From positions 10,027,201 through 10,091,200 of the forward strand of contig OZ199839.1 of assembly GCA_964304625.1 (NCBI GenBank): DNA of 64,000 bases, given 5' to 3'. A program made the translations under genes and the position numbers. This DNA comes from Kudoa neothunni (lineage: Eukaryota > Animalia > Cnidaria). Positions 1 through 64,000 of the stretch are shown here, piece by piece (the first letter of the stretch is position 1; each line of letters begins with the position of its first letter). The notes under the pieces are model-generated. The model saw nothing but the letters and a program-made list of their open reading frames with translations. It did no database searches and was not told the origin of the DNA.

Positions 1-1949
1 TTATATTATTTAATTAATACCAATAAATTCTTAATTTTAAAAGTTTTAATTTGAATATTACATAATAGCTATAATTAAAAAATAATATTATTTAATTAAT
101 GCCAATAAAAATTTGCTGCATAAGTTATCATTTTAAATTTTAAAAAATATTGAGATGCTACATCATCTTTCATAATTTAATAATAATAATTTGTTTTGAT
201 AAACCTTTTTGACTCTTTATGTATTTTGAATATATTAAAGTTATTAGAAGCTTTTATAATAATAATAATAATAATAATAATGAATATTCAATATATTAAT
301 AGCTTTTGGGGGGTTTCGTTATGTCTTAATTTCTAGGTTGATTTTATAGACTATTTATAATGGACTTCATAATAATATAGATGTAACTAATATAATATAA
401 TATTAATCAGTTTTTTTAGAAGGTGATTACGTGACTTGTGCCATTTAATTGTTGGATAGTTCATGACTTGCAATCTTCGAATCATCTAATTCCGTGACAT
501 TCCTTAAAATAGAATTTAATGTAATATAAAATTAATCTTTAAAAATAGTACTTAATAAATCTAATTATTCTTATATTGGGATAAATGTCAGTTAGTTTTA
601 AATATAATGAGTTTTAATTTTAATATTAAGTAATAACTCTAAATAAAGAATTATACTTCTAAACTAGCGCGAACTGCCCAGCTTCGCACGGGATTTGAAA
701 TATTTTATCGTAGAACATGTATATAAAATAAAGAAAAATATGAATTCTTTTCATTAATTTAGAGATAAAATTAAATTAATTCTTTTAATCCATATTTTTA
801 ACGGCTGTAATAAGCGCAGTTAAAATTAAAATCATATTTGGGAGATCATTCAAATATCAATAACTGTACAACTCGATGATAACTTGCGGCGATTATTTTT
901 TGTTTCTCAAATTAATATCTCTTTATCCGGCACATTTTCATACACTCTTTTATCAAAACAACGATGTAACACCTAGGTATAAACAAAAATATTTTAAATA
1001 ATTAGAAACTTATAATTTCAATCGATAAATTAAATCTTATTGCTTACAATTAAGTGTCACGAAATTTTAGGATCCAGGTTCAGTATTTAGGGCTTGAATC
1101 TCTCTGATTACAACATACGCAATTAAGTCTTAATTAATGTTGCAAATTTGCATATATATGTTATATCTAAAGTTATCTATAGAACTTTGATAGTGTTGTT
1201 ATAAAGTCGTATACAATAGTGTAGGGTTATTACGCACTTTTTTGGGACAAACCTTTTAGGTGCGTAGTATCCCTGCAGTATTCATCCCCCTCCCCGCGCA
1301 TTGTGTCAGATGTATAATACTAACACGCGGTCGAATTTTTTATTTAAAAATTACATTTTCTTTCTTATATTAATGAGAACTCGTAGGCATTAAGACAGGT
1401 TGAACGTTAAACAAAAAACATCGAATAAATACATTGCAATTAATCGAGAATATCTAGATCTGTTTTAAATAGTCAGCTATTTTATTATTCTTTTACTAAC
1501 CGCATCTTATTTTACAGACGGGGAGTTTCAATTTTGTTTTATTTTCTAGCACTGGTGAGTCATGAGCAAAAATATTTTTTCTTAATTTATTTAAATGCTC
1601 AATAATTTCATTAATTGATTAAATAATGCCAGTTTTTTCATAATTTTCATCAGTAAACGAATCATTCTTTGCATCCCATCCACTTGATTATTTATTGAGT
1701 TAACATAGTTATCTTCTTGACCTCTAAATGAAGTAATTTCTTCTTTAACACAATCTTCAAGTTGATTTTCTTGTGAATTACTTCCAATCGAAGGATTAAT
1801 GACTTCTAATCCGCAATTATTAAAAAAGATGATTTCTAAAAACAGTTTTTGGTTAAACTACAGTATCTGTATACGAACTTCGGGCGGCGTCAAGCATATA
1901 ATCTGAAATAACAAATTTATGTTATTCTGTAGATAATATCATTATATTC

Positions 1950-2533
1950 TTAAAAAGAATGCTTAATTCTGTTTTAGCATATTTTTATAAATAAAAAATT
2001 AGAAATATACTCCGATAAATTGTCGGGGTTTTTATTGGTAGAATTTCTGTGTTTTCCCTTGAATCCCCTAAATGGCTTCAATTCGTTTGGTGTGGTTTCT
2101 TTCAGGTGAAACAAATCTTTAATGAATAACTTTTCTGTGAGTGAAACCTATAAATTCCAAACTGTTGTAACCTCTCCAACCATCAGTCAATATTGTGGAA
2201 CCATCTTCAATATTATTCATAATAATATTTTTGAGAACTTATTGATTCCTAAATATGGTTATTTTAAGGAAACAATTACCGCTATCATCAATCCCGCCGA
2301 CCATCCTTTATTGTTGTTTTCGGAGAATTCTTCCAACATTATATTTTCGTTTTGAAACGGCGGTTTCGTCGATTTGGACAATAACTCCTTCACCACCTAT
2401 TTTTGAACAATCTTCGTCTAATTTTGGAGCCAAAATTTCAATAATTAGACTTTTCCATTCTGATATAGTCGAAAATTAAGCAATATCTAGATGGTATAGT
2501 ATGTCTTCTTAGCTGCTTTTTAGGTGTTGGATC
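1950..2533 (-). pseudogene. Merlin (IS1595/ISXO2-like) DDE transposase remnant
   Basis: Minus-strand translation with stops: IGGEGVIVQIDETAVSKRKYNVGR...MVGGID...ILTDGWRGYNSL...HTKRIEAI. Truncated at the hAT left end. Confidence 0.8.
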
Positions 2534-2541
2534 ATGTAGAG

Positions 2542-5132
2542 CAGGGGTCGGCAACGACCGGCCCACAGACCGTATTTGGCCCGCGATGCTTTCAACGATA
2601 AAAATTTTGTTTGACCGATAGAGATTGTATAATTTGTTTAATTTTAATAATCGATCGTTTCATTGCATAAAGATGTTTTATAGAGAATTAAACGGAGTTA
2701 ATTATATATTATCCAATTTTTTAAATAGAATGTCTATAAAACAAAATAAGTTATAATATTCTTAACATCAGTTTTTTAAGTATTATTACTAATTTTATGG
2801 TACTAGTCCTATAGTGAAGGAAGAAGTTTAATTACTGTGTTTTGCAATTTCGACCCCTCGTTTAATCATGGATAATATTAAGTTCAACAGAAATAAAAAA
2901 TTATATAAAATTAGTCATTTCTACGTAAAAACGTCGAGTGCCAGTTATATTTATATTTGGCTGAAGCGTATGAATTTTCCAAATTTATAACAGCGACGTT
3001 TCAACAATAATTTGCTCGATGATAAGATACAAACAAAAATTAAAACCAAGTAAGATATTATGGACACCTATTGTTGAGTTGTTATTGAAAATGAGAAAAA
3101 ATTTAAAGATTTACATGTTTGAACTTGTTAATCTCCCTTTGTATACGAAATGCATTGAAAAGGAAGGCAGGAAAGAAAAGTTGATTCTGAAAAAAGAGCA
3201 CTCAAAGAAGATTGGACAATAAACTACTTTTTTATTGAACATTTTGATAGATGTCTGTGTTTAATTTGCCAAGAAAGTGTCGCAGTTAAAAAAATTACTA
3301 ATGTTAAAAGACTACGAAACTCATCACAATCGTTACGACGGATTTACAGAACTAGAAAGAGAAAAAGAAATAGAGCGTATGAAAAAAAAAACTTGACAAG
3401 ACAATAATCATTTTTTACAAATCAAGTTGAAAATAATTGTAAAATTACTTTTGCTAGTTATGAAATATCAAATTTGATTGCGAAAAGGATGAAGCCTTTT
3501 ACTGATGGAGAATTTTTCAAAAAAAATGCTATTTAAAGTTTCTGAAATAGAGTGCTCTGAGAAAAAAAATTGTTTTCCGAAATCAGTTTGTCAGGAAGAA
3601 CTGTTGCGAGACGTATCGAAGATATAGCAGGAACTGTAAGAACTAACCTAATAAATGCCTTCGAATGCCTTGAATATTTTTCCATTGCTATCAATGAAAC
3701 TATCGATATGATTGATATCACACAACTTGCAGTTTTTGCGAGAGATGGAACATCTCAATTGGAAATTGTTAAAGGATTCGCACAACTAATTCCAATGAAA
3801 AGCATTACAACAGGAAAAAATATATTCAATTGTATCATGAAATGAACCCTAACACATCAAAATTAATTGGGGTTACAACGGATGGAGCAACAGCAATGGT
3901 AGGTGAAAAATATGGTTTTGTTACTTTGCTGGATAATTATGTTGGTAATAATAGAAGCCTTATTAAACTACATTGTATTCTCCACCAAGACACAATCTTT
4001 GCCAAGTCACTACCTTTTAAAGAAGTTATGACGTCTGTTACAAAATCTGGAAATTTTATTTTATCCAAGGACCTAAATCATCGTCAATTTAAAGAATCTT
4101 TGAATGACTTGGAAACTGAATACGGTGATCTGACCTACTTTTCTAATATTAGATGGCTATGTTGTGGAAACATGTTACAGAGTGTACGTTTTAAAAAATG
4201 AGATTTCCGATTTTCTAGCAGTTAAAAATCAAGACAACTCTTGTTTTCAAGATCCACAGTGGCTTGCCAAATTGGCATTTTTGACTGATATTTCCAATCG
4301 CATTAATAATTTAAACCTCGAGCTCCAAGGAAAAAACAAACTTGTGTCCGACATGTTTTATCAAGTTACCTCCTTTGAAAGAAAATTTCAACTTTGGGAA
4401 AATCAGCTTCAAAAGGTCAATTATTCTCATTTTCCTAACTTGCAAAATCATAAAAACGATATACAAGTTGATTTGTTTTCAGCCGGTGTTACTGATTTAA
4501 AGGATGAATTTTCTTCTCGATTTCACGACTTTCGAAATTACAAACATAATTTTGAACTTTTCAGTACCCCGTATGGAATCGACGTAGAAGAAATAGATGA
4601 AAGGTATCAATTAGAATTAATTGACTGCAATCAAATAAGGATCTGAAGTCGAAATTTTCAGGAGTGTCTACTATAACTTTTACAAAAACTATCTATTGCC
4701 GACTGGAAAATACAAACATTTATTGGAAAACTCAAAACTAATGATATCGCTATTTGGGAGCACTTATGCATGCGAACAGCTATTCTCGAAATTAAAATAT
4801 ACCAAAAGTCCGGTTGCGGAATAGGTTACGTGGTGACATCTTGTTGCTCTCTACAACGAAGCTGGATATTTCTATCTCTGAAGTAGCGAAGAAAACAAAT
4901 TTCTCATTAATTATTATATATCAATTTTACAAATAAATTCAGGAAATTAGTTTGTTTTTCTCGCGTTGCATTGAAACGATATAATTATAAATGTCACAAT
5001 GCAAATGTTTTAGCCAGTATCCACCTGCATTTTAAAAAATTCATTACAGCTAAATGATTTATATATTCTGACCCGCCTTCTAGCTCGGCTTGATTATTCA
5101 GCCCGGAAATCCGAATGGGTTGCCGACCCCTG
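2542..5132 (+). mobile_element. hAT DNA transposon, Buster/SPIN (GTF2IRD2-like) type, full length but decayed
   Basis: Perfect 14-bp TIRs CAGGGGTCGGCAAC (2542) / GTTGCCGACCCCTG (5132). Flanking 8-mers both fit nnnTAnnn. Contains a frameshifted transposase. Confidence 0.92.
3150..4910 (+). pseudogene. Frameshifted Buster-family hAT transposase
   Basis: Consecutive ORF pieces: KRKVDSEKR..CLCLICQESVAV, SLSGRTVARRI, FSIAINETID, TTDGATAMVG, HCILHQ, RWLCCG, WLAKLAFLTD, FGSTYACEQLFS. Confidence 0.88.
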
Positions 5133-6094
5133 CTCTATACTATACCATATGAATATGTCTAATCTTATGAAACATCAACAAATGAATTTCATATTAATGC
5201 TTGGCTACATAACCTACTATTACCTTCCTTATTTGAACTAATTCAATTACTAAATTAATTTTTAAAAATTTTAAAGTTAAATAAAACACTATGATACTTA
5301 TAAAATTAACTTTTTATAACTTTAACGAAATGACCTATATGTTTGCATAAATCCTCTAATCATGTCAATTATATCACGTGAAAATGTTTTTAGTCATTTT
5401 GCAGGATGCCAATCTTTTATAATTTTTTACGTATTTTTCTGTGTTTAAATAAAATTTTATCTATCCATACATGTGCTCAAATAGAGCGATATATCTCTCT
5501 ATAAAGAATGAAAAATGCGTACACACGGATACACACACACGGATTACCGGTTTGCTTTATATAGAAGATAAAGAATTAATATCAATAAAAATTTGATGTT
5601 TAAGATATTAATTTTCATTTTTAAAATACTGAGATGATATATATATTTATATTGTTAAAATATTTATGATTTATTTTGCTAATTTGTATATTTTGATTAT
5701 ACTAATAACTAATAAAATTAGTAACTTTATAATAAAGATATTTAATATATTCAGGGTTGTGTTAACTTTTCGTTAGATTTAAAACATAAAATCTGACCAT
5801 ATTGACAATATTTATAATGGGCTTTATAAAAATGAAGATCCACTCCAATATAATATAATATAATAATATTTATCAGTTAAGTTCAGTTCAGTTTTAGATG
5901 ATCATTAGAGGATTTTATGGCAATTAATTATTTGAGATTTCAGTACCTACAATAGTCAAATCATTAGCAATTCTGAGGTAATGCTTTTATATGAATTTGA
6001 ATAAATATACAATTAATAGAAAATAAAAATATATAAATAACTGCTATAATAAAATTCATATATTAAAATAAATTAAAATAATATGACAAATGGT

Positions 6095-9000
6095 CTAAAT
6101 GTCAGAATGAGATCTGTTTGAAAACACATATTTTATAATGAAAGCCAAAATAATCACAAACGCGATTGGGATAATAATTGCGGGAATTATTAATCTAAAA
6201 AATAAACGTCAACTATTTATAAATTATTTTACCTTAATTTCCCCCTAAAAGATAATTAAGTTCAAATATAATAAAAATCGGAACTTTGTGTTCGATTTAA
6301 TTGGACCAGATTTTTCTGTGACATCATTCGATCCATGATCAAAATTTTCTGATTTTATCAATAACACAATGAATAACATTGTAATTGGGAAATAAGCAGT
6401 ACCTTCTTCATAAATAACTGTCGATCCACGTATATTTTCATCATCTGAGTAGTAGATTGTTAAATTATAGTTAAGATGGAGATAGCCTTGCAGGTTGGTA
6501 ATAGAAAACATTTCGCATAATGGCGTGCTTTCTCCGCAATCAGATTCATCATTCCAAACACATTGTTTCAGAATTATTGAGTTTTTTAATGATTTTATGG
6601 AACTAAGCTTCCAATAACACTTTTTATCTGTTCCTCTTATATTTTTGGGGAGTAGCGCCGTAACATTTAGTTGATTTGTATACCAGCGATGTATTATGTT
6701 AATTTTTTTTGAATCTACAATAAGAACATATTAGTTAAATAAATAAACGGTTATTAATCATTAACCCTTTCTTGTACTAATTTTGTCGTGCAGTATGAAT
6801 TGAATATATCGGATGAAAATGCTTAGTTAAACCGTTAAAAAAATTAGAACTCTCACGAAAATTTTAATCAGTTATTATATCAAATTACAGGAAAAATAGT
6901 AATTAAATATAAATTGTCTCCGAATGTACTATAACTACGTAAAAATTTCTAAAGCCCTAATAAAGTATTAAACACTTATTTTCTGTTTGATTTATAAAGA
7001 ATGGCTTAATATAATCAATATGCTTATATTAGGCATTTTATTTTGTGTATTCACGCCAATTTTGATGCCAAATTCTCATTTCGAAAACTATCCCGTATAT
7101 AAAGATATTTTTAGATGTTATATTTTAATATTGTCTTATAATAGATTTCCATTCCATACCTCTAAAGTATTTAACGTTAAAACTTATAATATTTTTATAC
7201 GAAAGATAGGGTTTTAGTATATGTTTTTTCTCGCAGATTATGTAGCTTATATAACGATAAAAAATTAAATAATGACGTATCAGACAATATATAAAAATAA
7301 TCCCTATATAACTTTTTGAGTTATATATGAATATTTGTAAATAAAAAAAATTATATTTTAATTTAATCATTTATGTGATATATCTCGATTATTCATATTA
7401 ATAAATTACATTGTTTAAAAGAAAATATTTCTGTTATATCTAATTTTATTCCGGTGTCATAATAAATGTAAATATTTTTATTTTTTTTTCAATTAGGTAA
7501 AAATCATTATAACATCTAAATTATTTTGGAAAAATATTTAAAACAGTTGATCGTGAAAATGTAAACATTTCTTCTTGTCATTTAAAATTTCAATTAAATT
7601 TGACAAGAAAAGGTTAAACATATATTTCATAACATTTAATTAACCTTGTGGAACTGTTATACATGTTGTTTCCGATAATTCTATTTGAGGCTTCACACAG
7701 ATCACAAATTCTTTTGAGCCATCAAAAGGGTCAACAAACTCCATGATATCGCAAGAAGGAGGCATTGTACATGAGCTTTTTATCTCATTTGGGATTTGTG
7801 TAAAGTTCCCATTGCTGTTTAATTTCGGTTTTAAAACTGACTCATTATCGACGCAAGAATATAGTAGTTTGTATCCTCCAATATGCTCAACAAAAACGGT
7901 ATAATAACAGATGAAATCTGAGGCTATTAAGCATGGGAAATCTCCATAAATCTGACATTTTTGGGTGCGATAGCCGTGATGAAACTTTAAACCGCATTCA
8001 ACTTATTATTAAACATATTAAGTATGAAATAAATAAAATTAATGTGTGGTACTTGGAACAATGGCGGCGTTGAAGTCCATATTTATTTGAATTTTAATTT
8101 TATAGTTCAAACTAGGAACAAGCCCAAAAATTTCATATTCCTTATGACATAATCCACGGCAAGATCGGAGACCCACACATGATGCTTCGTAGTACAAATC
8201 GATTTCCATTATGCTGATGTGATAGGTACAACTAAGACTATATCTTGGATTTGGCTTCTTTTCCAGGTTTCCTTTTATTTTGTATACACCTGGTCGTTTA
8301 CCTGGAGATAAAGTAAAATTTTTACTAATGTCATATCCTTCTATTATTTTAAATATTTTGTATTGAGAAGTGAATCATATCATTGTTACTTGTTTCAAAG
8401 TATACCTTTTCAACATGTAGAATATCGTTCTGGGTACCCAACCTGATAAATATTGAGTATTTTTCGCCCTCATATAAACCAGTTATTGTTATCGGAGAAC
8501 ATACCTGTTCGCAATTTATGCTTTCTTCGCAGTTATTTACATTACCAACAATTACATTAGGCGAATCTCCCCAATATACCGTTGAATTGCAAAAAATGTA
8601 TCCAGAAATTTTTCCATTAATTTGATATCTGAATAAAGATTTATCTAATACTATACTTGAGTTTGTTATATCCGAAATAAGCCCATGAGTAAACTTTTCT
8701 CTGTCCCAGAACGCTGTAAAATTAAAAGGTAACTTGATAGAGATAAAATAAAAAATACCAAATTTCTCCTCGATATATCCAGAATTTTCCACCTCCAAGT
8801 CATGATCCTTTGTTCTTATTCTCATTTGTACAATTGGAGACAAGTCATGATAAAGTCTAATATCTTTGCATGGTGCATAACATTCTTGGTTTATTTCGCT
8901 TCCGCCACAATCAGACTTATATTCATAATTGAGTATATTCGCAGATTTACCTCTAAGACTGAAATGACATATTTCTGCCGAAAAATCATTGGTGAAAGAA

Positions 9001-9812
9001 ATAATATATTGATTCCTCACAGATAAGGCTTTGTATGCCACATTGTATTGTGGTTTAAAAATTTCTATATTAGACTTCATGTATTTGTTCGGCATAAAGT
9101 AAAAATAATTAGGTTGATATGTACAATTTATTTCAAATTGGAGAAGGTAATTGTAAATTTCGTAAATATCAAAATAGAAACCTTCGTATACATCGTCACC
9201 TACCAATTTTTTCATTCCTCTTAGTGTATCACCATAATATAACACGCAATCACCAAAAAAATATGTTTTTGCTATAATGTTTATGAAATAACCTTCAAGT
9301 TCTAGAGTTACTTGAATATTGATCAAAATAGCTAAAACTTTATGAATAAGAAACTCAAGGCGTAATTCTTACGTTTTGGAAACCCAATTATAGTTGGTTT
9401 CATTTTATTCACTTCATCACCTGCCTTCCCAATTCTAACCATGGCATATCTCGATTTTGTTGAAAGGAAATAATAGGCGTATATTCCGGTTTCACAAGAA
9501 AAATTACAATAATTCTTTAATGGAGAGATATCTTGGGGTTGGTTACATGTTTTCGTTGAAGTGGTAATTTCATCTAGGACAATTATTGAAGCAAAACAAT
9601 ATTCGGTTTCATCTATCGCGCGTTTATAATTTAAGATTAACTTTGGTTTTTCAACGCTTGTATCAATTCCATATGTAATAATTCTAATTTCATCCTGAGA
9701 ACTCAGATAAAGAATCATGTAAATGATATCTTTGTTTGAGAAATTAAAAAATATATTTATTAAAACTTTTACATAAATAAGAACACGAGGTTTGACGAAT
9801 GGTGGGTTTCAT
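6095..9812 (-). CDS. Type I membrane protein with tandem 4-Cys FN3-like modules, paralog 1 (10 exons, about 800 aa)
   Basis: Spliced model with GT-AG introns at the same positions as paralogs 2 and 3. N-terminus MKPTIRQTSCSYLYIIYMILYLSS. FN3-like motifs ITITGLYEGEKYSIFI and FGLVPSLNYKIKI. 12-nt microexon at 6233-6244. TM LIIPAIIIPIAFVIILAFII, tail KYVFSNRSHSDI*. Confidence 0.85.
6765..7613. mobile_element. Non-autonomous piggyBac-type MITE in intron 6 of paralog 1
   Basis: TTAA|CCCTTTCTTGT ... ACAAGAAAAGG|TTAA. Removing it shrinks the 930-nt intron to 77 nt, close to the 82-nt homologous intron of paralog 2. Confidence 0.8.
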
Positions 9813-10117
9813 TGGGAAAATAATTTTTACGCTTCTCCAAATATTCGTTTTTACTCAAAATTTAAAATAATTAAGTAGATTAATATTTTATTAAGTAAAT
9901 GATATATTATCTATTTATTTCATCGTTCCCAATACTATTAATTAAAAATACTAAATATCAAATGTATAATTAAAAAATTATTAAATATCGGTAGATTAAG
10001 AGGTTTTCTGAGAGTTTATCTACAAAATACGTCGTCTGGTGCGTAAGTCGAATAGTATCGTAAATTTAATATTTTATTATTCTATTATTAGTTTCTATAA
10101 ACTGACATAATATTTAA

Positions 10118-12120
10118 CCCTCCCTTGATTTTGGGGTTTAATCTACCCCAATGTGATTTTAAAATTCATATATCTCCATATGTTGGAAATGATAGAATTT
10201 AAGATTCTATGAATTTCTGTAACATAAATTTCATTTTAATTTTAGACCAAAATATTTTTTAAATATTACATTAAAATATTTATTGCATGTTTATCTTTTA
10301 AAGTATTTTGGATAGAAATTACCCCATTCATTTTTTTCGTTTATATTGAAAAACGCGTTTAATTCTCGTATATATGTTTTTATTAGCACAATTGAAATAA
10401 ATTTACATCTCTCACGCTGTTTAATTGTGGTTTAATTTTCTTCAGTAATAATTCATCAACAATCAGTGTCATAATTTCATATTACATTTAGACTCATCCA
10501 TATAATTAAATATAGCGTTCAGCGCAAGAACATTAATTTTGAGGAATATTTATTTTGAACAATCTAACCAATTATTTGAAGAATGTATTGGTCAATAATA
10601 TTTGTAGCATTTAGGGCATCATCTTAAAGTTTTTTATAATTTTTTCGATAAAAAAAGCTCACATCGTGAATTTATGTTTACGGGTGGATCCTGATGAGAA
10701 AAGTTTGTTTTATTGAAGTTCCTTTTGGCCGATACATTAGAAGAATGTGTGACCAACCACGGATTATACAGTTGCACTGCGATTTTCTTTAGGAAGGTTC
10801 GTCTATTCTTTGATTCATAAAATATTTCACTATAAAATGCAAAAGCATTAACCGATAACAAGTCGATTATGTTTCATAATAAGACCAGAGGTTATCTCCT
10901 CTTAAATCGACGAACAGAAACCGTCGCGTGCATCCTGTCGACATCATCTACCCCGACCTTGGTTTTATTATAATCCAACATTAATTGTATAGATTGAACT
11001 TACGGTATTCCCAAGAAGCAGAGTTATCATACTTGCTGGAAGTTAGAAGAATAACAGATTTTCCTTTTTTACCACACGATAACAGAATTTATTTATCGCG
11101 AAACAACAAAATTCTGGAATAAAGTGGTCTTTTTCTTGAAGATTAACGACAAGATGATATCTCTTATTTTTCTCATTGTTCCCAAAAGGTCAACCTTCTT
11201 TCCAACGATTTATTCGCGAGAGACATCGATGAGAAGAAATTATCCGCGACAAAATTTAGGCAAGAATCAAACAAATGAGTTGTGAGGTTGAGTACGATGT
11301 TTTCACCTATATTAGCTTGTCTGTCCGTCTCAGCATTATTCTTTCCCAAGTAAACACTGGTATTACAGACGTAGTTGACGATTGAATCAACCAGTAGAAC
11401 AAATTTTATATCATATTTTGCCAGCTTCTTGGGCATATACTGGTTGGAGGACATGTTCATCGGAACGGAACCAATTGTTCATCCACAGTAATATCCTCGG
11501 TCGGAGCAAAACATTTAGGTAGCACGCCAATCCATTTCTCCCGTATATCACGAATGACACAGAATTTGTCCAAATTTTTACATTCTTCGCGTGTATTAAA
11601 ATTATCGAAACGTAATGATCGAGAAATATGTTTTAAGCGGCAAAGTGAAAATAATTGTGGATAGATTTCTCTTCCTTCGTTCCGGCTGATTAACTCAGTC
11701 AAAGGTTCCTCTCTAACCTTGTAGGTGGTCTTGAGGATTAACAATTCTAATTATCCTCCAAATTCTACCAAATCAAGATCGTACCATTGTTCACCGAAAT
11801 AATGTTTTCCAAGAAAAATGATATCGTTACTTGTTTCATTATTAAAAAATAATGAAAAACAGTCCAACATTTTTTTTATTTTGTTTGAGCATAACCAGGG
11901 GGTCCAGGAAATGGATACCTTTTATTCTCCGAACCTCTTTTGTTGGACTAGGCTTCGAAGTACCCCATCAAATACCACCTATACTCGTAAGAACATCGAT
12001 TCGGATGTCGATTATTTCTACTCGTTTAAAAATTCTTACTCGTCGTAAATGTGATCTTCACACTCACTTTCCGAAAAACAGAATTCATCGTACAAATTGT
12101 CTAAATCGCTAAATCCCATT
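10118..12120 (-). mobile_element. Decayed piggyBac element with frameshifted transposase
   Basis: TTAA|CCCTCC end at 10118. ORF pieces LRFDN...TVDEQLVPFR, YMPKKLAKYDIK, VADNFFSS, YNKTKVGVDDVD, NAF. The other terminus was not found. Confidence 0.85.
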
Positions 12121-12586
12121 ATTTAATATGGTAATGTTTATTATTATATTTGATCAATACGTGTTTATGTATTTTATTAAATATAATTCGTTCTTTTTGA
12201 ATACCTCTATATTTAAGTAAATTCAAAACTTGATCATAATATTAATTTTATTTAGCAATAATACTATGATTATTACAAGAGAACATTTCAGTTGTAATTT
12301 TTATGTGAATTTTATTGTTCAAAGTTAAAATTATATTAATTTTAATATTTTAAATTATTAATTGTTAGTATCTATATTTGGTTAATTTATTAATTATTTT
12401 TGAAAAAATTATTATGAAGGATATCAACGTTGTTAATTTTTTGTTTTTCTAGCCTAAATAATTCATTTCTAAACAATTAAAATTTATTAATATACATTTT
12501 AAACGTGATAATTAACTACCTTATTTATTTATATTAATAATATTACAATATAATTGGGAATACTATAAAGAAAAGTTACCTTAAAA

Positions 12587-12610
12587 TATATATATATATA
12601 TATATATATA
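12587..12610. repeat. (TA)12 microsatellite
   Basis: Read directly. Similar shorter (TA)n tracts lie near 28802, 33929, 54237 and 59045, and an (AAT)n tract at about 256-281. Confidence 0.9.
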
Positions 12611-13566
12611 CGTTTGGAAAGCATTAGCAGAAAATGTAGTCCAAGCCGCATACGTTTGACACGTTTGGGATTCGCATGCAAGAAAAATTAGCAACCACTA
12701 GTCAATAATTATAACAACCATTGAGATCACAAAATTAAGTTTAACATTATTATATTGAGATAATTAATAATTAATGTTAAGAACGATCTATTAATTTATT
12801 ATTATAATCATAATTCTAAATTATCTTTGTTTTTTTACGAGTTCCCGTGTGATGTACGCTTAGAGAGCAGACCATTCTCATTATATATATTTCTTTAAAC
12901 CCGATTAAATACACAATAATTATTGTCGAATTGTATTCATTTTTCCATTCAAACAAAATATATTCCGTCGAAATTAATTTTGATGAAAATTTAATAAAGC
13001 GACCAATGAGACCTATTATAAAATATTTATAATTTATTTGTCCAATAATCCAAGTTATTAACACATTAAAAACGAATATGTCATAGCTAGTAGGTATCCT
13101 TTCTAACTATAATAGATATAATTAGTAATATCACTATATCATTAATTATCAAATAATAATTTCAACGTTTGAATAAAAAAGTATTAATTTTAGCAAAGTG
13201 TATTATAAAGTAATATTTTAGTTTTTTATTGTTAAATAAAAATAATTATGAAGCCGCTGTCATTACAGACACAAAATGCAGGATTAAATGATTAAGAATA
13301 ATAAGAAGTATCTTCTAGGCGTGTCTAACTCATTATATTTAATTAGTGTTGAGGCCTTAATATTCTTTTCGTTAATTTTTGTCTAATATTTTGAAGACAA
13401 ATAGTGAGAGGTAATATCAATTTATTATTCATATAAATAAGAAATATGATTACTTTATTATATTGTTAAAGTATTATTTAATAAATAATTATTGTTTAGA
13501 AATACATTGATTTTATTGTTTTTCATACCAGTTGGAGAAATATTATATCTATATTCTTGAAGCATT

Positions 13567-16500
13567 ATGATGAATATTTTGATTTATTCAATGCTTATTG
13601 GCTATTTTAATAACATTTTAAACGAGAAATCTATAACTACAACTGTAATATAAATTATTTAACTGGTGAAATAACATTATATTTTAAGGATTTGCTGGTT
13701 TATCTCAATTTCACCAATTTCGTCATCAAGTCTTACTCATGTCATTCAGATGACTCTAAAATTTTTGGGGTGCATTGTCTTGAAATGCGAGAATTTTTCT
13801 GTTCTGGTACAAAATGTTCGTATCTCAGTTTATTCTAAAAATATTTATATAGACTTCAAAGAGGATGGTAATAATTCAAGAATAGAGATTGAAAACAACT
13901 GTTTGATCCAATTCTTTAGTCGAAATTCACTACCTAATCTTAAAATTACTATTCTAGTACCCCATAAATCACTCGAACCAAGGTAGAAGGTTATTTATTG
14001 CAATAATCAATTAAAATTAAATATACGCAGATTACATGAAGCATATTACAATTTTTACGGTGAGAAAATAGATCGTAGTGTATATATTGGAAATAATGTT
14101 TATCCAATACATTATTCAATGATGACCTTACCCGAAAAAATATTCTATCAATATATAGAATCAAATGGAGAATCGATCCAATTTACCCATGTATATAACC
14201 TCTAACAATAAAATGACTAATTTAATCTCTTTTAGTCACATCAAAAACTTCTTTGTAAATGTGTAATCTAAAATTTTACTATATTTAATGCTGGTGCTAA
14301 TATTAATATTTCATTCATTAACCTTCTAAGTAAAATGGAGTAGAGTTCTACCCCAAGTGAATTGTGCCAACAATATTATAATGTATAAATGGAACATAAC
14401 TCCTATCCACTTTTTGTAATCAATTTTCTTTATGAAAACTTTTAGAAAAATAAGTTGAAATTTTTTTTGTCATATTTTAAAAAAGTTAATGTAAAAACAC
14501 CTTCCAAATAAAATTAGTTAAAATATTGATACGAGTGATTTTTTTTAATTTACGGAATTTCTATCGAGTAAATAATGAATAAATAACGAAACATTATACA
14601 CGCGATGTCAACCCACATGTACAACATCGATAAAAACGTGCCGTTCTCTCCAGAATACAACGATGGCTCCTCATTCTCTCAATATTTTTATACCAGCAAA
14701 TCAAAATACGATAAATCCATCAGTTTGCTTATTTCTACGTTGTAGAGATAATTCAAAAACATATAATGGAATTGTTCAATATTTTGACATGTTTTGTGTT
14801 TTCGGTGCAGTTTTACACTGCGTTGTTTAAAATAAGATATATTAATTAGTGTCTGACATAACACTTGAATTAAATAATAAAACTAAAAACCCGCAGAAAT
14901 ACACCTATAAATACAATCATACTCCATACAAATGTAACAACATAAAAATGCGCATACGAGCATAGAATATTACTCAGGCGCGTGCCGTCCGGGTCATGGT
15001 ATGGTATGCAGTACATACCCTGGAATATGATGGATGAGAAAATTTTTATACCTGCATTGCAGGGTCTAACATGAAAATTAATAGGATAACACCAATTCAA
15101 AAATAAATACTGTGTGTATTAATGAAATACGTAAACAGAAAAATAGTTTGCATTTATCTCAATATTAGTTTAAATATATAAATTAGAATCAATATAAGTA
15201 GAATATTAGTCAAAATTAATAAAATCTGAATCAAGAATAGTCAAAAATAACTCGACATAGAGTAATTTTCATGGATCCAGGTGTGTAAGGCAATGGCAAA
15301 TTAAAGCCTGCGATGCTTGATTTGCCAACTTCCAATATAGTTGATTAATAAATATTCAATTGTGAGTGTATAATATACATATTATTAAAAATATATAAAT
15401 AAATTAAAAATTTTCAAATATTTAGGTCAAGGTAGGCAGAGGTCACGGCTGCCTCCTATATAAAACACACGTTGATACCCGTACTTACACATGCGGTGCG
15501 ATTCCGCGCACCTCTATTTTTTGTACTAGCTAGGCTATGAAAACTAAATTCAACATAACCTGTGTATTCACGTGACAACATGCAGTAACGGAAACCGATT
15601 TTCATCTCTCATACTTGAAATTATAACTATTTTTTGAATTATTAAATATTTAAATCATAATCAGTGCCTACGTGGTGCTAAAATTAGGTAATTTTTCAGA
15701 GAGGATGCGAGTTACATATACATTATCCCTATTCTGATTATCTGTTGAAGTGTTTTATGATTTTATCACGTTCTTTTCGAACTTGAATAGTCACTATTTC
15801 AAACAGTTTTCAAAATTCCCCTATGAAGAAAAGATGAGAATCATAACAAATAGTAGACCAACACCAAAGCTCTGCGAACTTAAACAACAGAAAGGAGATA
15901 AAATTACTCGTACCTTTCATGGTGTATGGTACGAGAGGAAATAATGGTTGTATAGACGTACTACAACAAAAAACTTTGTTATGTTCCTTACTTGTTATTT
16001 TCGGCACCTAATGAAAATATCTGGGTGAAAGAAAGATATTCTACTTTGAATAACTTGACTAACGTTTTGAATAAACATGAGCGATCTATAAAACATTATG
16101 ACAACCAAATATTACTGAAAAGTTTGGAACAACCTGAATTGATTTTCTATTTGACACAGAAGAATTTGAGCATTGAAATTCAAAATAAAAAAGTCGAAGA
16201 CGGCCGGAAAATATTGGAAAAATTTTCCCCATATAATTATGGTTTCTTAAATTTGATTAAACGAGGTCACAGCGTTAAAATTAAATAATTGGTAGAATAA
16301 AAGTAAGTTTCTCAATTAACATAAAAACGATGGCTATAAATAATTGAATTTTTGATAAAAATATCTCGAAAATAATTTGGAACTTTAAAATACGGTTCGT
16401 TTATTTAACATAACGAAATTTTGTTGATTAATACATGTCCTGTTGATAAAAAATCATTTTTATTGTTTTAAAATCAATTAATTCTCTAGATAATTATACA

Positions 16501-18518
16501 AAATCTATAATATTCACTCCTATTTACGTATTTGATGATAAAAATAGATTGCAACATTTTTTTGTTGGATAAAATAGATGAAATATCAGAAACGCTTTCT
16601 TCTATATTGCAGTCCCTTCGCTACATACCCAGAGCAACTGATCACAACATGTGCCTGATATAACTTTAATAATTTTTCATTTATTCAAGATTTACTCGAT
16701 AAATTTTCCTCAAATTTTGTCAGTCGATGCTAAATTTTATTTGAGACAATTTAATCAAATAAAATAATATGATAGATTTCTAGTCCATTTTTTTGGAGGT
16801 TGTAAATTTTTCAGATACATAGAAGGTTATAGATGAAAATTATTTAGTTAATACCTATTAAGCTAAAATATGTGTTAGGAATACGATGATCATGGTTACA
16901 TTACTGTTGATCAACACATGATTTCTTTGGGATACTTAACGGAGGTCAACCTCTATAATCCAGATATAAATACAATTAGAACCAAAAATGTAACATATTC
17001 ATTCTATTCACAATCTTTTCCCGGTCTGGGACATTCAGAAATCCTATTAATGATTATATATCATTTGATATTTGTAATTGAATATTTGTTGTTTTAAAAT
17101 ATTACAAAAACTATGTGTTAGCTCGGAAAATATATTACGAAAAATAATGGTGAAATGTACATCGAATTTCCTTGTTCATTATTAGATACAAAAATTAAAA
17201 TCACCGAAGAAGAATATAAAAGCTTAAGCTTTCAAAGTTATTATGATAAAAATTTTTGGGAGCGAATAAACATTATTTCCAAATATGATTTTTCCCTATG
17301 TGTGGACATCATTTATGACGTTGCGTTTAAATCTAATATACGGCATCCATGGAATTTAAACACGGAAAAATTGCTTTCAAGTGCATTTCCACCAAAAACC
17401 GGAAGAAAAGCTTTCGATGTATACAATTATTTTATATGAATATGATCATAACGAAAGTTTCTATTTGTATATTGATTTATCATAGATATATAACTATGTG
17501 ACAGATTTTAAATTGGAAAAATATTATCGTTCATTGGATTCCATGAAATCATTAACAAACATAGCTAACCGTTATAAAGTGTATGGTGCATCCAAATCAT
17601 CGTTAACGCCAGATGAGGCCTACAAACATACAAAGGAATCGGTCGCAAGGACTTTTTCCTATGTTCTACTAGAATTTATTTCAATGTTACCATCATTTAC
17701 AGATAATGATTACGTCTTTAGGACCCATGTATGATGGCTTTATTAATAAAAACTATATAGTTTTATTCTAGGAGAATGAACTTGGTTGGCAGCCAGAATT
17801 TCTTAGTGATCACACTATGAGGAGATATTATGGACGTAAATATAAGATATCTTCAATGAATTGATTTAATTCCATTGAAAGGTGAAAAGTTCCCCAACCC
17901 TCAAGGGAATTATGGCGGACCATCCTTAAATATCCCCAATAACAGCACAAACTCAGCTGATGATAGTGAATTCGCTGAACCCTATCACGATAATTCTAGT
18001 AACCCATTTCGTCAACAAAATGAATAAACTATAAATTTTACATTAAATTATACAGAAAGCGAGACTGAGCATCAAATAGATGAGAGTCAATCAAGCTCAT
18101 CGTATTATAAACGTCCCCCAACGTCTACCATAAGTTCTGAGGGTGGAAGTAATCAAAATCTCCTTATAGAAATTATGCACGAAATTATATAGGTAGCGAA
18201 AGTGGACGTCGAACAGATGGGAGTCAATCAAGCTCATCGTATAATAAACGTCCACCAACGTCTACCATAAGTTCTGAGGGTGGAAGTAATCAAAATCTCC
18301 TTATAGAAATTATGCACGAAATTATATAGGTAGCGAAAGTGGACGTCGAACAGATGGGAGTCAATCAAGCTCATCGTATAATAAACGTCCACCAACGTCT
18401 ACCATAAGTTCTGAGGGAGGAAGTAAACAAAACCTTTAACAATGACATAATTAATGTCTCAATCACGATATTAATAATCTTTATATTCTTTATTTTATTT
18501 TTTTCTATTGTAGAATGA
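13567..18518 (+). CDS. Orphan multi-exon gene (about 620 aa), possible signal peptide, Ser-rich C-terminal repeats
   Basis: A frame-consistent chain of short GT-AG introns joins MMNILIYSMLIGYFNNILN..., DFKEDGNNSR..., EYDDHGY..., MYIEFPCS..., VTDFKLEK..., ENELGWQPEF... and three repeat exons. One about 2.2-kb intron (about 14255-16489) is filled with TE debris. The stop is at 18439 (unspliced) or 18518 (spliced). Exons near 16500-16880 are less certain. Confidence 0.7.
14322..15110 (-). mobile_element. piggyBac 3'-end fragment inside the large intron
   Basis: TTAA|CCTTCTAAG end resembles the other piggyBac ends (shared CTACCCCAA subterminal motif with 10118). Degenerate Cys-rich C-terminal remnant (FYRCCTCG). 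Confidence 0.5.
15420..16290 (+). pseudogene. hAT (Tip100/ZMYM1-like) transposase N-terminal fragment with TTF-type zinc finger
   Basis: RPTP...RTFHGVWYERK*WL...W...LNKHERSIKH matches the ZnF_TTF pattern. Contains stops and frameshifts. Confidence 0.6.
18056..18422 (+). repeat. 137-bp tandem repeat = 93-nt exon + 44-nt intron, three exon copies
   Basis: GAGTCAATCAAGCTC recurs at 18084, 18221 and 18358. Exons 18056-18148, 18193-18285, 18330-18422. Identical introns 18149-18192 and 18286-18329. Confidence 0.93.
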
Positions 18519-18659
18519 AATCTGCGAAACCATCTCTTTGAACCAATGCTACGTTAAAATGCCATTAATTATCAATCTACTAATAATATATTACATTATT
18601 CGGTTATATTCTATTATATATGACATTAGTCGAAATTTTTTTTTCATAATGTAGCTACA

Positions 18660-21650
18660 GTGGGTGACGGGTAATACGCAGTAAGGCTAATACGTACGTT
18701 TGCTATTCCATACAGAATTTACTACTTGTTGAACACATTACTTAAGTTGACGTTTATAAACTTAATTTAGCTGAGTTATTACACGTAAAAATAATTTCTA
18801 GGCAAAAAAAACAATAAAATATTTTAATTTAAACGCATTGTTGTGTAATACGTACCATTTTCCCTGAAATTGACCTCAAAATCGTTCGCAGGGACTATTT
18901 GATTTGTATGTGTGATTGATATAAATCTTCATAATATTCTTATAATAAATAATAAACACATAGCAATGAAAAAGTTGATGTTAATATAAAAAACTTAGTC
19001 ACATCTTTAAAAATTATGTTGTTATATTCATATTAATTTTGAATAGTAACCTACCAATGAAATTACAAATTATGGAAGTATATGAAAATGGAACTGTAAA
19101 TATTAAAAAACTGAACAAACAATGAATCTAACGAACAATCTGCGAACGGTTTGCTTGAATAAGGTCAAGTATTTCAGAGTTATTTCTCGTAGGAAATTAT
19201 TTTTAAACGTAATGAAATTGTGAAGAGAATTATGTCAAATATCTATAATGTTAATTATGGTTGGTTTAAAGAACTGTTTAATCTGGGTAGGTTAAACTTT
19301 TATAGTGATCCGAAAATCGTTGGTGAATGCACGCCTAAGAATAACTCTGAAAATTTATAAACTCGAGTCGATGTTGAAGTTTAACTAAGACAGATCCTGA
19401 TTCAATTTTGTTGCAGTTTTCTACACAGGAAATATTAAAAATAGAGAATGAAATCTTTTCGGTTGAACAGGATGGTTTATAACCACTTAAAACACATTAC
19501 ATATCGAAACAAAGACGTTGAAAAAAATTACTAAATTTTCCAGTTCTCCAAGAGACATTAGTACGTCCTATTTAGAGCCAGTTGATTAATAAGTATCTAA
19601 ATTACAAAAACCATTTAACTGTCTCAAATGCATAAAGGTATTTAAATCAAAAAATAAATAATTTATCCAAAACAAAATTATCGAAAATTATTTTCAATTC
19701 CGATCGGATCTCACACCACGAGTTGGGAATCCCTGCTTATTATTATACATTTTTCGGATATCGCGTTAATCGTGAAATCGTGATATTGTAAGAAGAATGC
19801 GTCCAATGCCTTGAAAAGTTAAACGTAAAGGTCCTCCAAAATATTCATCAAATGAGTAATTGAAAAGAAAATGTTCTATTTTTCAGATTAATTTTAAATA
19901 AAAATGAACTTTTTTAAATTACTTAAAATAAATTTCCTAATTTTTATAATTAATAGGAATTCGTAGCTGGTTCCTTGATAAAGAAATAGTTGCTAAGGTT
20001 CTGACAAGAGGAGCAATCAACGAAGAGAATGAAGTTGGGTTATTCCCTGATATTGCGAATAATGCAAAACCTAGATTCCAGATTTAACGATTAAAAAATC
20101 TATCCTTTTTTGTGAGGACTTTCTATTTAACATAAAGACTACAATAACCAACAACAAAACGAATGATTACAGATGTATCATCTGTAAGCAAACTTTAACC
20201 CTTTCACGCTTGAATTTTTATTTATCGATAAAAAGGATATATAAATTTATATAAGTAATTTGACTTAAAACCTATATTTATTTTCTTAAAATAGCTTATA
20301 ATATTTCATAAAAATGGGTATTAAATGTTGCATCGTATACCGGGCATCCGGCATTAGTGGACCGGAATTTGTGCGCACGATAGAAATCGAAAGGAATTGA
20401 ATAAAAAAAATAAAATAGTGCATAATATGTCAATTATTTTTCATTGTAATTGTAGAGGAAATTTCTAACACTCATAAGACAACGTGGAACATTTCAAACA
20501 TACTACTACTTGGGGTTTTCTTTCGAAAATTTTGCATCTTCTTGGAAATGGAGTTACTTAAGACAAGGGAATTATATTATCAAATTTTATTTTATCGGAT
20601 AAAGAAATATGTTTGTTCCTTGGTAATTTAATGTTTTCGTTGATATTGTTTGGATTTGGATTGGGATCAATATTTTGGCGGCTTCGTTTGCGAGTTTGTA
20701 TAGATAATTGGTTTTAATATAAAAATGAATCACAAATTGAGTAGGTATAGGATATCAGATCAAGAGTTTAGGGCCTTTGTGGTATTGCGTATAGATTTGA
20801 TTCGACAACAATCAATTCAAGCAGTTCATTATCGAATAACCTATTAAAATAATCGATGGGATGAGTTAACTCGTTTAAATTTTCAACATTATCATTATTT
20901 TTGGATAATTCCAGATGCAAACATACGTTGTAAAATGTATTTTCCTATGTGGTTTCTGAATTAATTTAAGAATCATCTGATGACACGCATTCTTTTCCTC
21001 CATATTTGATGATATAATCACTGGATCGTCGTCAAAATACGAATGTGGCTCAGACATGCCAGCATCAGGTATAACAATGATTTCTGAAAGTTCGTTGTTA
21101 TTTTCATTATTATTAGTCGTAATGTCACAATCCTTTGTGATCAATCTAACTCCAGTCCACGAGCGCCGGATGTCCGGTATACGGGTACGTGTTAAACATT
21201 GTATTATTTCAAAAATTATTGATCTGATCCGTTTATAAATCTATTGGTTTAATGAAATAAATTATTCACATTATTCCAAATTTTCATTTTGGTAAATCAT
21301 GAAAACTTTAGATGTTATGATCAAATTCTTTTGAATGTTGCAGTGGTATGGTGGAGCCAATTTAAATTCCTAGTTTGATGAATGTAATATTTTTTAATAA
21401 TTTTGAAATCTATTATTAAAAAACAACTCCTTTAATATATTTTACTTATATTGATCACATTAAGAAATTTCGCTTAAGTAAGTTTCTGATTTAAAGACAA
21501 ATGGCTGCTCAGTATACCACCGGACATCCTGCACGATAGGGTAAAGCATAAATGAAAAATTCGTAGGCTGTCATGTGTTTCAGTGGAGCCATTTCAAATT
21601 TGAACGAATTAAAGAGATTTCATCATCATATTATGTAAATACGATTGAAT
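18660..21650 (+). pseudogene. Decayed element or gene ending in a PHD-finger-like remnant, split by a piggyBac insertion
   Basis: Excising 20199-21545 gives in-frame YRCIICKQTLSINEKFVGCHVFQWSHFKFE (degenerate C4HC3). An upstream CxxC remnant lies near 19800. Confidence 0.4.
20199..21541 (-). mobile_element. Internally deleted piggyBac element
   Basis: TTAA|CCCTTTCACGC ... GCACGATAGGG|TAAA. Internal inverted repeats at about 20334-20366 and 21151-21183. Retains N-terminal (PIDYFNRLFDNELLELIVVESNLYA) and C-terminal (RRCKI) transposase pieces only. Confidence 0.75.
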
Positions 21651-21889
21651 CTCGACTATTCGAAAAATTTGTGATCAGTGATTTTCATTCCGTTTAATCG
21701 AAAATTTATCGGCACGTAATTTCAATATAATCCAAATAAAATTTAAAATAACATCCAGATGGCGCGATTTCAGGATAATCAAGGTTTGACTATATTGGAT
21801 TTAAGCTGTTCGGGAGGTTAAATAATATTTCGTAAAAATTTAGATATTTCTTAAATAAAAACATTAATCATAGTCAGGGAAATAAATGT

Positions 21890-24739
21890 TTATATAATCG
21901 AAATTCTATTTGATTTTGGTTTTCTTCCACATTGAAATATTATAGTAGCTGCAATAATACCGATTAAAACCAGTAAGGAGATAACCACAACGGTTATTAT
22001 TATTCTAAAAATTTAATCAAATTTACTACAAAAAAAAATCTACTTGGTCTTATTATTGTTTCTAAAATAAAATTAGATAACCTAAAATATTAAACAAAAA
22101 TACGATATAGAATCAAAAGTAACAATTGTATCATCTATTAGATAATCAAATAAGAATTAAACGGATATAACAAAATCTACCTGCTCTAAACAACGTAAAA
22201 CCATTAATATCAACGTTTTCTTTGTAGTAAACCGTTAAATTGTTCAATAAACCAAACTCTTTGATATTTCTAATAGAAAATTTATTGCATGTAGGGACAC
22301 CGTTCACACAATTCGAATTGTTCGATTTAGTACAATGCCCTATTACTGACCAACTATTTTTTCGGAAGGTTTTTAGCACCCAGTAACAGTTTGCAGCCGG
22401 AGACTTAATTTTTTTGGGAAGAATGGCAGAAACAGTTAATTGAGTTTTATCCCATAACGCGATTACATTGATTTTTTGGGGGTCTAGAAAAAATATTTAA
22501 AAAATAATATTTGTTTATAATCAAATATTAAAGTAATATTTGTAATAATTGAAATTTATAAAAACCTTGTGGAATCGTAAGACATGATGTTTCAGAGACG
22601 TCAAAGATTGATTTCACGCAGATAAGATACTCCATAGATCGATTTAAGGGATCCAAAAATTCAATGCTATCACACGCAGGAGATGTTTTACAAGACATTA
22701 TTGTTGCATGTGCGTTAGATAGAATTCTGAAGTCGCTTTCGTTTGTAGGTTTAACAATTTTATTATCATTATGGCAAATATAATTCGGTTTGAAACCACC
22801 AATATATTCTTCAAAAATGGTATATTCACACTGAAAATCTAATTTAGATTTGTATGCCACTTTTGCGTGGATTTTTATGTTAAAACCTTCGTAACTGTAT
22901 TGAAGCTCTAAGGTACCATCAACTAAAACATTTTATTTAATCCTTTAACATAAATAATTTATTTTAAATACTTGGTAATATTATTGGATCGTAATCAGAA
23001 TCAACATAAACTTTGATTTTATATTTGGCAGTAGGATAAATTCCTCTAAGAACATAATTCTTATTGCACAGCCCACGACAAGAACGATGACCATCACAGT
23101 TTGCTTCGTAGAATAAATCGCTTTCCATTTGACTTACATAGAAAACGCAAGTATATCCCTTCGCTCTATCGTTCTTAACACTAATATTTCCTCTTAGTTT
23201 AATTATTTTTGGTTCATCTACGGGTAAAATTGCAATTTGTCGACTAAAATCAACTCCAGCTATCAGTTTAAAATATTAGTAAAATCATTATTGAAAAATT
23301 TACCTGTTCGAAATGTAACTTTTTCGGTGTGCCGCATACTTCCGCCATTACTTAAATCAATCATTACGAGGTATAATATTCCGGGTTCCAAGCGTTCAAT
23401 CGTTATCTGAGTGCATAATATGTCACAATTTGTCTCCTCATCACAGATAATTTGTGCCGAAACTTTTGTCATCGGAATGTCACCTCGGTACATATTTGTA
23501 TTACAACTATCATAAATAGGACTGTCTGTTTGAGTAGGATTGTTAAATTGTGAATTATCGAGAGAAACGCTTCTTTTGGAAATTTTTGAAACTATACCTC
23601 CAAAGGTATTATCAGCAGCTACAAATACTAAATAAAATATATTTTAATTAAATAATGAGGTTAAAAGTTAATACCAAATTTTTTATCAATAAAACCAGAA
23701 CCTATTATTTGTCGGTTATGATGTCTTGTTGTTATTCTTATTTCGACAATAGGATATAAATCGTAATAAAGTCCAACCGTTCTACAGGGAGAGTAGCATT
23801 CCTTTCCTATATAACTCCCGCCACAATCAGATGTGTATTCTGTAGGTTTTTCCCCAGACACGTAATTAGCTCTTATACTGAAGTGACAAATATCAGCAGA
23901 AAAATTATTCTCAAATGATAGGAGGTAAACATATTTTCGATCCACAGCTTTATAAACCACACTATACTGTGGTCTATACATTTCTATATTAGCCCGAATG
24001 TATTGGTTCGGCATATAATAATAGAAACTAGGTTTGTTTGAGCATTTAACCTCAAAATGTTCGATCAATAAATAGATCTCCACATGATGATACAGTTCAT
24101 CTTTGTGGGCATTAGAAGTATCAGATTTTTTCATATTCTCAACTTTATCGTTGTAATGTATTTCACAGTTACCAATTTCGTGTGTATCTGTGGTGACCAA
24201 AATATATATGTAATGATGTTCGATAGTTGTTCTCACCTTTAAATCGAACAAAATTGCTATAATAATTTTGAATACTTTATTTCTATAATTATTACAGACT
24301 TACGTGTCTCAAAACCAATTATATGCAAGCTTTCATCTGAACTTGTGTCACCTTCTGAAATTCTAACTGAGGCGTATTTTGAGTTCTTATCAACAAATTT
24401 ATATGCATATATTCCACTATCACATGTGAAATTGCAATAATTATGCGGGGAAATATCTTCCACCAATAAACATGTTCGTTCGCTACTGAGAATTTCGTCT
24501 GGAACAAGTATAGAACTCCAGCATTGTTCATTTGCTCCTGTGGAGCTAGTCACATTGAGTGTAATTTTAGGAGGAGATACTTCATGGTTAATATCATAGG
24601 TGAATTTTCTTGAATTAGCATCAAAACTGTTGCAACACGTTTGAGCGATGATATCTTTATATTATTAAACAAATCAGAGCAATATTTATTATATATTACA
24701 AATAATAATAGTAAATGTATGATAATTAATAATTTTCAT
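21890..24739 (-). CDS. Type I membrane protein with tandem 4-Cys FN3-like modules, paralog 2 (802 aa, 10 exons)
   Basis: Exons 24739-24700, 24654-24304, 24256-23675, 23627-23304, 23259-22972, 22922-22566, 22483-22181, 22134-22104, 22061-22044, 22004-21890 (2409 nt, open). Signal-like MKIINYHTFTIIIYIIAQTCCNS. FN3 motifs ITIERLEPGILYLVMI and YVLRGIYPTAKYKIKV. TM IIITVVVISLLVLIGIIAATIIF, tail QCGRKPKSNRISII*. Confidence 0.9.
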
Positions 24740-25020
24740 TCCTTTATTTTATTACGCCTGATACATCAAATGACGATATTGTTCCCTTCTATATAGCAAT
24801 TTATACTCAAGTAATTAAATAAGCGATTTATTCGATAATCTAATACATTTTAATGAGTTATATCTAATCCTTACGTAATTTTCTGAAATATGTTCAGTTA
24901 ATATATTTATATCATTTCGACACACATAAAAAATATTTATTTAATATTCGATACATGAATTTGCAGTTTTTACACCCTCACATTATAGTTTATTTTCCCT
25001 TATTATAAATATTGAATAAT
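24240..25020. repeat. Near-identical duplicated block (copy at 36946-37726) covering exon 2, exon 1 and 280 bp upstream of paralogs 2 and 3
   Basis: Constant offset of 12706. By eye, differences occur only inside exon 2 (about 8 nt). Confidence 0.92.
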
Positions 25021-26339
25021 TCTATTTGTCTATCAATAAATTAATAATATTAGGTTAAAATGATCGTTACTGGTGAATTTAGCTAAAATAGAAATTTAGT
25101 TTTGTGATCTGATAATTACTCTCCATAGAGATATTAATATATTTTATGGGTTGTATTTAATATCATTAAACTACGAAAATATTAAGGATAATTAAAATTA
25201 TTAAGAATCTTAAATTTATATTTTTAATTTACTATATCTATTTGCAACCAAAATTTTTTTATTAAATTATGAAATACGAAGTCCTTGAAACGCAAGCTCG
25301 AGAGCAAGCGAAGGAGTTGTTTTCAAATTAAATTCAGAAAAAGTATCTCATGTTTTTACAAATTTTCCGCAAAAACCAACATTTGTAATTATAGTAAATA
25401 TAAATTATAATAATACAAATAAATCAATGACAAATATGTACAGTAGATGAATAATGGAATAGATCCTTTTGATAACCATTGTGCACCTTCGAATTACACC
25501 AAAAGCTCGATATAGTGTGATAAATGGTGACTCGGGTTTTACGACGGTATGACAAATCACCATCTTATATCGATTCACGCGCAAATGCATCAGAGTAAAC
25601 ATTTTTAATGGACATATATCATTGAATTTTACCTTTTTATTGAAATTAATACATTTAATTTATCCATAAATGAATTAAATAATTATAGTTATTTATGGCG
25701 TTTATGAGAAGAGAACTTTAACGGATAACTATCGTAATTTTTTCAGCGGCTAAAAAGAATTTCGATAAAATTAATCTCTATGATCTTAATATTTTAGTAC
25801 TTTAAATTAAAATAATTTTATTATTATGAATTATTTCAATTTCATAACTAATTTGCAACACTCTCGGTTATATGATCTAGTTATTATCCATAAAATAAAT
25901 ATATTAAATTGTTGGACAAAGGATGACTTTAAATATACAAATAGCTTAGCTTATGCAATAAATTGTAATAATAAATCCAAATTTTTCATATTATACCTTT
26001 TAAATATATGCATGATTATTTGTAACATTATAATAACTGATGGTACTCCACTTGACTTCAAAATCATTGATAATATAATGAAATAGTTTTAAATATAAAT
26101 TGACTATTTTTATCAAAAAGAAGCTGTGTGAAAAAATACTGTTTGTGATTGGTCTTCGAACTCCCGCACATAATAATGTCTTTGTTGAAATAGATGTTAA
26201 TTTACAGTATATGTGACCAGCATTCGGCAACGAATACAAAACATCTTAAAATTTTAAGAATTATAATTCGTTAATAAAAACTTAAATAAGATGTTAATTT
26301 CTTTTCCCTTATATTTTATTTTGTATACGAAATAGGATG

Positions 26340-27150
26340 TATAGCTTGGGATTGTACTTCGATTTTTATTTGTTATAGAGCGATATTTTTTTAGTTCCCC
26401 CATGTTGATTCAACCTTATTTGTGTGGACTTCTTGAAGCGAAACAAAGTTGTTCTTGTGAATAACAGTGTAATGGATGAAACCTAAATCTTCAAGTCTTG
26501 TAACCAGCCCAACCATCAGTCCAAATGATAGATCGGGCTTCAACATTATTTAATATAATGTCTTCTAGAACTTGGCGATTTCGATATCGTGAAAGTTTAA
26601 GAAAACAGTTACCATTTTCATTTATTCCTCCGATCACCCAAAATTTTTGATTTTTCAGAATTCGACCAACATCATGTTTCTTATACGTCTGACAGTTTCG
26701 TCTATTTGAACAACAACATCGTTCCCACCAAATCTGTAAAATTCTTCATTCAACTTTAAAAACATGTTGTCGACGATTATTTTTTCAAATTTAGAATAGT
26801 AGAATATGAAGAAATGTCCAAATGCCTCGCTAAATCCCCATAAGTCATGGTTGGATGTTGAAAAATTATAACATATAACTATCAGCAGAAATAACTTTCA
26901 TATAGGAAGTTTTGAGAGCTCGAGAATTGTTCTATTTCTTATAGACACCCGTTTTTTGTAATGGTTGCGTTTTAACTGATATTTGAAATTTATATCACTG
27001 CGAGATATCAATTTTAATTTCCCGCCGCAATTACATGATCGATTTAACTTTATATAACCTAAATTTTCTAAAACATTAATTGTATATTTTCGATTATCAC
27101 GAAAATAGTCATTATCTAAAATTGTGATTCTATCAAATGTTCCAAACTCA
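26340..27150 (-). pseudogene. Merlin (ISXO2-like) transposase remnant
   Basis: Minus-strand pieces CNCGGKLKL...SIRNRTILELSKLP, FGGNDVVVQIDET, WVIGGINENG, WTDGW, HTNKVESTWG. Confidence 0.8.
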
Positions 27151-29367
27151 AAATTTTGCATTTTTCGGAATTGCCAACGAGCTTGCACTGGATGAAAATG
27201 AAATATTACGGACGCTGGACACGTATACTGTGAATTAGCCGAAATATAGGCTTGTTGTTTTATTGAAATAAAATCTACTTGGGTATATACGGAAACACTC
27301 TACAGGAGCCTAAATTATTTTTAACAAAATAAATATCAATCATTATTTTTATAGACTATCAAAAACTCTCATAATTATTTGTTCTTGTAAATTTCTGCAG
27401 ATTATAGATTTGTTCAGCTTAAATAGACCTTCAAATTTTAATAATTTTTGGATTTGAAAATAGATTGAATTAATTATTCGCATTCCGTCAGTAAAAATAA
27501 CTTTAAATGTTGATTATCTATAACAAATCTAAATTGAACTCACATTGACAAAACACATATTTAGTCTATATGATTTAAAGATTTTGCCATTTCACCAGAA
27601 TGTAATTAGCATAATAAAATACGTTGTTATTTCGATTTTTAAAGTAATGTTTTCCAAAATTTCAACATATTAGACGTTTAAATGTATAATTTATGAGATT
27701 AGTAGGATTCAAAATAGACCTTTTTACATCGCTATAACATATTACAAAAATACTCATATATTTTTATTTCATTTTTCTTATTTAATTTTTAAATATTTAA
27801 CCATATAAATCCAATAATTTTAGAATAAAATTAAAAATTTAATTAAAAACATCGACTACGTTGTACTGAATCACGCTGTATCGAGATTGATATACAAAGA
27901 TTAGGCCGTTATTTACAAGCAACACAATGATTTTACCAAGAAGATTGTTCAAAAATATATGTAATGACGAGAAAAATTTTATAAAATATTTTACTTTCTT
28001 TATCAACTTTTCTTTCTCAAATTTTATCGTATTAACTAGGAAATAAAATTAAAATAGACTAGATTAAATATGAGATGTATCTTACATGAGTAAAATTGTT
28101 TGAATAGGCGCGCCTAAAGAGCAAATTAAACTAACTTGTAATATGTATTAACTTCCGGCTTAAACAAATGTTTATTTTTTGGATTATATCTCATTATAAT
28201 TTTTATTTTAATCAAGGACAATTTTCTGGAAATTTTTTATTTTTCGACACAAGTAAATATCTTTTTGTTTCTTATGGTTTATAGAACCTTCTTAAAGATA
28301 GTATGATATTAACTAAATTTAAAACAACGAGTCGACATCATCAGAACAGTTTTTCATATATGAATCCGCCCGGTGCCAACATCAATTTAATCTCTTCCAA
28401 ATTAACTCAAGAAGGAATAATTAAAACAAACACGAGAATTACAATCTAGAAAGTGGTGTTTCTATATCAAATGGTGAGGAGCTTTTGTAGGAATAAATGT
28501 AATTTCATATTTAGAGAGTTTTTTTCGATTTAGCATTATTTTTATTTCACATTTAACACTTCAATTTCCTCGTATCGTAGTCAATACATAAAAAATTTCG
28601 TAATATTTTTAGATGTAGAGTAAATACAGGAGCATAAAATATATTAAAAGTATATAACATAAAATAATATTTTAAACAATTTATATTACATTATAAATTA
28701 ATAATTTTATAATCCATATATCATTGAATTTTTTCGCTCGAAGTCTTAGGTTCACAATATCACGAAATTTTCCTTGCTATTGTATTCTTATCAAAATCGG
28801 TTATATATATATATATATGTATATGTATTAACAATTTTTATTTACGTAATTAATATTAAAATATAGATATCAAAATTGTTGTTGGCGCATCAATCTTATG
28901 TTTAACGTAAATTATTTCATACGAGATAAAACCACATATCCTCATATGTGATATGTAAAATCCTACCAAAGAAGTTCTGACATAAAGAGTAAAATAAAAT
29001 TAATTTCATTAAAATTAAATAAATCAATTTATGTGTTAAATCAAATTAAAAAATGTTCGACATTTTTAAACCCCGAACCAGAATATTATAAATTATAATT
29101 CGCATTTTTGACTTTAATTAATCACAAATGATTCTTAAATAAAAGTATCAATTTCAAGTCTATACCTGCTTAAAAATAATAATATTAAAAAATCAGTTAT
29201 TATAGTCACAATTTTTTAAAGATTCTTTCTCATTTTAACTAATATTTTAATCTTATTATTAATAAATTAAATTATTCTTTATTTATTTTTAATTCTAAAT
29301 TAAAACATATGTTTTCTAACTGATTTCTAAAACCATAAGAATATGTGTAATTTTTTGTTAATAGCAA

Positions 29368-30694
29368 CTAGCGCTCATGCCTAGCTCTGCCTGGCATTAT
29401 GTGATGGAAAATTTTAACTTTTAGTTTTGTTTTTGAATGGAGAAATTCTACCTAAGATTTAACTTAATTATCGCGTTAAACCCTGTAAATTTTATTTTTC
29501 TCTTTTAATTGTTGCAGTTTAAAGCTTGTCATTATTTTTGTAATGTGAATATTTAGAAAAAAAAATTATGCGCGCACTTACCATTCAAATATAAACAGAG
29601 GTATTATGGGAAGTTAATGAATATTTTTAAGTATATTTTACAAATTTTTAACAAAAAATATAATGAACTTAATTTTATGAGCGATGTAATTAACGATTAA
29701 GGTTCATTTATTTATTAAACTAACTCATTAAGTAACTTAAATAGGACTTTCAGTTCTTTTCAAAATTTTGCGATAATAATTAATTCCCCTAGTTATAAAA
29801 TTTATTATTAGTCTACAAACGATAAAATAAATAAAACTGACCTAGGATGCTTTAGAAATAAAAATATTAATTGTTACTCCTTTTTTGTAATTTTATAAAG
29901 GATGTTTTAAAAAGCTGTAAGTGGTAACTTACGTATTCATTATTTTAACATAATATCCCCCTTTTTAAATAAATGAAACCTTTCTTATTAGCAAAAATAC
30001 TTACTGGTTCAAATATATACGACTTCAATTAACAAAATACGATTAAATCTAAAATCTAAAATGTAAAGGTGTTAGTGGTTAGTGGTTAGAAAAATTCCAG
30101 TAATGCTTAAATATCAAATGGTTTTCTCTATGGAGTGTATCCTTTTTTAAAAAGTACTGTTTGATTGTCCTTAAAAAATTTCGTTTTCTTGGATTATACC
30201 TAGATGTACATAATCACTTTCGCATAAATATATCCATAACACTTGAAAAGTGAAAATATATCCTAAATAATTTGGTTTTGCTTCAAATTTTAAGAGAATA
30301 TAACAACTCTTGTAAATGTGACTTGAATAGTTTTATTTGTCTTAAAATTAATACAAACGACATACAAAACATTTTATGTCATATTTAACAGACTCTCTTT
30401 GTGTATAATGAGTAAAAGTTCATTCTAATTGACTATCACTCCAAAGTAAACAAACATCAATATTATGAAGGTACTTTTTAAGCTGCTATTTGAGTTGACA
30501 ATCACAATATTCCTTACTTCTGACTGCGATATTGATCATATTTCTACTTCTAAGTGAATGAACTATTTTTCCTAATGGTATCATCTATCCAAAGACAAAT
30601 TAAAAGCTGTATTTAGAAATGTTTCTCCATGTCACATGCGTAATGTTGCAAACACACGCACTGACTGACATACGAACTTTAAATATATATTAGA
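29368..30694 (-). mobile_element. Non-autonomous Helitron-like element
   Basis: Minus-strand 5' A|TCTAATATATAT (30694) next to a CA/GT-rich tract. 3' GC-rich hairpin-like segment followed by CTAG|T (29368). Confidence 0.5.
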
Positions 30695-33114
30695 TCTATG
30701 AGAAATTTTAAGAGGAATCAAAAAAGTATTTTCTTAGACTCATTAATTTCTGTCGATATATTCAACACCTAGAATAACCTTTAAAGTTTAACAAACAAAC
30801 ATATTCTCTCTATTTTAAAGGTGTAACATTAAATTAATTTAATAAGATTTCGACAGGGGCCACGGAAAAGCTCATCGTGAGTCGGTGTTTGTGCACCCTT
30901 GATCTAGATAATTTATCGACCGTGAATGCAGATTGCATTTTGGCCATGAAGTAATGTAATTAATATTTTAATAGATATACATGGTACCACTGTATATAAA
31001 AATGACTTTAAAAAATGAAAAATAACATATATTAATCGATAAATTAGAAAAAATAATATACCATTCTATTTTGGACTAAAAATGGTGTGGAGGTAATAAT
31101 TCACGATGAACTTTAAAACTATCACACAAAATCACATTCTTAACCAAATACACTTACAAACACATGTTATTTGGAGAAAAGCGTACGAAATCCTAATGAA
31201 GGAAATTCTAGATTTTCGCTTAACATATTCTTATTCGTTTCTTTGTGCTTGTGTTCATTTTCGATCGATTAGATTTTAACTTGATGATCGTTCAAATTTA
31301 ATCGATAAAAATTAGGGTTTCCCCGATACCAATAAAATTTCTTTTTTTATAACCAGTATCTAATGAAGAATAATGTGTCAAATTACATTAAAATGTATCA
31401 AAATATCTTTAAATTTGTTCATTAAAATTATTCTTATATTTTTATAAATCTTTACGCATTTCTCTATTGAATAGTACAAAAAACATATTAGGTTTGCAAT
31501 ATTCATTAGGCCTGTCAACAAAATATCGGGTAATGGTAACGTATGCGGCACCTAAAAAACGTCCTCTTTCGAATGTTTTTTCGAAATTGTTTTTTCACGA
31601 TTATTGATAATAATATAAAAGAATATGGATAGAAAAAATTCAGCTAAAAATAATAACTTTAAAATTTTGAGAATTTTTCATCTGAAAGAGGTCGAATACG
31701 CGTGTAATCTACATCTTTTTTTCAACAAAAATTGAATTTATCTCTAATTTATGTGGATAAGCGTTTATAAATTTGTTCTTTCGCATATTGTTTACCGTAT
31801 AAATACAAATTGTACAATATCAAATTTAATTATACAGGTTTTTATAGGGTTTAAGCATGAATAGTTTAAAAACGAGAAGACAATTACGTGCTCTTAAAAT
31901 ATATTTTCTTAATTTGTGTGGAGTTGATGAGTATTTTTATTAATTAATCAACATTGTATTATCAACCAATATTGAATTTCAATAGAGAAATAACTTAAGA
32001 TTTATTATAGTAAGTTATCACTTTTTAAGAGGAATTCTTACATGTATGTTAAGTATAGCATTCGATAAACGTAAAAATGTAGTTATACAAAAAATAAAAC
32101 AGAAAAAATTGTTATTTCTATAAAAATATTAGTTTTAATGAATTATATATGTACTGATAAAATAATGACCTAAATTAACATATTGTGTTATCATTTTAAA
32201 TTCTCTCAATTATTATATTGGGCCTAAATTTTTTTAAGAAATTTTGGTATATAAAAAAACTTTCTAAATAATAAAAATACAGTTTCAAATTTTTCTTTCA
32301 ATTTTTTATACATATTTAAAGGTAAAGGAATTAATATAATCATTTTTAAAAATTAGGTTCCTGAATTTTAATAATATAAATTGAATAATTTCTTAATTTC
32401 TAATAAAAAATTTAATCAAAAAAAGTAGAAACTAAAACAAACTATACTACATTAATTTCATTATTTAAAATATCACAAAGTATTTTTATTAATGTGAAAA
32501 ATGGGACGTTTTTGTGAAATTTGAAAAAAGTTTATTTTTAAAGTTATTTTATATAAAATTGTTACATATCAATAATAAAAATTTTAAATAGTAATAATAA
32601 ATAATTAATGAGTTAATAACTAAGAAAAAAACGGAATAATTCAATATTTGTTGATAAAAACACATTAAAGTTTATTCGGGGACAAAGAATATTAATTTGA
32701 GAAATGAAAACTAAGTTTCTTGTGTTTTCTTCATCTCTATTATTTTTTATCCCTTAGAAAGTTAGTGGTGCACGCATTTTCCGTGCCGTTCCAGAATTCG
32801 ACCTTAAAAAACCGCTGGGCCAAAAAATAAAGTATTACATAGCTCTTTAAGGGAATTTTAATTCGGGAATGGAAATAAATATGACAATCACCTTAAATTA
32901 TTTAGCGTTGGTGTCATAACAAAAAATTGTTAATTCGAAACCAGAATTAATACACTCTTGCACAGAAATGATCATGATTTAAATTTCGAATTCATAATCG
33001 ACAAAGTATGATGCTTACAAAAAATTTAGTTTCACTGCTTCAATAAATCAATTTGAAATATAATATTTTTTCGAATGTTATAGAGAAATGTCTTTATGCA
33101 AAATCTTCCCCAAT

Positions 33115-33137
33115 CAAAGCTGGGCAGTTCGCACCAG
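33115..33137 (+). repeat. Helitron-like 3' terminus related to the end at 664
   Basis: AAGCTGGGCAGTTCGC is the reverse complement of the hairpin segment at 668-683, followed by ACCAG|T. Confidence 0.5.
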
Positions 33138-34586
33138 TATCTTATAAAAATATGGCATGCGAACAATTTAATTATCTGATAAAATATATTTCACGTGGTT
33201 TGATGTGTTTATGAATGAAAGTATCAATCTCGCGCAAAATATTTATTTTACCTTACTAAGTTAACTAGTTATCCATGAGATGGATATCAAAACATTTGAG
33301 GAAATTAATATTTTACCGACCGATAATACAATCAATTGGGTTCCCTTATTAAGTAAAATCGGTAAATATTAGAGAAATAAAACTTTTTTGAATGACTAAA
33401 AATCTTGACGTAATCTCATTAGAATACAACGAACGTCTAAAACAATTGAAATTTAAAATGTGGACATGCGTAGAACATGGTATCGGAATGGGTATCGATA
33501 TCGGCGACTATTGAAATTTGGAGTACTCGTACTAGTTTTAAAAAATGTGGTATAGGTGCAACCTTAATAAAAATATTAGGTTTACACTTGATATTATCCT
33601 ATCATCATAAGAGGAATTTGTCAATCCTTTCCAGCCCAACGTTCACTTATAATCTAAATAAACAAGAGAAAAGATTACGATGCAATGGCGCTGTTTATTA
33701 AATATTCGTTCCAAAATAATTTTAAAATGTTATAGTTATTTTCGTATATTTAATAACGAGTTGAAAATTATTTTAACGAACTGTATTAAAAGAATACAGA
33801 ATAAAAAACTTGATATAACGTCATTTTAAACAATTTAATGTGATTTATCTTATTTACATTTATTATTATTACATATTCCATATGATATTATTGCTCAAAT
33901 ATAATTTTTCAACATTTAAATTGATTCATATATATATATATATATCTGAAAAGATGGAAAATTGATATAAGCTATTAATTTTGTGTATTATCTAGTTAAT
34001 CATTATTTCATTATGAATAATTATAATATATATACAATTCAGAAAAAAAATATATATTCTAATATTTAATTAGTTGTACGAAAATATTCAGAGCTTTTGC
34101 TTTCAATATTTTTAGATTTGGAATTGTTTGGAAAATGAGAAGTTGATATCAAAATTGGTGTGCATATACAAAATAATTGATCGATGTAAGCGTATTGATT
34201 ATATTGAGCCTTTATTCTCAATCAATAAACAGCATGAATATTCATTCCATATTAAAGACATCGTAAAATTTTAGCACTCTTTTTATACATGAAACTAGGA
34301 TTTTTTTTAATTTTTAGTTTTCCCTGTTATTTACTGTTAATGACTGGAAAAAATTGTCAAGAAATTTTTAACTTACAAATAGTTATAATTTACAGTTTTT
34401 AAGCATTATATTTTCTTTAGATCTCAAAAAAATATTTAGGCATAAAAGGATTAATATGCGTGAAAATGCGTCGCCAGTGTGTGGTTAAACAGAAAATTAG
34501 ATTTTAAGATTTTATTAAAACTAATTCATTTTAATATCAAAAAAATAAGCATAGAAAATTTCGATTGTATCTAAATATTTAAATAA

Positions 34587-34701
34587 TTAGATAATCAGGA
34601 AATTTCTTAGATTTCAGTTATATCGAATAATTATAACTGCTTAGCTGGAATAACGCTAATGGTAACCAATAATGAATAACTCCATTGCGATAATTATTGT
34701 T
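34587..34701 (-). pseudogene. Decayed transmembrane/tail exon of paralog 3
   Basis: Same length (115 nt) and similar ending (ATT ATC TAA vs ATT ATA TAA) as exon 10 of paralog 2, but with compensating frameshifts and in-frame TAG, TAA and TGA. The TM remnant LLVTISVIPA is out of frame. Confidence 0.75.
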
Positions 34702-34745
34702 CTAAATTATTAATTAAATTTTTTCCAACCAGAAATATACTTGAT

Positions 34746-37445
34746 TTAATCATCGTTGCTAAACAATCGGATAAATAACTCAAAATATTAAAAAATTACT
34801 AATTAGGGTCTATAATAAGAAGTTGATCTTCCACTAAATTATCAAATTAAAATTGATTAGATACAGTAAAATGTACTTATTCTAAATAATGTAAAACCAT
34901 TAATATCAACATTTTCTTTGTAGTAAACTGTGAAATTATACATGAACCCGACTTCATTGATGTTGCCAATGGAAATATTATTACATCTCGGGACAACATG
35001 CTCACAATTCAAATCGTTTGATTTAGTACACTGCCCTTTTATAAACCAACTATCTTTTCGTACGATTCTCATCTTCCAATAACATGTTGCTTCAGGAGAG
35101 ATAATTGCTTTGGGGAGTATGGCAGACACAGTTAGTTGGTTATTATTCCATAAAGGTATTACATTTATTTTTTTGGTATCTAGAAAAAATTTTTAAAAAA
35201 TAATAAATTATAATACTTGTTAATAATAAAATATTAAAGTAATATTCGTGATAATAGAAATTTATGAAAACCTTGTGGAATCGTGAGACATGTTGTTTCC
35301 GAGACATCAAAGATTGATTTCACGCAGATAAGATACTCCTTAGATGGATCCAAAAGATCGGTCAATTCGACGCTATCACACCTTGGAAGCCAACAGCATG
35401 AATTGATTATTTCATCTGTAGTAGAAAGTATGTGAAAATTGCTGGAGTTATTTGGTTTAATAATTTGTTCATTATTAAAGCAGGTAGTGAATAATTTGAA
35501 ACCACCTATATATTCTTCAAAAATGGTATATTCACACTGAAAATCTAATTTAGATTTGTATGCCACTTTTGCGTGGATTTTTATGTTAAAACCTTCGTAA
35601 CTGTATTGAAGCTCTAAGGTACCATCAACTAAAACATTTTATTTAATCCCTTAATATAAATAAATTATTTTAAATACTTGGTAATATTATTGGATCGTAA
35701 TCAGAATCAACATAAACTTTGATTTTATATTTGGCAGTAGGATAAATTCCTCTAAGAATATAATTCTTATTGCACAGCCCACGACAAGAACGATGACCAT
35801 CACAGTTTGCTTCGTAGAATAAATCGCTTTCCGTTAGACTTACATAGAAAGCGCAAGTATACCTCCTTGTTGTGTCTTTCAGATCAAAGATATGCCCCAA
35901 TAGATTAATCTTATTTGGTATTTCTACGGGTAAAATTATAATTTGTCGACTAAAATCAACTCCAGCTATCAGTTTAAAATATTAGTAAAATCGTTATTGA
36001 AAAATTTACCTGTTCGAAATGTAACTTTTTCGGTGTGCCGCATACTTCCGCCATTACTTAAATCAATCAATACGAGGTATAATATTCCGGGTTCCAAACG
36101 TTCAATCGTTATCTGAGTGCATAATGTGTCACAATTTGTCTCCTCATCACAGGAAACTTCAGCTGAAACTATTGCCATCCGAGTATCACCTCGGTATACA
36201 TTTGTAAAACATCTGTCATAAATAGGGCTGTCTCTTTGAATAGGATTGCTAAATTGTGAATTATCGAGAGAAACGCTTCTTTTGGAAATTTTTGAAACTA
36301 TACCTCCAAAGGTATTATCAGCAGCTACAAATACTAAATAAAATATATTTTAATTAAATAATGAGGTTAAAAGTTAATACCAAATTTTTTATCAATAAAA
36401 CCAGAACCTATTATTTGTCGGTTATGATGTCTTGTTGTTATTCTTATTTCGACAATAGGATATAAATCGTAATAAAGTCCAACCGTTCTACAGGGAGAGT
36501 AGCATTCCTTTCCTATATAACTCCCGCCACAATCAGATGTGTATTCTGTAGGTTTTTCCCCAGACGCGTAATTAGCTCTTATACTGAAGTGACAAATATC
36601 AGCAGAAAAATTATTCTCAAATGATAGGAGGTAAACATATTTTCCATCCACAGCTTTATAAGCCACACTATACTGTGGTCTATACATTTCTATATTAGCC
36701 CGCATGTATTGGTTCGGCATGTAATAATAGAAACTAGGTTTGTTTGTGCATTTAACTTCAAAATGTTCGATCAAAAAATTGATCTCAACATGATAATACA
36801 GTTCATCTTCATAGGCACTAGGAGTACCAGATTTTTTCATTTTCTCAATTTTATCTTTGTAATGTATTTCACAGTTGCCTATTTCACGTGTACCTGTGGT
36901 TACAGATACAAATATGGAATTTTGGACAAACATTGTCGTGACCAATAAATCGAACAAAATTGCTATAATAATTTTGAATACTTTATTTCTATAATTATTA
37001 CAGACTTACGTGTCTCAAAACCAATTATATGCAAGCTTTCATCTGAACTTGTGTCACCTTCTGAAATTCTAACTAAGGCGTATTTTGAGTTCTTATCAAC
37101 AAATTTATATGCATATATTCCACTATCACATGTGAAATTGCAATAATTATGCGGGGAAATATCTCCCACCAATAAGCATGTTCTTCCAAAACTGAGAATT
37201 TCGTCTGGAACAAGTATAGAACTCCAGCATTGTTCATTTGCTCCTGTGGAGCTAGTCACATTGAGTGTAATTTTAGGAGGAGATACTTCATGGTTAATAT
37301 CATAGGTGAATTTTCTTGAATTAGCATCAAAACTGTTGCAACACGTTTGAGCGATGATATCTTTATATTATTAAACAAATCAGAGCAATATTTATTATAT
37401 ATTACAAATAATAATAGTAAATGTATGATAATTAATAATTTTCAT
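34746..37445 (-). CDS. Paralog 3: intact 4-Cys FN3-like ectodomain, predicted secreted (no TM)
   Basis: Same exon layout as paralog 2, and ectodomain exons are open. The 18-nt microexon 34741-34758 reads C AAC GAT GAT TAA, ending the protein at ...DPNYNDD* before the TM exon. Confidence 0.85.
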
Positions 37446-38720
37446 TCCTTTATTTTATTACGCCTGATACATCAAATGACGATATTGTTCCCTTCTATAT
37501 AGCAATTTATACTCAAGTAATTAAATAAGCGATTTATTCGATAATCTAATACATTTTAATGAGTTATATCTAATCCTTACGTAATTTTCTGAAATATGTT
37601 CAGTTAATATATTTATATCATTTCGACACACATAAAAAATATTTATTTAATATTCGATACATGAATTTGCAGTTTTTACACCCTCACATTATAGTTTATT
37701 TTCCCTTATTATAAATATTGAATAATACCATTCTTTCATTATGTATTTAATTTCAATGTGTTGAAATGGTAATATCTAATGAATTTAACCGATACTATAT
37801 CTGACTTTATGACTGGATTAATATTCTCTTTAGAGATATTTATATTTATTATGAGCTTCTATCCAGTATCATTAAATTACGAGAATATTAAAACATATTT
37901 TAATTATTAAGATCATTTCTTTATAATCATTTTTAGTCTTTACTATCTGCAAAAAATTCTATACATTCGTAATCATGAAATTTTGTTATTATTTACTAAA
38001 TTAATAATTCCTTTTTACGTAAATTTGCTAATTAAATACTATAAAATTTCTCATTATTACCAATGGATTAAATAATTCGGTAATTGATAAAGTGCTGGTT
38101 TTATATTATTTTTTAATGTAATTAATACAAATAAAAAAATAATTTGGTCACGTTATGATGACCAGCTTGTACAATGTTGAAAAATATCAATATCTCTGAT
38201 AATTGATTTTCAAGAAATTAAAAATCAAGTTATTCCCTAAGTAGTATTTTCAAATATACAGTTCAGTTAATAATTTCAAATACAACGATATCCTTTTTCA
38301 ATAAAAAGTAAAGATCCCGCTTCGATTACCTTCAGCAAAAGTTTTTGCGAAATAGCAAGTATAAGGAACGGTAATATTCTGTTAAATCCTATTTGACGAT
38401 ATTTAACTATTTCTGCCCCAATTACACTTTCTTATGGAGTAAAAAATTTATTATTTTTTCATATTCTCGAAAAATAAATAGCTATATTGACTATAATTGA
38501 ATTTGGGTACAGCTTTACCATCGATGTCTGATTTTATCTTGTATATCCTATTTTGTCCTATTTTCCCTGTCCTTCCATTCAATAGGCCAATAATCTCAAA
38601 AAGGGTTTCAAAATTGAGGAGCATCCGCATATACCACAAACAAAGAAATATAACCATAGTAGATTTTATTTCGTAAACTATTTAAATTAGTATCTTTTAT
38701 TTAATGAAGTGTTTTATTAA

Positions 38721-39740
38721 CCATCTAATATCTAATGGTGCGAGAAACGTACGTCTTCCAACGATTTTTGGGGTGTAATACATCTCATTCTTTTTTTTTG
38801 ACATATTTACTTTAAAAAATTAACGATAAACTAGTAAAATTCCAACGACTTCTATCGACTATTTATATAACAAATTGGGAATAATTTTACAAAATAACCC
38901 CGTTAGATCTGATAGATGAGATATTAAAAGCCACAGACTCTTTCACGCATAAAAAATATAATCAAGTGGCATACTAAATATTATTTCCTCATTGAGGTCA
39001 ACTTTTATAATTACAATGACTCCTCTAACAACTATAAAATTAATTGACGAATGTTCCTGATATTATGTTTATCCAAGTAAATTGGAATACTTTATTACTT
39101 CAGGACAAATATTTTGGCCGAAGAAAATAAAAAAACAATGAGAAATAAATTTAACTCTTCGATAACAGTAAGCCGTTTGTCCCCCGACAATCATTCATAA
39201 TATTTTCAATCGAAGTTATTGATGTTGAGTGCTTATTTAGATTCCACATAATGCGATTTTTATTATTCAGTGATCCGTCATTAATATGGGAATAGTAAAG
39301 TTCAACCGAATTTTCAGAAGATTTTAAAAATAATCATCCAATTCCCTCCAGATGATTGGCTACCATTATTGTAGGCTTCAGAGGTGTTCATTATTGTTAA
39401 AGAGGAGTATGCGAAAACTAATTTGGCGAACTAAAGATATTAAATTAATAAAAATCTACTCAATACAATTCTCCTAAACTTTTTCAAAATTAAGCACATA
39501 CAATAAAGCCCTTAATAAACGGAAAAAAACTGGGATGTATTACACCCCAAAAATCGTTAGAAGGTATTATTTTTTTAGTGTACTTGTATGATATATTTTT
39601 TCCCAAAAATTACAAAAATAAATGTTCAAATTATTCCACAAGAATAGTTTGAGTTTAAGCGTGTGCAAATAACAAGAGAAAAAGTAATAACCAGTTCAAA
39701 AATTATTTGAGGTGTAATACACCCCAAAATCGTTAGAGGG
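38721..39740 (-). mobile_element. Non-autonomous piggyBac deletion derivative
   Basis: TTAA|CCATCTAA ... CGTTAGAGGG|TTAA. Subterminal repeat AACGATTTTTGGGGTGTAATACA at about 38760, inverted at about 39540 and 39715. Ends resemble the element at 48252. Confidence 0.7.
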
Positions 39741-42389
39741 TTAATGATTAGAATATTCGCAGCAGAAATTTACAGAAATCAAGTTATTAATAAATTTTAA
39801 AATAATCTTGTCTAAAAGTTCTAAATGTGTAGAAGTTCTGGCAAAAATAATATGCCATAATTTTCAAAAATAAGAAAATTTTAAAATATATTACGATTGA
39901 GACCAACATTTTTGATTCTTTATCGTTTGTAGCGATCCACATTCTTATTAGGACCAGAGATCATTTTAGAATTGTTCCGAAGCTAGTTTTGCGTGTGCAG
40001 GAATTCTGCATACTTAGATTCTGGAAAATATTAGATTCTGGTGTTATCCGAGGCTTAGGCTATTATTATAAGTGTTCGTTTATTAACTTTCAACAAGTTT
40101 TAATTTGTGTTAATATCTAAATAAATTAAAATCATGCAAAAATAATAATTGTTTGATTAAAATTTCTTAATTATAATTAATGCATAGTCTGAGAAAAGGG
40201 TAAAATTTCACCTAATTATAATCTTTATTGTTCTAAAATATCAAATGTAAGATTTTATCACAGCTACAATTATTTAACCATCCAAGCTGTTTTTGGCATG
40301 CTTGGAAGGTTAATGGAATTTATAAAACAATTTTTAATGTATTTAACTATCAATAAATACGTATTTTTGTCGAACCATAATAATATAAGTTAATATGTGT
40401 GTGTGTCTGATACAGCCGCTGATATGACACGAAAGTATTATAGTAATTAGCCCTGAATATGTTCAATAAATCTTAATGTTATTCGGTTTACTTATATGCG
40501 ATATATTCTTTAAGAAGCTGATAAAGATGTATTTTATGTTTTTCAATACTGCATTAATGATTTTCGAACCAAATTTCAATATGGTTTAAAAAGCAATTAG
40601 ACAAAATAAGATAACGAATAACCTTTTAATATTTTTATATGACACAATCTACGAGTAGGAATGTTTAAACCTTAACCTCATGTTAGACAGTAGAACGACA
40701 GGACAATGGAAATATGGTACAATAAAGGTGTTCGTTGGTAAACGGGATTTGATTCAATATTATTCATTTACTTTTCATTAAAATAAAATCTATCAGAAAT
40801 ATAAACTGAAATTAAACAATTTTCCATTAAAAAATGAATTGAAAACATTATCGGATTTATATCCCCTTTTGAAAGGCATACTGAGGAATAAAAATTTTTA
40901 ACGAAAATTTTGAATCCATTGAGATAAATGAAGGAAAATAATCGTTTAATGAAATAATCTATTGTGGATTATATAATATTTATATATGATTATATATGTA
41001 ATTTATTATTATTAAATAATTATTCAATTAATAATCGTATATAGCACTATAATTATAGATAAGACGAGACTAGAAAAATTGTAGACCGAATCAAAAGCTA
41101 AATGCGTAAATTTACATGAACTAATCAAAAAATTACTTTTTATAGCCGAATTGAATATTTTATCCTAATTTGAAATCGCTGTTCATTGTGCTACTGTAGA
41201 ACTCATTTAAAACTGAAAACGTTGAACAAGAAAATCACGTCCTAATCAAAGTGGAATAAAATAAATATTTAAGATGTGATGACGTCACAAGATTAAATTC
41301 GGTCTCATTTCGAAGCTTGTTTGTCGGCTTAATAGTTTTCATTACATCGGAAAATATTCCACATCATTACTTAAATTACCTTCGTGTAACGTTTTTCCTG
41401 AACAAATATTTTCTTCTTTCTGGATCTATCAAAATGGTAAAAAGGAACAGGATATGTGCTTTCCGCTAGATGATCTTATTTGAATGCCGGAATTTAGAAC
41501 ACACTGAAAAAGTTGTGTTACAACATTGAAGTTTCAAATTTGATTTAAAATTTATGGAATATTTCTATAGGCAATTAAATATTAGTTCAGTTTTTTATAA
41601 AATGTTCTCATTTGTATAGTTTTTTCGATAACAATTTGGCCAGGTGTCCTATTGGAATGGGCAATGTTTTATATGTTTACAAGGTAAAACCCCTGGTGTA
41701 ACTTACTAGGTTGTGGAATTCTGGTTGGTCAGACTTCATCCATTAACACTTTAGGCATCACAATGGAATAGAAAATGGTGACTTGTTATGATTAGACACA
41801 TTAGCCAAGAATTCGCACAGTTAATTTCTTACAAAGATATCTTCTAAGGATAGACTCATTCTTCAAAAATAAGGGTTGAATTTAACTTCCTTTTCCAATG
41901 CGCATTAAATAGCTTTTCTGTTACATTCCAACTGGATATTTTTATAACTATACATATGTTCAAGTACTAACTTTCAAGATTGTCGTGATCTTTCTCATTA
42001 ATCACAATACGAAAATGCATATCTTAATTAAGTTTTCCTAATTTTAATTTACGATTGAAGAAACGACCTTGTAAAAAGTTAATGTATTAATACACGGTTC
42101 TGAATTGGAAACCGATTAAACATTCTAAAATATTATTGCTATATCGCCTTAACTACAAGTCTTATTCAAAATATAATGTTTAATAGTTAACTTTTACTCA
42201 TCAAATCCACTAATGATTTCGTTTAAAAAAAATGTCATAATACGAATTAAAATTTAATGATCAATTACTCAAAAAACCGGTTATATAAATTAATAATTCT
42301 TAATTTCAAAATATATTTTCATTTATTTGATATAATAAATGAGTATGAAGCAGAAAAACTTGGAAATTATATACTTACAAAATATTAAT

Positions 42390-44972
42390 TTAAGTTCCAT
42401 ACAATATTAATTGCGCCTGGGAAACTTTTAAATAATTTTTGGGTTCTGTTTTGAGGTTGGGACTGTAATGATCATTTAGGGTTCTAAACTTTTTTTTCGG
42501 ATTTTTAGTCTTGTTTTCATAATTCAAAGGTTGAATTTTTTTAATTGTGACCCCAGATAAAAAGCGGTTATTGCTTATTTTCGAATTATTTTCGAGGTTT
42601 TCTTTTCCTGCCTACAATAATAATGTTAAATAATAATTTTATTTATGTCAAATTATATATATAAAGATATTAATGATAACAAATCTGGTGTTCAAAAATA
42701 CGAATTAAAAAAACTATCTTTTATATAATTAGAAATTAGAAACAATTTTTAAAAATTACGTATCGTTCAATATCTTCTATGTCAGTTTTGTACGACTTGT
42801 AATTTTTGAGCGTAGAGTTTGATGGAATTGCTTTGTTATATATTTTAAAAACGATTTTCCAAATTCCCCTTGGATCCTCGTCCCAGTTTCGGACAGTCAT
42901 AAATTCCCAATCTTTAATTCCCTACAAAAGACTAATTACATATATTCTAATAATATATTTTAAAATTATAATAATACTAATACCCCTTCATTTTTATCGT
43001 ATTTTCGCTTCCTTACCAAATGACTAATGGTACCCATGGCAGAAATCAAATCGATTGAAATAAATCCACGAAAAAGAGAAAATAAAGTTATCTTCACAAC
43101 TGTATGTTCAAGTTTTGAAATATTAGACAAATCGATATAATGATTTAATATAATTTCATCATTTGATGTAACACTATTATCAATATCAACTTAGCAGGCA
43201 TTGGATTAATAATATTTGCCTTTCATTAAGTAAGGGCTTGGCTATTTCCATAACTTGCACTGGAACATTTCTCCATATTCTAGCTAATGAGACCAAACTA
43301 TGAGCATTGAGTTTTCCAAAGCCAAACTTATGATTAACATAATGATTTCCTCCATTTCTAACCCAATCCGGGTCCAATGGGCTAGTTATGTCCGAACTAT
43401 AGACAATTAAATGTTGTATATCCCTCCAGGTGAGTTCTTTGCTAAATAAGTTATTATAGAATTCACTAATCACTTGATAATATACTTGACTTCAAGAATC
43501 AACGCAAAAATTCCACATGCAATCGGTGCTGCCGACGACGTGCCACTAAAATGGGTGGTACATTTTTTCTGATTATCAGTAGTGATCTTATTATATTCAA
43601 TATGAATCGGGGTTTTTGTAAAAAACTACCACAAAGTTCTCTCCTTTCTTTCTATGTGATCCTCCGTTGAATGTAACTGCCAGGGTAGCAGCGCATGATT
43701 CAGTGTAATAGACAGAGAGGCCATAGTCACTAATTGAACCAATAGCAATAGTGTAAATACTATTGACATAGCCGTCGCAATTGCAGTCGTCGTGAAGAAG
43801 ACCACCATTCCCAGTTGCCCACACGAAAATGTTGCCTTTACCTTGTCGACCCTAAGTATTTTATGTAGATAGGAAGTAAATATTTAGTGTTATCACATGC
43901 TTGGCACTATTTTCCAGCGCATTTTTAGCTAAAATCCCAGGACCTCCGTATGTTTTTCCGTCGTCATCCGGTCCCCAACTATTGCAATAGATATCAATGT
44001 GATTTCTATTGTACGAAAGGTAGAAAGCTTCAGTAGAATCATCAGTAGATGATGACATCATCTGGATTCCTTTGAAACAATCGTTGCATTAAAGATATAA
44101 ATGATTATAAAACCACCTCCAATTCTAGCATTAAAAGCAACTCCCACACCACAAAAAGAATTGTTTGCTTTGGCTGCGATTTCACCTGCACATCGCGTAC
44201 CGTGACTAAATGTAATTAACAATGTATGTATCAAAATGATTTGTACAAATCATTATAAGTATTCGTATTGTTATTGTTTTTCAATATGTTCCAATTTGGA
44301 TCCAAATAATGAGCATTGTTGTCCTAGATAGCAGTATAAACTTTATACATTATTTATTTCAAATTACGTAGTTCGGGCCTATATCAGGATTTGTATAATC
44401 CAGGCCATCATCAATAACACTAACAACGACTCCTCTACCGGTAACTCCTTGTATCCAGACTGATACGACATTAATATCCTCAAATTGGGGGCCATCTGTT
44501 TGACCAATATTCATCTATTCAATTTCACTAGTTGATAAATAAAATTTTCTTTTCTTTACCAAATACCACTGATATTTAAAATATGGGTCATCTATTTGGA
44601 GACACTTTGAAACAATTTCTAAAGCTGCCGTGAGATTTGATGAGTCTGGCAAAAATTTCGTTTAAACGAATAAGTCCCAATCTAACTTAATACTTGATAA
44701 TGGATTCAACATTTCAGCCAAACGATAATAGAAGCATTGTGAATTTATTTCGTCGATGATATAACTCTTCGAATAATATCAGAATTAACAAGTTAAATTT
44801 TAAGTACCCCGTTTTTAATGGATTTGTCCAACAAGCAAGAGGCGTACATTGTAAGAACAGCAGAGATATCACAATCAAATTCAACACATGTTGACAGCTC
44901 GAATTTGAAACAAAAAACAACCAACTCGATAAATTTCAACCAGAATATCAACTTATTCAAGTGGCTTCTCAT
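42390..44972 (-). CDS. Subtilisin-like proprotein convertase (S8B/kexin family; cnidarian PC3-like type)
   Basis: Spliced model: [16 protein letters not shown] (Asp), HGTRCAGE (His), [17 protein letters not shown] (oxyanion Asn), GTSSAAP (Ser), LTWRDIQH, P-domain LEH...[17 protein letters not shown]...LILYGT*. About 13 exons. The start codon is less certain. Confidence 0.93.
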
Positions 44973-45508
44973 CAAAACGCACTTCACTCTGAATGAAACA
45001 TTAAATAGCGTCTACTTCACACCTCATCTAATTTTTTAACCATCGTCATACGGTGTACCTGTCTGCTTTATGCTATATCTATAATAAGAATTTATTGTTA
45101 AAATAATATCTTGACTTTTTCAAACCATACTAAATATTATTTATTACTATATTTTATATCTATCTGTCCATTATTATTATTATTATTTAAATATAGGTGA
45201 TGATAATAGAATTTGCTTTAATGAATCCTTCGTTATAAAATAATTAATGCTATAAATTATACATTCATATTGTCAAAGTTCACATAAAATCGAATAGGTC
45301 AAATTAAACATAATTTGAAATAACTTGCGCTACATTAATTCTAAGAATCACGGTAGACAACCGATAATACGCACTTCCATTCATACGACATAGTCAAAGT
45401 TTTTTTCGGGTGAAACGTTTTATAATATTTATGTGATTGTCAAAAGATAAAAGTCTTAAAAAAATATTTTTTAATTAAACTAAGAAAGTTCCAATCTGTT
45501 ATATCGCG

Positions 45509-45545
45509 TGACTAACCGATAATACGCACTTTTTTCGGCCAAACC
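45509..45545. repeat. Dispersed terminal-like motif (CCGATAATACGCACTTTTTT), probable DNA-transposon end
   Basis: Related copies near 1225, 18663, 45361, 54412 and 56562. Two of them lie about 0.7-0.9 kb from Merlin remnants. Confidence 0.4.
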
Positions 45546-46419
45546 ACGTATATTAAATTGTTTTTATTGGAAACTAGGGTAAAATTTTAATTCTAACGTT
45601 TGAATTTTTGAACGAATAGAAAAGTGTTTTGAGATATCTCTAAAAAATGATCATTTCAAAAATGAAAATAGAATAAACTTTGTTTCAATACAATGTTAGT
45701 TGACAATTAAAGAATGATATGGATGCACATAACTAAAGATTTTAAGATTAAAATATAAAAAAATTTTGACTAATGTTTACAAAAGGATGGTAGATAATCC
45801 CTTAATATCTTAAGTTGAGTTGTAATTCTTAAATATTAATATTTAAGCTTTGGTGTGTTATTATTATATGCCAAATGTCATTCAAGTATCATTATTTCAA
45901 TTTGTAAAATATTGACGACATTAATTACTGTGATATCTGTCAATACGTATATCACACAGAATTATAAATTGAGTTTCTCCAGAAATTAACATTACCTCCT
46001 ACGGTTATGATCCATGAATGTAGGGCCACTATTTCCTTAATTCAAAGGAACAAGCGTATGGATTGTTGGGTCTCGAGCCTTCCACGAATTGGCGCCAAAA
46101 CGGAATCCCCGTTGCGATCATTGAAGTAACAATTGGAAACCATTTCCTTCCTTATTCAAAGAGTATTTGGTCCCAGTTTCATCATGAATTACACCTCTTA
46201 CACTGCCCCGTCGATTTGGTGAAGAAACGTGGGACCAATACTCCTCTCAACATCGATCACATCATGAAACATTTTTACCGTCGGAAGCGGCGGTACTAAT
46301 TATCAAAAGTGAAGGCCAGACCACGTCAAGATATAGAGCCCCTCCCCCTATTTAAACATGTTATTAATATTTTACTATTTGACTCTCTCTTGCTTTTTTT
46401 CAATTCACTCTGTGTATTC

Positions 46420-47080
46420 TTTGGCATTTGGCGCGTATACAACATGGATGATTATTTCTTTTATTGTTCACCTTGCAAAAAAAATCTATTAGAAAAAACA
46501 CTTTTTTCGAGGATTCTAAACTGACACTTTTCGAAATCTTTTCGATTATATATTGCGTGTGTTACAAAATGGACACGTTTGATATATTATCTAGAGAAAT
46601 ATTCCTCAACAACATTTAGGAGAATAAAGAATTAATAGATAGTCCAGGAATCAATGTTCAAATAGACAATACCCATCGCGTCAAACGAAAACAAAACTAG
46701 GGCGGATTCCTATCCATCATAATACTTGGATTGTTATGGGAATAAATTCCAACAATTAGTTTTTTTTTTGAAAAAATGTTAATAGGGACCAATCAACTCA
46801 TGAGGACATAATTTGTAGAAGTGTAGTCGAGGAATCCCTAATTGTAACGGATGGTTGGCCTTCATATTTACGTCTGGCTGAATTGGGGTTTCAACATTCT
46901 GTTTTAACCCACAAATACGAATTTGTAAATTCGGAGGGACTTCACATCAACAAAATAGGGTCGACGTGGAATACTCTCAAAAGATCCTTTCGATATGTCA
47001 TTAATAAAAAGGAAGACATGATCGATTCGTATATAGCTGCCTACATGTATAATAAAGACCAAAAAACCCCTTTCTAAATT
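46420..47080 (+). pseudogene. Merlin (ISXO2-like) transposase remnant
   Basis: PGINVQID...VKRK, IVTDGWPSY, HSVLTHKYEFVNSEGLHINKIGSTWNTLKR, YIAAYMY. Confidence 0.8.
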
Positions 47081-48251
47081 GCTAAAGATCATTAGTAGCA
47101 TATAAATATTTTAAGAAATTATCATTAACTAATCTAAATTATTACGGTCGTCACTATTTTAAGACATGTTATACATAGGCGTTATTTTATTTTTTAAACT
47201 TTACGCAATGTGAATGCTTTTTTATTTTTAATGAATAAAGCGATTTTTTCATATCATTAATTTAAAAAATACTTTTCTAAATCATATTTGAATATTTTAT
47301 TAGTAAATTTCTACCATTGTGAAAATCGCTCGACTTACGTATGAAAAAGAGGATTCATTTGTAATAATTATCTAATACTGATTATTGGATATATTCATTT
47401 AAAAAATCCGTAGATATATAATTTTATCAATTTATTCATTTATTGATATAAAAACCAACATAATAGTGATAAATTTGATTCAAGTTAAATACATGTTTAC
47501 GTTGATATATTTTATATGAAACAGAATTAATATTATAAAAACTTAAAGTAAATAATTATAGAACTGTATTTTGTTCAGCCAATTTAAAATTATAATAATG
47601 ACAACGAAACCAGCTTTAGACAATTTTTCTTTTATTTGTTGAGGTTTTAAAGGTAAAACCTATACATCTCCTTAAATCTGAAAAAAGAACATATAGGAAA
47701 ATTTTATAAACTAAAAATCATTTTCATTAATCTAAAAATTTTTTTAAAGAAACTCTTTTTTTAATTTTTGGATATAGAAATTGTCAATGTTTTTTCAGGC
47801 ATTATATTCAGTCTAAAGATTAAAAAATTGTTGATTGAATTTTTAGGATAAAATAATTCAACACACATAATAACACAAAATTTTTTAAAAAATGCTTATA
47901 TTAGATATAAACTAAAAAGAAAAATGTTATCGCGCAAGCGCTGTAATGAATTTTATTTCAGTAATCCGGGTTAGTCTCACGTCGCGGGTTTCTTAAAATT
48001 ACTTCCGAAATTTTTTAGGTTTCATAAACGCTCATAATTAAATGTATTCTAATGGATTATGTATAACTTTATCTATGAAGAAACGCCAACAGCATAAATT
48101 CTCGAACATTGAGATTATCGAATTAAACGTATGACGCGTTTTAATCCCCGCGGCCGCATGAAGAGTTAGTATTCTCTGCTGTCCTTTTGTAAAAATTAGC
48201 CGAGGAGTAATGTATTTTTTAAATAGAAATCGATAATTAATTATTGTTTAA

Positions 48252-51200
48252 CCCTCTAACGATCTTTGAGTCTTTTAGATCCCATATGAAAGTTAATCCT
48301 TATATAACCATAATTTCTTCTACGAGTTTTCAATTCTTTTAGAATTTCACATATTCTCTTGGTTTAAAACAAGGTACAATATACTCAAAAATTAGTTTCA
48401 AAAATAACAGGAAAGTAATGAAAATAAGTTATATTTTAAATGAAAAATTTTTAAGTTATTGAGAGGTATATTTAATTTATTTTTATTTCAATTCAAAGAT
48501 TTAAACCGTTTTTAAGAGCATGAGTTGGTTAAAAAATCGTTCCCTTTAAAGAATATTTATCGTCACGCGATTAAGCGTATGACACAACGCAATGAGTGAA
48601 GGAACGGAATACGGCGATGAGTACAATCGTCAGATTTTTAATTCGATTGTTGCCAATCAGAATCTACAGAGAGTTACAGTGATAGTGATGTACTTGAAAA
48701 TGACGTTCTGGATGATAATACAACGGACAAAAATTGGTTAATTTGGAGTCTAACCAAGCCTTCTCCATCAAAAACCATCGTCGAAAATATTGAGCTCTCA
48801 TCCTGGACCTACCAATTATTGTTTGAAATGTCTGAAAAATATTTCTGACCGTTTCACGGTATTTTTTACGTAGGATATCTGCAAATAAATTATAAAAAAT
48901 ACAAATATTTTTAGAAAATCGTGCTTCAAAGAAAACTGGAAGGACGTGGATTATGTTGAATTTCTAGGGTAGGAGCGTGTATACAATCGAGGAACGACAT
49001 TTAAATCTAGATAACCCCCTTCATGTGCATAATGATATTAATATTAAATATTAATCCAACGTTTTCATCGTACATAATATTTAATTTGAGTTTCTCGTTG
49101 CGTACCACAGGTCACATCTGTAACCCTCGCTTTGCGCAAACATAGTAACCCCACGATTATTGCACCAACGAACCAACAAATGCGCTAAGCATACTTTATG
49201 AGGTTTTCAAGTTATTCATTCTTTATATACTTGGAAATTAATTATTATACAATCAATATTTAATTTTAGGGGTTTTTATTTGTCAATGCACGCAATTTTT
49301 AGGTTATTCTCAAATGAGAATTCTAAAAAGTTGTAACTTTAAGAATGATGCTACTTAATTAGCTCAATCGTTACATTATCAACAACAATAAATCTATTAA
49401 ATTTCCGTTTAACTTGTGAATGATAAATAATTTGTTTGTTAGAAAATTATCTGGAAGCTTCATCGTTTATATGGCCGGTTAAACCCTTATCACACATAAA
49501 GTTTTTCCTTACAAATATGTTTGTATATAAGATAGGGTCTATAAATGAGTATAATTTTTGTTATATTTAAATTAAATTGTAGTTTATGGGCATATTATGT
49601 ATGTGAGCTAATGGAATCTAATTTCTTTACAATAATTTTCATTTATCATATTGTTAAATTTGGATTGCATGCTTCCCCTTTTCTCTAAATATGAGGTCTG
49701 CTTTATTTATTTAAATAAGGACGTTACTTTCTAGTTTGGATGTAGAATTTACATTAGAACTAACCCAAACTATCAATAGATCTTATTTCTGAGGTAGATT
49801 TTTATTCAATAATGAAAGGTACGTTTGGACGGTAAAATATTATCTATTCTTAAAACCGAAAAACCCATAGCTTCATTGAGACTCGGATAGAAATGGTATT
49901 TATTTATATTATTCGTGTTATGATAAAAACCATTAATTTATTTATTTATGTCCAATATCCCAAAATTTATGGCGTAATCGATGTAGGATTCTTATTTTTA
50001 GCAAGATAAAGTTACTGAAAACATTAATTTATTATTTAAAAAAATCTTGGGAAGTTTGTTTGGTGTAAGAGTAGTCATTGTAGAAATTGCTGTGTTTCAT
50101 TTAATGTAAACGCTAATTACACATTTACATCAAACATTGTTTATGAAAATGTTGTATTTTCTAAAATATGAAAGAGATAATTATTTAATCTGCTTCAAAT
50201 ATTGACAATATAATACATTGATTATGAAGAAAACCACGAAATCAGAAAACGGTAAAATAACAATTAAATGACTCTACAACTTTTTTATTTTTAAAATTAT
50301 TTCTAATTTGGAATATTGGCTGATTCACAAAAAGCTCAGCATATGTACTTTTGTTGAAAGTTACTAAGAATCTTAAGTTGTTACTGAACAAATTAAGTTA
50401 TAAACGCAATAATAGAAAAAGAATGAAATAGAATACACAAAATATGAGAACTATGGAAAAATTTATAAACAAAGTATTTAAATTCTCTGAATGTATTATT
50501 TAACGATACAATAATGTTGAATTATTAGGTTTGAAGCGTGTATACGAAAAGTTTTCATAAACGCGTGGGAACAAATAAGTTTTATCGCTTATTTCGAGAG
50601 TTTTATAGGTACAAAAAATTTTCAAACTAACTTATAGATTCAAGATTCAAAGTACAACCTTTAGAGAAAATTTGTTTAAAGTGATTTCATGTAGTTAGGT
50701 TTTTTCTGTTCCGTAAGAACATTCTAAGATTTTAATAATAATTTAAGTGGCAACTTACATATGTAACCTATTTTAATATTTACACTCATTTAGTATGTGT
50801 GAGCACAACTTAAAATTCCTCTAAACGGGGATATATCGATATTGATGGTTAATCATTTACAACGTAAGGATTAAATTAATAATTTGGCGTCGCCGAAAAT
50901 TTTAATTATTTTTCAGAATTATTTATATTTCTGGGATGTTCATATTTTAAACTATCATTTTTATATGGGTGCGAAAGCAAGGAAATCTACCGGAAACTTT
51001 TCTCTAATCAGCGCCTCCAACATATATCAATATCTCTCCGTGTCAATAATCGTAGTACCAGAGAATCAAGGATTCACGATAAGTTTGGTTTGAATCTTGA
51101 AATTTGGACAACCTGAGCTAGAATTTGCCACTTTGTTTTGTCCCTAATGAGAATATCACGGTGGGATGGGGGACAACTAGTTGCATTTAAAGGGAGAGTT

Positions 51201-52338
51201 TCTGTTGTGTCCGAATTCAGAAAGCGGTCAGCAAAAGAAAACACGATGACACAAAACACAACAAAATAAAGGAATTAGAAATAGCTAGCAACTAAAGATA
51301 GATATTTCCTAAATGTTCTACCGTACCATGGAAAGAAGGATAATAAATCAACTCGAAACTCAAGTGTTGTGCTAGAGCCAACTACTCCTCTTTTCTATTT
51401 AGGTAGGAATGGTGTCGCGGACAATTTTTTTTTCTTCGGTTAAATTGGCATCCAAACTACTCGAAAAAAACTAACCTACCTAGTTACCATGCACCACAAT
51501 AAGAAAGATATTCCTCCATGTGCTCTCTCCTCAATAAAAGGAACATTGTACAGCTTGACATTTTTGTTTTTTAAAGAAATATGCATACCTCATATGTAAA
51601 TAAAAAAGGAAAATCCGTGATTATCTTATCCACAGGATCTACCAATGATGCTATATCGGATGAATCTTTTAAGAACAAACCAGAGATTATACTACGTTAC
51701 AATAAGACAAAGGTGGCGTTGATACTATAGATAGGATGCTCTCCTCATATTCAGTTAGAAAGTTCTGCAGGAAGTGGTCATGTATAGTATTTTTTAACAT
51801 GATAGATCTATCATTGATTAATGCCTTCGCAATATACAAAAATGTGTTCAACGCTAAAGACTTGCAAAAGAGAAAATTCTTAAAGCTTCTTTTAGAAACA
51901 TTATACACCGCGCTTTTGAAGAGGAACTTAAATGATAAGAAAATTGTAAAAAGACCTCAACAAATATTGAATGGAAGCTTATCAACTACACCTGAGAATA
52001 TTAGCACAATTAGTTGTGAATTTTTTCCTCGGCAAAGTGATAAAAAGCCTCTTCGAAATGTGCAAATTGCAACAGTTTTTATTTCCGCCTTCATTCATCT
52101 AAAAAGTGTTTCAACTGTTATTCATGTAGAATTATTGTTTATAATTTCAATATTTTTTATTCGCTTAAATGTGAATTTTTGCTATTTTCAGGAGATTATG
52201 TAGATGGAATTTTTATAGTGTCTTGCGCATAATAATTAATAATAATAATTTTCTCACTCGAAATGTCTAAAAAAAATCAGAGGACTTTTTTACCCCAAGG
52301 ATCGTTCGAAATAGTTTTTTTTGGTGATCATTAGAGAG
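48252..52338 (+). mobile_element. piggyBac element with both termini; transposase broken by deletion and a about 2.2-kb insertion
   Basis: TTAA|CCCTCTAACGATC ... GATCATTAGAGAG|TTAA. N-terminal piece at 48592-48970. C-terminal piece at 51260-52130 (VADNFF, YNKTKGGVDTID, RKWSCIVFFNMIDLSLINAF). Confidence 0.88.
49110..50768. mobile_element. Putative non-autonomous TIR element nested in the piggyBac
   Basis: GGTCACATCTGTAA vs reverse complement GGTTACATATGTAA (12/14 match). TA flank on the right side only. No ORF. Confidence 0.4.
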
Positions 52339-53017
52339 TTAATATACATGCAGGCATGTGTTCAGACACAGTATAAATTTATACAAGAACTGAATGTTTA
52401 GATTTTAAAAAGCATTTAATAATAATTAACCTTACAATATTTTTGTATTGAATATTGCAATGGTATATATGCTACATTGTATGTGTCGTATGGTGATGGG
52501 TGGTACGTTTATTCGGAAATATAATTAAATAGTTGTTCAGGTTATCGAGGTTCCTGATAATCGAACATTTTCCGACACGTAATTCCATTAAAATCCAAAT
52601 AAAATGTAAAAAATCCTCCGGATAGCGCAATTTCCAAATAATCAAAATTTGGATGATCGAGGTTCGGTACTAGAATAGAAATCGCGCTCAATAAATTCTA
52701 GAAACTACATCTTAATTTCAACTTTTTATAACTACATGACGATATTGTAATAAATTAGGAGAGCGAGTTATGGGATCATGTAAAAATAATATTTATATCG
52801 AGCATTATTAATTTAAATTCCTTGTTTGCTACAACCACAAATTATTAAATAATTCTATTAATATAATTCAAGATTAATATTTAATGAAATAAAGGTTTCA
52901 AGCGCAGTTTAAATGAAAATCAAACATTAATTAATTGCAGATCAACCACAAATAAGATTAAATATAAAATTAAAAAACTAAAACTATTCATATATGGTTG
53001 ATACAAAAGTCTATCGA

Positions 53018-53716
53018 TTAATCTCTAAGCAACAATTTCAAAGTTATAGGCCACAGAATTGCTATTCCGATAGCAACATAACCAAAAATTGTGCATCGTT
53101 GTTCTACACGTCTCAAGCGTGCATGTAAACGTTTGAATTGAGCGGAATTTTCTGTATTATTTGTTTTTTGTTCAATTAGATTTTCCGGAGGAACTATAAA
53201 TGGGTTTATCCTATAAGAAATTAATTATAATAGAATAATATAAAAGCTCAATCATTATTCTTTAAAATACATTGAGAGAGAATCTTTTCGGTAGAAATCA
53301 TAAACAGATTTGCCTTCATATTCATCAATTGGCGTGTTTGGATCATACCAAATGTTACTAAAACACCAATACAACTAGTAGTAAACGGAAATTTTACTCA
53401 TTCAAATCATTCAACGTTAATTTTTCTGGTGGAATAGGCAATGGATTAGAATCCAAAGAATATTTTGTGGATGACAAGGTTTTCCTGACTCCTTCCGAAC
53501 CTGCACTTTTATTGGGATCGTCATCCACAATTTTAAATCCATCTTTAATAACTTTACAAAAATATTCAGAGATATTCGATAGAAAATGATTGTATAAGGA
53601 AATTACTAATACGGCTAGGAGCCTTCATTCTTGCTATTGCGCTTGCGTGCATTATCTTTAGTCAGTTAATATCAATGGTGCCAAAATTTACAGTTGTGTA
53701 AAATATCGTGATCCAT
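53018..53716 (-). CDS. Mitochondrial fission factor (Mff/TANGO11)-like tail-anchored protein
   Basis: Small exons missed by the ORF track give RMKAPSRIIIKDG (cf. Mff MQVPERIVVAG), PIPPEKLTLND (cf. TPPRVLTLSE), coiled coil QFKRLHARLRRVEQR and a C-terminal TM IFGYVAIGIAILWPITL ending KLLLRD*. Start is ambiguous (53716 or 53652). Confidence 0.65.
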
Positions 53717-55061
53717 ATTAAAAACTAGAACAATAATTATTAATTATTAAGCTACAATAAAAAATTATAATACGATATTTTCTAAATAAATCCGATATAA
53801 CATTTTTGTAATATTATGTATTAATATCCAGATAATTTCGTTTTTCAATCAATCAGGAAATGATAGATAATTATTTTATTTTTATTTAATATAATAATAA
53901 TATACCTTTGATTATTAAATAAAATGTTAAATTTATCGCCAAATTATTCATCTGAATAGTTCGGACACTTTTATATCTTCGATTAACCCAAATAATATTT
54001 TGTTATCTGTAAACTAAATATAAATAATTTAAATTGTCTTTATAATCGAATTTCCCGAAATAATTGTACAAAAAATTTATCAAACGACATAATTAAATTA
54101 TCAACAATTTATTTATACGGTTTCTTAATTGAAGTCTGCATTTATTCTAGTTTTAACTCAAATTCGTGCTTTAACGTTTAATCCTTTTCAAGTAATTAAA
54201 TTACTAATTTTTATTTGGGAATGGTTATATTTTACATATATATATATATATATAGTAGGTAATCAATTTCACACATATTTTAAAAACCTATTTAATTAAA
54301 ATATTGATTAGCCTTTGCTTATATAATATGTATCTAATAAACTTTTAATCTAAATTTATATAAAAATTATTGGAAAAAATTGCTAAATAATGTAATTAAA
54401 AGTCACCTGATTGACCAATTTCGCGCACTTTTTTCGGTTACATTTTGTTTATTATTTAGTTAAGTCATTATTTAATGCCAAAAAAATCCCAAAACTATAT
54501 CTATTGCCGTAAAGTACAATATTACTTATTATTATGAAATTCTCCAATCGGATGACCCAAAACCTGCCACTATATCACGTTTTGAAATATCTATTATCTC
54601 GACTCCTAATGATATTTTAGAGATGAAAAATAAAATAATCAAAACTTATTAAGCTTTTTTGAATCTAAAAATAGAAATCATTTGCATGCAGTACAATTTA
54701 ATTCTGTTGATGAAGATGTATATGAGTGGATTGAGTGGACACCAAGCAAAAAGATTGTAGTAAGCGTCGTCAGGATAATTATCATGAGAAATTAACTAGG
54801 CAAAGAAAAGGGTTTACCTCCATGTGCAATTCGTGGAGGGTTTCGCAGTAAAAAGAATAAAACATTTAAAAATAAAATTTTACCAATTTAACTGCTAGTG
54901 CTACGTCTGAAACTATTTCAGAATGGATCAATTTTAATCTGAACATTTTCCAGAAGATACACTGAAAATTTTATTTACAATGTACACGAAATTGCCTTAT
55001 TCTAACAATAGCAACAACGGGGTTATTTCAAAAACTTCTAAAAAGTAGTATTTTGCTGTTA

Positions 55062-56432
55062 TAGGGTTTCCCGATCTAATTCGGCATTTTTGCAATCGAT
55101 TGCGACACCTTTGCAATTAAACACATTCTATGAATAACACGCAAAAAAAAGTACACTTTAATACTCAAATCCATAATTATTATCATCACTGTTATTTATT
55201 CTAATATTACCTCTCTTCGAGAAGACCTTGTGATATAGCCAAGCATTTTTCGATAGAACCCATCATAATGTGTATGTGTTATTTCGTCGAAACATTCAAC
55301 AATAGCTAATTTCAGCTATTTCTCGTCTTTACACTATCTCCTTATTATTAAGTTTTTCTAGACAGAAAAAACGTTCTCAATAGGGTTGAAAAAGAGTGAA
55401 TATGGAGGCAGGTATTTTACGGCCAAATTTTCTGCATCAATTATGTCCTGAAGACCCCTATAGTGATTGATTTTTGCGTTATCCACAATAAATATTGGAT
55501 CAAGGATCCCATTATTAAAACAGCTAGTTTTAAGCTCCAACAAGCAAGCAAGCTTTAAAGTCTTCGCCGGTTACGGCCTTATCATGTATTTTATTATAAA
55601 TCACTTGATTGTTATTGACTGCAGCAACCACAGAAATGTTCCTACTTCTAGCGACCGACACAAAACAATACGCTGACTTGCCTCTCAATGCACGTCCTCT
55701 CTTGGGTCGGGTAACTACAGAAAATCCCTCTTTGTCCAAAAATTAGAGGCTTTCATGCATTGACGTGATTTCTAGTTCCCCCAAAAATTTCCGCATATTG
55801 GAACCGCTTTTCTATTGTTGTAGAACAATTCCTACTTTCATGAATACTTACAACAGATTTGAGAGTGTAATGGAACTCTCCGATTACCCTACCGAATGTA
55901 CTAAGGGATACGATAACTCCAAATTCGTCGTGGGGCTTTTGTTTTAGTTCTTTTAAAGGTATTAATGAATTTTCATCAATCCAACTGATTATTTTTTCCT
56001 TTTGATCAATTGAAAGAAGTAATCGTTTGTCTACATCTCTAGGTTTTGTAGCAAGAGTGCCGGTGCTTCTAATTTAGACAATATAGACCAAACTGTGAAT
56101 CTCGGTAACCTCAATTTCGAAGCGATATAATTATAAATTTTTCCATCTAAGAAAAAATGGTACATCTGCTCCCTTAAATCGGCTGAGATGATTTTTCTTT
56201 GTTTTCTTTTAGGTTGCATATTTGATGCCGATCTAGCCGAATCAAATTGCTCTGAAACCATACACTCTGAGACACTTGAAACCTTGCACATATTTAAATT
56301 CAAGTAGATTAACAAAAACCTGTTCAAAATCAATGCGTAGCGTTAAACGAAAATGCGCGTTGAAAACAATATCTTGATTGCATAAGTGCTGAGTTTGATT
56401 GCAAAAGTACCGAGATAGATTGGGAAACTCTA
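55062..56432 (-). mobile_element. IS630/Tc1-superfamily DNA transposon (DD34E), frameshifted
   Basis: About 36-bp imperfect TIRs TAGGGTTTCCCGATCTA / TAGAGTTTCCCAATCTA with TA flanks. N-terminal HTH, FLDKEGF, IVDNAKINH, LPPYSLFFNPIE with 34 residues between D and E. Confidence 0.9.
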
Positions 56433-59400
56433 TATTTTTTTGAGTTTAAATATCTTTTAAAAATAAATATAAAGTTAACTGGCATTTTAAACGCAATTTG
56501 ATCATTATTAAATGTAAATTTTTTCTAAAATAATTGCACACGCGAGTACGTGAATTTGGACGTGACCGATTTGACGCACTTTTTTCTTGGTCCGAGGGGA
56601 ATACGTGAAATTGGATTCTCCATGCATTCATTATTCAAAAACTTCTAACATATTTTTAGAAAAGGTTATCATTATTTTATTTAAAACACATAATTTGCGA
56701 TTAAAGTTAGTTGCCATAGAGAAATGACTTGGTGGGTCTATACAGGTTATAAAAAAATAAGATATTGATATAGTTTTTAAATAATTTAATTTTTGTTATA
56801 AAAATTTAAGGTAAAAAGTCATATTCTGTTTAAATTCCAATTATGTTCCAATCTCCAATTTATCATGTTACTTGAATAAAATATAAAATTGAAATTATTT
56901 TATTTTTTGAACATGTTTTATCCATTTTCATGATTACCAAAATTTTCTAATTTAAAAACTGATAAAACCATCAAAAGTATTCACAAGACTGGATTAATTA
57001 ATTTCATAGTAAATTAAAGTATCTAAACACTTAACTTTTTCCGACTTCAGATTTTAATCGTCAATCAAATAATTACTAGATACTTTTTACCCCAAAATGG
57101 ATTCAATATGATATGAAAACTGTGTAGAATTATGATTTATTCATCTTAACGATAGTTTTAGGATCTGATTTGATAAGTGCTACAGAAAAAAAGCAGTCTA
57201 TTCTCATTAAGTGTTATTCGGTTATTCAATAAGAAATTAATAGTTTATTCTATCAATCTGATATTATTACAAGGTTTCAATTAATTTGAGAACAAATGGT
57301 TAAAAAAGTATTCCGAAACAGTAGGATAATGTGTTTATTTTTAAATAAGAGACGTTTTTTGAGAAATCCAACTGACTGTTAATCATTACTGTACATTTCC
57401 AACTCCAACCAACACAGTTATATCATCGATTGAAACAAAATTTTTTAATTACGTTGGTTTTTCGAATTGAATGCTTCGTTTTTAAAGAAGAGCAGATAAA
57501 TTTATTTAAATGTCTAAAAATCGTGCTAAAATAATGAAATTATAATTTGCCGCTTAAAAACGTTAATTTAAAATTAGATTAAGTTTCTGCATGAAATCAT
57601 CCGAAAAGTGTAATATTTGACATTATTTTTTATACATTAAAATCTGTATTTTTATACCTTCCGTGTCTGATAAATTTTAGACGCATATATTCAATTTTAT
57701 ATCTCAATGATGTTATTTATTTTGAGAAAAAAACAAAAGTAAAGAGTTGTAATACATCCGGTTACTGTATGGTTTTTAAATCGTTTTGTTTATGCATTAT
57801 TTAGATTACTCATTCAAAGTCATCTAGTGTTATTAATTTTTAAAATAAGTTTAAAAATTATAATAAACTTATTTATACCATTCTATTTATATTTAGGCAT
57901 AAGTATATTCATTGTTTGATTAACGAAATTGGCTAATGTTCAAAAAAAGCAACAAACTTAAAAACATCTCATGGAAAAATAAATGTTTAAGTTTTTAACT
58001 TACTATTAAAATACTTTGTCTATTGTAATTTTTTCATTTAAAAAACATTTGACTCTAAAATCCCTATCACACACTACCCAACAAAGTTGGGATTTCTTTC
58101 TAGTATATATTTAATATTTTATCCCGGTGTCTTTAAAAACTTAAGCGAGACCTAATTTACCTCTGATAAAAATATATTTATGGAACTTTTAAAGCTATAA
58201 AAAAATTATTTTATTTTTCATTGAAAATATCAAAAGTTATAAATCATTTTAAATAATGATTTTATAGAATTTATCATTGTTAAGCGGATTACACAGCATC
58301 GAAAATCCAATTAAAATACGTCTATTTTAGAATAATGGTCGTTTGAAGTTTACATTTAACCTTATATACGAAAACCATAAGTGAATTTATATTTATCATA
58401 AGTTTATATAAAGTAAATGTGCCTTTGAGATTGCTCAAATGAACTTATTAATTTTTAATACGAAGATAATTAATCCGATTGATCAAAATTATCTTAAATT
58501 TTCACCTAGCTAGATAGATTTTGGTATTTTCTATGATGTTTATAAAATAATTTCAATTCTGTCTATTAAATTCGCTGAATATATAGACAAATTAATAAAT
58601 TAAATTCTTCCCTCTATATATTAAAACTTTTTTAGGATATTTTTAATCCTTTCATTCCCTGCTCCACATTTTTTGTTTACAGCCTTAAGATACTATATCG
58701 CATATAAATGTTTATTCGTAATGATTTAAAAAGTTAAAATTCTCAATAAATTTATTATCAGCTATTATCATCTAATTAAAGAAAAAACTGAAAATTAAAT
58801 ATAAATACTAGTCCTATGAGTCATAATCTCGAAATAATTTCACGGTGTCACAAAATGCATTAAACATGTATTTTGTATCTTATTTGTTAACAACGGCTTA
58901 TTATAATCAGTATATTCTTATATCGATCAATTTTTTGTGCATACGCACCAAGTTGGATCCAACTTTCATTTCCAAAACTATTCCGTATCTATAAATATAT
59001 TAAGCTGGAGTTTTTAAAAGGTGCTTCAAGAAACTGAATTCTAGTATATATATATATATATATATATTTATATTCATGTTGTAGATTCATTTTATAATTA
59101 CAAATAATGATGGTAGTTTTGTATCAAATAATTCCCAACTATAATCCATGTATAACTGCAGTGATTAGGGGCGCGCGAACCTAAATATTAGATAATATCT
59201 GTTGTGACTTTAAGTTGCAGTTCTCTAAGCGTATTGAATCTTTACAAAACTTTTTTAAATTAATTTCTTCAATTTTCCAAGTATATATATAAATACTTGG
59301 AAACTATGGCAACTATTATTTTAAACAAAGTGTTAAATAGAATAAATTACGATACTTCGTAAAAATGGAGTTGATTGTTTAAAACGTGGTTACTTCAAGT

Positions 59401-59954
59401 TTTTGGCTGCGTTGACTAGTGTTATAACTCTAACATTATCTTTCATTTTTTTAACAGATTGAAATCAATATAACATTTTCTCTCTTGTTCATTTAAATTT
59501 TCAATGAATAAGAGAAATGAAAGGTTTAAAAGCAGAAAATGTTCACTCCCTGAAAAAGTTGGAAACTTTATGCTAGTTAAATACAAAAAATACATTAATT
59601 CGATGTGACTCAGATATTACATGTTTTAAGTCAATGTAATAACAAAATATTCCTTTTTCTGACCTTATTTATTTTTATTTAAGATTAGGTCACAAGGAGT
59701 CAACTCAATATGTAATTGAAAACTATCATTTAAATTGGAACAAATTATAATATACCCAGTAAGTAGTCAGATTATCAAACAAAAAAAACTAAGAATAACT
59801 AAACTAAGAAAAGTTCGTAATATAACGACGGTATGGTAAGGTAAGGATATGGAAAAGGAAAAAGGACGAAACTTTAACGATGGAAATAGGAGGGGATGGT
59901 ATGAAAAGATTTTATGTAGATGATACCATATTTCGAATATTTGGGATGAAGTTC

Positions 59955-62900
59955 TTATATGAATTCTCCTTCCGATTGTTGCCATTGTTTGAAGATCGAA
60001 CATCGATTGTAATCAGGGTTGGACTCTGCTTCAAGCATTTTTATGAGTAGGCTGTCGTCGCTGTAGTCGAATCCATATACACCCTCGGAGGGAATAAGTC
60101 GGATATGGTTGTTTATTTCGTTTTGATGGATGATGCCGTTGGCCAAATAACCAGTAGAATTTTTGATTGAAGAGACAATTTGACACTTTGGGCAACCTAA
60201 AAGTATAGATGCTTATTAATCATTGTCATGCATATTGGAATAACAACATTCAAAGTAGTCAATTTTCTTGGCGTCTCTTCTTGGTTTTCGCGCGTCATTA
60301 CCCCGTCTCTCCCCGTAAGCGTATTTGTTATAATGTTTCTTCATTTCGTTAATCTTAATCAAAAAAGATTCAAACAAATAAGATTTAGCATCAAATTACT
60401 TCAGAAAATGTGTACGCTGTCCTCGAGCTGAATCGCAGAATGCTAACAGGGCCGCAAATAGACCTCGAATTGGATGGAGAAGTGGGATTATAACCATTTA
60501 AGGTGACACACAGTTTAACTATATACTTTTCAGATGATTTTAGTAACACCTAAAAATTAAGACAACATCAACAAAAATCAGAAATAAATATGTTATTGTT
60601 TCTGCTGTAAGTTTTGTCACCATTTTTGGATTCTCTGTGAGTTGTTCATTGTTTGTGAGTTTAATTTCACTAAAAGAAATAGAATCTTCCATCCATTTTG
60701 ATCCTTTCTGCTCGCCCAATCTATGTTTGTATTCAACACAACGTGCCGAATCATCTTCAATGATGAATTCCTCGGTGTTTTCATCCTTCACAACTCTGCA
60801 GAATTTCAAGGAAAACCTGTATGTGGTGTTTGGTTGGAGGTTTTTAGGCGTGAAATCAATTCTAGGGAATATATTCCTATATAGGAGTTTATTGTTGTTT
60901 TTTCGTCAATTTAACATCTCTAAAAATTTATGCATATACCTTCCACTTCTATTCACTTTCTGTTCATTCCCATATGCCAAGAAAGAAACAAAATTTTCAA
61001 CATCCTTGATTTGGAATAGAAGATGTTGAATGAAGAAATAGGAACAATCGATTTTTCCCAACTGGCGCAACAGCGATTTCTTATTAAATGAATCTGGCAA
61101 ATGTTCTATATGAATATCTAACAAATAGGTGTAAATATTTACGTATTAATAATAAACTTACTTGGCAACATATAATGTCGGACGTAATATCCATATATTC
61201 TCATTCCAGCCAACCATTCCTGCGCCAATAAGGGGTCATCTAAACATAGACCACCGTTTTTTTGAAAAAACTACTCTATTATATACTTGGTTGAATAACT
61301 GACATAAAACCATTTTTCCAAACATGTGTATTGTTGGTTAATTGTTTGATAGGCGATACACGTAAGAAAGGTTCGTGCCTTGTAGCAATTTCCCTTAATG
61401 TTTTTCCGCAGCTAATTATTTGTTGAACATTTTTCCTTCGGATAGTTCCATTTCTCCGTTTCGGAGGAGTCTTCGCTCTCCTTGGGCTACGCGAGTTAAC
61501 GCCTATGTTGGCTTCGGGAATTGAATTAACATAGCTGTTTGGTTCACTAGGTTGTTGTTGCTGATGACAATGAGTTACACCATTTATGTGGCATGTATTT
61601 CTCATGCGGGTTTCGAGACTGTCTGTATTATTGCCAAGGAAGAGGATTTGGCCCACACCGGTGTGTGACGCAGTGAGGGTTGAGTTCGACAAGCCTTGTT
61701 TGTTGATTGTCGTTTTCTGATGTTGTTGCCTCTTGTTATAGTATCCATTATCCTGGCTCATGGAATATTGTAAATCATCTCCATTTATATTTTGAAAATT
61801 TACTAATAAAAAGTGAATATGTTTGATATCACGTATCTTATTACGTTGATCTATTAAATCCGTTTTAACGACTTCGGTCACAGTAGTAAAATCTCTACTG
61901 GCTAATTGACTACCGTTTTCTGGGGGGTTAGTTTGTAAAATTGTTTTTGTATCTCTGTATATACATTAAGTTATAATCAACATTAAAAATAATTATTTAA
62001 TTTTTACGTGTGGATTTGACTAGCAGGCGCCGAAAACAATGAATCATCAGTTGTTGAAAATCCATTTAACCCTTTATTGTTATCACAATGTAGTTGAGTG
62101 TTTGAATGGCCCATTGCTAGCTTAGTATGATCTATATCACAGATTTTAAATATAAGAATATATGTACAATAGAAATACCTTGAGCGTAACTTTGATCGGA
62201 AAGGTTATTCGTCGTACATGTAGGGGGAAGCTGACTGACTTTATTGATCAGTTGAAGTGGCTTAGTGTCATTTAATATGGATGCTAACTGGCGTACACTT
62301 TCATTTAGGCTAACTGGAGGTCGATTGCTTTGGTAATACTCAATCAAATTTCTCATATTATTGGTTGGATTTGCATCCAGAGAAAAAGCAGAATTGTTGG
62401 TGGTATTAATGTTTCTTGGGTTACAATTTTGTTGAGAGTACACTAATTGATGCTCTTGTGGAAGTGGACCGTTGTTTTTTGATTCCACTATTGAAGCGGG
62501 AAAGAATGCAGGGTAGAGAGATTGGTTACGAATACGGCTGAAATTGTTATCGAATTGAGTTACAGGAATACCAAAGTTGGTTGAGGAGAGTGTGCAAGAC
62601 CAGTCTGGGTAAGATGGCACAGAAGTGTTCTGTTGGGATTGGATCTGATAGTGATTGAAATCTAGCTCTGGAAATTGGCTCACTGTTTGGGGAAAAGAAT
62701 TTTGGATATGCTCTTGTTGTGGGTAGAGGTTACCGTTATAATTGTAACTATTTGGAAACGTAGCATTGTTGATGACGTGGAGATTGTTTATTTGCCCAAA
62801 GTTTGGGTTTGGTGGCAAGAGCTGGTGGTCATATGAGGTGCGGAAATTTGGAGCCAAATTTATCCCGCGAATCGGATAAGCAGTCGTTAGATTATGGGGT

Positions 62901-63085
62901 ATAACTGTCTGATTGTCATAGATACTTCCAATCATTGGATTCGACTTGTATCCGTTCACGCTAGCATCATTACCAGGTAGATAATACCCATTATTGACTC
63001 CATTGACAGCGGAATTGTTGCCCAGTGTTTGCTGGTTACTTGTGTATGGAACTATATTATTCATTGGTACCGACCGATTCTGCAT
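59955..63085 (-). CDS. Divergent T-box transcription factor with long N/Q/P-rich N-terminal region
   Basis: GNEQKVNRSGR|NIFP...NLQPNTTY...GSKWMEDSISFSEIKLTNN...|VLLKSSEKY...RTAYTFSE|INEMKKHYNKYAYGER aligns to the T-box consensus, with introns at typical T-box positions. The domain lies at about 60300-60990. The start codon is uncertain. Confidence 0.88.
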
Positions 63086-64000
63086 TTTCGAAGTTTTAAA
63101 TCCTTCACACCTCAAACAAAACAAAATAACCTAATCTAATTGAGGTAATCAGTAAATTTGCCACATTTTGAAAATCCGCCGCTTGTCACCCATTTAGCTC
63201 TCTCCATAATTGGCTGAACAATAAACATAGAAGCAAAACAATGTTCTAGGAGTTACAAAAAGTTGAAAACCAATAAAATTCTGTTGTTAACTTCTTAAAC
63301 CTTCCATCATAACATCCTTATAATGATGATTAGGCACCAAAATTTAATTAATAAATTAATATAGTTATTCCAAACCCAAAAGCATAAGAATAACTAAGAT
63401 GGTGGTTAGACTAACATACGCCTAATCAAAAGAAGTTTTCACCAAATTGCCACTAAATTTTGAGGTGTTGAAAGCCCATATAAGGAGGTTACATCATCGG
63501 ATTAAATTCAAGAGTCCATTTAGGTTTAATCTCTTGTTTTACCACCAAATTAGATCAGCTCGCAAAACAAACTACTAATAATTTAAGTTTAGACCAATAA
63601 TGTAATATACGTGGGTTCCCCTTCGAATTCTCTTCGACTGATTGTAAACTACAATATTTGACTTGTATAGCGAATAAGTGGTTAAAAATATTTTGTTATC
63701 ACCTTATTATTTGCTGGTAATTTCATGAATCTAATATCGTAAGGCAAACAAACTATTGTATATATCCTTGTGTTTAATTGCAGATAGCGCTGTAAAGCAG
63801 GCTTTATAGTAAACATAATTATGTTATTTCCATTTCTTGGAGAAGAGCCATTATAAATAGTAAATAATAAATAATGATCTAATTTTGAGTTTCTGTCAAC
63901 CTGTCAATGAAAATTAATGGAAGTCAACTGGCTCGAATGTGACGCCGGCGGATTCTAATCCAAAAAGTATCTTAGACATCCAACTAACTTGTTTGGATTT

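What the first reader, a model, noticed from the sequence alone, without database searches (positions are those of the whole stretch)
6095..37445. Tandem cluster of three unrecognised surface proteins built from a four-cysteine FN3-like module
Seen: three co-oriented 10-exon paralogs, each with a signal-like leader and about 7 extracellular modules on symmetric phase-1 exons. Five modules share C-x16-20-C-x5-11-C-x3-6-C (a sixth has a longer insert). Two of them carry a clear FN3 E-F strand signature (L-x-P-x3-Y-x-V/I). Canonical FN3 domains normally lack such a disulfide set. Inference: a lineage-specific receptor/adhesin family, and a candidate variable surface or recognition system. It is conceptually similar to Hydractinia Alr allorecognition genes (clustered, polymorphic, Cys-containing FN3-like region) or parasite variant surface antigens. 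I do not recognise a named homolog.
Basis: partly seen in the sequence, partly recalled or inferred. Interest (0 to 1): 0.85.

Follow-up and report, generated by a model that had tools for sequence, protein, structure and literature searches.

The report
Kudoa FN3-fold surface-protein gene cluster
Three neighbouring genes of the tuna-muscle parasite Kudoa neothunni encode membrane-anchored (one apparently secreted) proteins built from seven disulfide-stapled FN3/Ig-fold modules; they belong to an undescribed family of at least 138 genes that is most likely the parasite's host-facing surface repertoire.

Summary
Three co-oriented minus-strand paralogs lie at 6095-9812, 21890-24739 and about 34700-37445. 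Each has a 40-nt leader exon and six phase-1/phase-1 exons that carry seven modules. Two short exons and a TM exon follow in g1 and g2; in g3 these last exons have decayed.

The genome is Kudoa neothunni, a myxozoan (parasitic cnidarian). AlphaFold2 models modules 2-4 with confidence. Foldseek and VIA-align match them to tandem FN3 domains, with module 2 closer to Ig constant domains. Neither Pfam nor PDB sequence profiles recognise them. Module 1 could not be modelled well.

The three genes are the end of a co-oriented array of at least nine. A family profile finds at least 138 genes on all three chromosomes, and that count is a lower bound. Outside this genome only unannotated fragments turned up. 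The papers I searched do not describe the family. This scan had already noted the same family in other windows of this genome.

The surface or host-interface role is inferred. No RNA data could be obtained. Programmed antigenic variation and Alr-like allorecognition are not supported.

The parts
6095..9812 (-). Gene g1, 10 exons. E1 9812-9773 (leader), E2 9729-9373 (M1), E3 9331-8759 (M2+M3), E4 8713-8390 (M4), E5 8340-8053 (M5), E6 8001-7645 (M6), E7 6714-6403 (M7), E8 6348-6285, E9 6244-6233, E10 6194-6095 (TM, 12-aa tail, stop).
   Evidence: Splice model with phases and GT/AG sites. Each of E2-E7 is hit by its family HMM at E 2e-26 to 3e-68. No RNA support.
8714..8758 (-). In-frame, stop-free 45-nt intron between g1 E3 and E4. 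It makes the region read as a single 339-aa ORF.
   Evidence: GTATTT..TTACAG borders. The intron-encoded residues 192-207 overlap the only stretch of the model with pLDDT below 50 (198-212). g2 and g3 have stops at the same place.
21890..24739 (-). Gene g2, 10 exons. E1 24739-24700, E2 24654-24304 (M1), E3 24256-23675 (M2+M3), E4 23627-23304 (M4), E5 23259-22972 (M5), E6 22922-22566 (M6), E7 22483-22181 (M7), E8 22134-22104, E9 22061-22044, E10 22004-21890 (TM, 14-aa tail, stop).
34700..37445 (-). Gene g3. E1 37445-37406, E2 37360-37010, E3 36962-36381, E4 36333-36010, E5 35965-35678, E6 35628-35272, E7 35179-34877 are all open. Read by eye, the E8-like 34-nt exon is followed by a microexon with an in-frame TAA. 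The TM-exon homolog (about 34700-34650) ends after 14 codons. g3 is therefore a soluble ectodomain or a decaying copy.
   Evidence: g3 is 87% identical in DNA to g2 over 3.3 kb.
24117..24242 (-). Largest g2/g3 divergence patch, in the N-terminal half of M2. The g3 counterpart is 36823-36948. Further patches lie at 24455-24490 (M1), 23437-23544 (M4) and 23125-23235 (M5).
   Evidence: Mismatch map. Patches have dS 0.39 and dN 0.25; the rest has dS 0.02; introns 1-4 differ at 1 of 183 nt. No third copy of the E3 or E5 patch exists in the genome.

Best explanation
These are three real protein-coding genes of the myxozoan Kudoa neothunni.

Shown from sequence and models:
- Each product has a signal peptide split over a 40-nt leader exon and the start of exon 2.
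- Seven homologous beta-sandwich modules of the FN3/Ig fold follow.
- In g1 and g2 the protein ends in one TM helix and a basic cytoplasmic tail of 12-14 aa with no signalling domain.
- Each module keeps four cysteines: one on strand C and three in a long C'-E loop.

Inferred:
- Co-loss patterns among paralogs indicate two nested disulfides, C1-C4 and C2-C3. These would staple the loop and probably harden the module in a hostile extracellular setting.

Shown about the family:
- The genes arose by tandem duplication and belong to a sequence-orphan family of at least 138 genes.
- The membrane-distal module M1 is the most diverged. The M2-M3 pair is the most conserved.

Inferred function:
- The proteins form a rod-like coat or adhesin layer on the parasite surface that meets host tissue.
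- The many paralogs offer different binding or antigenic surfaces.
- Soluble copies such as g3 may be shed forms or decaying genes.

g2 and g3:
- They are old duplicates; dS is about 0.4-0.7 in exons 6-7.
- Their 5' halves, introns included, have recently been homogenised, most simply by gene conversion between the two.
- Four intra-exon patches still hold the old divergence.
For: Organism: 40.26 Mb in three chromosomes plus a contig of exactly 18,219 bp. This matches the K. neothunni assembly in PMC12239612.

Gene models: phase-1 exons and short GT..AG introns conserved across three genes and across diverged paralogs.

Signal peptide: leader exons of 17 of 23 paralogs read like MKTNMVSFSLLVALF.

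Anchor: a TM exon with a short basic tail is present in 12 of 12 paralogs that have enough flank.

Fold:
- AF2 on a 62-row paralog alignment gives pLDDT 82.4 and pTM 0.71, all-beta.
- Foldseek top hits are contactin FN1-FN3, fibronectin 12-14, L1CAM and Tie2, at E down to 4e-7.
- VIA-align gives M4 Z 9.1, rmsd 2.2 A over 81 residues against fibronectin FN3, and M2 Z about 8 against Ig constant domains.
- The ESM Atlas search returns multi-FN3 proteins.

Modules are homologous to each other: the E4 HMM hits E5 exons at 1e-13 to 1e-15, and the E7 HMM hits E5 and E6.

Cysteines: the framework is kept in 21-35 paralogs per module. Losses are mostly in pairs: CxxC three times, and C1+C4 together in L025 M3 and L027 M4.

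Family size: 138 matches were scored out of 669 candidates, and the weakest scored match had E 6e-70.

Purifying selection: dN/dS is 0.31-0.41 where dS is 0.45-0.66.

Mosaic of g2 and g3.

Local subfamily: shown in the tree.
Against:
- Surface location and host contact are inferred from signal peptide and TM features only.
- M1 modelled poorly (pLDDT 61) and had no fold match. M5-M7 were not modelled.
- Disulfide pairing is inferred from co-loss. I could not read model coordinates.
- The assembly came from low-coverage contaminant reads in a tuna data set, so tandem copy structure could hold errors.
- The strongly conserved M2-M3 pair argues for a shared, non-variable function that I cannot name.
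Confidence: 0.6

Rival explanations
1. The family is a programmed antigenic-variation system. One or a few of the hundreds of genes are expressed at a time, and switching lets the parasite escape fish antibodies, as with Giardia VSPs or Plasmodium var/rif.
For: - The family is very large, with at least 138 genes.
- Members are type I proteins with a very short conserved basic tail.
- The distal module is the most diverged, at 21% median identity.
- g2 and g3 keep discrete diverged patches inside otherwise homogenised sequence.
- Comparable claims exist for other families in the myxozoan Sphaerospora molnari.
Against: - There are no expression data at all.
- Patch dN/dS is 0.63, not above 1.
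- I saw no dedicated expression site, telomeric placement or switching element.
- The arrays are ordinary co-oriented tandem genes, each with its own upstream region.
- Kudoa plasmodia grow inside muscle fibres, where antibody pressure may be low (my own knowledge, not tested here).
Confidence: 0.12
2. The proteins serve the parasite's own architecture. They would act in adhesion between the nested cells of the plasmodium and sporoblast, or as structural components of spore valves or the matrix, and not in host contact.
For: - Tandem FN3 rods are typical of cell-adhesion and matrix proteins.
- The M2-M3 pair is strongly conserved, with motifs such as PSFFY-MPN-YM and CYAPC in nearly all paralogs. 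This fits a common partner.
- The proteins have no signalling tail.
Against: - A housekeeping adhesion role does not need more than 138 diverging paralogs, or secreted variants.
- The family is absent, or undetectable, in the other annotated myxozoans and cnidarians held in a library of 1.84 billion proteins.
Confidence: 0.2
3. It is an allorecognition system like Hydractinia Alr1/Alr2. Polymorphic ectodomains would bind homophilically to tell self from non-self.
For: The organism is a cnidarian, and the genes are clustered type I membrane genes with Ig/FN3-fold domains.
Against: - No sequence relation to any cnidarian protein was found.
- The tails are 12-14 aa without ITAM/ITIM-type motifs.
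- No allelic data exist.
- Myxozoans are not colonial animals that fuse (my own knowledge).
- The family is far larger than the Alr complex.
Confidence: 0.03
4. The copies are mostly non-functional: a decaying repeat or pseudogene family, or cargo of a mobile element, kept open only by recent duplication and gene conversion.
For: - g3 has lost its TM exon.
- Some paralogs carry several stops.
- 45.6% of the genome was classed as repeats and masked before annotation.
- Transposase remnants lie between the genes.
Against: - Open exons, splice sites, phases, signal peptides, TM exons and the Cys framework are all kept at only 21-38% identity.
- dN/dS is 0.3-0.4 in the unhomogenised exons.
- Relatives in other samples are also open.
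Confidence: 0.05

Closest known systems
Tandem FN3 ectodomains of animal adhesion molecules (fibronectin, contactins, L1CAM, tenascin, Tie2)
   Same: - Same beta-sandwich fold, arranged as a string of modules.
- Tyrosine-corner-like L-x-P-x3-Y-x-V motif on strands E-F.
- One module per symmetric phase-1 exon.
- Type I membrane topology.
   Different: - No Pfam fn3 match at threshold.
- Four conserved Cys per module in a long C'-E loop.
- No Ig, EGF, kinase or phosphatase parts.
- Very short tail.
- More than 138 paralogs in a 40-Mb genome.
Parasite multigene surface families (Giardia VSP; Plasmodium var/rif/stevor; the VSP- and RIFIN/STEVOR-like families reported in Sphaerospora molnari, bioRxiv 10.64898/2026.02.11.705288)
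   Same: - Hundreds of clustered paralogs in a parasite.
- Cys-rich ectodomain, single TM helix and very short basic tail.
- Paralog diversity.
   Different: - Different fold, with no sequence relation.
- No evidence of exclusive expression or switching.
- The host is a metazoan parasite.
- The strongly conserved M2-M3 pair is unlike a purely variable coat.
Hydractinia Alr1/Alr2 allorecognition genes
   Same: Cnidarian, clustered type I membrane genes with Ig-like-fold ectodomains.
   Different: - No homology detected.
- No signalling motifs in the tail.
- No polymorphism data.
- Very different family size and organism biology.
Class I cytokine-receptor homology module (FN3 domain with four conserved Cys, WSXWS in the next domain)
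   Same: An FN3 fold that carries two conserved disulfides. gp130, OSMR and IL-7R appear among the structural matches.
   Different: - The Cys positions and spacing differ.
- No WSXWS occurs in any exon I read.
- No box motifs or long tail.
- The structural matches are no better than those to any other FN3.

Membership tests
Fibronectin type III fold (structural class) | Seven-strand Greek-key beta-sandwich of about 90-100 residues | tested here: met
   Modules 2-4 of g1:
- AF2 pLDDT 82.4.
- Foldseek matches three-FN3 fragments at E 4e-7.
- VIA-align gives M4 Z 9.1, rmsd 2.2 A, 81 residues aligned to fibronectin FN3; M2 is nearer Ig constant domains, Z about 8.

M1 is inconclusive (pLDDT 61, no match). 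M5-M7 were not modelled. They are linked only by HMM cross-hits and shared motifs.
Pfam fn3 (PF00041) sequence family | Score at or above the Pfam gathering threshold (25 bits) | tested here: not met
   - No fn3 hit on 10 exon translations, even at E 10.
- Of 62 family members, one reached fn3 at E 0.08, and three had sub-threshold FN3-like hits.
- The family profile hits four bacterial multi-FN3 proteins only at E 1e-6 to 2e-5, in the E-F region.
Pfam fn3 (PF00041) sequence family | E-F strand signature L-x-P-x3-Y-x-V/I (tyrosine corner) | tested here: met
   Present in M4 and M5 of g2 and g3. In g1 it is strict only in M5; g1 M4 reads L-x-E. In the family consensus it also appears in M1 (LSPRTKY-YV) and, loosely, in M6 and M7.
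   There is no Pfam, PDB or library match of that kind. The reading frame ends 12-14 aa after the TM helix. Only stray sub-threshold Dep-1 Fn3-like hits appeared.
Hydractinia Alr family | Sequence relation to Alr ectodomains | tested here: not met
   The profile search of 1.84 billion representatives returned no annotated cnidarian protein.
Hydractinia Alr family | Cytoplasmic tail with ITAM/ITIM-like motifs | tested here: not met
   The tails are KYVFSNRSHSDI (g1) and QCGRKPKSNRISII (g2). Other paralogs end in 3-15 mostly basic residues.
Hydractinia Alr family | High allelic polymorphism and homophilic binding | not testable with these tools
   Only one assembly is available, and there are no population or binding data.
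Parasite variant surface antigen systems | Large clustered multigene family of surface-exposed proteins | tested here: met
   At least 138 genes lie in tandem arrays on three chromosomes. Signal peptide and TM features are present. Surface exposure itself is inferred.
Parasite variant surface antigen systems | Mutually exclusive expression and switching | not testable with these tools
Parasite variant surface antigen systems | Diversifying selection on exposed parts (dN/dS above 1) | tested here: not met
   Between g2 and g3 the patches have dN/dS 0.63, the rest 0.83 at very low divergence, and E5 alone 1.12. This is one pair only, so the test is weak.
Class I cytokine receptor homology module | WSXWS motif and the canonical Cys spacing | tested here: not met
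   The exon translations contain no WSXWS. The Cys spacing is C-x16-20-C-x5-12-C-x3-6-C.

The most novel reading that the evidence does not exclude
The family is a true variable surface repertoire of a metazoan parasite. Hundreds of FN3-fold coat genes would be expressed selectively. Gene conversion would keep the scaffolds uniform, while selection keeps discrete binding or antigenic patches different. This would give Kudoa a new kind of immune-evasion or host-recognition system, built on a disulfide-stapled FN3 scaffold.
Probability: 0.15. Interest if true: 0.85.

Novelty: new variant of a known kind. Interest (0 to 1): 0.6.

Why it matters
Myxozoans are economically important fish parasites, and K. 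neothunni is linked to spoilage of tuna flesh. Almost nothing is known about their surface molecules or how they deal with the host.

The published annotation predicts 5,316 proteins. It was made from protein hints on a repeat-masked genome. A family of at least 138 sequence-orphan surface-protein genes would therefore be one of the largest gene families in the genome. It was probably missed or counted among 'unclassified repeats'.

The family offers concrete candidates for the host interface, for diagnostics or vaccine antigens, and for testing whether a metazoan parasite uses a large variable coat family. It also adds a disulfide-stapled variant to the FN3 fold.

Tried and rejected
- Pfam on every large exon gave nothing. 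Pfam on 62 family members gave only stray sub-threshold FN3-like hits.
- A PDB sequence-profile search gave nothing below E 0.37.
- The search for homologous proteins with the 339-aa ORF gave nothing. Its length filter would exclude full-length kin.
- The protein-atlas feature search gave no usable hit.
I therefore did not use read laying, and no splice site is confirmed by RNA.
- I tried a degenerate DNA pattern for the CYAPC motif to count copies. 
- I tested gene conversion from a third paralog as the source of the g2/g3 patches. Neither the E3 nor the E5 patch has any other copy in the assembly, so I rejected this for those patches.
- I rejected positive selection as the cause of the patches. 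Their dS (0.39) is as high as in the unhomogenised exons.
- The M1 model was too poor to classify.
- I did not build, search or fold any joined (spliced) protein. Everything was done exon by exon by reference. The one multi-module model uses g1's natural open frame, which reads through an in-frame intron.
- Locus L044 contains a withheld stretch of N.
Full report
**What is there**

The window is AT-rich (about 28% GC). Its minus strand holds three sets of long open segments in the same order. From those segments and the raw sequence I built splice models.

- g1 spans 6095-9812 and g2 spans 21890-24739. Each has ten exons.
- g3 runs from 37445 down to about 34700. It has the first seven exons intact.
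- Exon 1 is 40 nt (ATG plus 37 nt, ending in phase 1).
- Exons 2-7 are all phase 1 to phase 1 and carry seven modules. Exon 3 carries two.
- A 64- or 31-nt exon shifts the phase to 2. A 12- or 18-nt microexon keeps it.
- The last exon encodes a TM helix and a tail of 12-14 aa.
- Introns are 38-54 nt with GT..AG ends. The exceptions are one of 930 nt in g1, which holds a dispersed repeat, and one of 82/92 nt.
- In g3 the microexon has an in-frame stop and the TM exon is cut short (read by eye). g3 would give a soluble ectodomain or is decaying.
- A family-HMM scan finds exactly these three genes in the window.

The Cys spacings are as stated. M1, M3, M4, M5 and M7 fit C-x16-20-C-x5-12-C-x3-6-C. 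M6 has an x27 insert. M2 has two Cys in these genes.

L-x-P-x3-Y-x-V/I is present in M4 and M5 of g2 and g3. In g1 the strict form is found only in M5.

**Which organism**

The assembly has 40,260,978 bases in four contigs of 17.15, 12.04 and 11.05 Mb plus 18,219 bp. The Kudoa neothunni assembly recovered from yellowfin tuna data is described as 40.2 Mb, N50 12.0 Mb, three chromosomes, and a mitochondrial contig of exactly 18,219 bp, with a median intron of 49 bp (PMC12239612).

The genes are therefore those of a myxozoan, a parasitic cnidarian of fish muscle.

**Family and context**

The 339-aa open frame of g1 matched at least 119 places in the genome. A profile of 62 paralog pieces had 669 first-look candidates. 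138 of them were scored, and the weakest still had E 6e-70. So 138 genes on all three chromosomes is a lower bound.

Diverged paralogs keep the same exon order and module set.
- A leader exon encodes classical signal-peptide starts in 17 of 23 loci examined.
- A TM exon with a short basic tail is present in 12 of 12 loci with enough flank.

The window's genes end a co-oriented array of at least nine genes at C2 9.965-10.064 Mb. In a tree of exon 3, g1 is sister to the gene just outside the window. g2 and g3 are sisters. The local array forms one long-branched subfamily.

Median pairwise identity per module is 21% for M1, 38% for M2-M3, 27% for M4, 32% for M5, 24% for M6 and 32% for M7. HMMs of one module type hit other module types. 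The ectodomain is therefore built from one ancestral module.

**Fold**

g1 happens to read through its 45-nt exon 3-4 intron in frame, so window:8391-9332:- gives M2, M3 and M4 in one natural open frame.

With the 62-row alignment, AlphaFold2 gave pLDDT 82.4 and pTM 0.71, all-beta. The only stretch below 50 (198-212) falls on the intron-encoded residues. That is a useful internal check of the splice model.

- Foldseek against the PDB returns three-domain FN3 fragments: contactin FN1-FN3 at E 4e-7, then fibronectin 12-14, L1CAM, Tie2 and gp130.
- VIA-align gives M4 Z 9.1, rmsd 2.2 A over 81 residues against fibronectin FN3 domains. It gives M2 Z about 8 against Ig constant domains.
- The ESM Atlas search gives tenascin, gp130-like and OSMR clusters.
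- M1 modelled poorly (pLDDT 61) and matched nothing. Its strand order and the family consensus LSPRTKY-YV suggest the same fold, but this is not shown.
- M5-M7 were not modelled.

**No sequence-level membership**

- Pfam finds nothing on the exons and only stray sub-threshold FN3-type hits among 62 members.
- A PDB sequence-profile search finds nothing.
- The profile search of 1.84 billion representatives found 33 proteins.
  - Most are short unannotated ORF fragments. The four traced come from one ENA assembly and two Logan runs.
  - They are 26-71% identical to K. neothunni paralogs, presumably from related parasites.
  - Four bacterial multi-FN3 proteins match weakly, in the E-F region of M4 only.

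**Cysteines**

The four Cys columns are kept in 32/35 (M1), 34/35 (M4), 34/34 (M5), 21/21 (M6) and 30/31 (M7) paralogs.

- Losses come mostly in pairs. C2+C3 are lost together three times. C1+C4 are lost together in M3 of L025 and in M4 of L027.
- I infer two nested disulfides, C1-C4 and C2-C3.
- In the model, C1 lies on strand C and C2-C4 lie in a roughly 20-residue C'-E loop just before strand E.
- I could not read coordinates, so the pairing is an inference.

**g2 versus g3**

- Overall DNA identity is 87%.
- Introns 1-3 are 100% identical and intron 4 differs at 1 of 44 nt.
- Exons 3-5 differ at 7-11% of bases.
- The differences sit in four patches. Inside the patches dS is 0.39 and dN is 0.25. 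Outside them dS is 0.02.
- Exons 6-7 have dS 0.45-0.66 with dN/dS 0.31-0.41.
- The E3 and E5 patches have no third copy in the genome.

The simplest reading is that g2 and g3 are old duplicates. Their 5' halves were recently homogenised, by conversion between the two. The patches kept the old divergence. This is not recent positive selection, and the patches were not imported from another paralog.

Two explanations remain open. Selection may protect the patches, or mismatches may stop conversion there. The patches fall in the family's variable segments, namely the N-terminal parts of M2, M4 and M5.

**How it most likely works**

Shown:
- The genes have conserved splice architecture.
- The products have a signal peptide, seven FN3/Ig-type modules with a fixed Cys frame, a TM helix and a short tail.
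- The family is huge and organised in tandem.
- Purifying selection acts on the unhomogenised exons.

Inferred:
- The proteins stand on the parasite surface as rods.
- Disulfide-stapled loops give them stability.
- The diverged paralogs present different surfaces to host tissue.

I put this at about 0.6. The rivals are a parasite-internal adhesion or structural role (0.2), true antigenic variation (0.12), decaying repeats (0.05) and Alr-like allorecognition (0.03).

**Known or new**

The genome paper does not mention gene families, fibronectin or surface proteins. It annotated a repeat-masked genome from protein hints only, predicting 5,316 proteins and classing 45.6% as repeats, mostly 'Unclassified' or DNA elements. 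The family was probably missed or masked, though I did not check this.

Searches for myxozoan FN3 or Kudoa surface families found nothing relevant. A 2026 preprint reports other expanded membrane families in Sphaerospora molnari.

The fold and the general idea of an expanded parasite surface family are known. The family itself, its Cys-stapled module and its size appear undescribed. This scan has already noted and partly followed up the same family in other windows of this genome. This window is therefore one more locus of that family, not its first sighting.

**Limits**

- There are no RNA data.
- The assembly derives from low-coverage parasite reads within host data.

Noticed in passing
window 8714-8758; loci L021-L034: The intron between exons 3 and 4 is in frame and free of stops in g1 and in at least 14 other paralogs. 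Some paralogs have open frames of 440-476 aa that span two such introns. Retaining these introns would only add linkers of about 15 aa.
   Followed up: partly
window 60543-60905 (-): An exon matches the T-box DNA-binding domain (Pfam PF00907, E 4.8e-10). Long N/Q-rich open frames at 61282-63130 (-) have no Pfam hit.
   Followed up: partly
window 11176-11750 (-), 46772-47074 (+), 55756-56342 (-): Transposase remnants lie between and beside the genes. They are piggyBac-type DDE_Tnp_1_7 (E 4e-11), ISXO2-like (E 1.3e-9) and weak Tc1/mariner-type HTH hits.
   Followed up: partly
window 6715-7644 (g1 intron 6); also 58694-59001 and 34105-34374: The only long intron of the three genes (930 nt) contains a dispersed repeat that is 70-76% identical to two other places in the window.
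   Followed up: no
L054:6350-6910 and L056:4890-5490 (C2 about 9.83-9.85 Mb): In paralogs of another array, module 6 carries a long S/T/P/N-rich, mucin-like insert inside the module.
   Followed up: no
L041, L042 (Logan run SRR33849685); L065 (Logan run SRR33529766): Relatives from other samples read through module boundaries where K. neothunni has introns: M1 to M2 in P0003, and two modules in P0020. These are either intron-poor genes of another species or spliced RNA. The source organism is unknown.
   Followed up: partly
L043 (C4:1-10000): The 18.2-kb mitochondrial contig has 43% GC against about 28% in the nuclear window. It has no Rfam rRNA hit and only doubtful tRNA calls, which fits the extreme divergence reported for Kudoa mitochondria.
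   Followed up: partly

Follow-up and report, generated by a model that had tools for sequence, protein, structure and literature searches.

The window analysed here is a 64,000-nt stretch of contig OZ199839.1 of Kudoa neothunni, in which two members of a gene family, paralog 2 and paralog 3, lie in tandem and in the same orientation. Paralog 2 (21890..24739, minus strand) is predicted to be a complete gene, consisting of a signal-peptide exon (E1, 24739-24700), six module exons – E2 (24654-24304), E3 (24256-23675), E4 (23627-23304), E5 (23259-22972), E6 (22922-22566) and E7 (22483-22181) – a microexon of 31 nt (22134-22104), and a TM exon (22004-21890) encoding a 23-residue hydrophobic span followed by a short basic tail. 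In this gene model, introns I2 through I7 share phase 1. Paralog 3 (34587..37445, minus strand; offset +12706) has the same exon layout, with E1-E7 open. If the splice sites of paralog 2 are assumed, its microexon/TM-exon junction is a stop and its TM exon is frameshifted; judged from its sequence, paralog 3 seems to have no membrane anchor. No RNA run was found among the listed sequence runs that hold the paralog stretch. The two genes are separated by 12.7 kb, and both the 9.4-kb spacer and the outer flanks are unrelated. A recent 12.7-kb tandem duplication was rejected as the origin of the pair, since the homology spans only ∼3.3 kb.

The first-pass annotation had described introns that are more conserved between the two genes than their exons, and the pairwise alignment agrees with this. 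Introns I1, I2 and I3 are identical, while I4 contains one difference and I5 three, which gives 4/232 nt (0.017) for introns 1-5. The exons differ at 8 (E2), 45 (E3), 24 (E4), 32 (E5) and 70 (E6) positions, and no indels were found in the alignment between 24950 and 22566. In E3, 25 amino-acid differences fall within residues 1-73 and 4 within residues 74-193, matching the earlier counts of about 25 substitutions in about 73 aa of one module and 4 in the next. The variable peptides quoted previously from both genes were found as given. The retention of the module cysteines also held: every cysteine of paralog 2 is present in paralog 3, and E6 of the latter carries one additional Cys.

The differences are clustered far beyond chance, as revealed by a two-state HMM (1.4% vs 30.7% mismatch; lnL -1031.6, compared to -1298.5 under a single rate). 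The strongly divergent coding patches reported earlier were thereby recovered as five islands of 15-171 nt each, with ∼30% mismatch. Together they occupy 22% of a span of ∼2.5 kb, reaching from -281 to exon 6, in which the mismatch outside the islands is 1.4%. All five islands are exonic; this avoidance of non-coding sequence is weakly significant (P=0.036 for all non-coding DNA and 0.10 for introns 1-5 alone).

The order of these segments, followed along the minus strand in paralog 2 coordinates, is as follows. An old unconverted 5' flank (25021..25240) shows 63% identity to paralog 3, and the homology stops at ∼25235. At the edge 25020/25021 the identity changes abruptly, falling from 100% to 63% beyond -281. 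Tract c1 (24485..25020) comprises the promoter from -281, E1, I1 and the initial half of E2; with 0 differences in 536 nt it is the longest perfect run of the pair, and it includes 281 nt of promoter that are 100% identical. The segments from island a to island e were delimited by the HMM. Island a (24470..24484, in E2; counterpart in paralog 3, 37176-37190) carries 6 differences in 15 nt, and is followed by tract c2 (24240..24469; remainder of E2, I2 and the start of E3) with 2 differences in 230 nt. Island b (24069..24239, E3 residues 6-62; counterpart 36775-36945) shows 77.8% identity, and tract c3 (23544..24068; the second FN3-like domain of E3, I3 and the start of E4) has 7 differences in 525 nt. 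Island c (23447..23543, in E4; counterpart 36153-36249) shows 78.4% identity, and tract c4 (23234..23446; the end of E4, I4 and the start of E5) has 4 differences in 213 nt. Island d (23127..23233, E5 residues 9-44; counterpart 35833-35939) shows 71% identity, and tract c5 (22789..23126; the remainder of E5, I5 and the start of E6) has 5 differences in 338 nt. Island e (22634..22788, E6 residues 45-96; counterpart 35340-35494) shows 58% identity. The last short tract of low divergence, c6 (22551..22633; the end of E6 and the start of I6), has 5 differences in 83 nt, and the second edge lies at ∼22550. It is followed by an old unconverted 3' part (21940..22550; I6, E7, I7, microexon, I8 and TM exon) with 72% identity, introns included. 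The span of paralog 3 holding the five island counterparts (35340..37190, minus strand) is offset by +12706. Tract c1 (0/536) was found to be significantly younger than the remaining tracts (p=7e-4), indicating that conversion happened repeatedly.

The age of the islands was examined at silent sites. At codons for identical amino acids, silent changes were present in 25/103 cases within the islands (24%) and in 6/421 outside them (1.4%; Fisher p=4.5e-14), that is ∼17 times more commonly within the islands; the corresponding value for the unconverted exon 7 is 19/61 (31%). The dS values, estimated by the Nei-Gojobori method and rough near saturation in this 30% GC genome, were 0.55 in the islands, 0.66 in exon 7 (dN 0.21) and 0.023 outside the islands, a 24-fold excess of island dS over the latter. 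The pS of the islands did not differ from that of exon 7 (p=0.53). The ratio of transitions to transversions was 77:84 in the islands, 109:126 in the old flanks and 15:8 in the converted tracts. The islands are old divergence and not freshly mutated sequence. Protein constraint was rejected as the cause of the near identity around them, because this extends to introns, promoter and silent sites.

The pair belongs to a family of at least 300 copies, which are predicted to be FN3-like type I membrane proteins and are organized in tandem arrays. The mosaic structure recurs in other pairs of the family: L024 and L035 are 89% identical in a blastn alignment and share a perfect run of 1137 nt, and in most of ten further pairs conversion has left the N-terminal part of the E3 exon untouched. 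The local subfamily, at C2:9.96-10.07 Mb, comprises about ten genes. For paralogs 2 and 3, the islands fall on the most variable columns of the family (mean conservation 0.44 vs 0.58; block-permutation p=1.4e-4). According to fold predictions, which like all searches were run exon by exon, the E3 and E6 products are FN3-type beta-sandwiches. The top 50 structural matches of the E6 model (pLDDT 77.6, pTM 0.76) are mostly FN3 domains; the comparison with gp130 D4-6 gave Z 8.5 and an rmsd of 2.5 A over 86 residues. The E3 model (pLDDT 70) contains two sandwiches and matches tandem-FN3 and cytokine-receptor structures. The Z values of 7-8.6 obtained for structural matches denote a shared common fold only. 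In these models, island b corresponds to the strands at the N terminus of the first E3 beta-sandwich, its hypervariable core lying on the first hairpin, while island e forms an excursion of the FN3-like domain of E6 that is long, irregular and stapled by disulfides and lies between core strands.

Pfam searches with six exon products returned nothing beyond chance level at E<=1 and no fn3 match, and a 27-sequence profile had no match among PDB sequences. A word-indexed protein search with the E3 product, limited by its length window, found no match, fragments included, and the ESM Atlas feature search gave no usable match. A HMMER profile search of 1.84 billion representatives retrieved only 17 exon-sized fragments, all unnamed singletons from ENA and Logan assemblies. 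Two of these are only 42-52% identical to copies in the Kudoa neothunni genome, and therefore come from other organisms.

The two genes are old paralogs, and the conversion tracts are sharp-edged. We regard it as quite probable that these old tandem paralogs underwent recent gene conversion over ∼2.5 kb and that the islands are old sequence left unconverted. According to this explanation, paralogs 2 and 3 are old tandem duplicates with a silent divergence of ∼0.6, and interlocus gene conversion, in at least two events, would recently have replaced ∼2.5 kb in one of them by sequence of the other. The replaced stretch would begin 281 nt ahead of the ATG and reach the end of exon 6, which would have made the promoter, the first five introns and the conserved portions of the exons nearly identical. 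Five short exonic stretches would have escaped the overwriting, their retained divergence appearing as "hypervariable patches"; at about even odds, they persist because selection removed conversion products that homogenised these functionally diverged surface segments. The segmental gene conversion invoked in the first-pass annotation is strongly supported, but with its role reversed: it homogenised introns, promoter and conserved exon parts, and did not shuffle variable cassettes into the patches, no donor having been found for either gene or for the two largest islands.

Why the islands have persisted is a separate question. Judged from position alone, selection against homogenisation on the one hand, and chance or patchy repair of heteroduplex DNA on the other, appear about equally likely. 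The proposed selection on binding surfaces did not hold as diversification by point substitutions; in a weaker form, as selection against homogenisation, it fits the location of the islands on family-variable columns. Paralog 3, with its anchor seemingly absent, may be decaying, in which case selection on its islands becomes doubtful. With no change in the assumed age of the paralogs or in the conversion, the islands of the mosaic could also have been left by chance: there may have been several short tracts that arose independently, mismatch repair of one heteroduplex may have been patchy, or the stretches with most mismatches may have been rejected, and no selection would preserve the islands. 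We consider this purely neutral course possible and rather doubtful. It is consistent with the small share of the converted span that the islands occupy (just 22%), with an avoidance of introns that is weakly significant at best, and with an island dN/dS below 1; moreover, patchy repair along a single long heteroduplex could suffice to produce islands in the absence of selection, and islands e, d and b have cores (58-65% identity) whose divergence somewhat exceeds that of the old introns. However, it does not account readily for the overlap of the islands with family-variable columns (p=1.4e-4), for the N-terminal part of the E3 exon remaining unconverted in most of the ten other pairs, or for a 15-nt island persisting next to a perfect tract of 536 nt. 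Introns of comparable old divergence did get converted, and homology-limited conversion was therefore rejected as a sufficient cause; it remains a partial rival. As the islands (58-78%) and the old introns (68-80%) overlap in identity, this limitation is neither clearly supported nor excluded.

The remaining explanations start from recent duplicates or question the assembly. Patches might have been copied into the two genes from elsewhere in the family, as happens in antigenic variation with silent donor cassettes, and the hundreds of copies in tandem arrays and the pervasive conversion in the family would favour this. However, a whole-genome DNA search of the 40-Mb assembly revealed no third-party donor for either gene, nor, in separate queries with both copies, for islands b and e (islands a, c and d were covered through the whole-gene queries). 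The nearest other paralogs reach 41-44% protein identity, the islands of paralogs 2 and 3 being mutual closest relatives. The islands also show no length differences, their silent divergence equals that of the flanks, and the old 5' and 3' flanks argue against a recent duplicate; cassette import is accordingly very improbable. Diversifying selection or targeted hypermutation, acting through point substitutions in the binding-surface patches of recent duplicates, deserves hardly any credence. The patches do occupy regions of FN3-like modules that are variable and in part loop-like, and island d has the highest dN/dS of the five (1.13). This value is not significantly above 1 (p=1.0), nor is that of any other island, and the overall island dN/dS of 0.55 is significantly below 1 (p=0.003). 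The excess of silent changes (24% vs 1.4%), a patch dS far above that outside (0.023) and in the introns (0.017), and a mutational spectrum equal to that of the old flanks all oppose it, and no sign was found of a patch-aimed mutator also hitting silent sites, which could rescue hypermutation. High dS in the patches, together with the lack of matching donor paralogs and of further alleles in the contigs, is the result that the first-pass annotation had itself named as refuting; judged by it, both diversifying selection and cassette shuffling fail. As regards variation, the contigs were assembled independently from four runs, all of one sample; only the letters of paralog 2 and paralog 3 occur in them, at low depth and with rare variants dropped by contig building. 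False identity through collapse, chimerism or haplotypic duplication has a virtually negligible probability. The published assembly was made from low HiFi coverage recovered from host data, with haplotypic duplication purged (PMC12239612), and the independent contigs leave the islands unlinked to one another. Nevertheless, 12.7 kb separate the two copies, neither the spacer nor the outer flanks are related, and both versions of every tested difference, and nothing else, are present in the contigs, the islands at approximately half the depth of the shared stretches (word depth ∼10 vs 4-5.6 in the islands and the paralog 2 private flank, X1; a ratio of ∼2:1). A phase switch across identical stretches would leave the mosaic pattern unchanged. 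All reads come from one sample, the same as the probable source of the assembly, and the whole analysis concerns one genome of that sample.

The case corrects a tempting misreading, as introns more conserved than exons do not here signify positive selection or antigen cassettes. As a mechanism it belongs to textbook molecular evolution, and the general understanding of paralogs is unchanged. The divergence peaks mark, at the residue level, the parts most likely to be relevant to function: the first hairpin of the first E3 sandwich, the N-terminal portions of E4 and E5 and, in E6, the stapled loop. The FN3-like family of at least 300 copies is undescribed. Gene families and surface proteins are absent from the text of the published genome paper, and the 45% "repeats" that it gives may include members of the family (PMC12239612). 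For a 40-Mb parasite genome with ∼5,300 annotated genes, the case adds evidence for hundreds of unannotated, actively recombining genes of predicted surface proteins. A speculative and, in our estimation, unlikely extension is that the family constitutes an undescribed myxozoan variant surface repertoire, in which conversion would keep scaffolds and promoters uniform, selection would keep exposed FN3 segments different, and anchor-less copies such as paralog 3 would be secreted or serve as sequence reservoirs. If so, it would provide a panel of host-facing surfaces for the parasite; and should the family be exposed to the fish host, it would offer a starting point for work on myxozoan persistence in tissue.

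Among known systems, FN3 and cytokine-receptor-like ectodomains share with this family the predicted FN3-type folds of E3 and E6 and the arrangement of one module per phase 1-1 exon that is typical of them. In contrast to them, the exon products have no Pfam fn3 or PDB sequence match, and they carry additional conserved cysteines and, in E6, the long stapled excursion. Snake-venom PLA2 and other toxin genes undergo accelerated evolution, with exons diverging faster than introns, so that introns are more conserved than exons between paralogs, as observed here. In toxin genes the excess divergence is exon-wide and driven by nonsynonymous change, whereas in the Kudoa pair it is confined to old islands, and the conversion tracts have their edges in non-coding DNA at both ends.

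Genes resembling VSPs, RIFINs and STEVORs have been claimed for another myxozoan, Sphaerospora molnari (bioRxiv 10.64898/2026.02.11.705288). Like the variant surface repertoires of parasites, the Kudoa family is found in a parasite, is very large, combines signal peptide and TM segment with many cysteines, and is arranged in clustered arrays with ectopic recombination among members. However, its fold is FN3-like and unlike that of CXXC-rich VSPs, no sequence relation to them was found, and nothing in the genomic data points to switching, to mutually exclusive expression or to donor cassettes. Large clustered families with frequent interlocus conversion are also represented by MHC, R genes and immunoglobulin V pseudogenes (PMC3924837), and in immune and recognition families, too, the variable segments lie on exposed parts of beta-sandwich domains. 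Those families import diversity from identifiable donors and show dN > dS at contact residues, while for the Kudoa pair no donors were found and dN/dS is <1.

The pattern in the Kudoa pair matches the "peak of divergence", which has been described as a mark that selection leaves where gene conversion is active (PMC3924837 section 3.2). In the primate L/M opsin tandem paralogs, conversion homogenises the introns and selection keeps the exon differences, so that introns are more alike than exons (PMC3213168). The Kudoa pair differs from the opsins in that one partner, paralog 3, seems to be without a membrane anchor. It has five peaks over five exons of a multi-module ectodomain, compared to one functional cluster in the opsins. 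In both cases, tandem paralogs of the same orientation have introns more alike than exons, and sharp peaks of old divergence, with silent sites diverged as well, stand out from a homogenised background.

Paralogs 2 and 3, neighbouring copies of a surface-protein gene, share the same orientation and lie 12,706 nt apart. Their homology extends over only ~3.3 kb (21946-25235 vs 34642-37946), and the 9.4 kb separating them is unrelated sequence. The observation of the first-pass annotation that the introns of the two copies are more alike than the exons is real. Their alignment, which contains no indels between 24950 and 22566, shows introns 1-3 to be identical, with a single difference in intron 4 and three in intron 5, against 8, 45, 24, 32 and 70 differences in exons E2 to E6, respectively. 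The earlier counts for E3 (25 of its first 73 residues changed, against 4 of the other 120) and the quoted peptides were exact, and the module cysteines are kept in both copies, with one additional Cys in paralog 3.

The paralog 2 gene (minus strand) opens with a signal-peptide exon; phase-1 introns connect its six module exons (95-193 codons each), and a 31-nt microexon and a transmembrane (TM) exon close the gene. Its GT-AG introns are short (44-92 nt). The last exon encodes a 23-residue hydrophobic span and a short basic tail, and the predicted product is a type I membrane protein. When the 3' end of paralog 3 (34587-34833, minus strand) is read with the paralog 2 splice sites, the final TA of its 34-nt microexon and the initial A of the exon that follows create a stop at the junction; the TM exon, in an indel-shifted frame, encodes only 14 residues before a stop. 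Paralog 3 thus probably lacks a membrane anchor, and since E1-E7 have an open reading frame, its product may be a secreted ectodomain, or the gene may be decaying from its 3' end.

A two-state HMM run on the alignment (states with 1.4% and 30.7% mismatch) was strongly favoured over a one-rate model (lnL -1031.6 vs -1298.5). Along the minus strand, it separated an old 5' flank (25240-25021, 63% identity), six low-divergence tracts (25020 to 22551, 1,925 nt in total), five divergent exon islands, a-e (24484-24470, 24239-24069, 23543-23447, 23233-23127 and 22788-22634), and an old 3' part including introns 6-8 (22550 to 21940, 72% identity). The upstream edge is abrupt: the 281 nt preceding the ATG are identical, and identity beyond them is ~65%. 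Abrupt edges and diverged sequence at both ends indicate that the paralogs are old duplicates whose central 2.5 kb was homogenised recently. With 0 differences over its 536 nt, the tract nearest the 5' end is significantly younger than the rest (p=7e-4), which requires more than one conversion event.

The stretch is present in four public sequencing runs of one sample. Contigs built independently from these runs end at 25020 and wherever an island begins or ends, because the word graph must split where two copies share identical stretches, and every one of the 16 "other letters" in the contigs is that of paralog 3. Word depth in one run was 4-5.6 in private stretches (islands, paralog 2 flank) and 9.6-11.2 in shared ones. 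The reads are consistent with a pair of genuine copies and with no additional alleles. As the assembly probably derives from this very sample, the contigs provide no independent support; they do not phase the islands, and a phase switch would leave the mosaic pattern unchanged.

Diversifying selection on the patches had been proposed, but the silent sites of the islands are as diverged as those of the unconverted exon 7. Nei-Gojobori dS and dN were 0.55 and 0.31 in the islands, 0.023 and 0.010 outside them, and 0.66 and 0.21 in exon 7; with divergence near saturation in an AT-rich genome, such codon statistics are approximate. When the count was limited to codons with the same amino acid in both copies, which sidesteps multi-hit codons, the islands differed silently at 25/103 codons, the sequence outside them at 6/421 (Fisher p=4.5e-14) and exon 7 at 19/61. 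pS did not differ between islands and exon 7 (p=0.53), and pN was slightly higher in the islands (odds ratio 1.5, p=0.036). Transition:transversion counts were 77:84 in islands, 109:126 in old flanks and 15:8 in converted tracts. These four agreeing results (dS/dN, silent codons, pS and ts:tv) show that the islands are remnants of old divergence and did not arise by recent substitution. Island dN/dS was 0.55, below 1 at p=0.003, and the highest single value was 1.13 (island d, p=1.0).

The other process proposed, conversion shuffling variable cassettes into the patches, is likewise unsupported. Whole-genome DNA searches that used each gene, and islands b and e from each copy, as queries returned just the two loci and 65-77% paralog matches to conserved module parts, with no donor locus. 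Beyond this pair, the closest family members share 41-44% identity in the product of E3, and within the islands paralogs 2 and 3 are each other's nearest relatives. The leaning of that first interpretation towards antigenic variation found no support in the tests proposed with it.

Searches and folds were run exon by exon. No exon product matched Pfam or, by sequence, the PDB. In AlphaFold models made from family alignments, E3 forms two beta-sandwiches (pLDDT 70) with structural matches to tandem-FN3 and cytokine-receptor proteins, and E6 a single FN3-type sandwich (pLDDT 77.6, pTM 0.76; Z 8.5 and rmsd 2.5 A over 86 residues against gp130 D4-6); for both models, the Z values indicate a common fold only. 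Island b would map to the N-terminal strands of the first E3 sandwich, with its core at the first hairpin, and island e to 48 irregular residues that connect core strands of E6 and include conserved cysteines. Candidate copies of the E3 exon number at least 328, spread over all three large contigs, and 150/150 scored copies had E below 1e-23. Among 1.84 billion representatives, a profile search gave 17 fragments only. Exon-sized family fragments occur in two other public data sets (L041 and L043 in SRR33849685, L042 in ERZ28624939), and a fragment from another organism used as query gave 671 candidates in the genome. The two external fragments checked are just 42-52% identical to their best copies here, which places the family in at least one other, related organism.

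The published K. neothunni assembly, recovered from yellowfin tuna data, comprises 40.2 Mb in three chromosomes and a mitochondrion, with 30.4% GC, a median intron of 49 bp, 5,316 predicted proteins and 45.6% repeats; the genome paper makes no mention of gene families or surface proteins (PMC12239612). The assembly searched (G000) has 40.26 Mb in 4 contigs, and the window shows 23-36% GC per 2-kb window and introns of ~45-49 nt. Paralogs 1-3 belong to an array of ~10 members, all on the minus strand (G000 C2:9.965-10.065 Mb, loci L003-L020, including window 7640-9330); one member, L020 (C2:9963703-9967131), is broken by a masked stretch (N). Same-strand clusters are frequent, e.g., at C1:16.3-16.9 Mb, C2:9.79-9.87 Mb and C3:9.75-9.86 Mb. 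Just downstream of the paralog 2 region, a 137-nt unit occurs in three tandem copies (18030-18440, 81-87% identity). A short open frame (20771-20944, minus strand) weakly resembles the beginning of PF13843, the profile for piggyBac-type transposases (17.3 bits, below the cut-off of 22.4), and is probably what is left of a decayed transposon lying among the family genes. Dispersed spacer repeats of 69-76% identity (26477-26747/2142-2415; 34105-34374/58731-58998/6983-7109) are probably old mobile-element debris.

Why the islands persist was considered using per-exon alignments with six to nine other paralogs per exon. Island columns are less conserved than the rest (0.44 vs 0.58), a value equalled in 0.014% of random placements of same-size blocks. 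That all islands are clear of non-coding DNA is marginal (P=0.036; introns alone 0.10). Identity ranges of old introns and flanks (63-80%) and islands (58-78%) overlap, so poor homology is no obvious reason for converted introns beside unconverted islands. Ten other family pairs show the same alternation of ~1% and ~30% segments (L024/L035, L024/L027, L029/L030 and L022/L023 among them), with the N-terminal part of E3 usually unconverted. Several pairs, 82-91% identical by blastn, share perfect runs of hundreds of nt, the longest being 1137 nt (L024/L035); in the subfamily of the pairs named, the membrane-proximal modules, encoded in the ~1 kb downstream of E4, have nearly always been homogenised, and the distal ones still differ. 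For this one genome and one sample, with gene models and products predicted from DNA, selection against homogenisation of the islands and a neutral patchy mosaic that happened to leave them appear about equally probable.

An already known process, here at work in a large parasite gene family that is new and so far undescribed, explains the pattern. The mosaic matches the "peak of divergence" of duplicated genes under conversion, a signature in which selection limits conversion at the sites of functional divergence between the copies (PMC3924837, section 3.2); the L/M opsins of gibbons and humans are the textbook example of introns that are more similar than the exons (PMC3213168).
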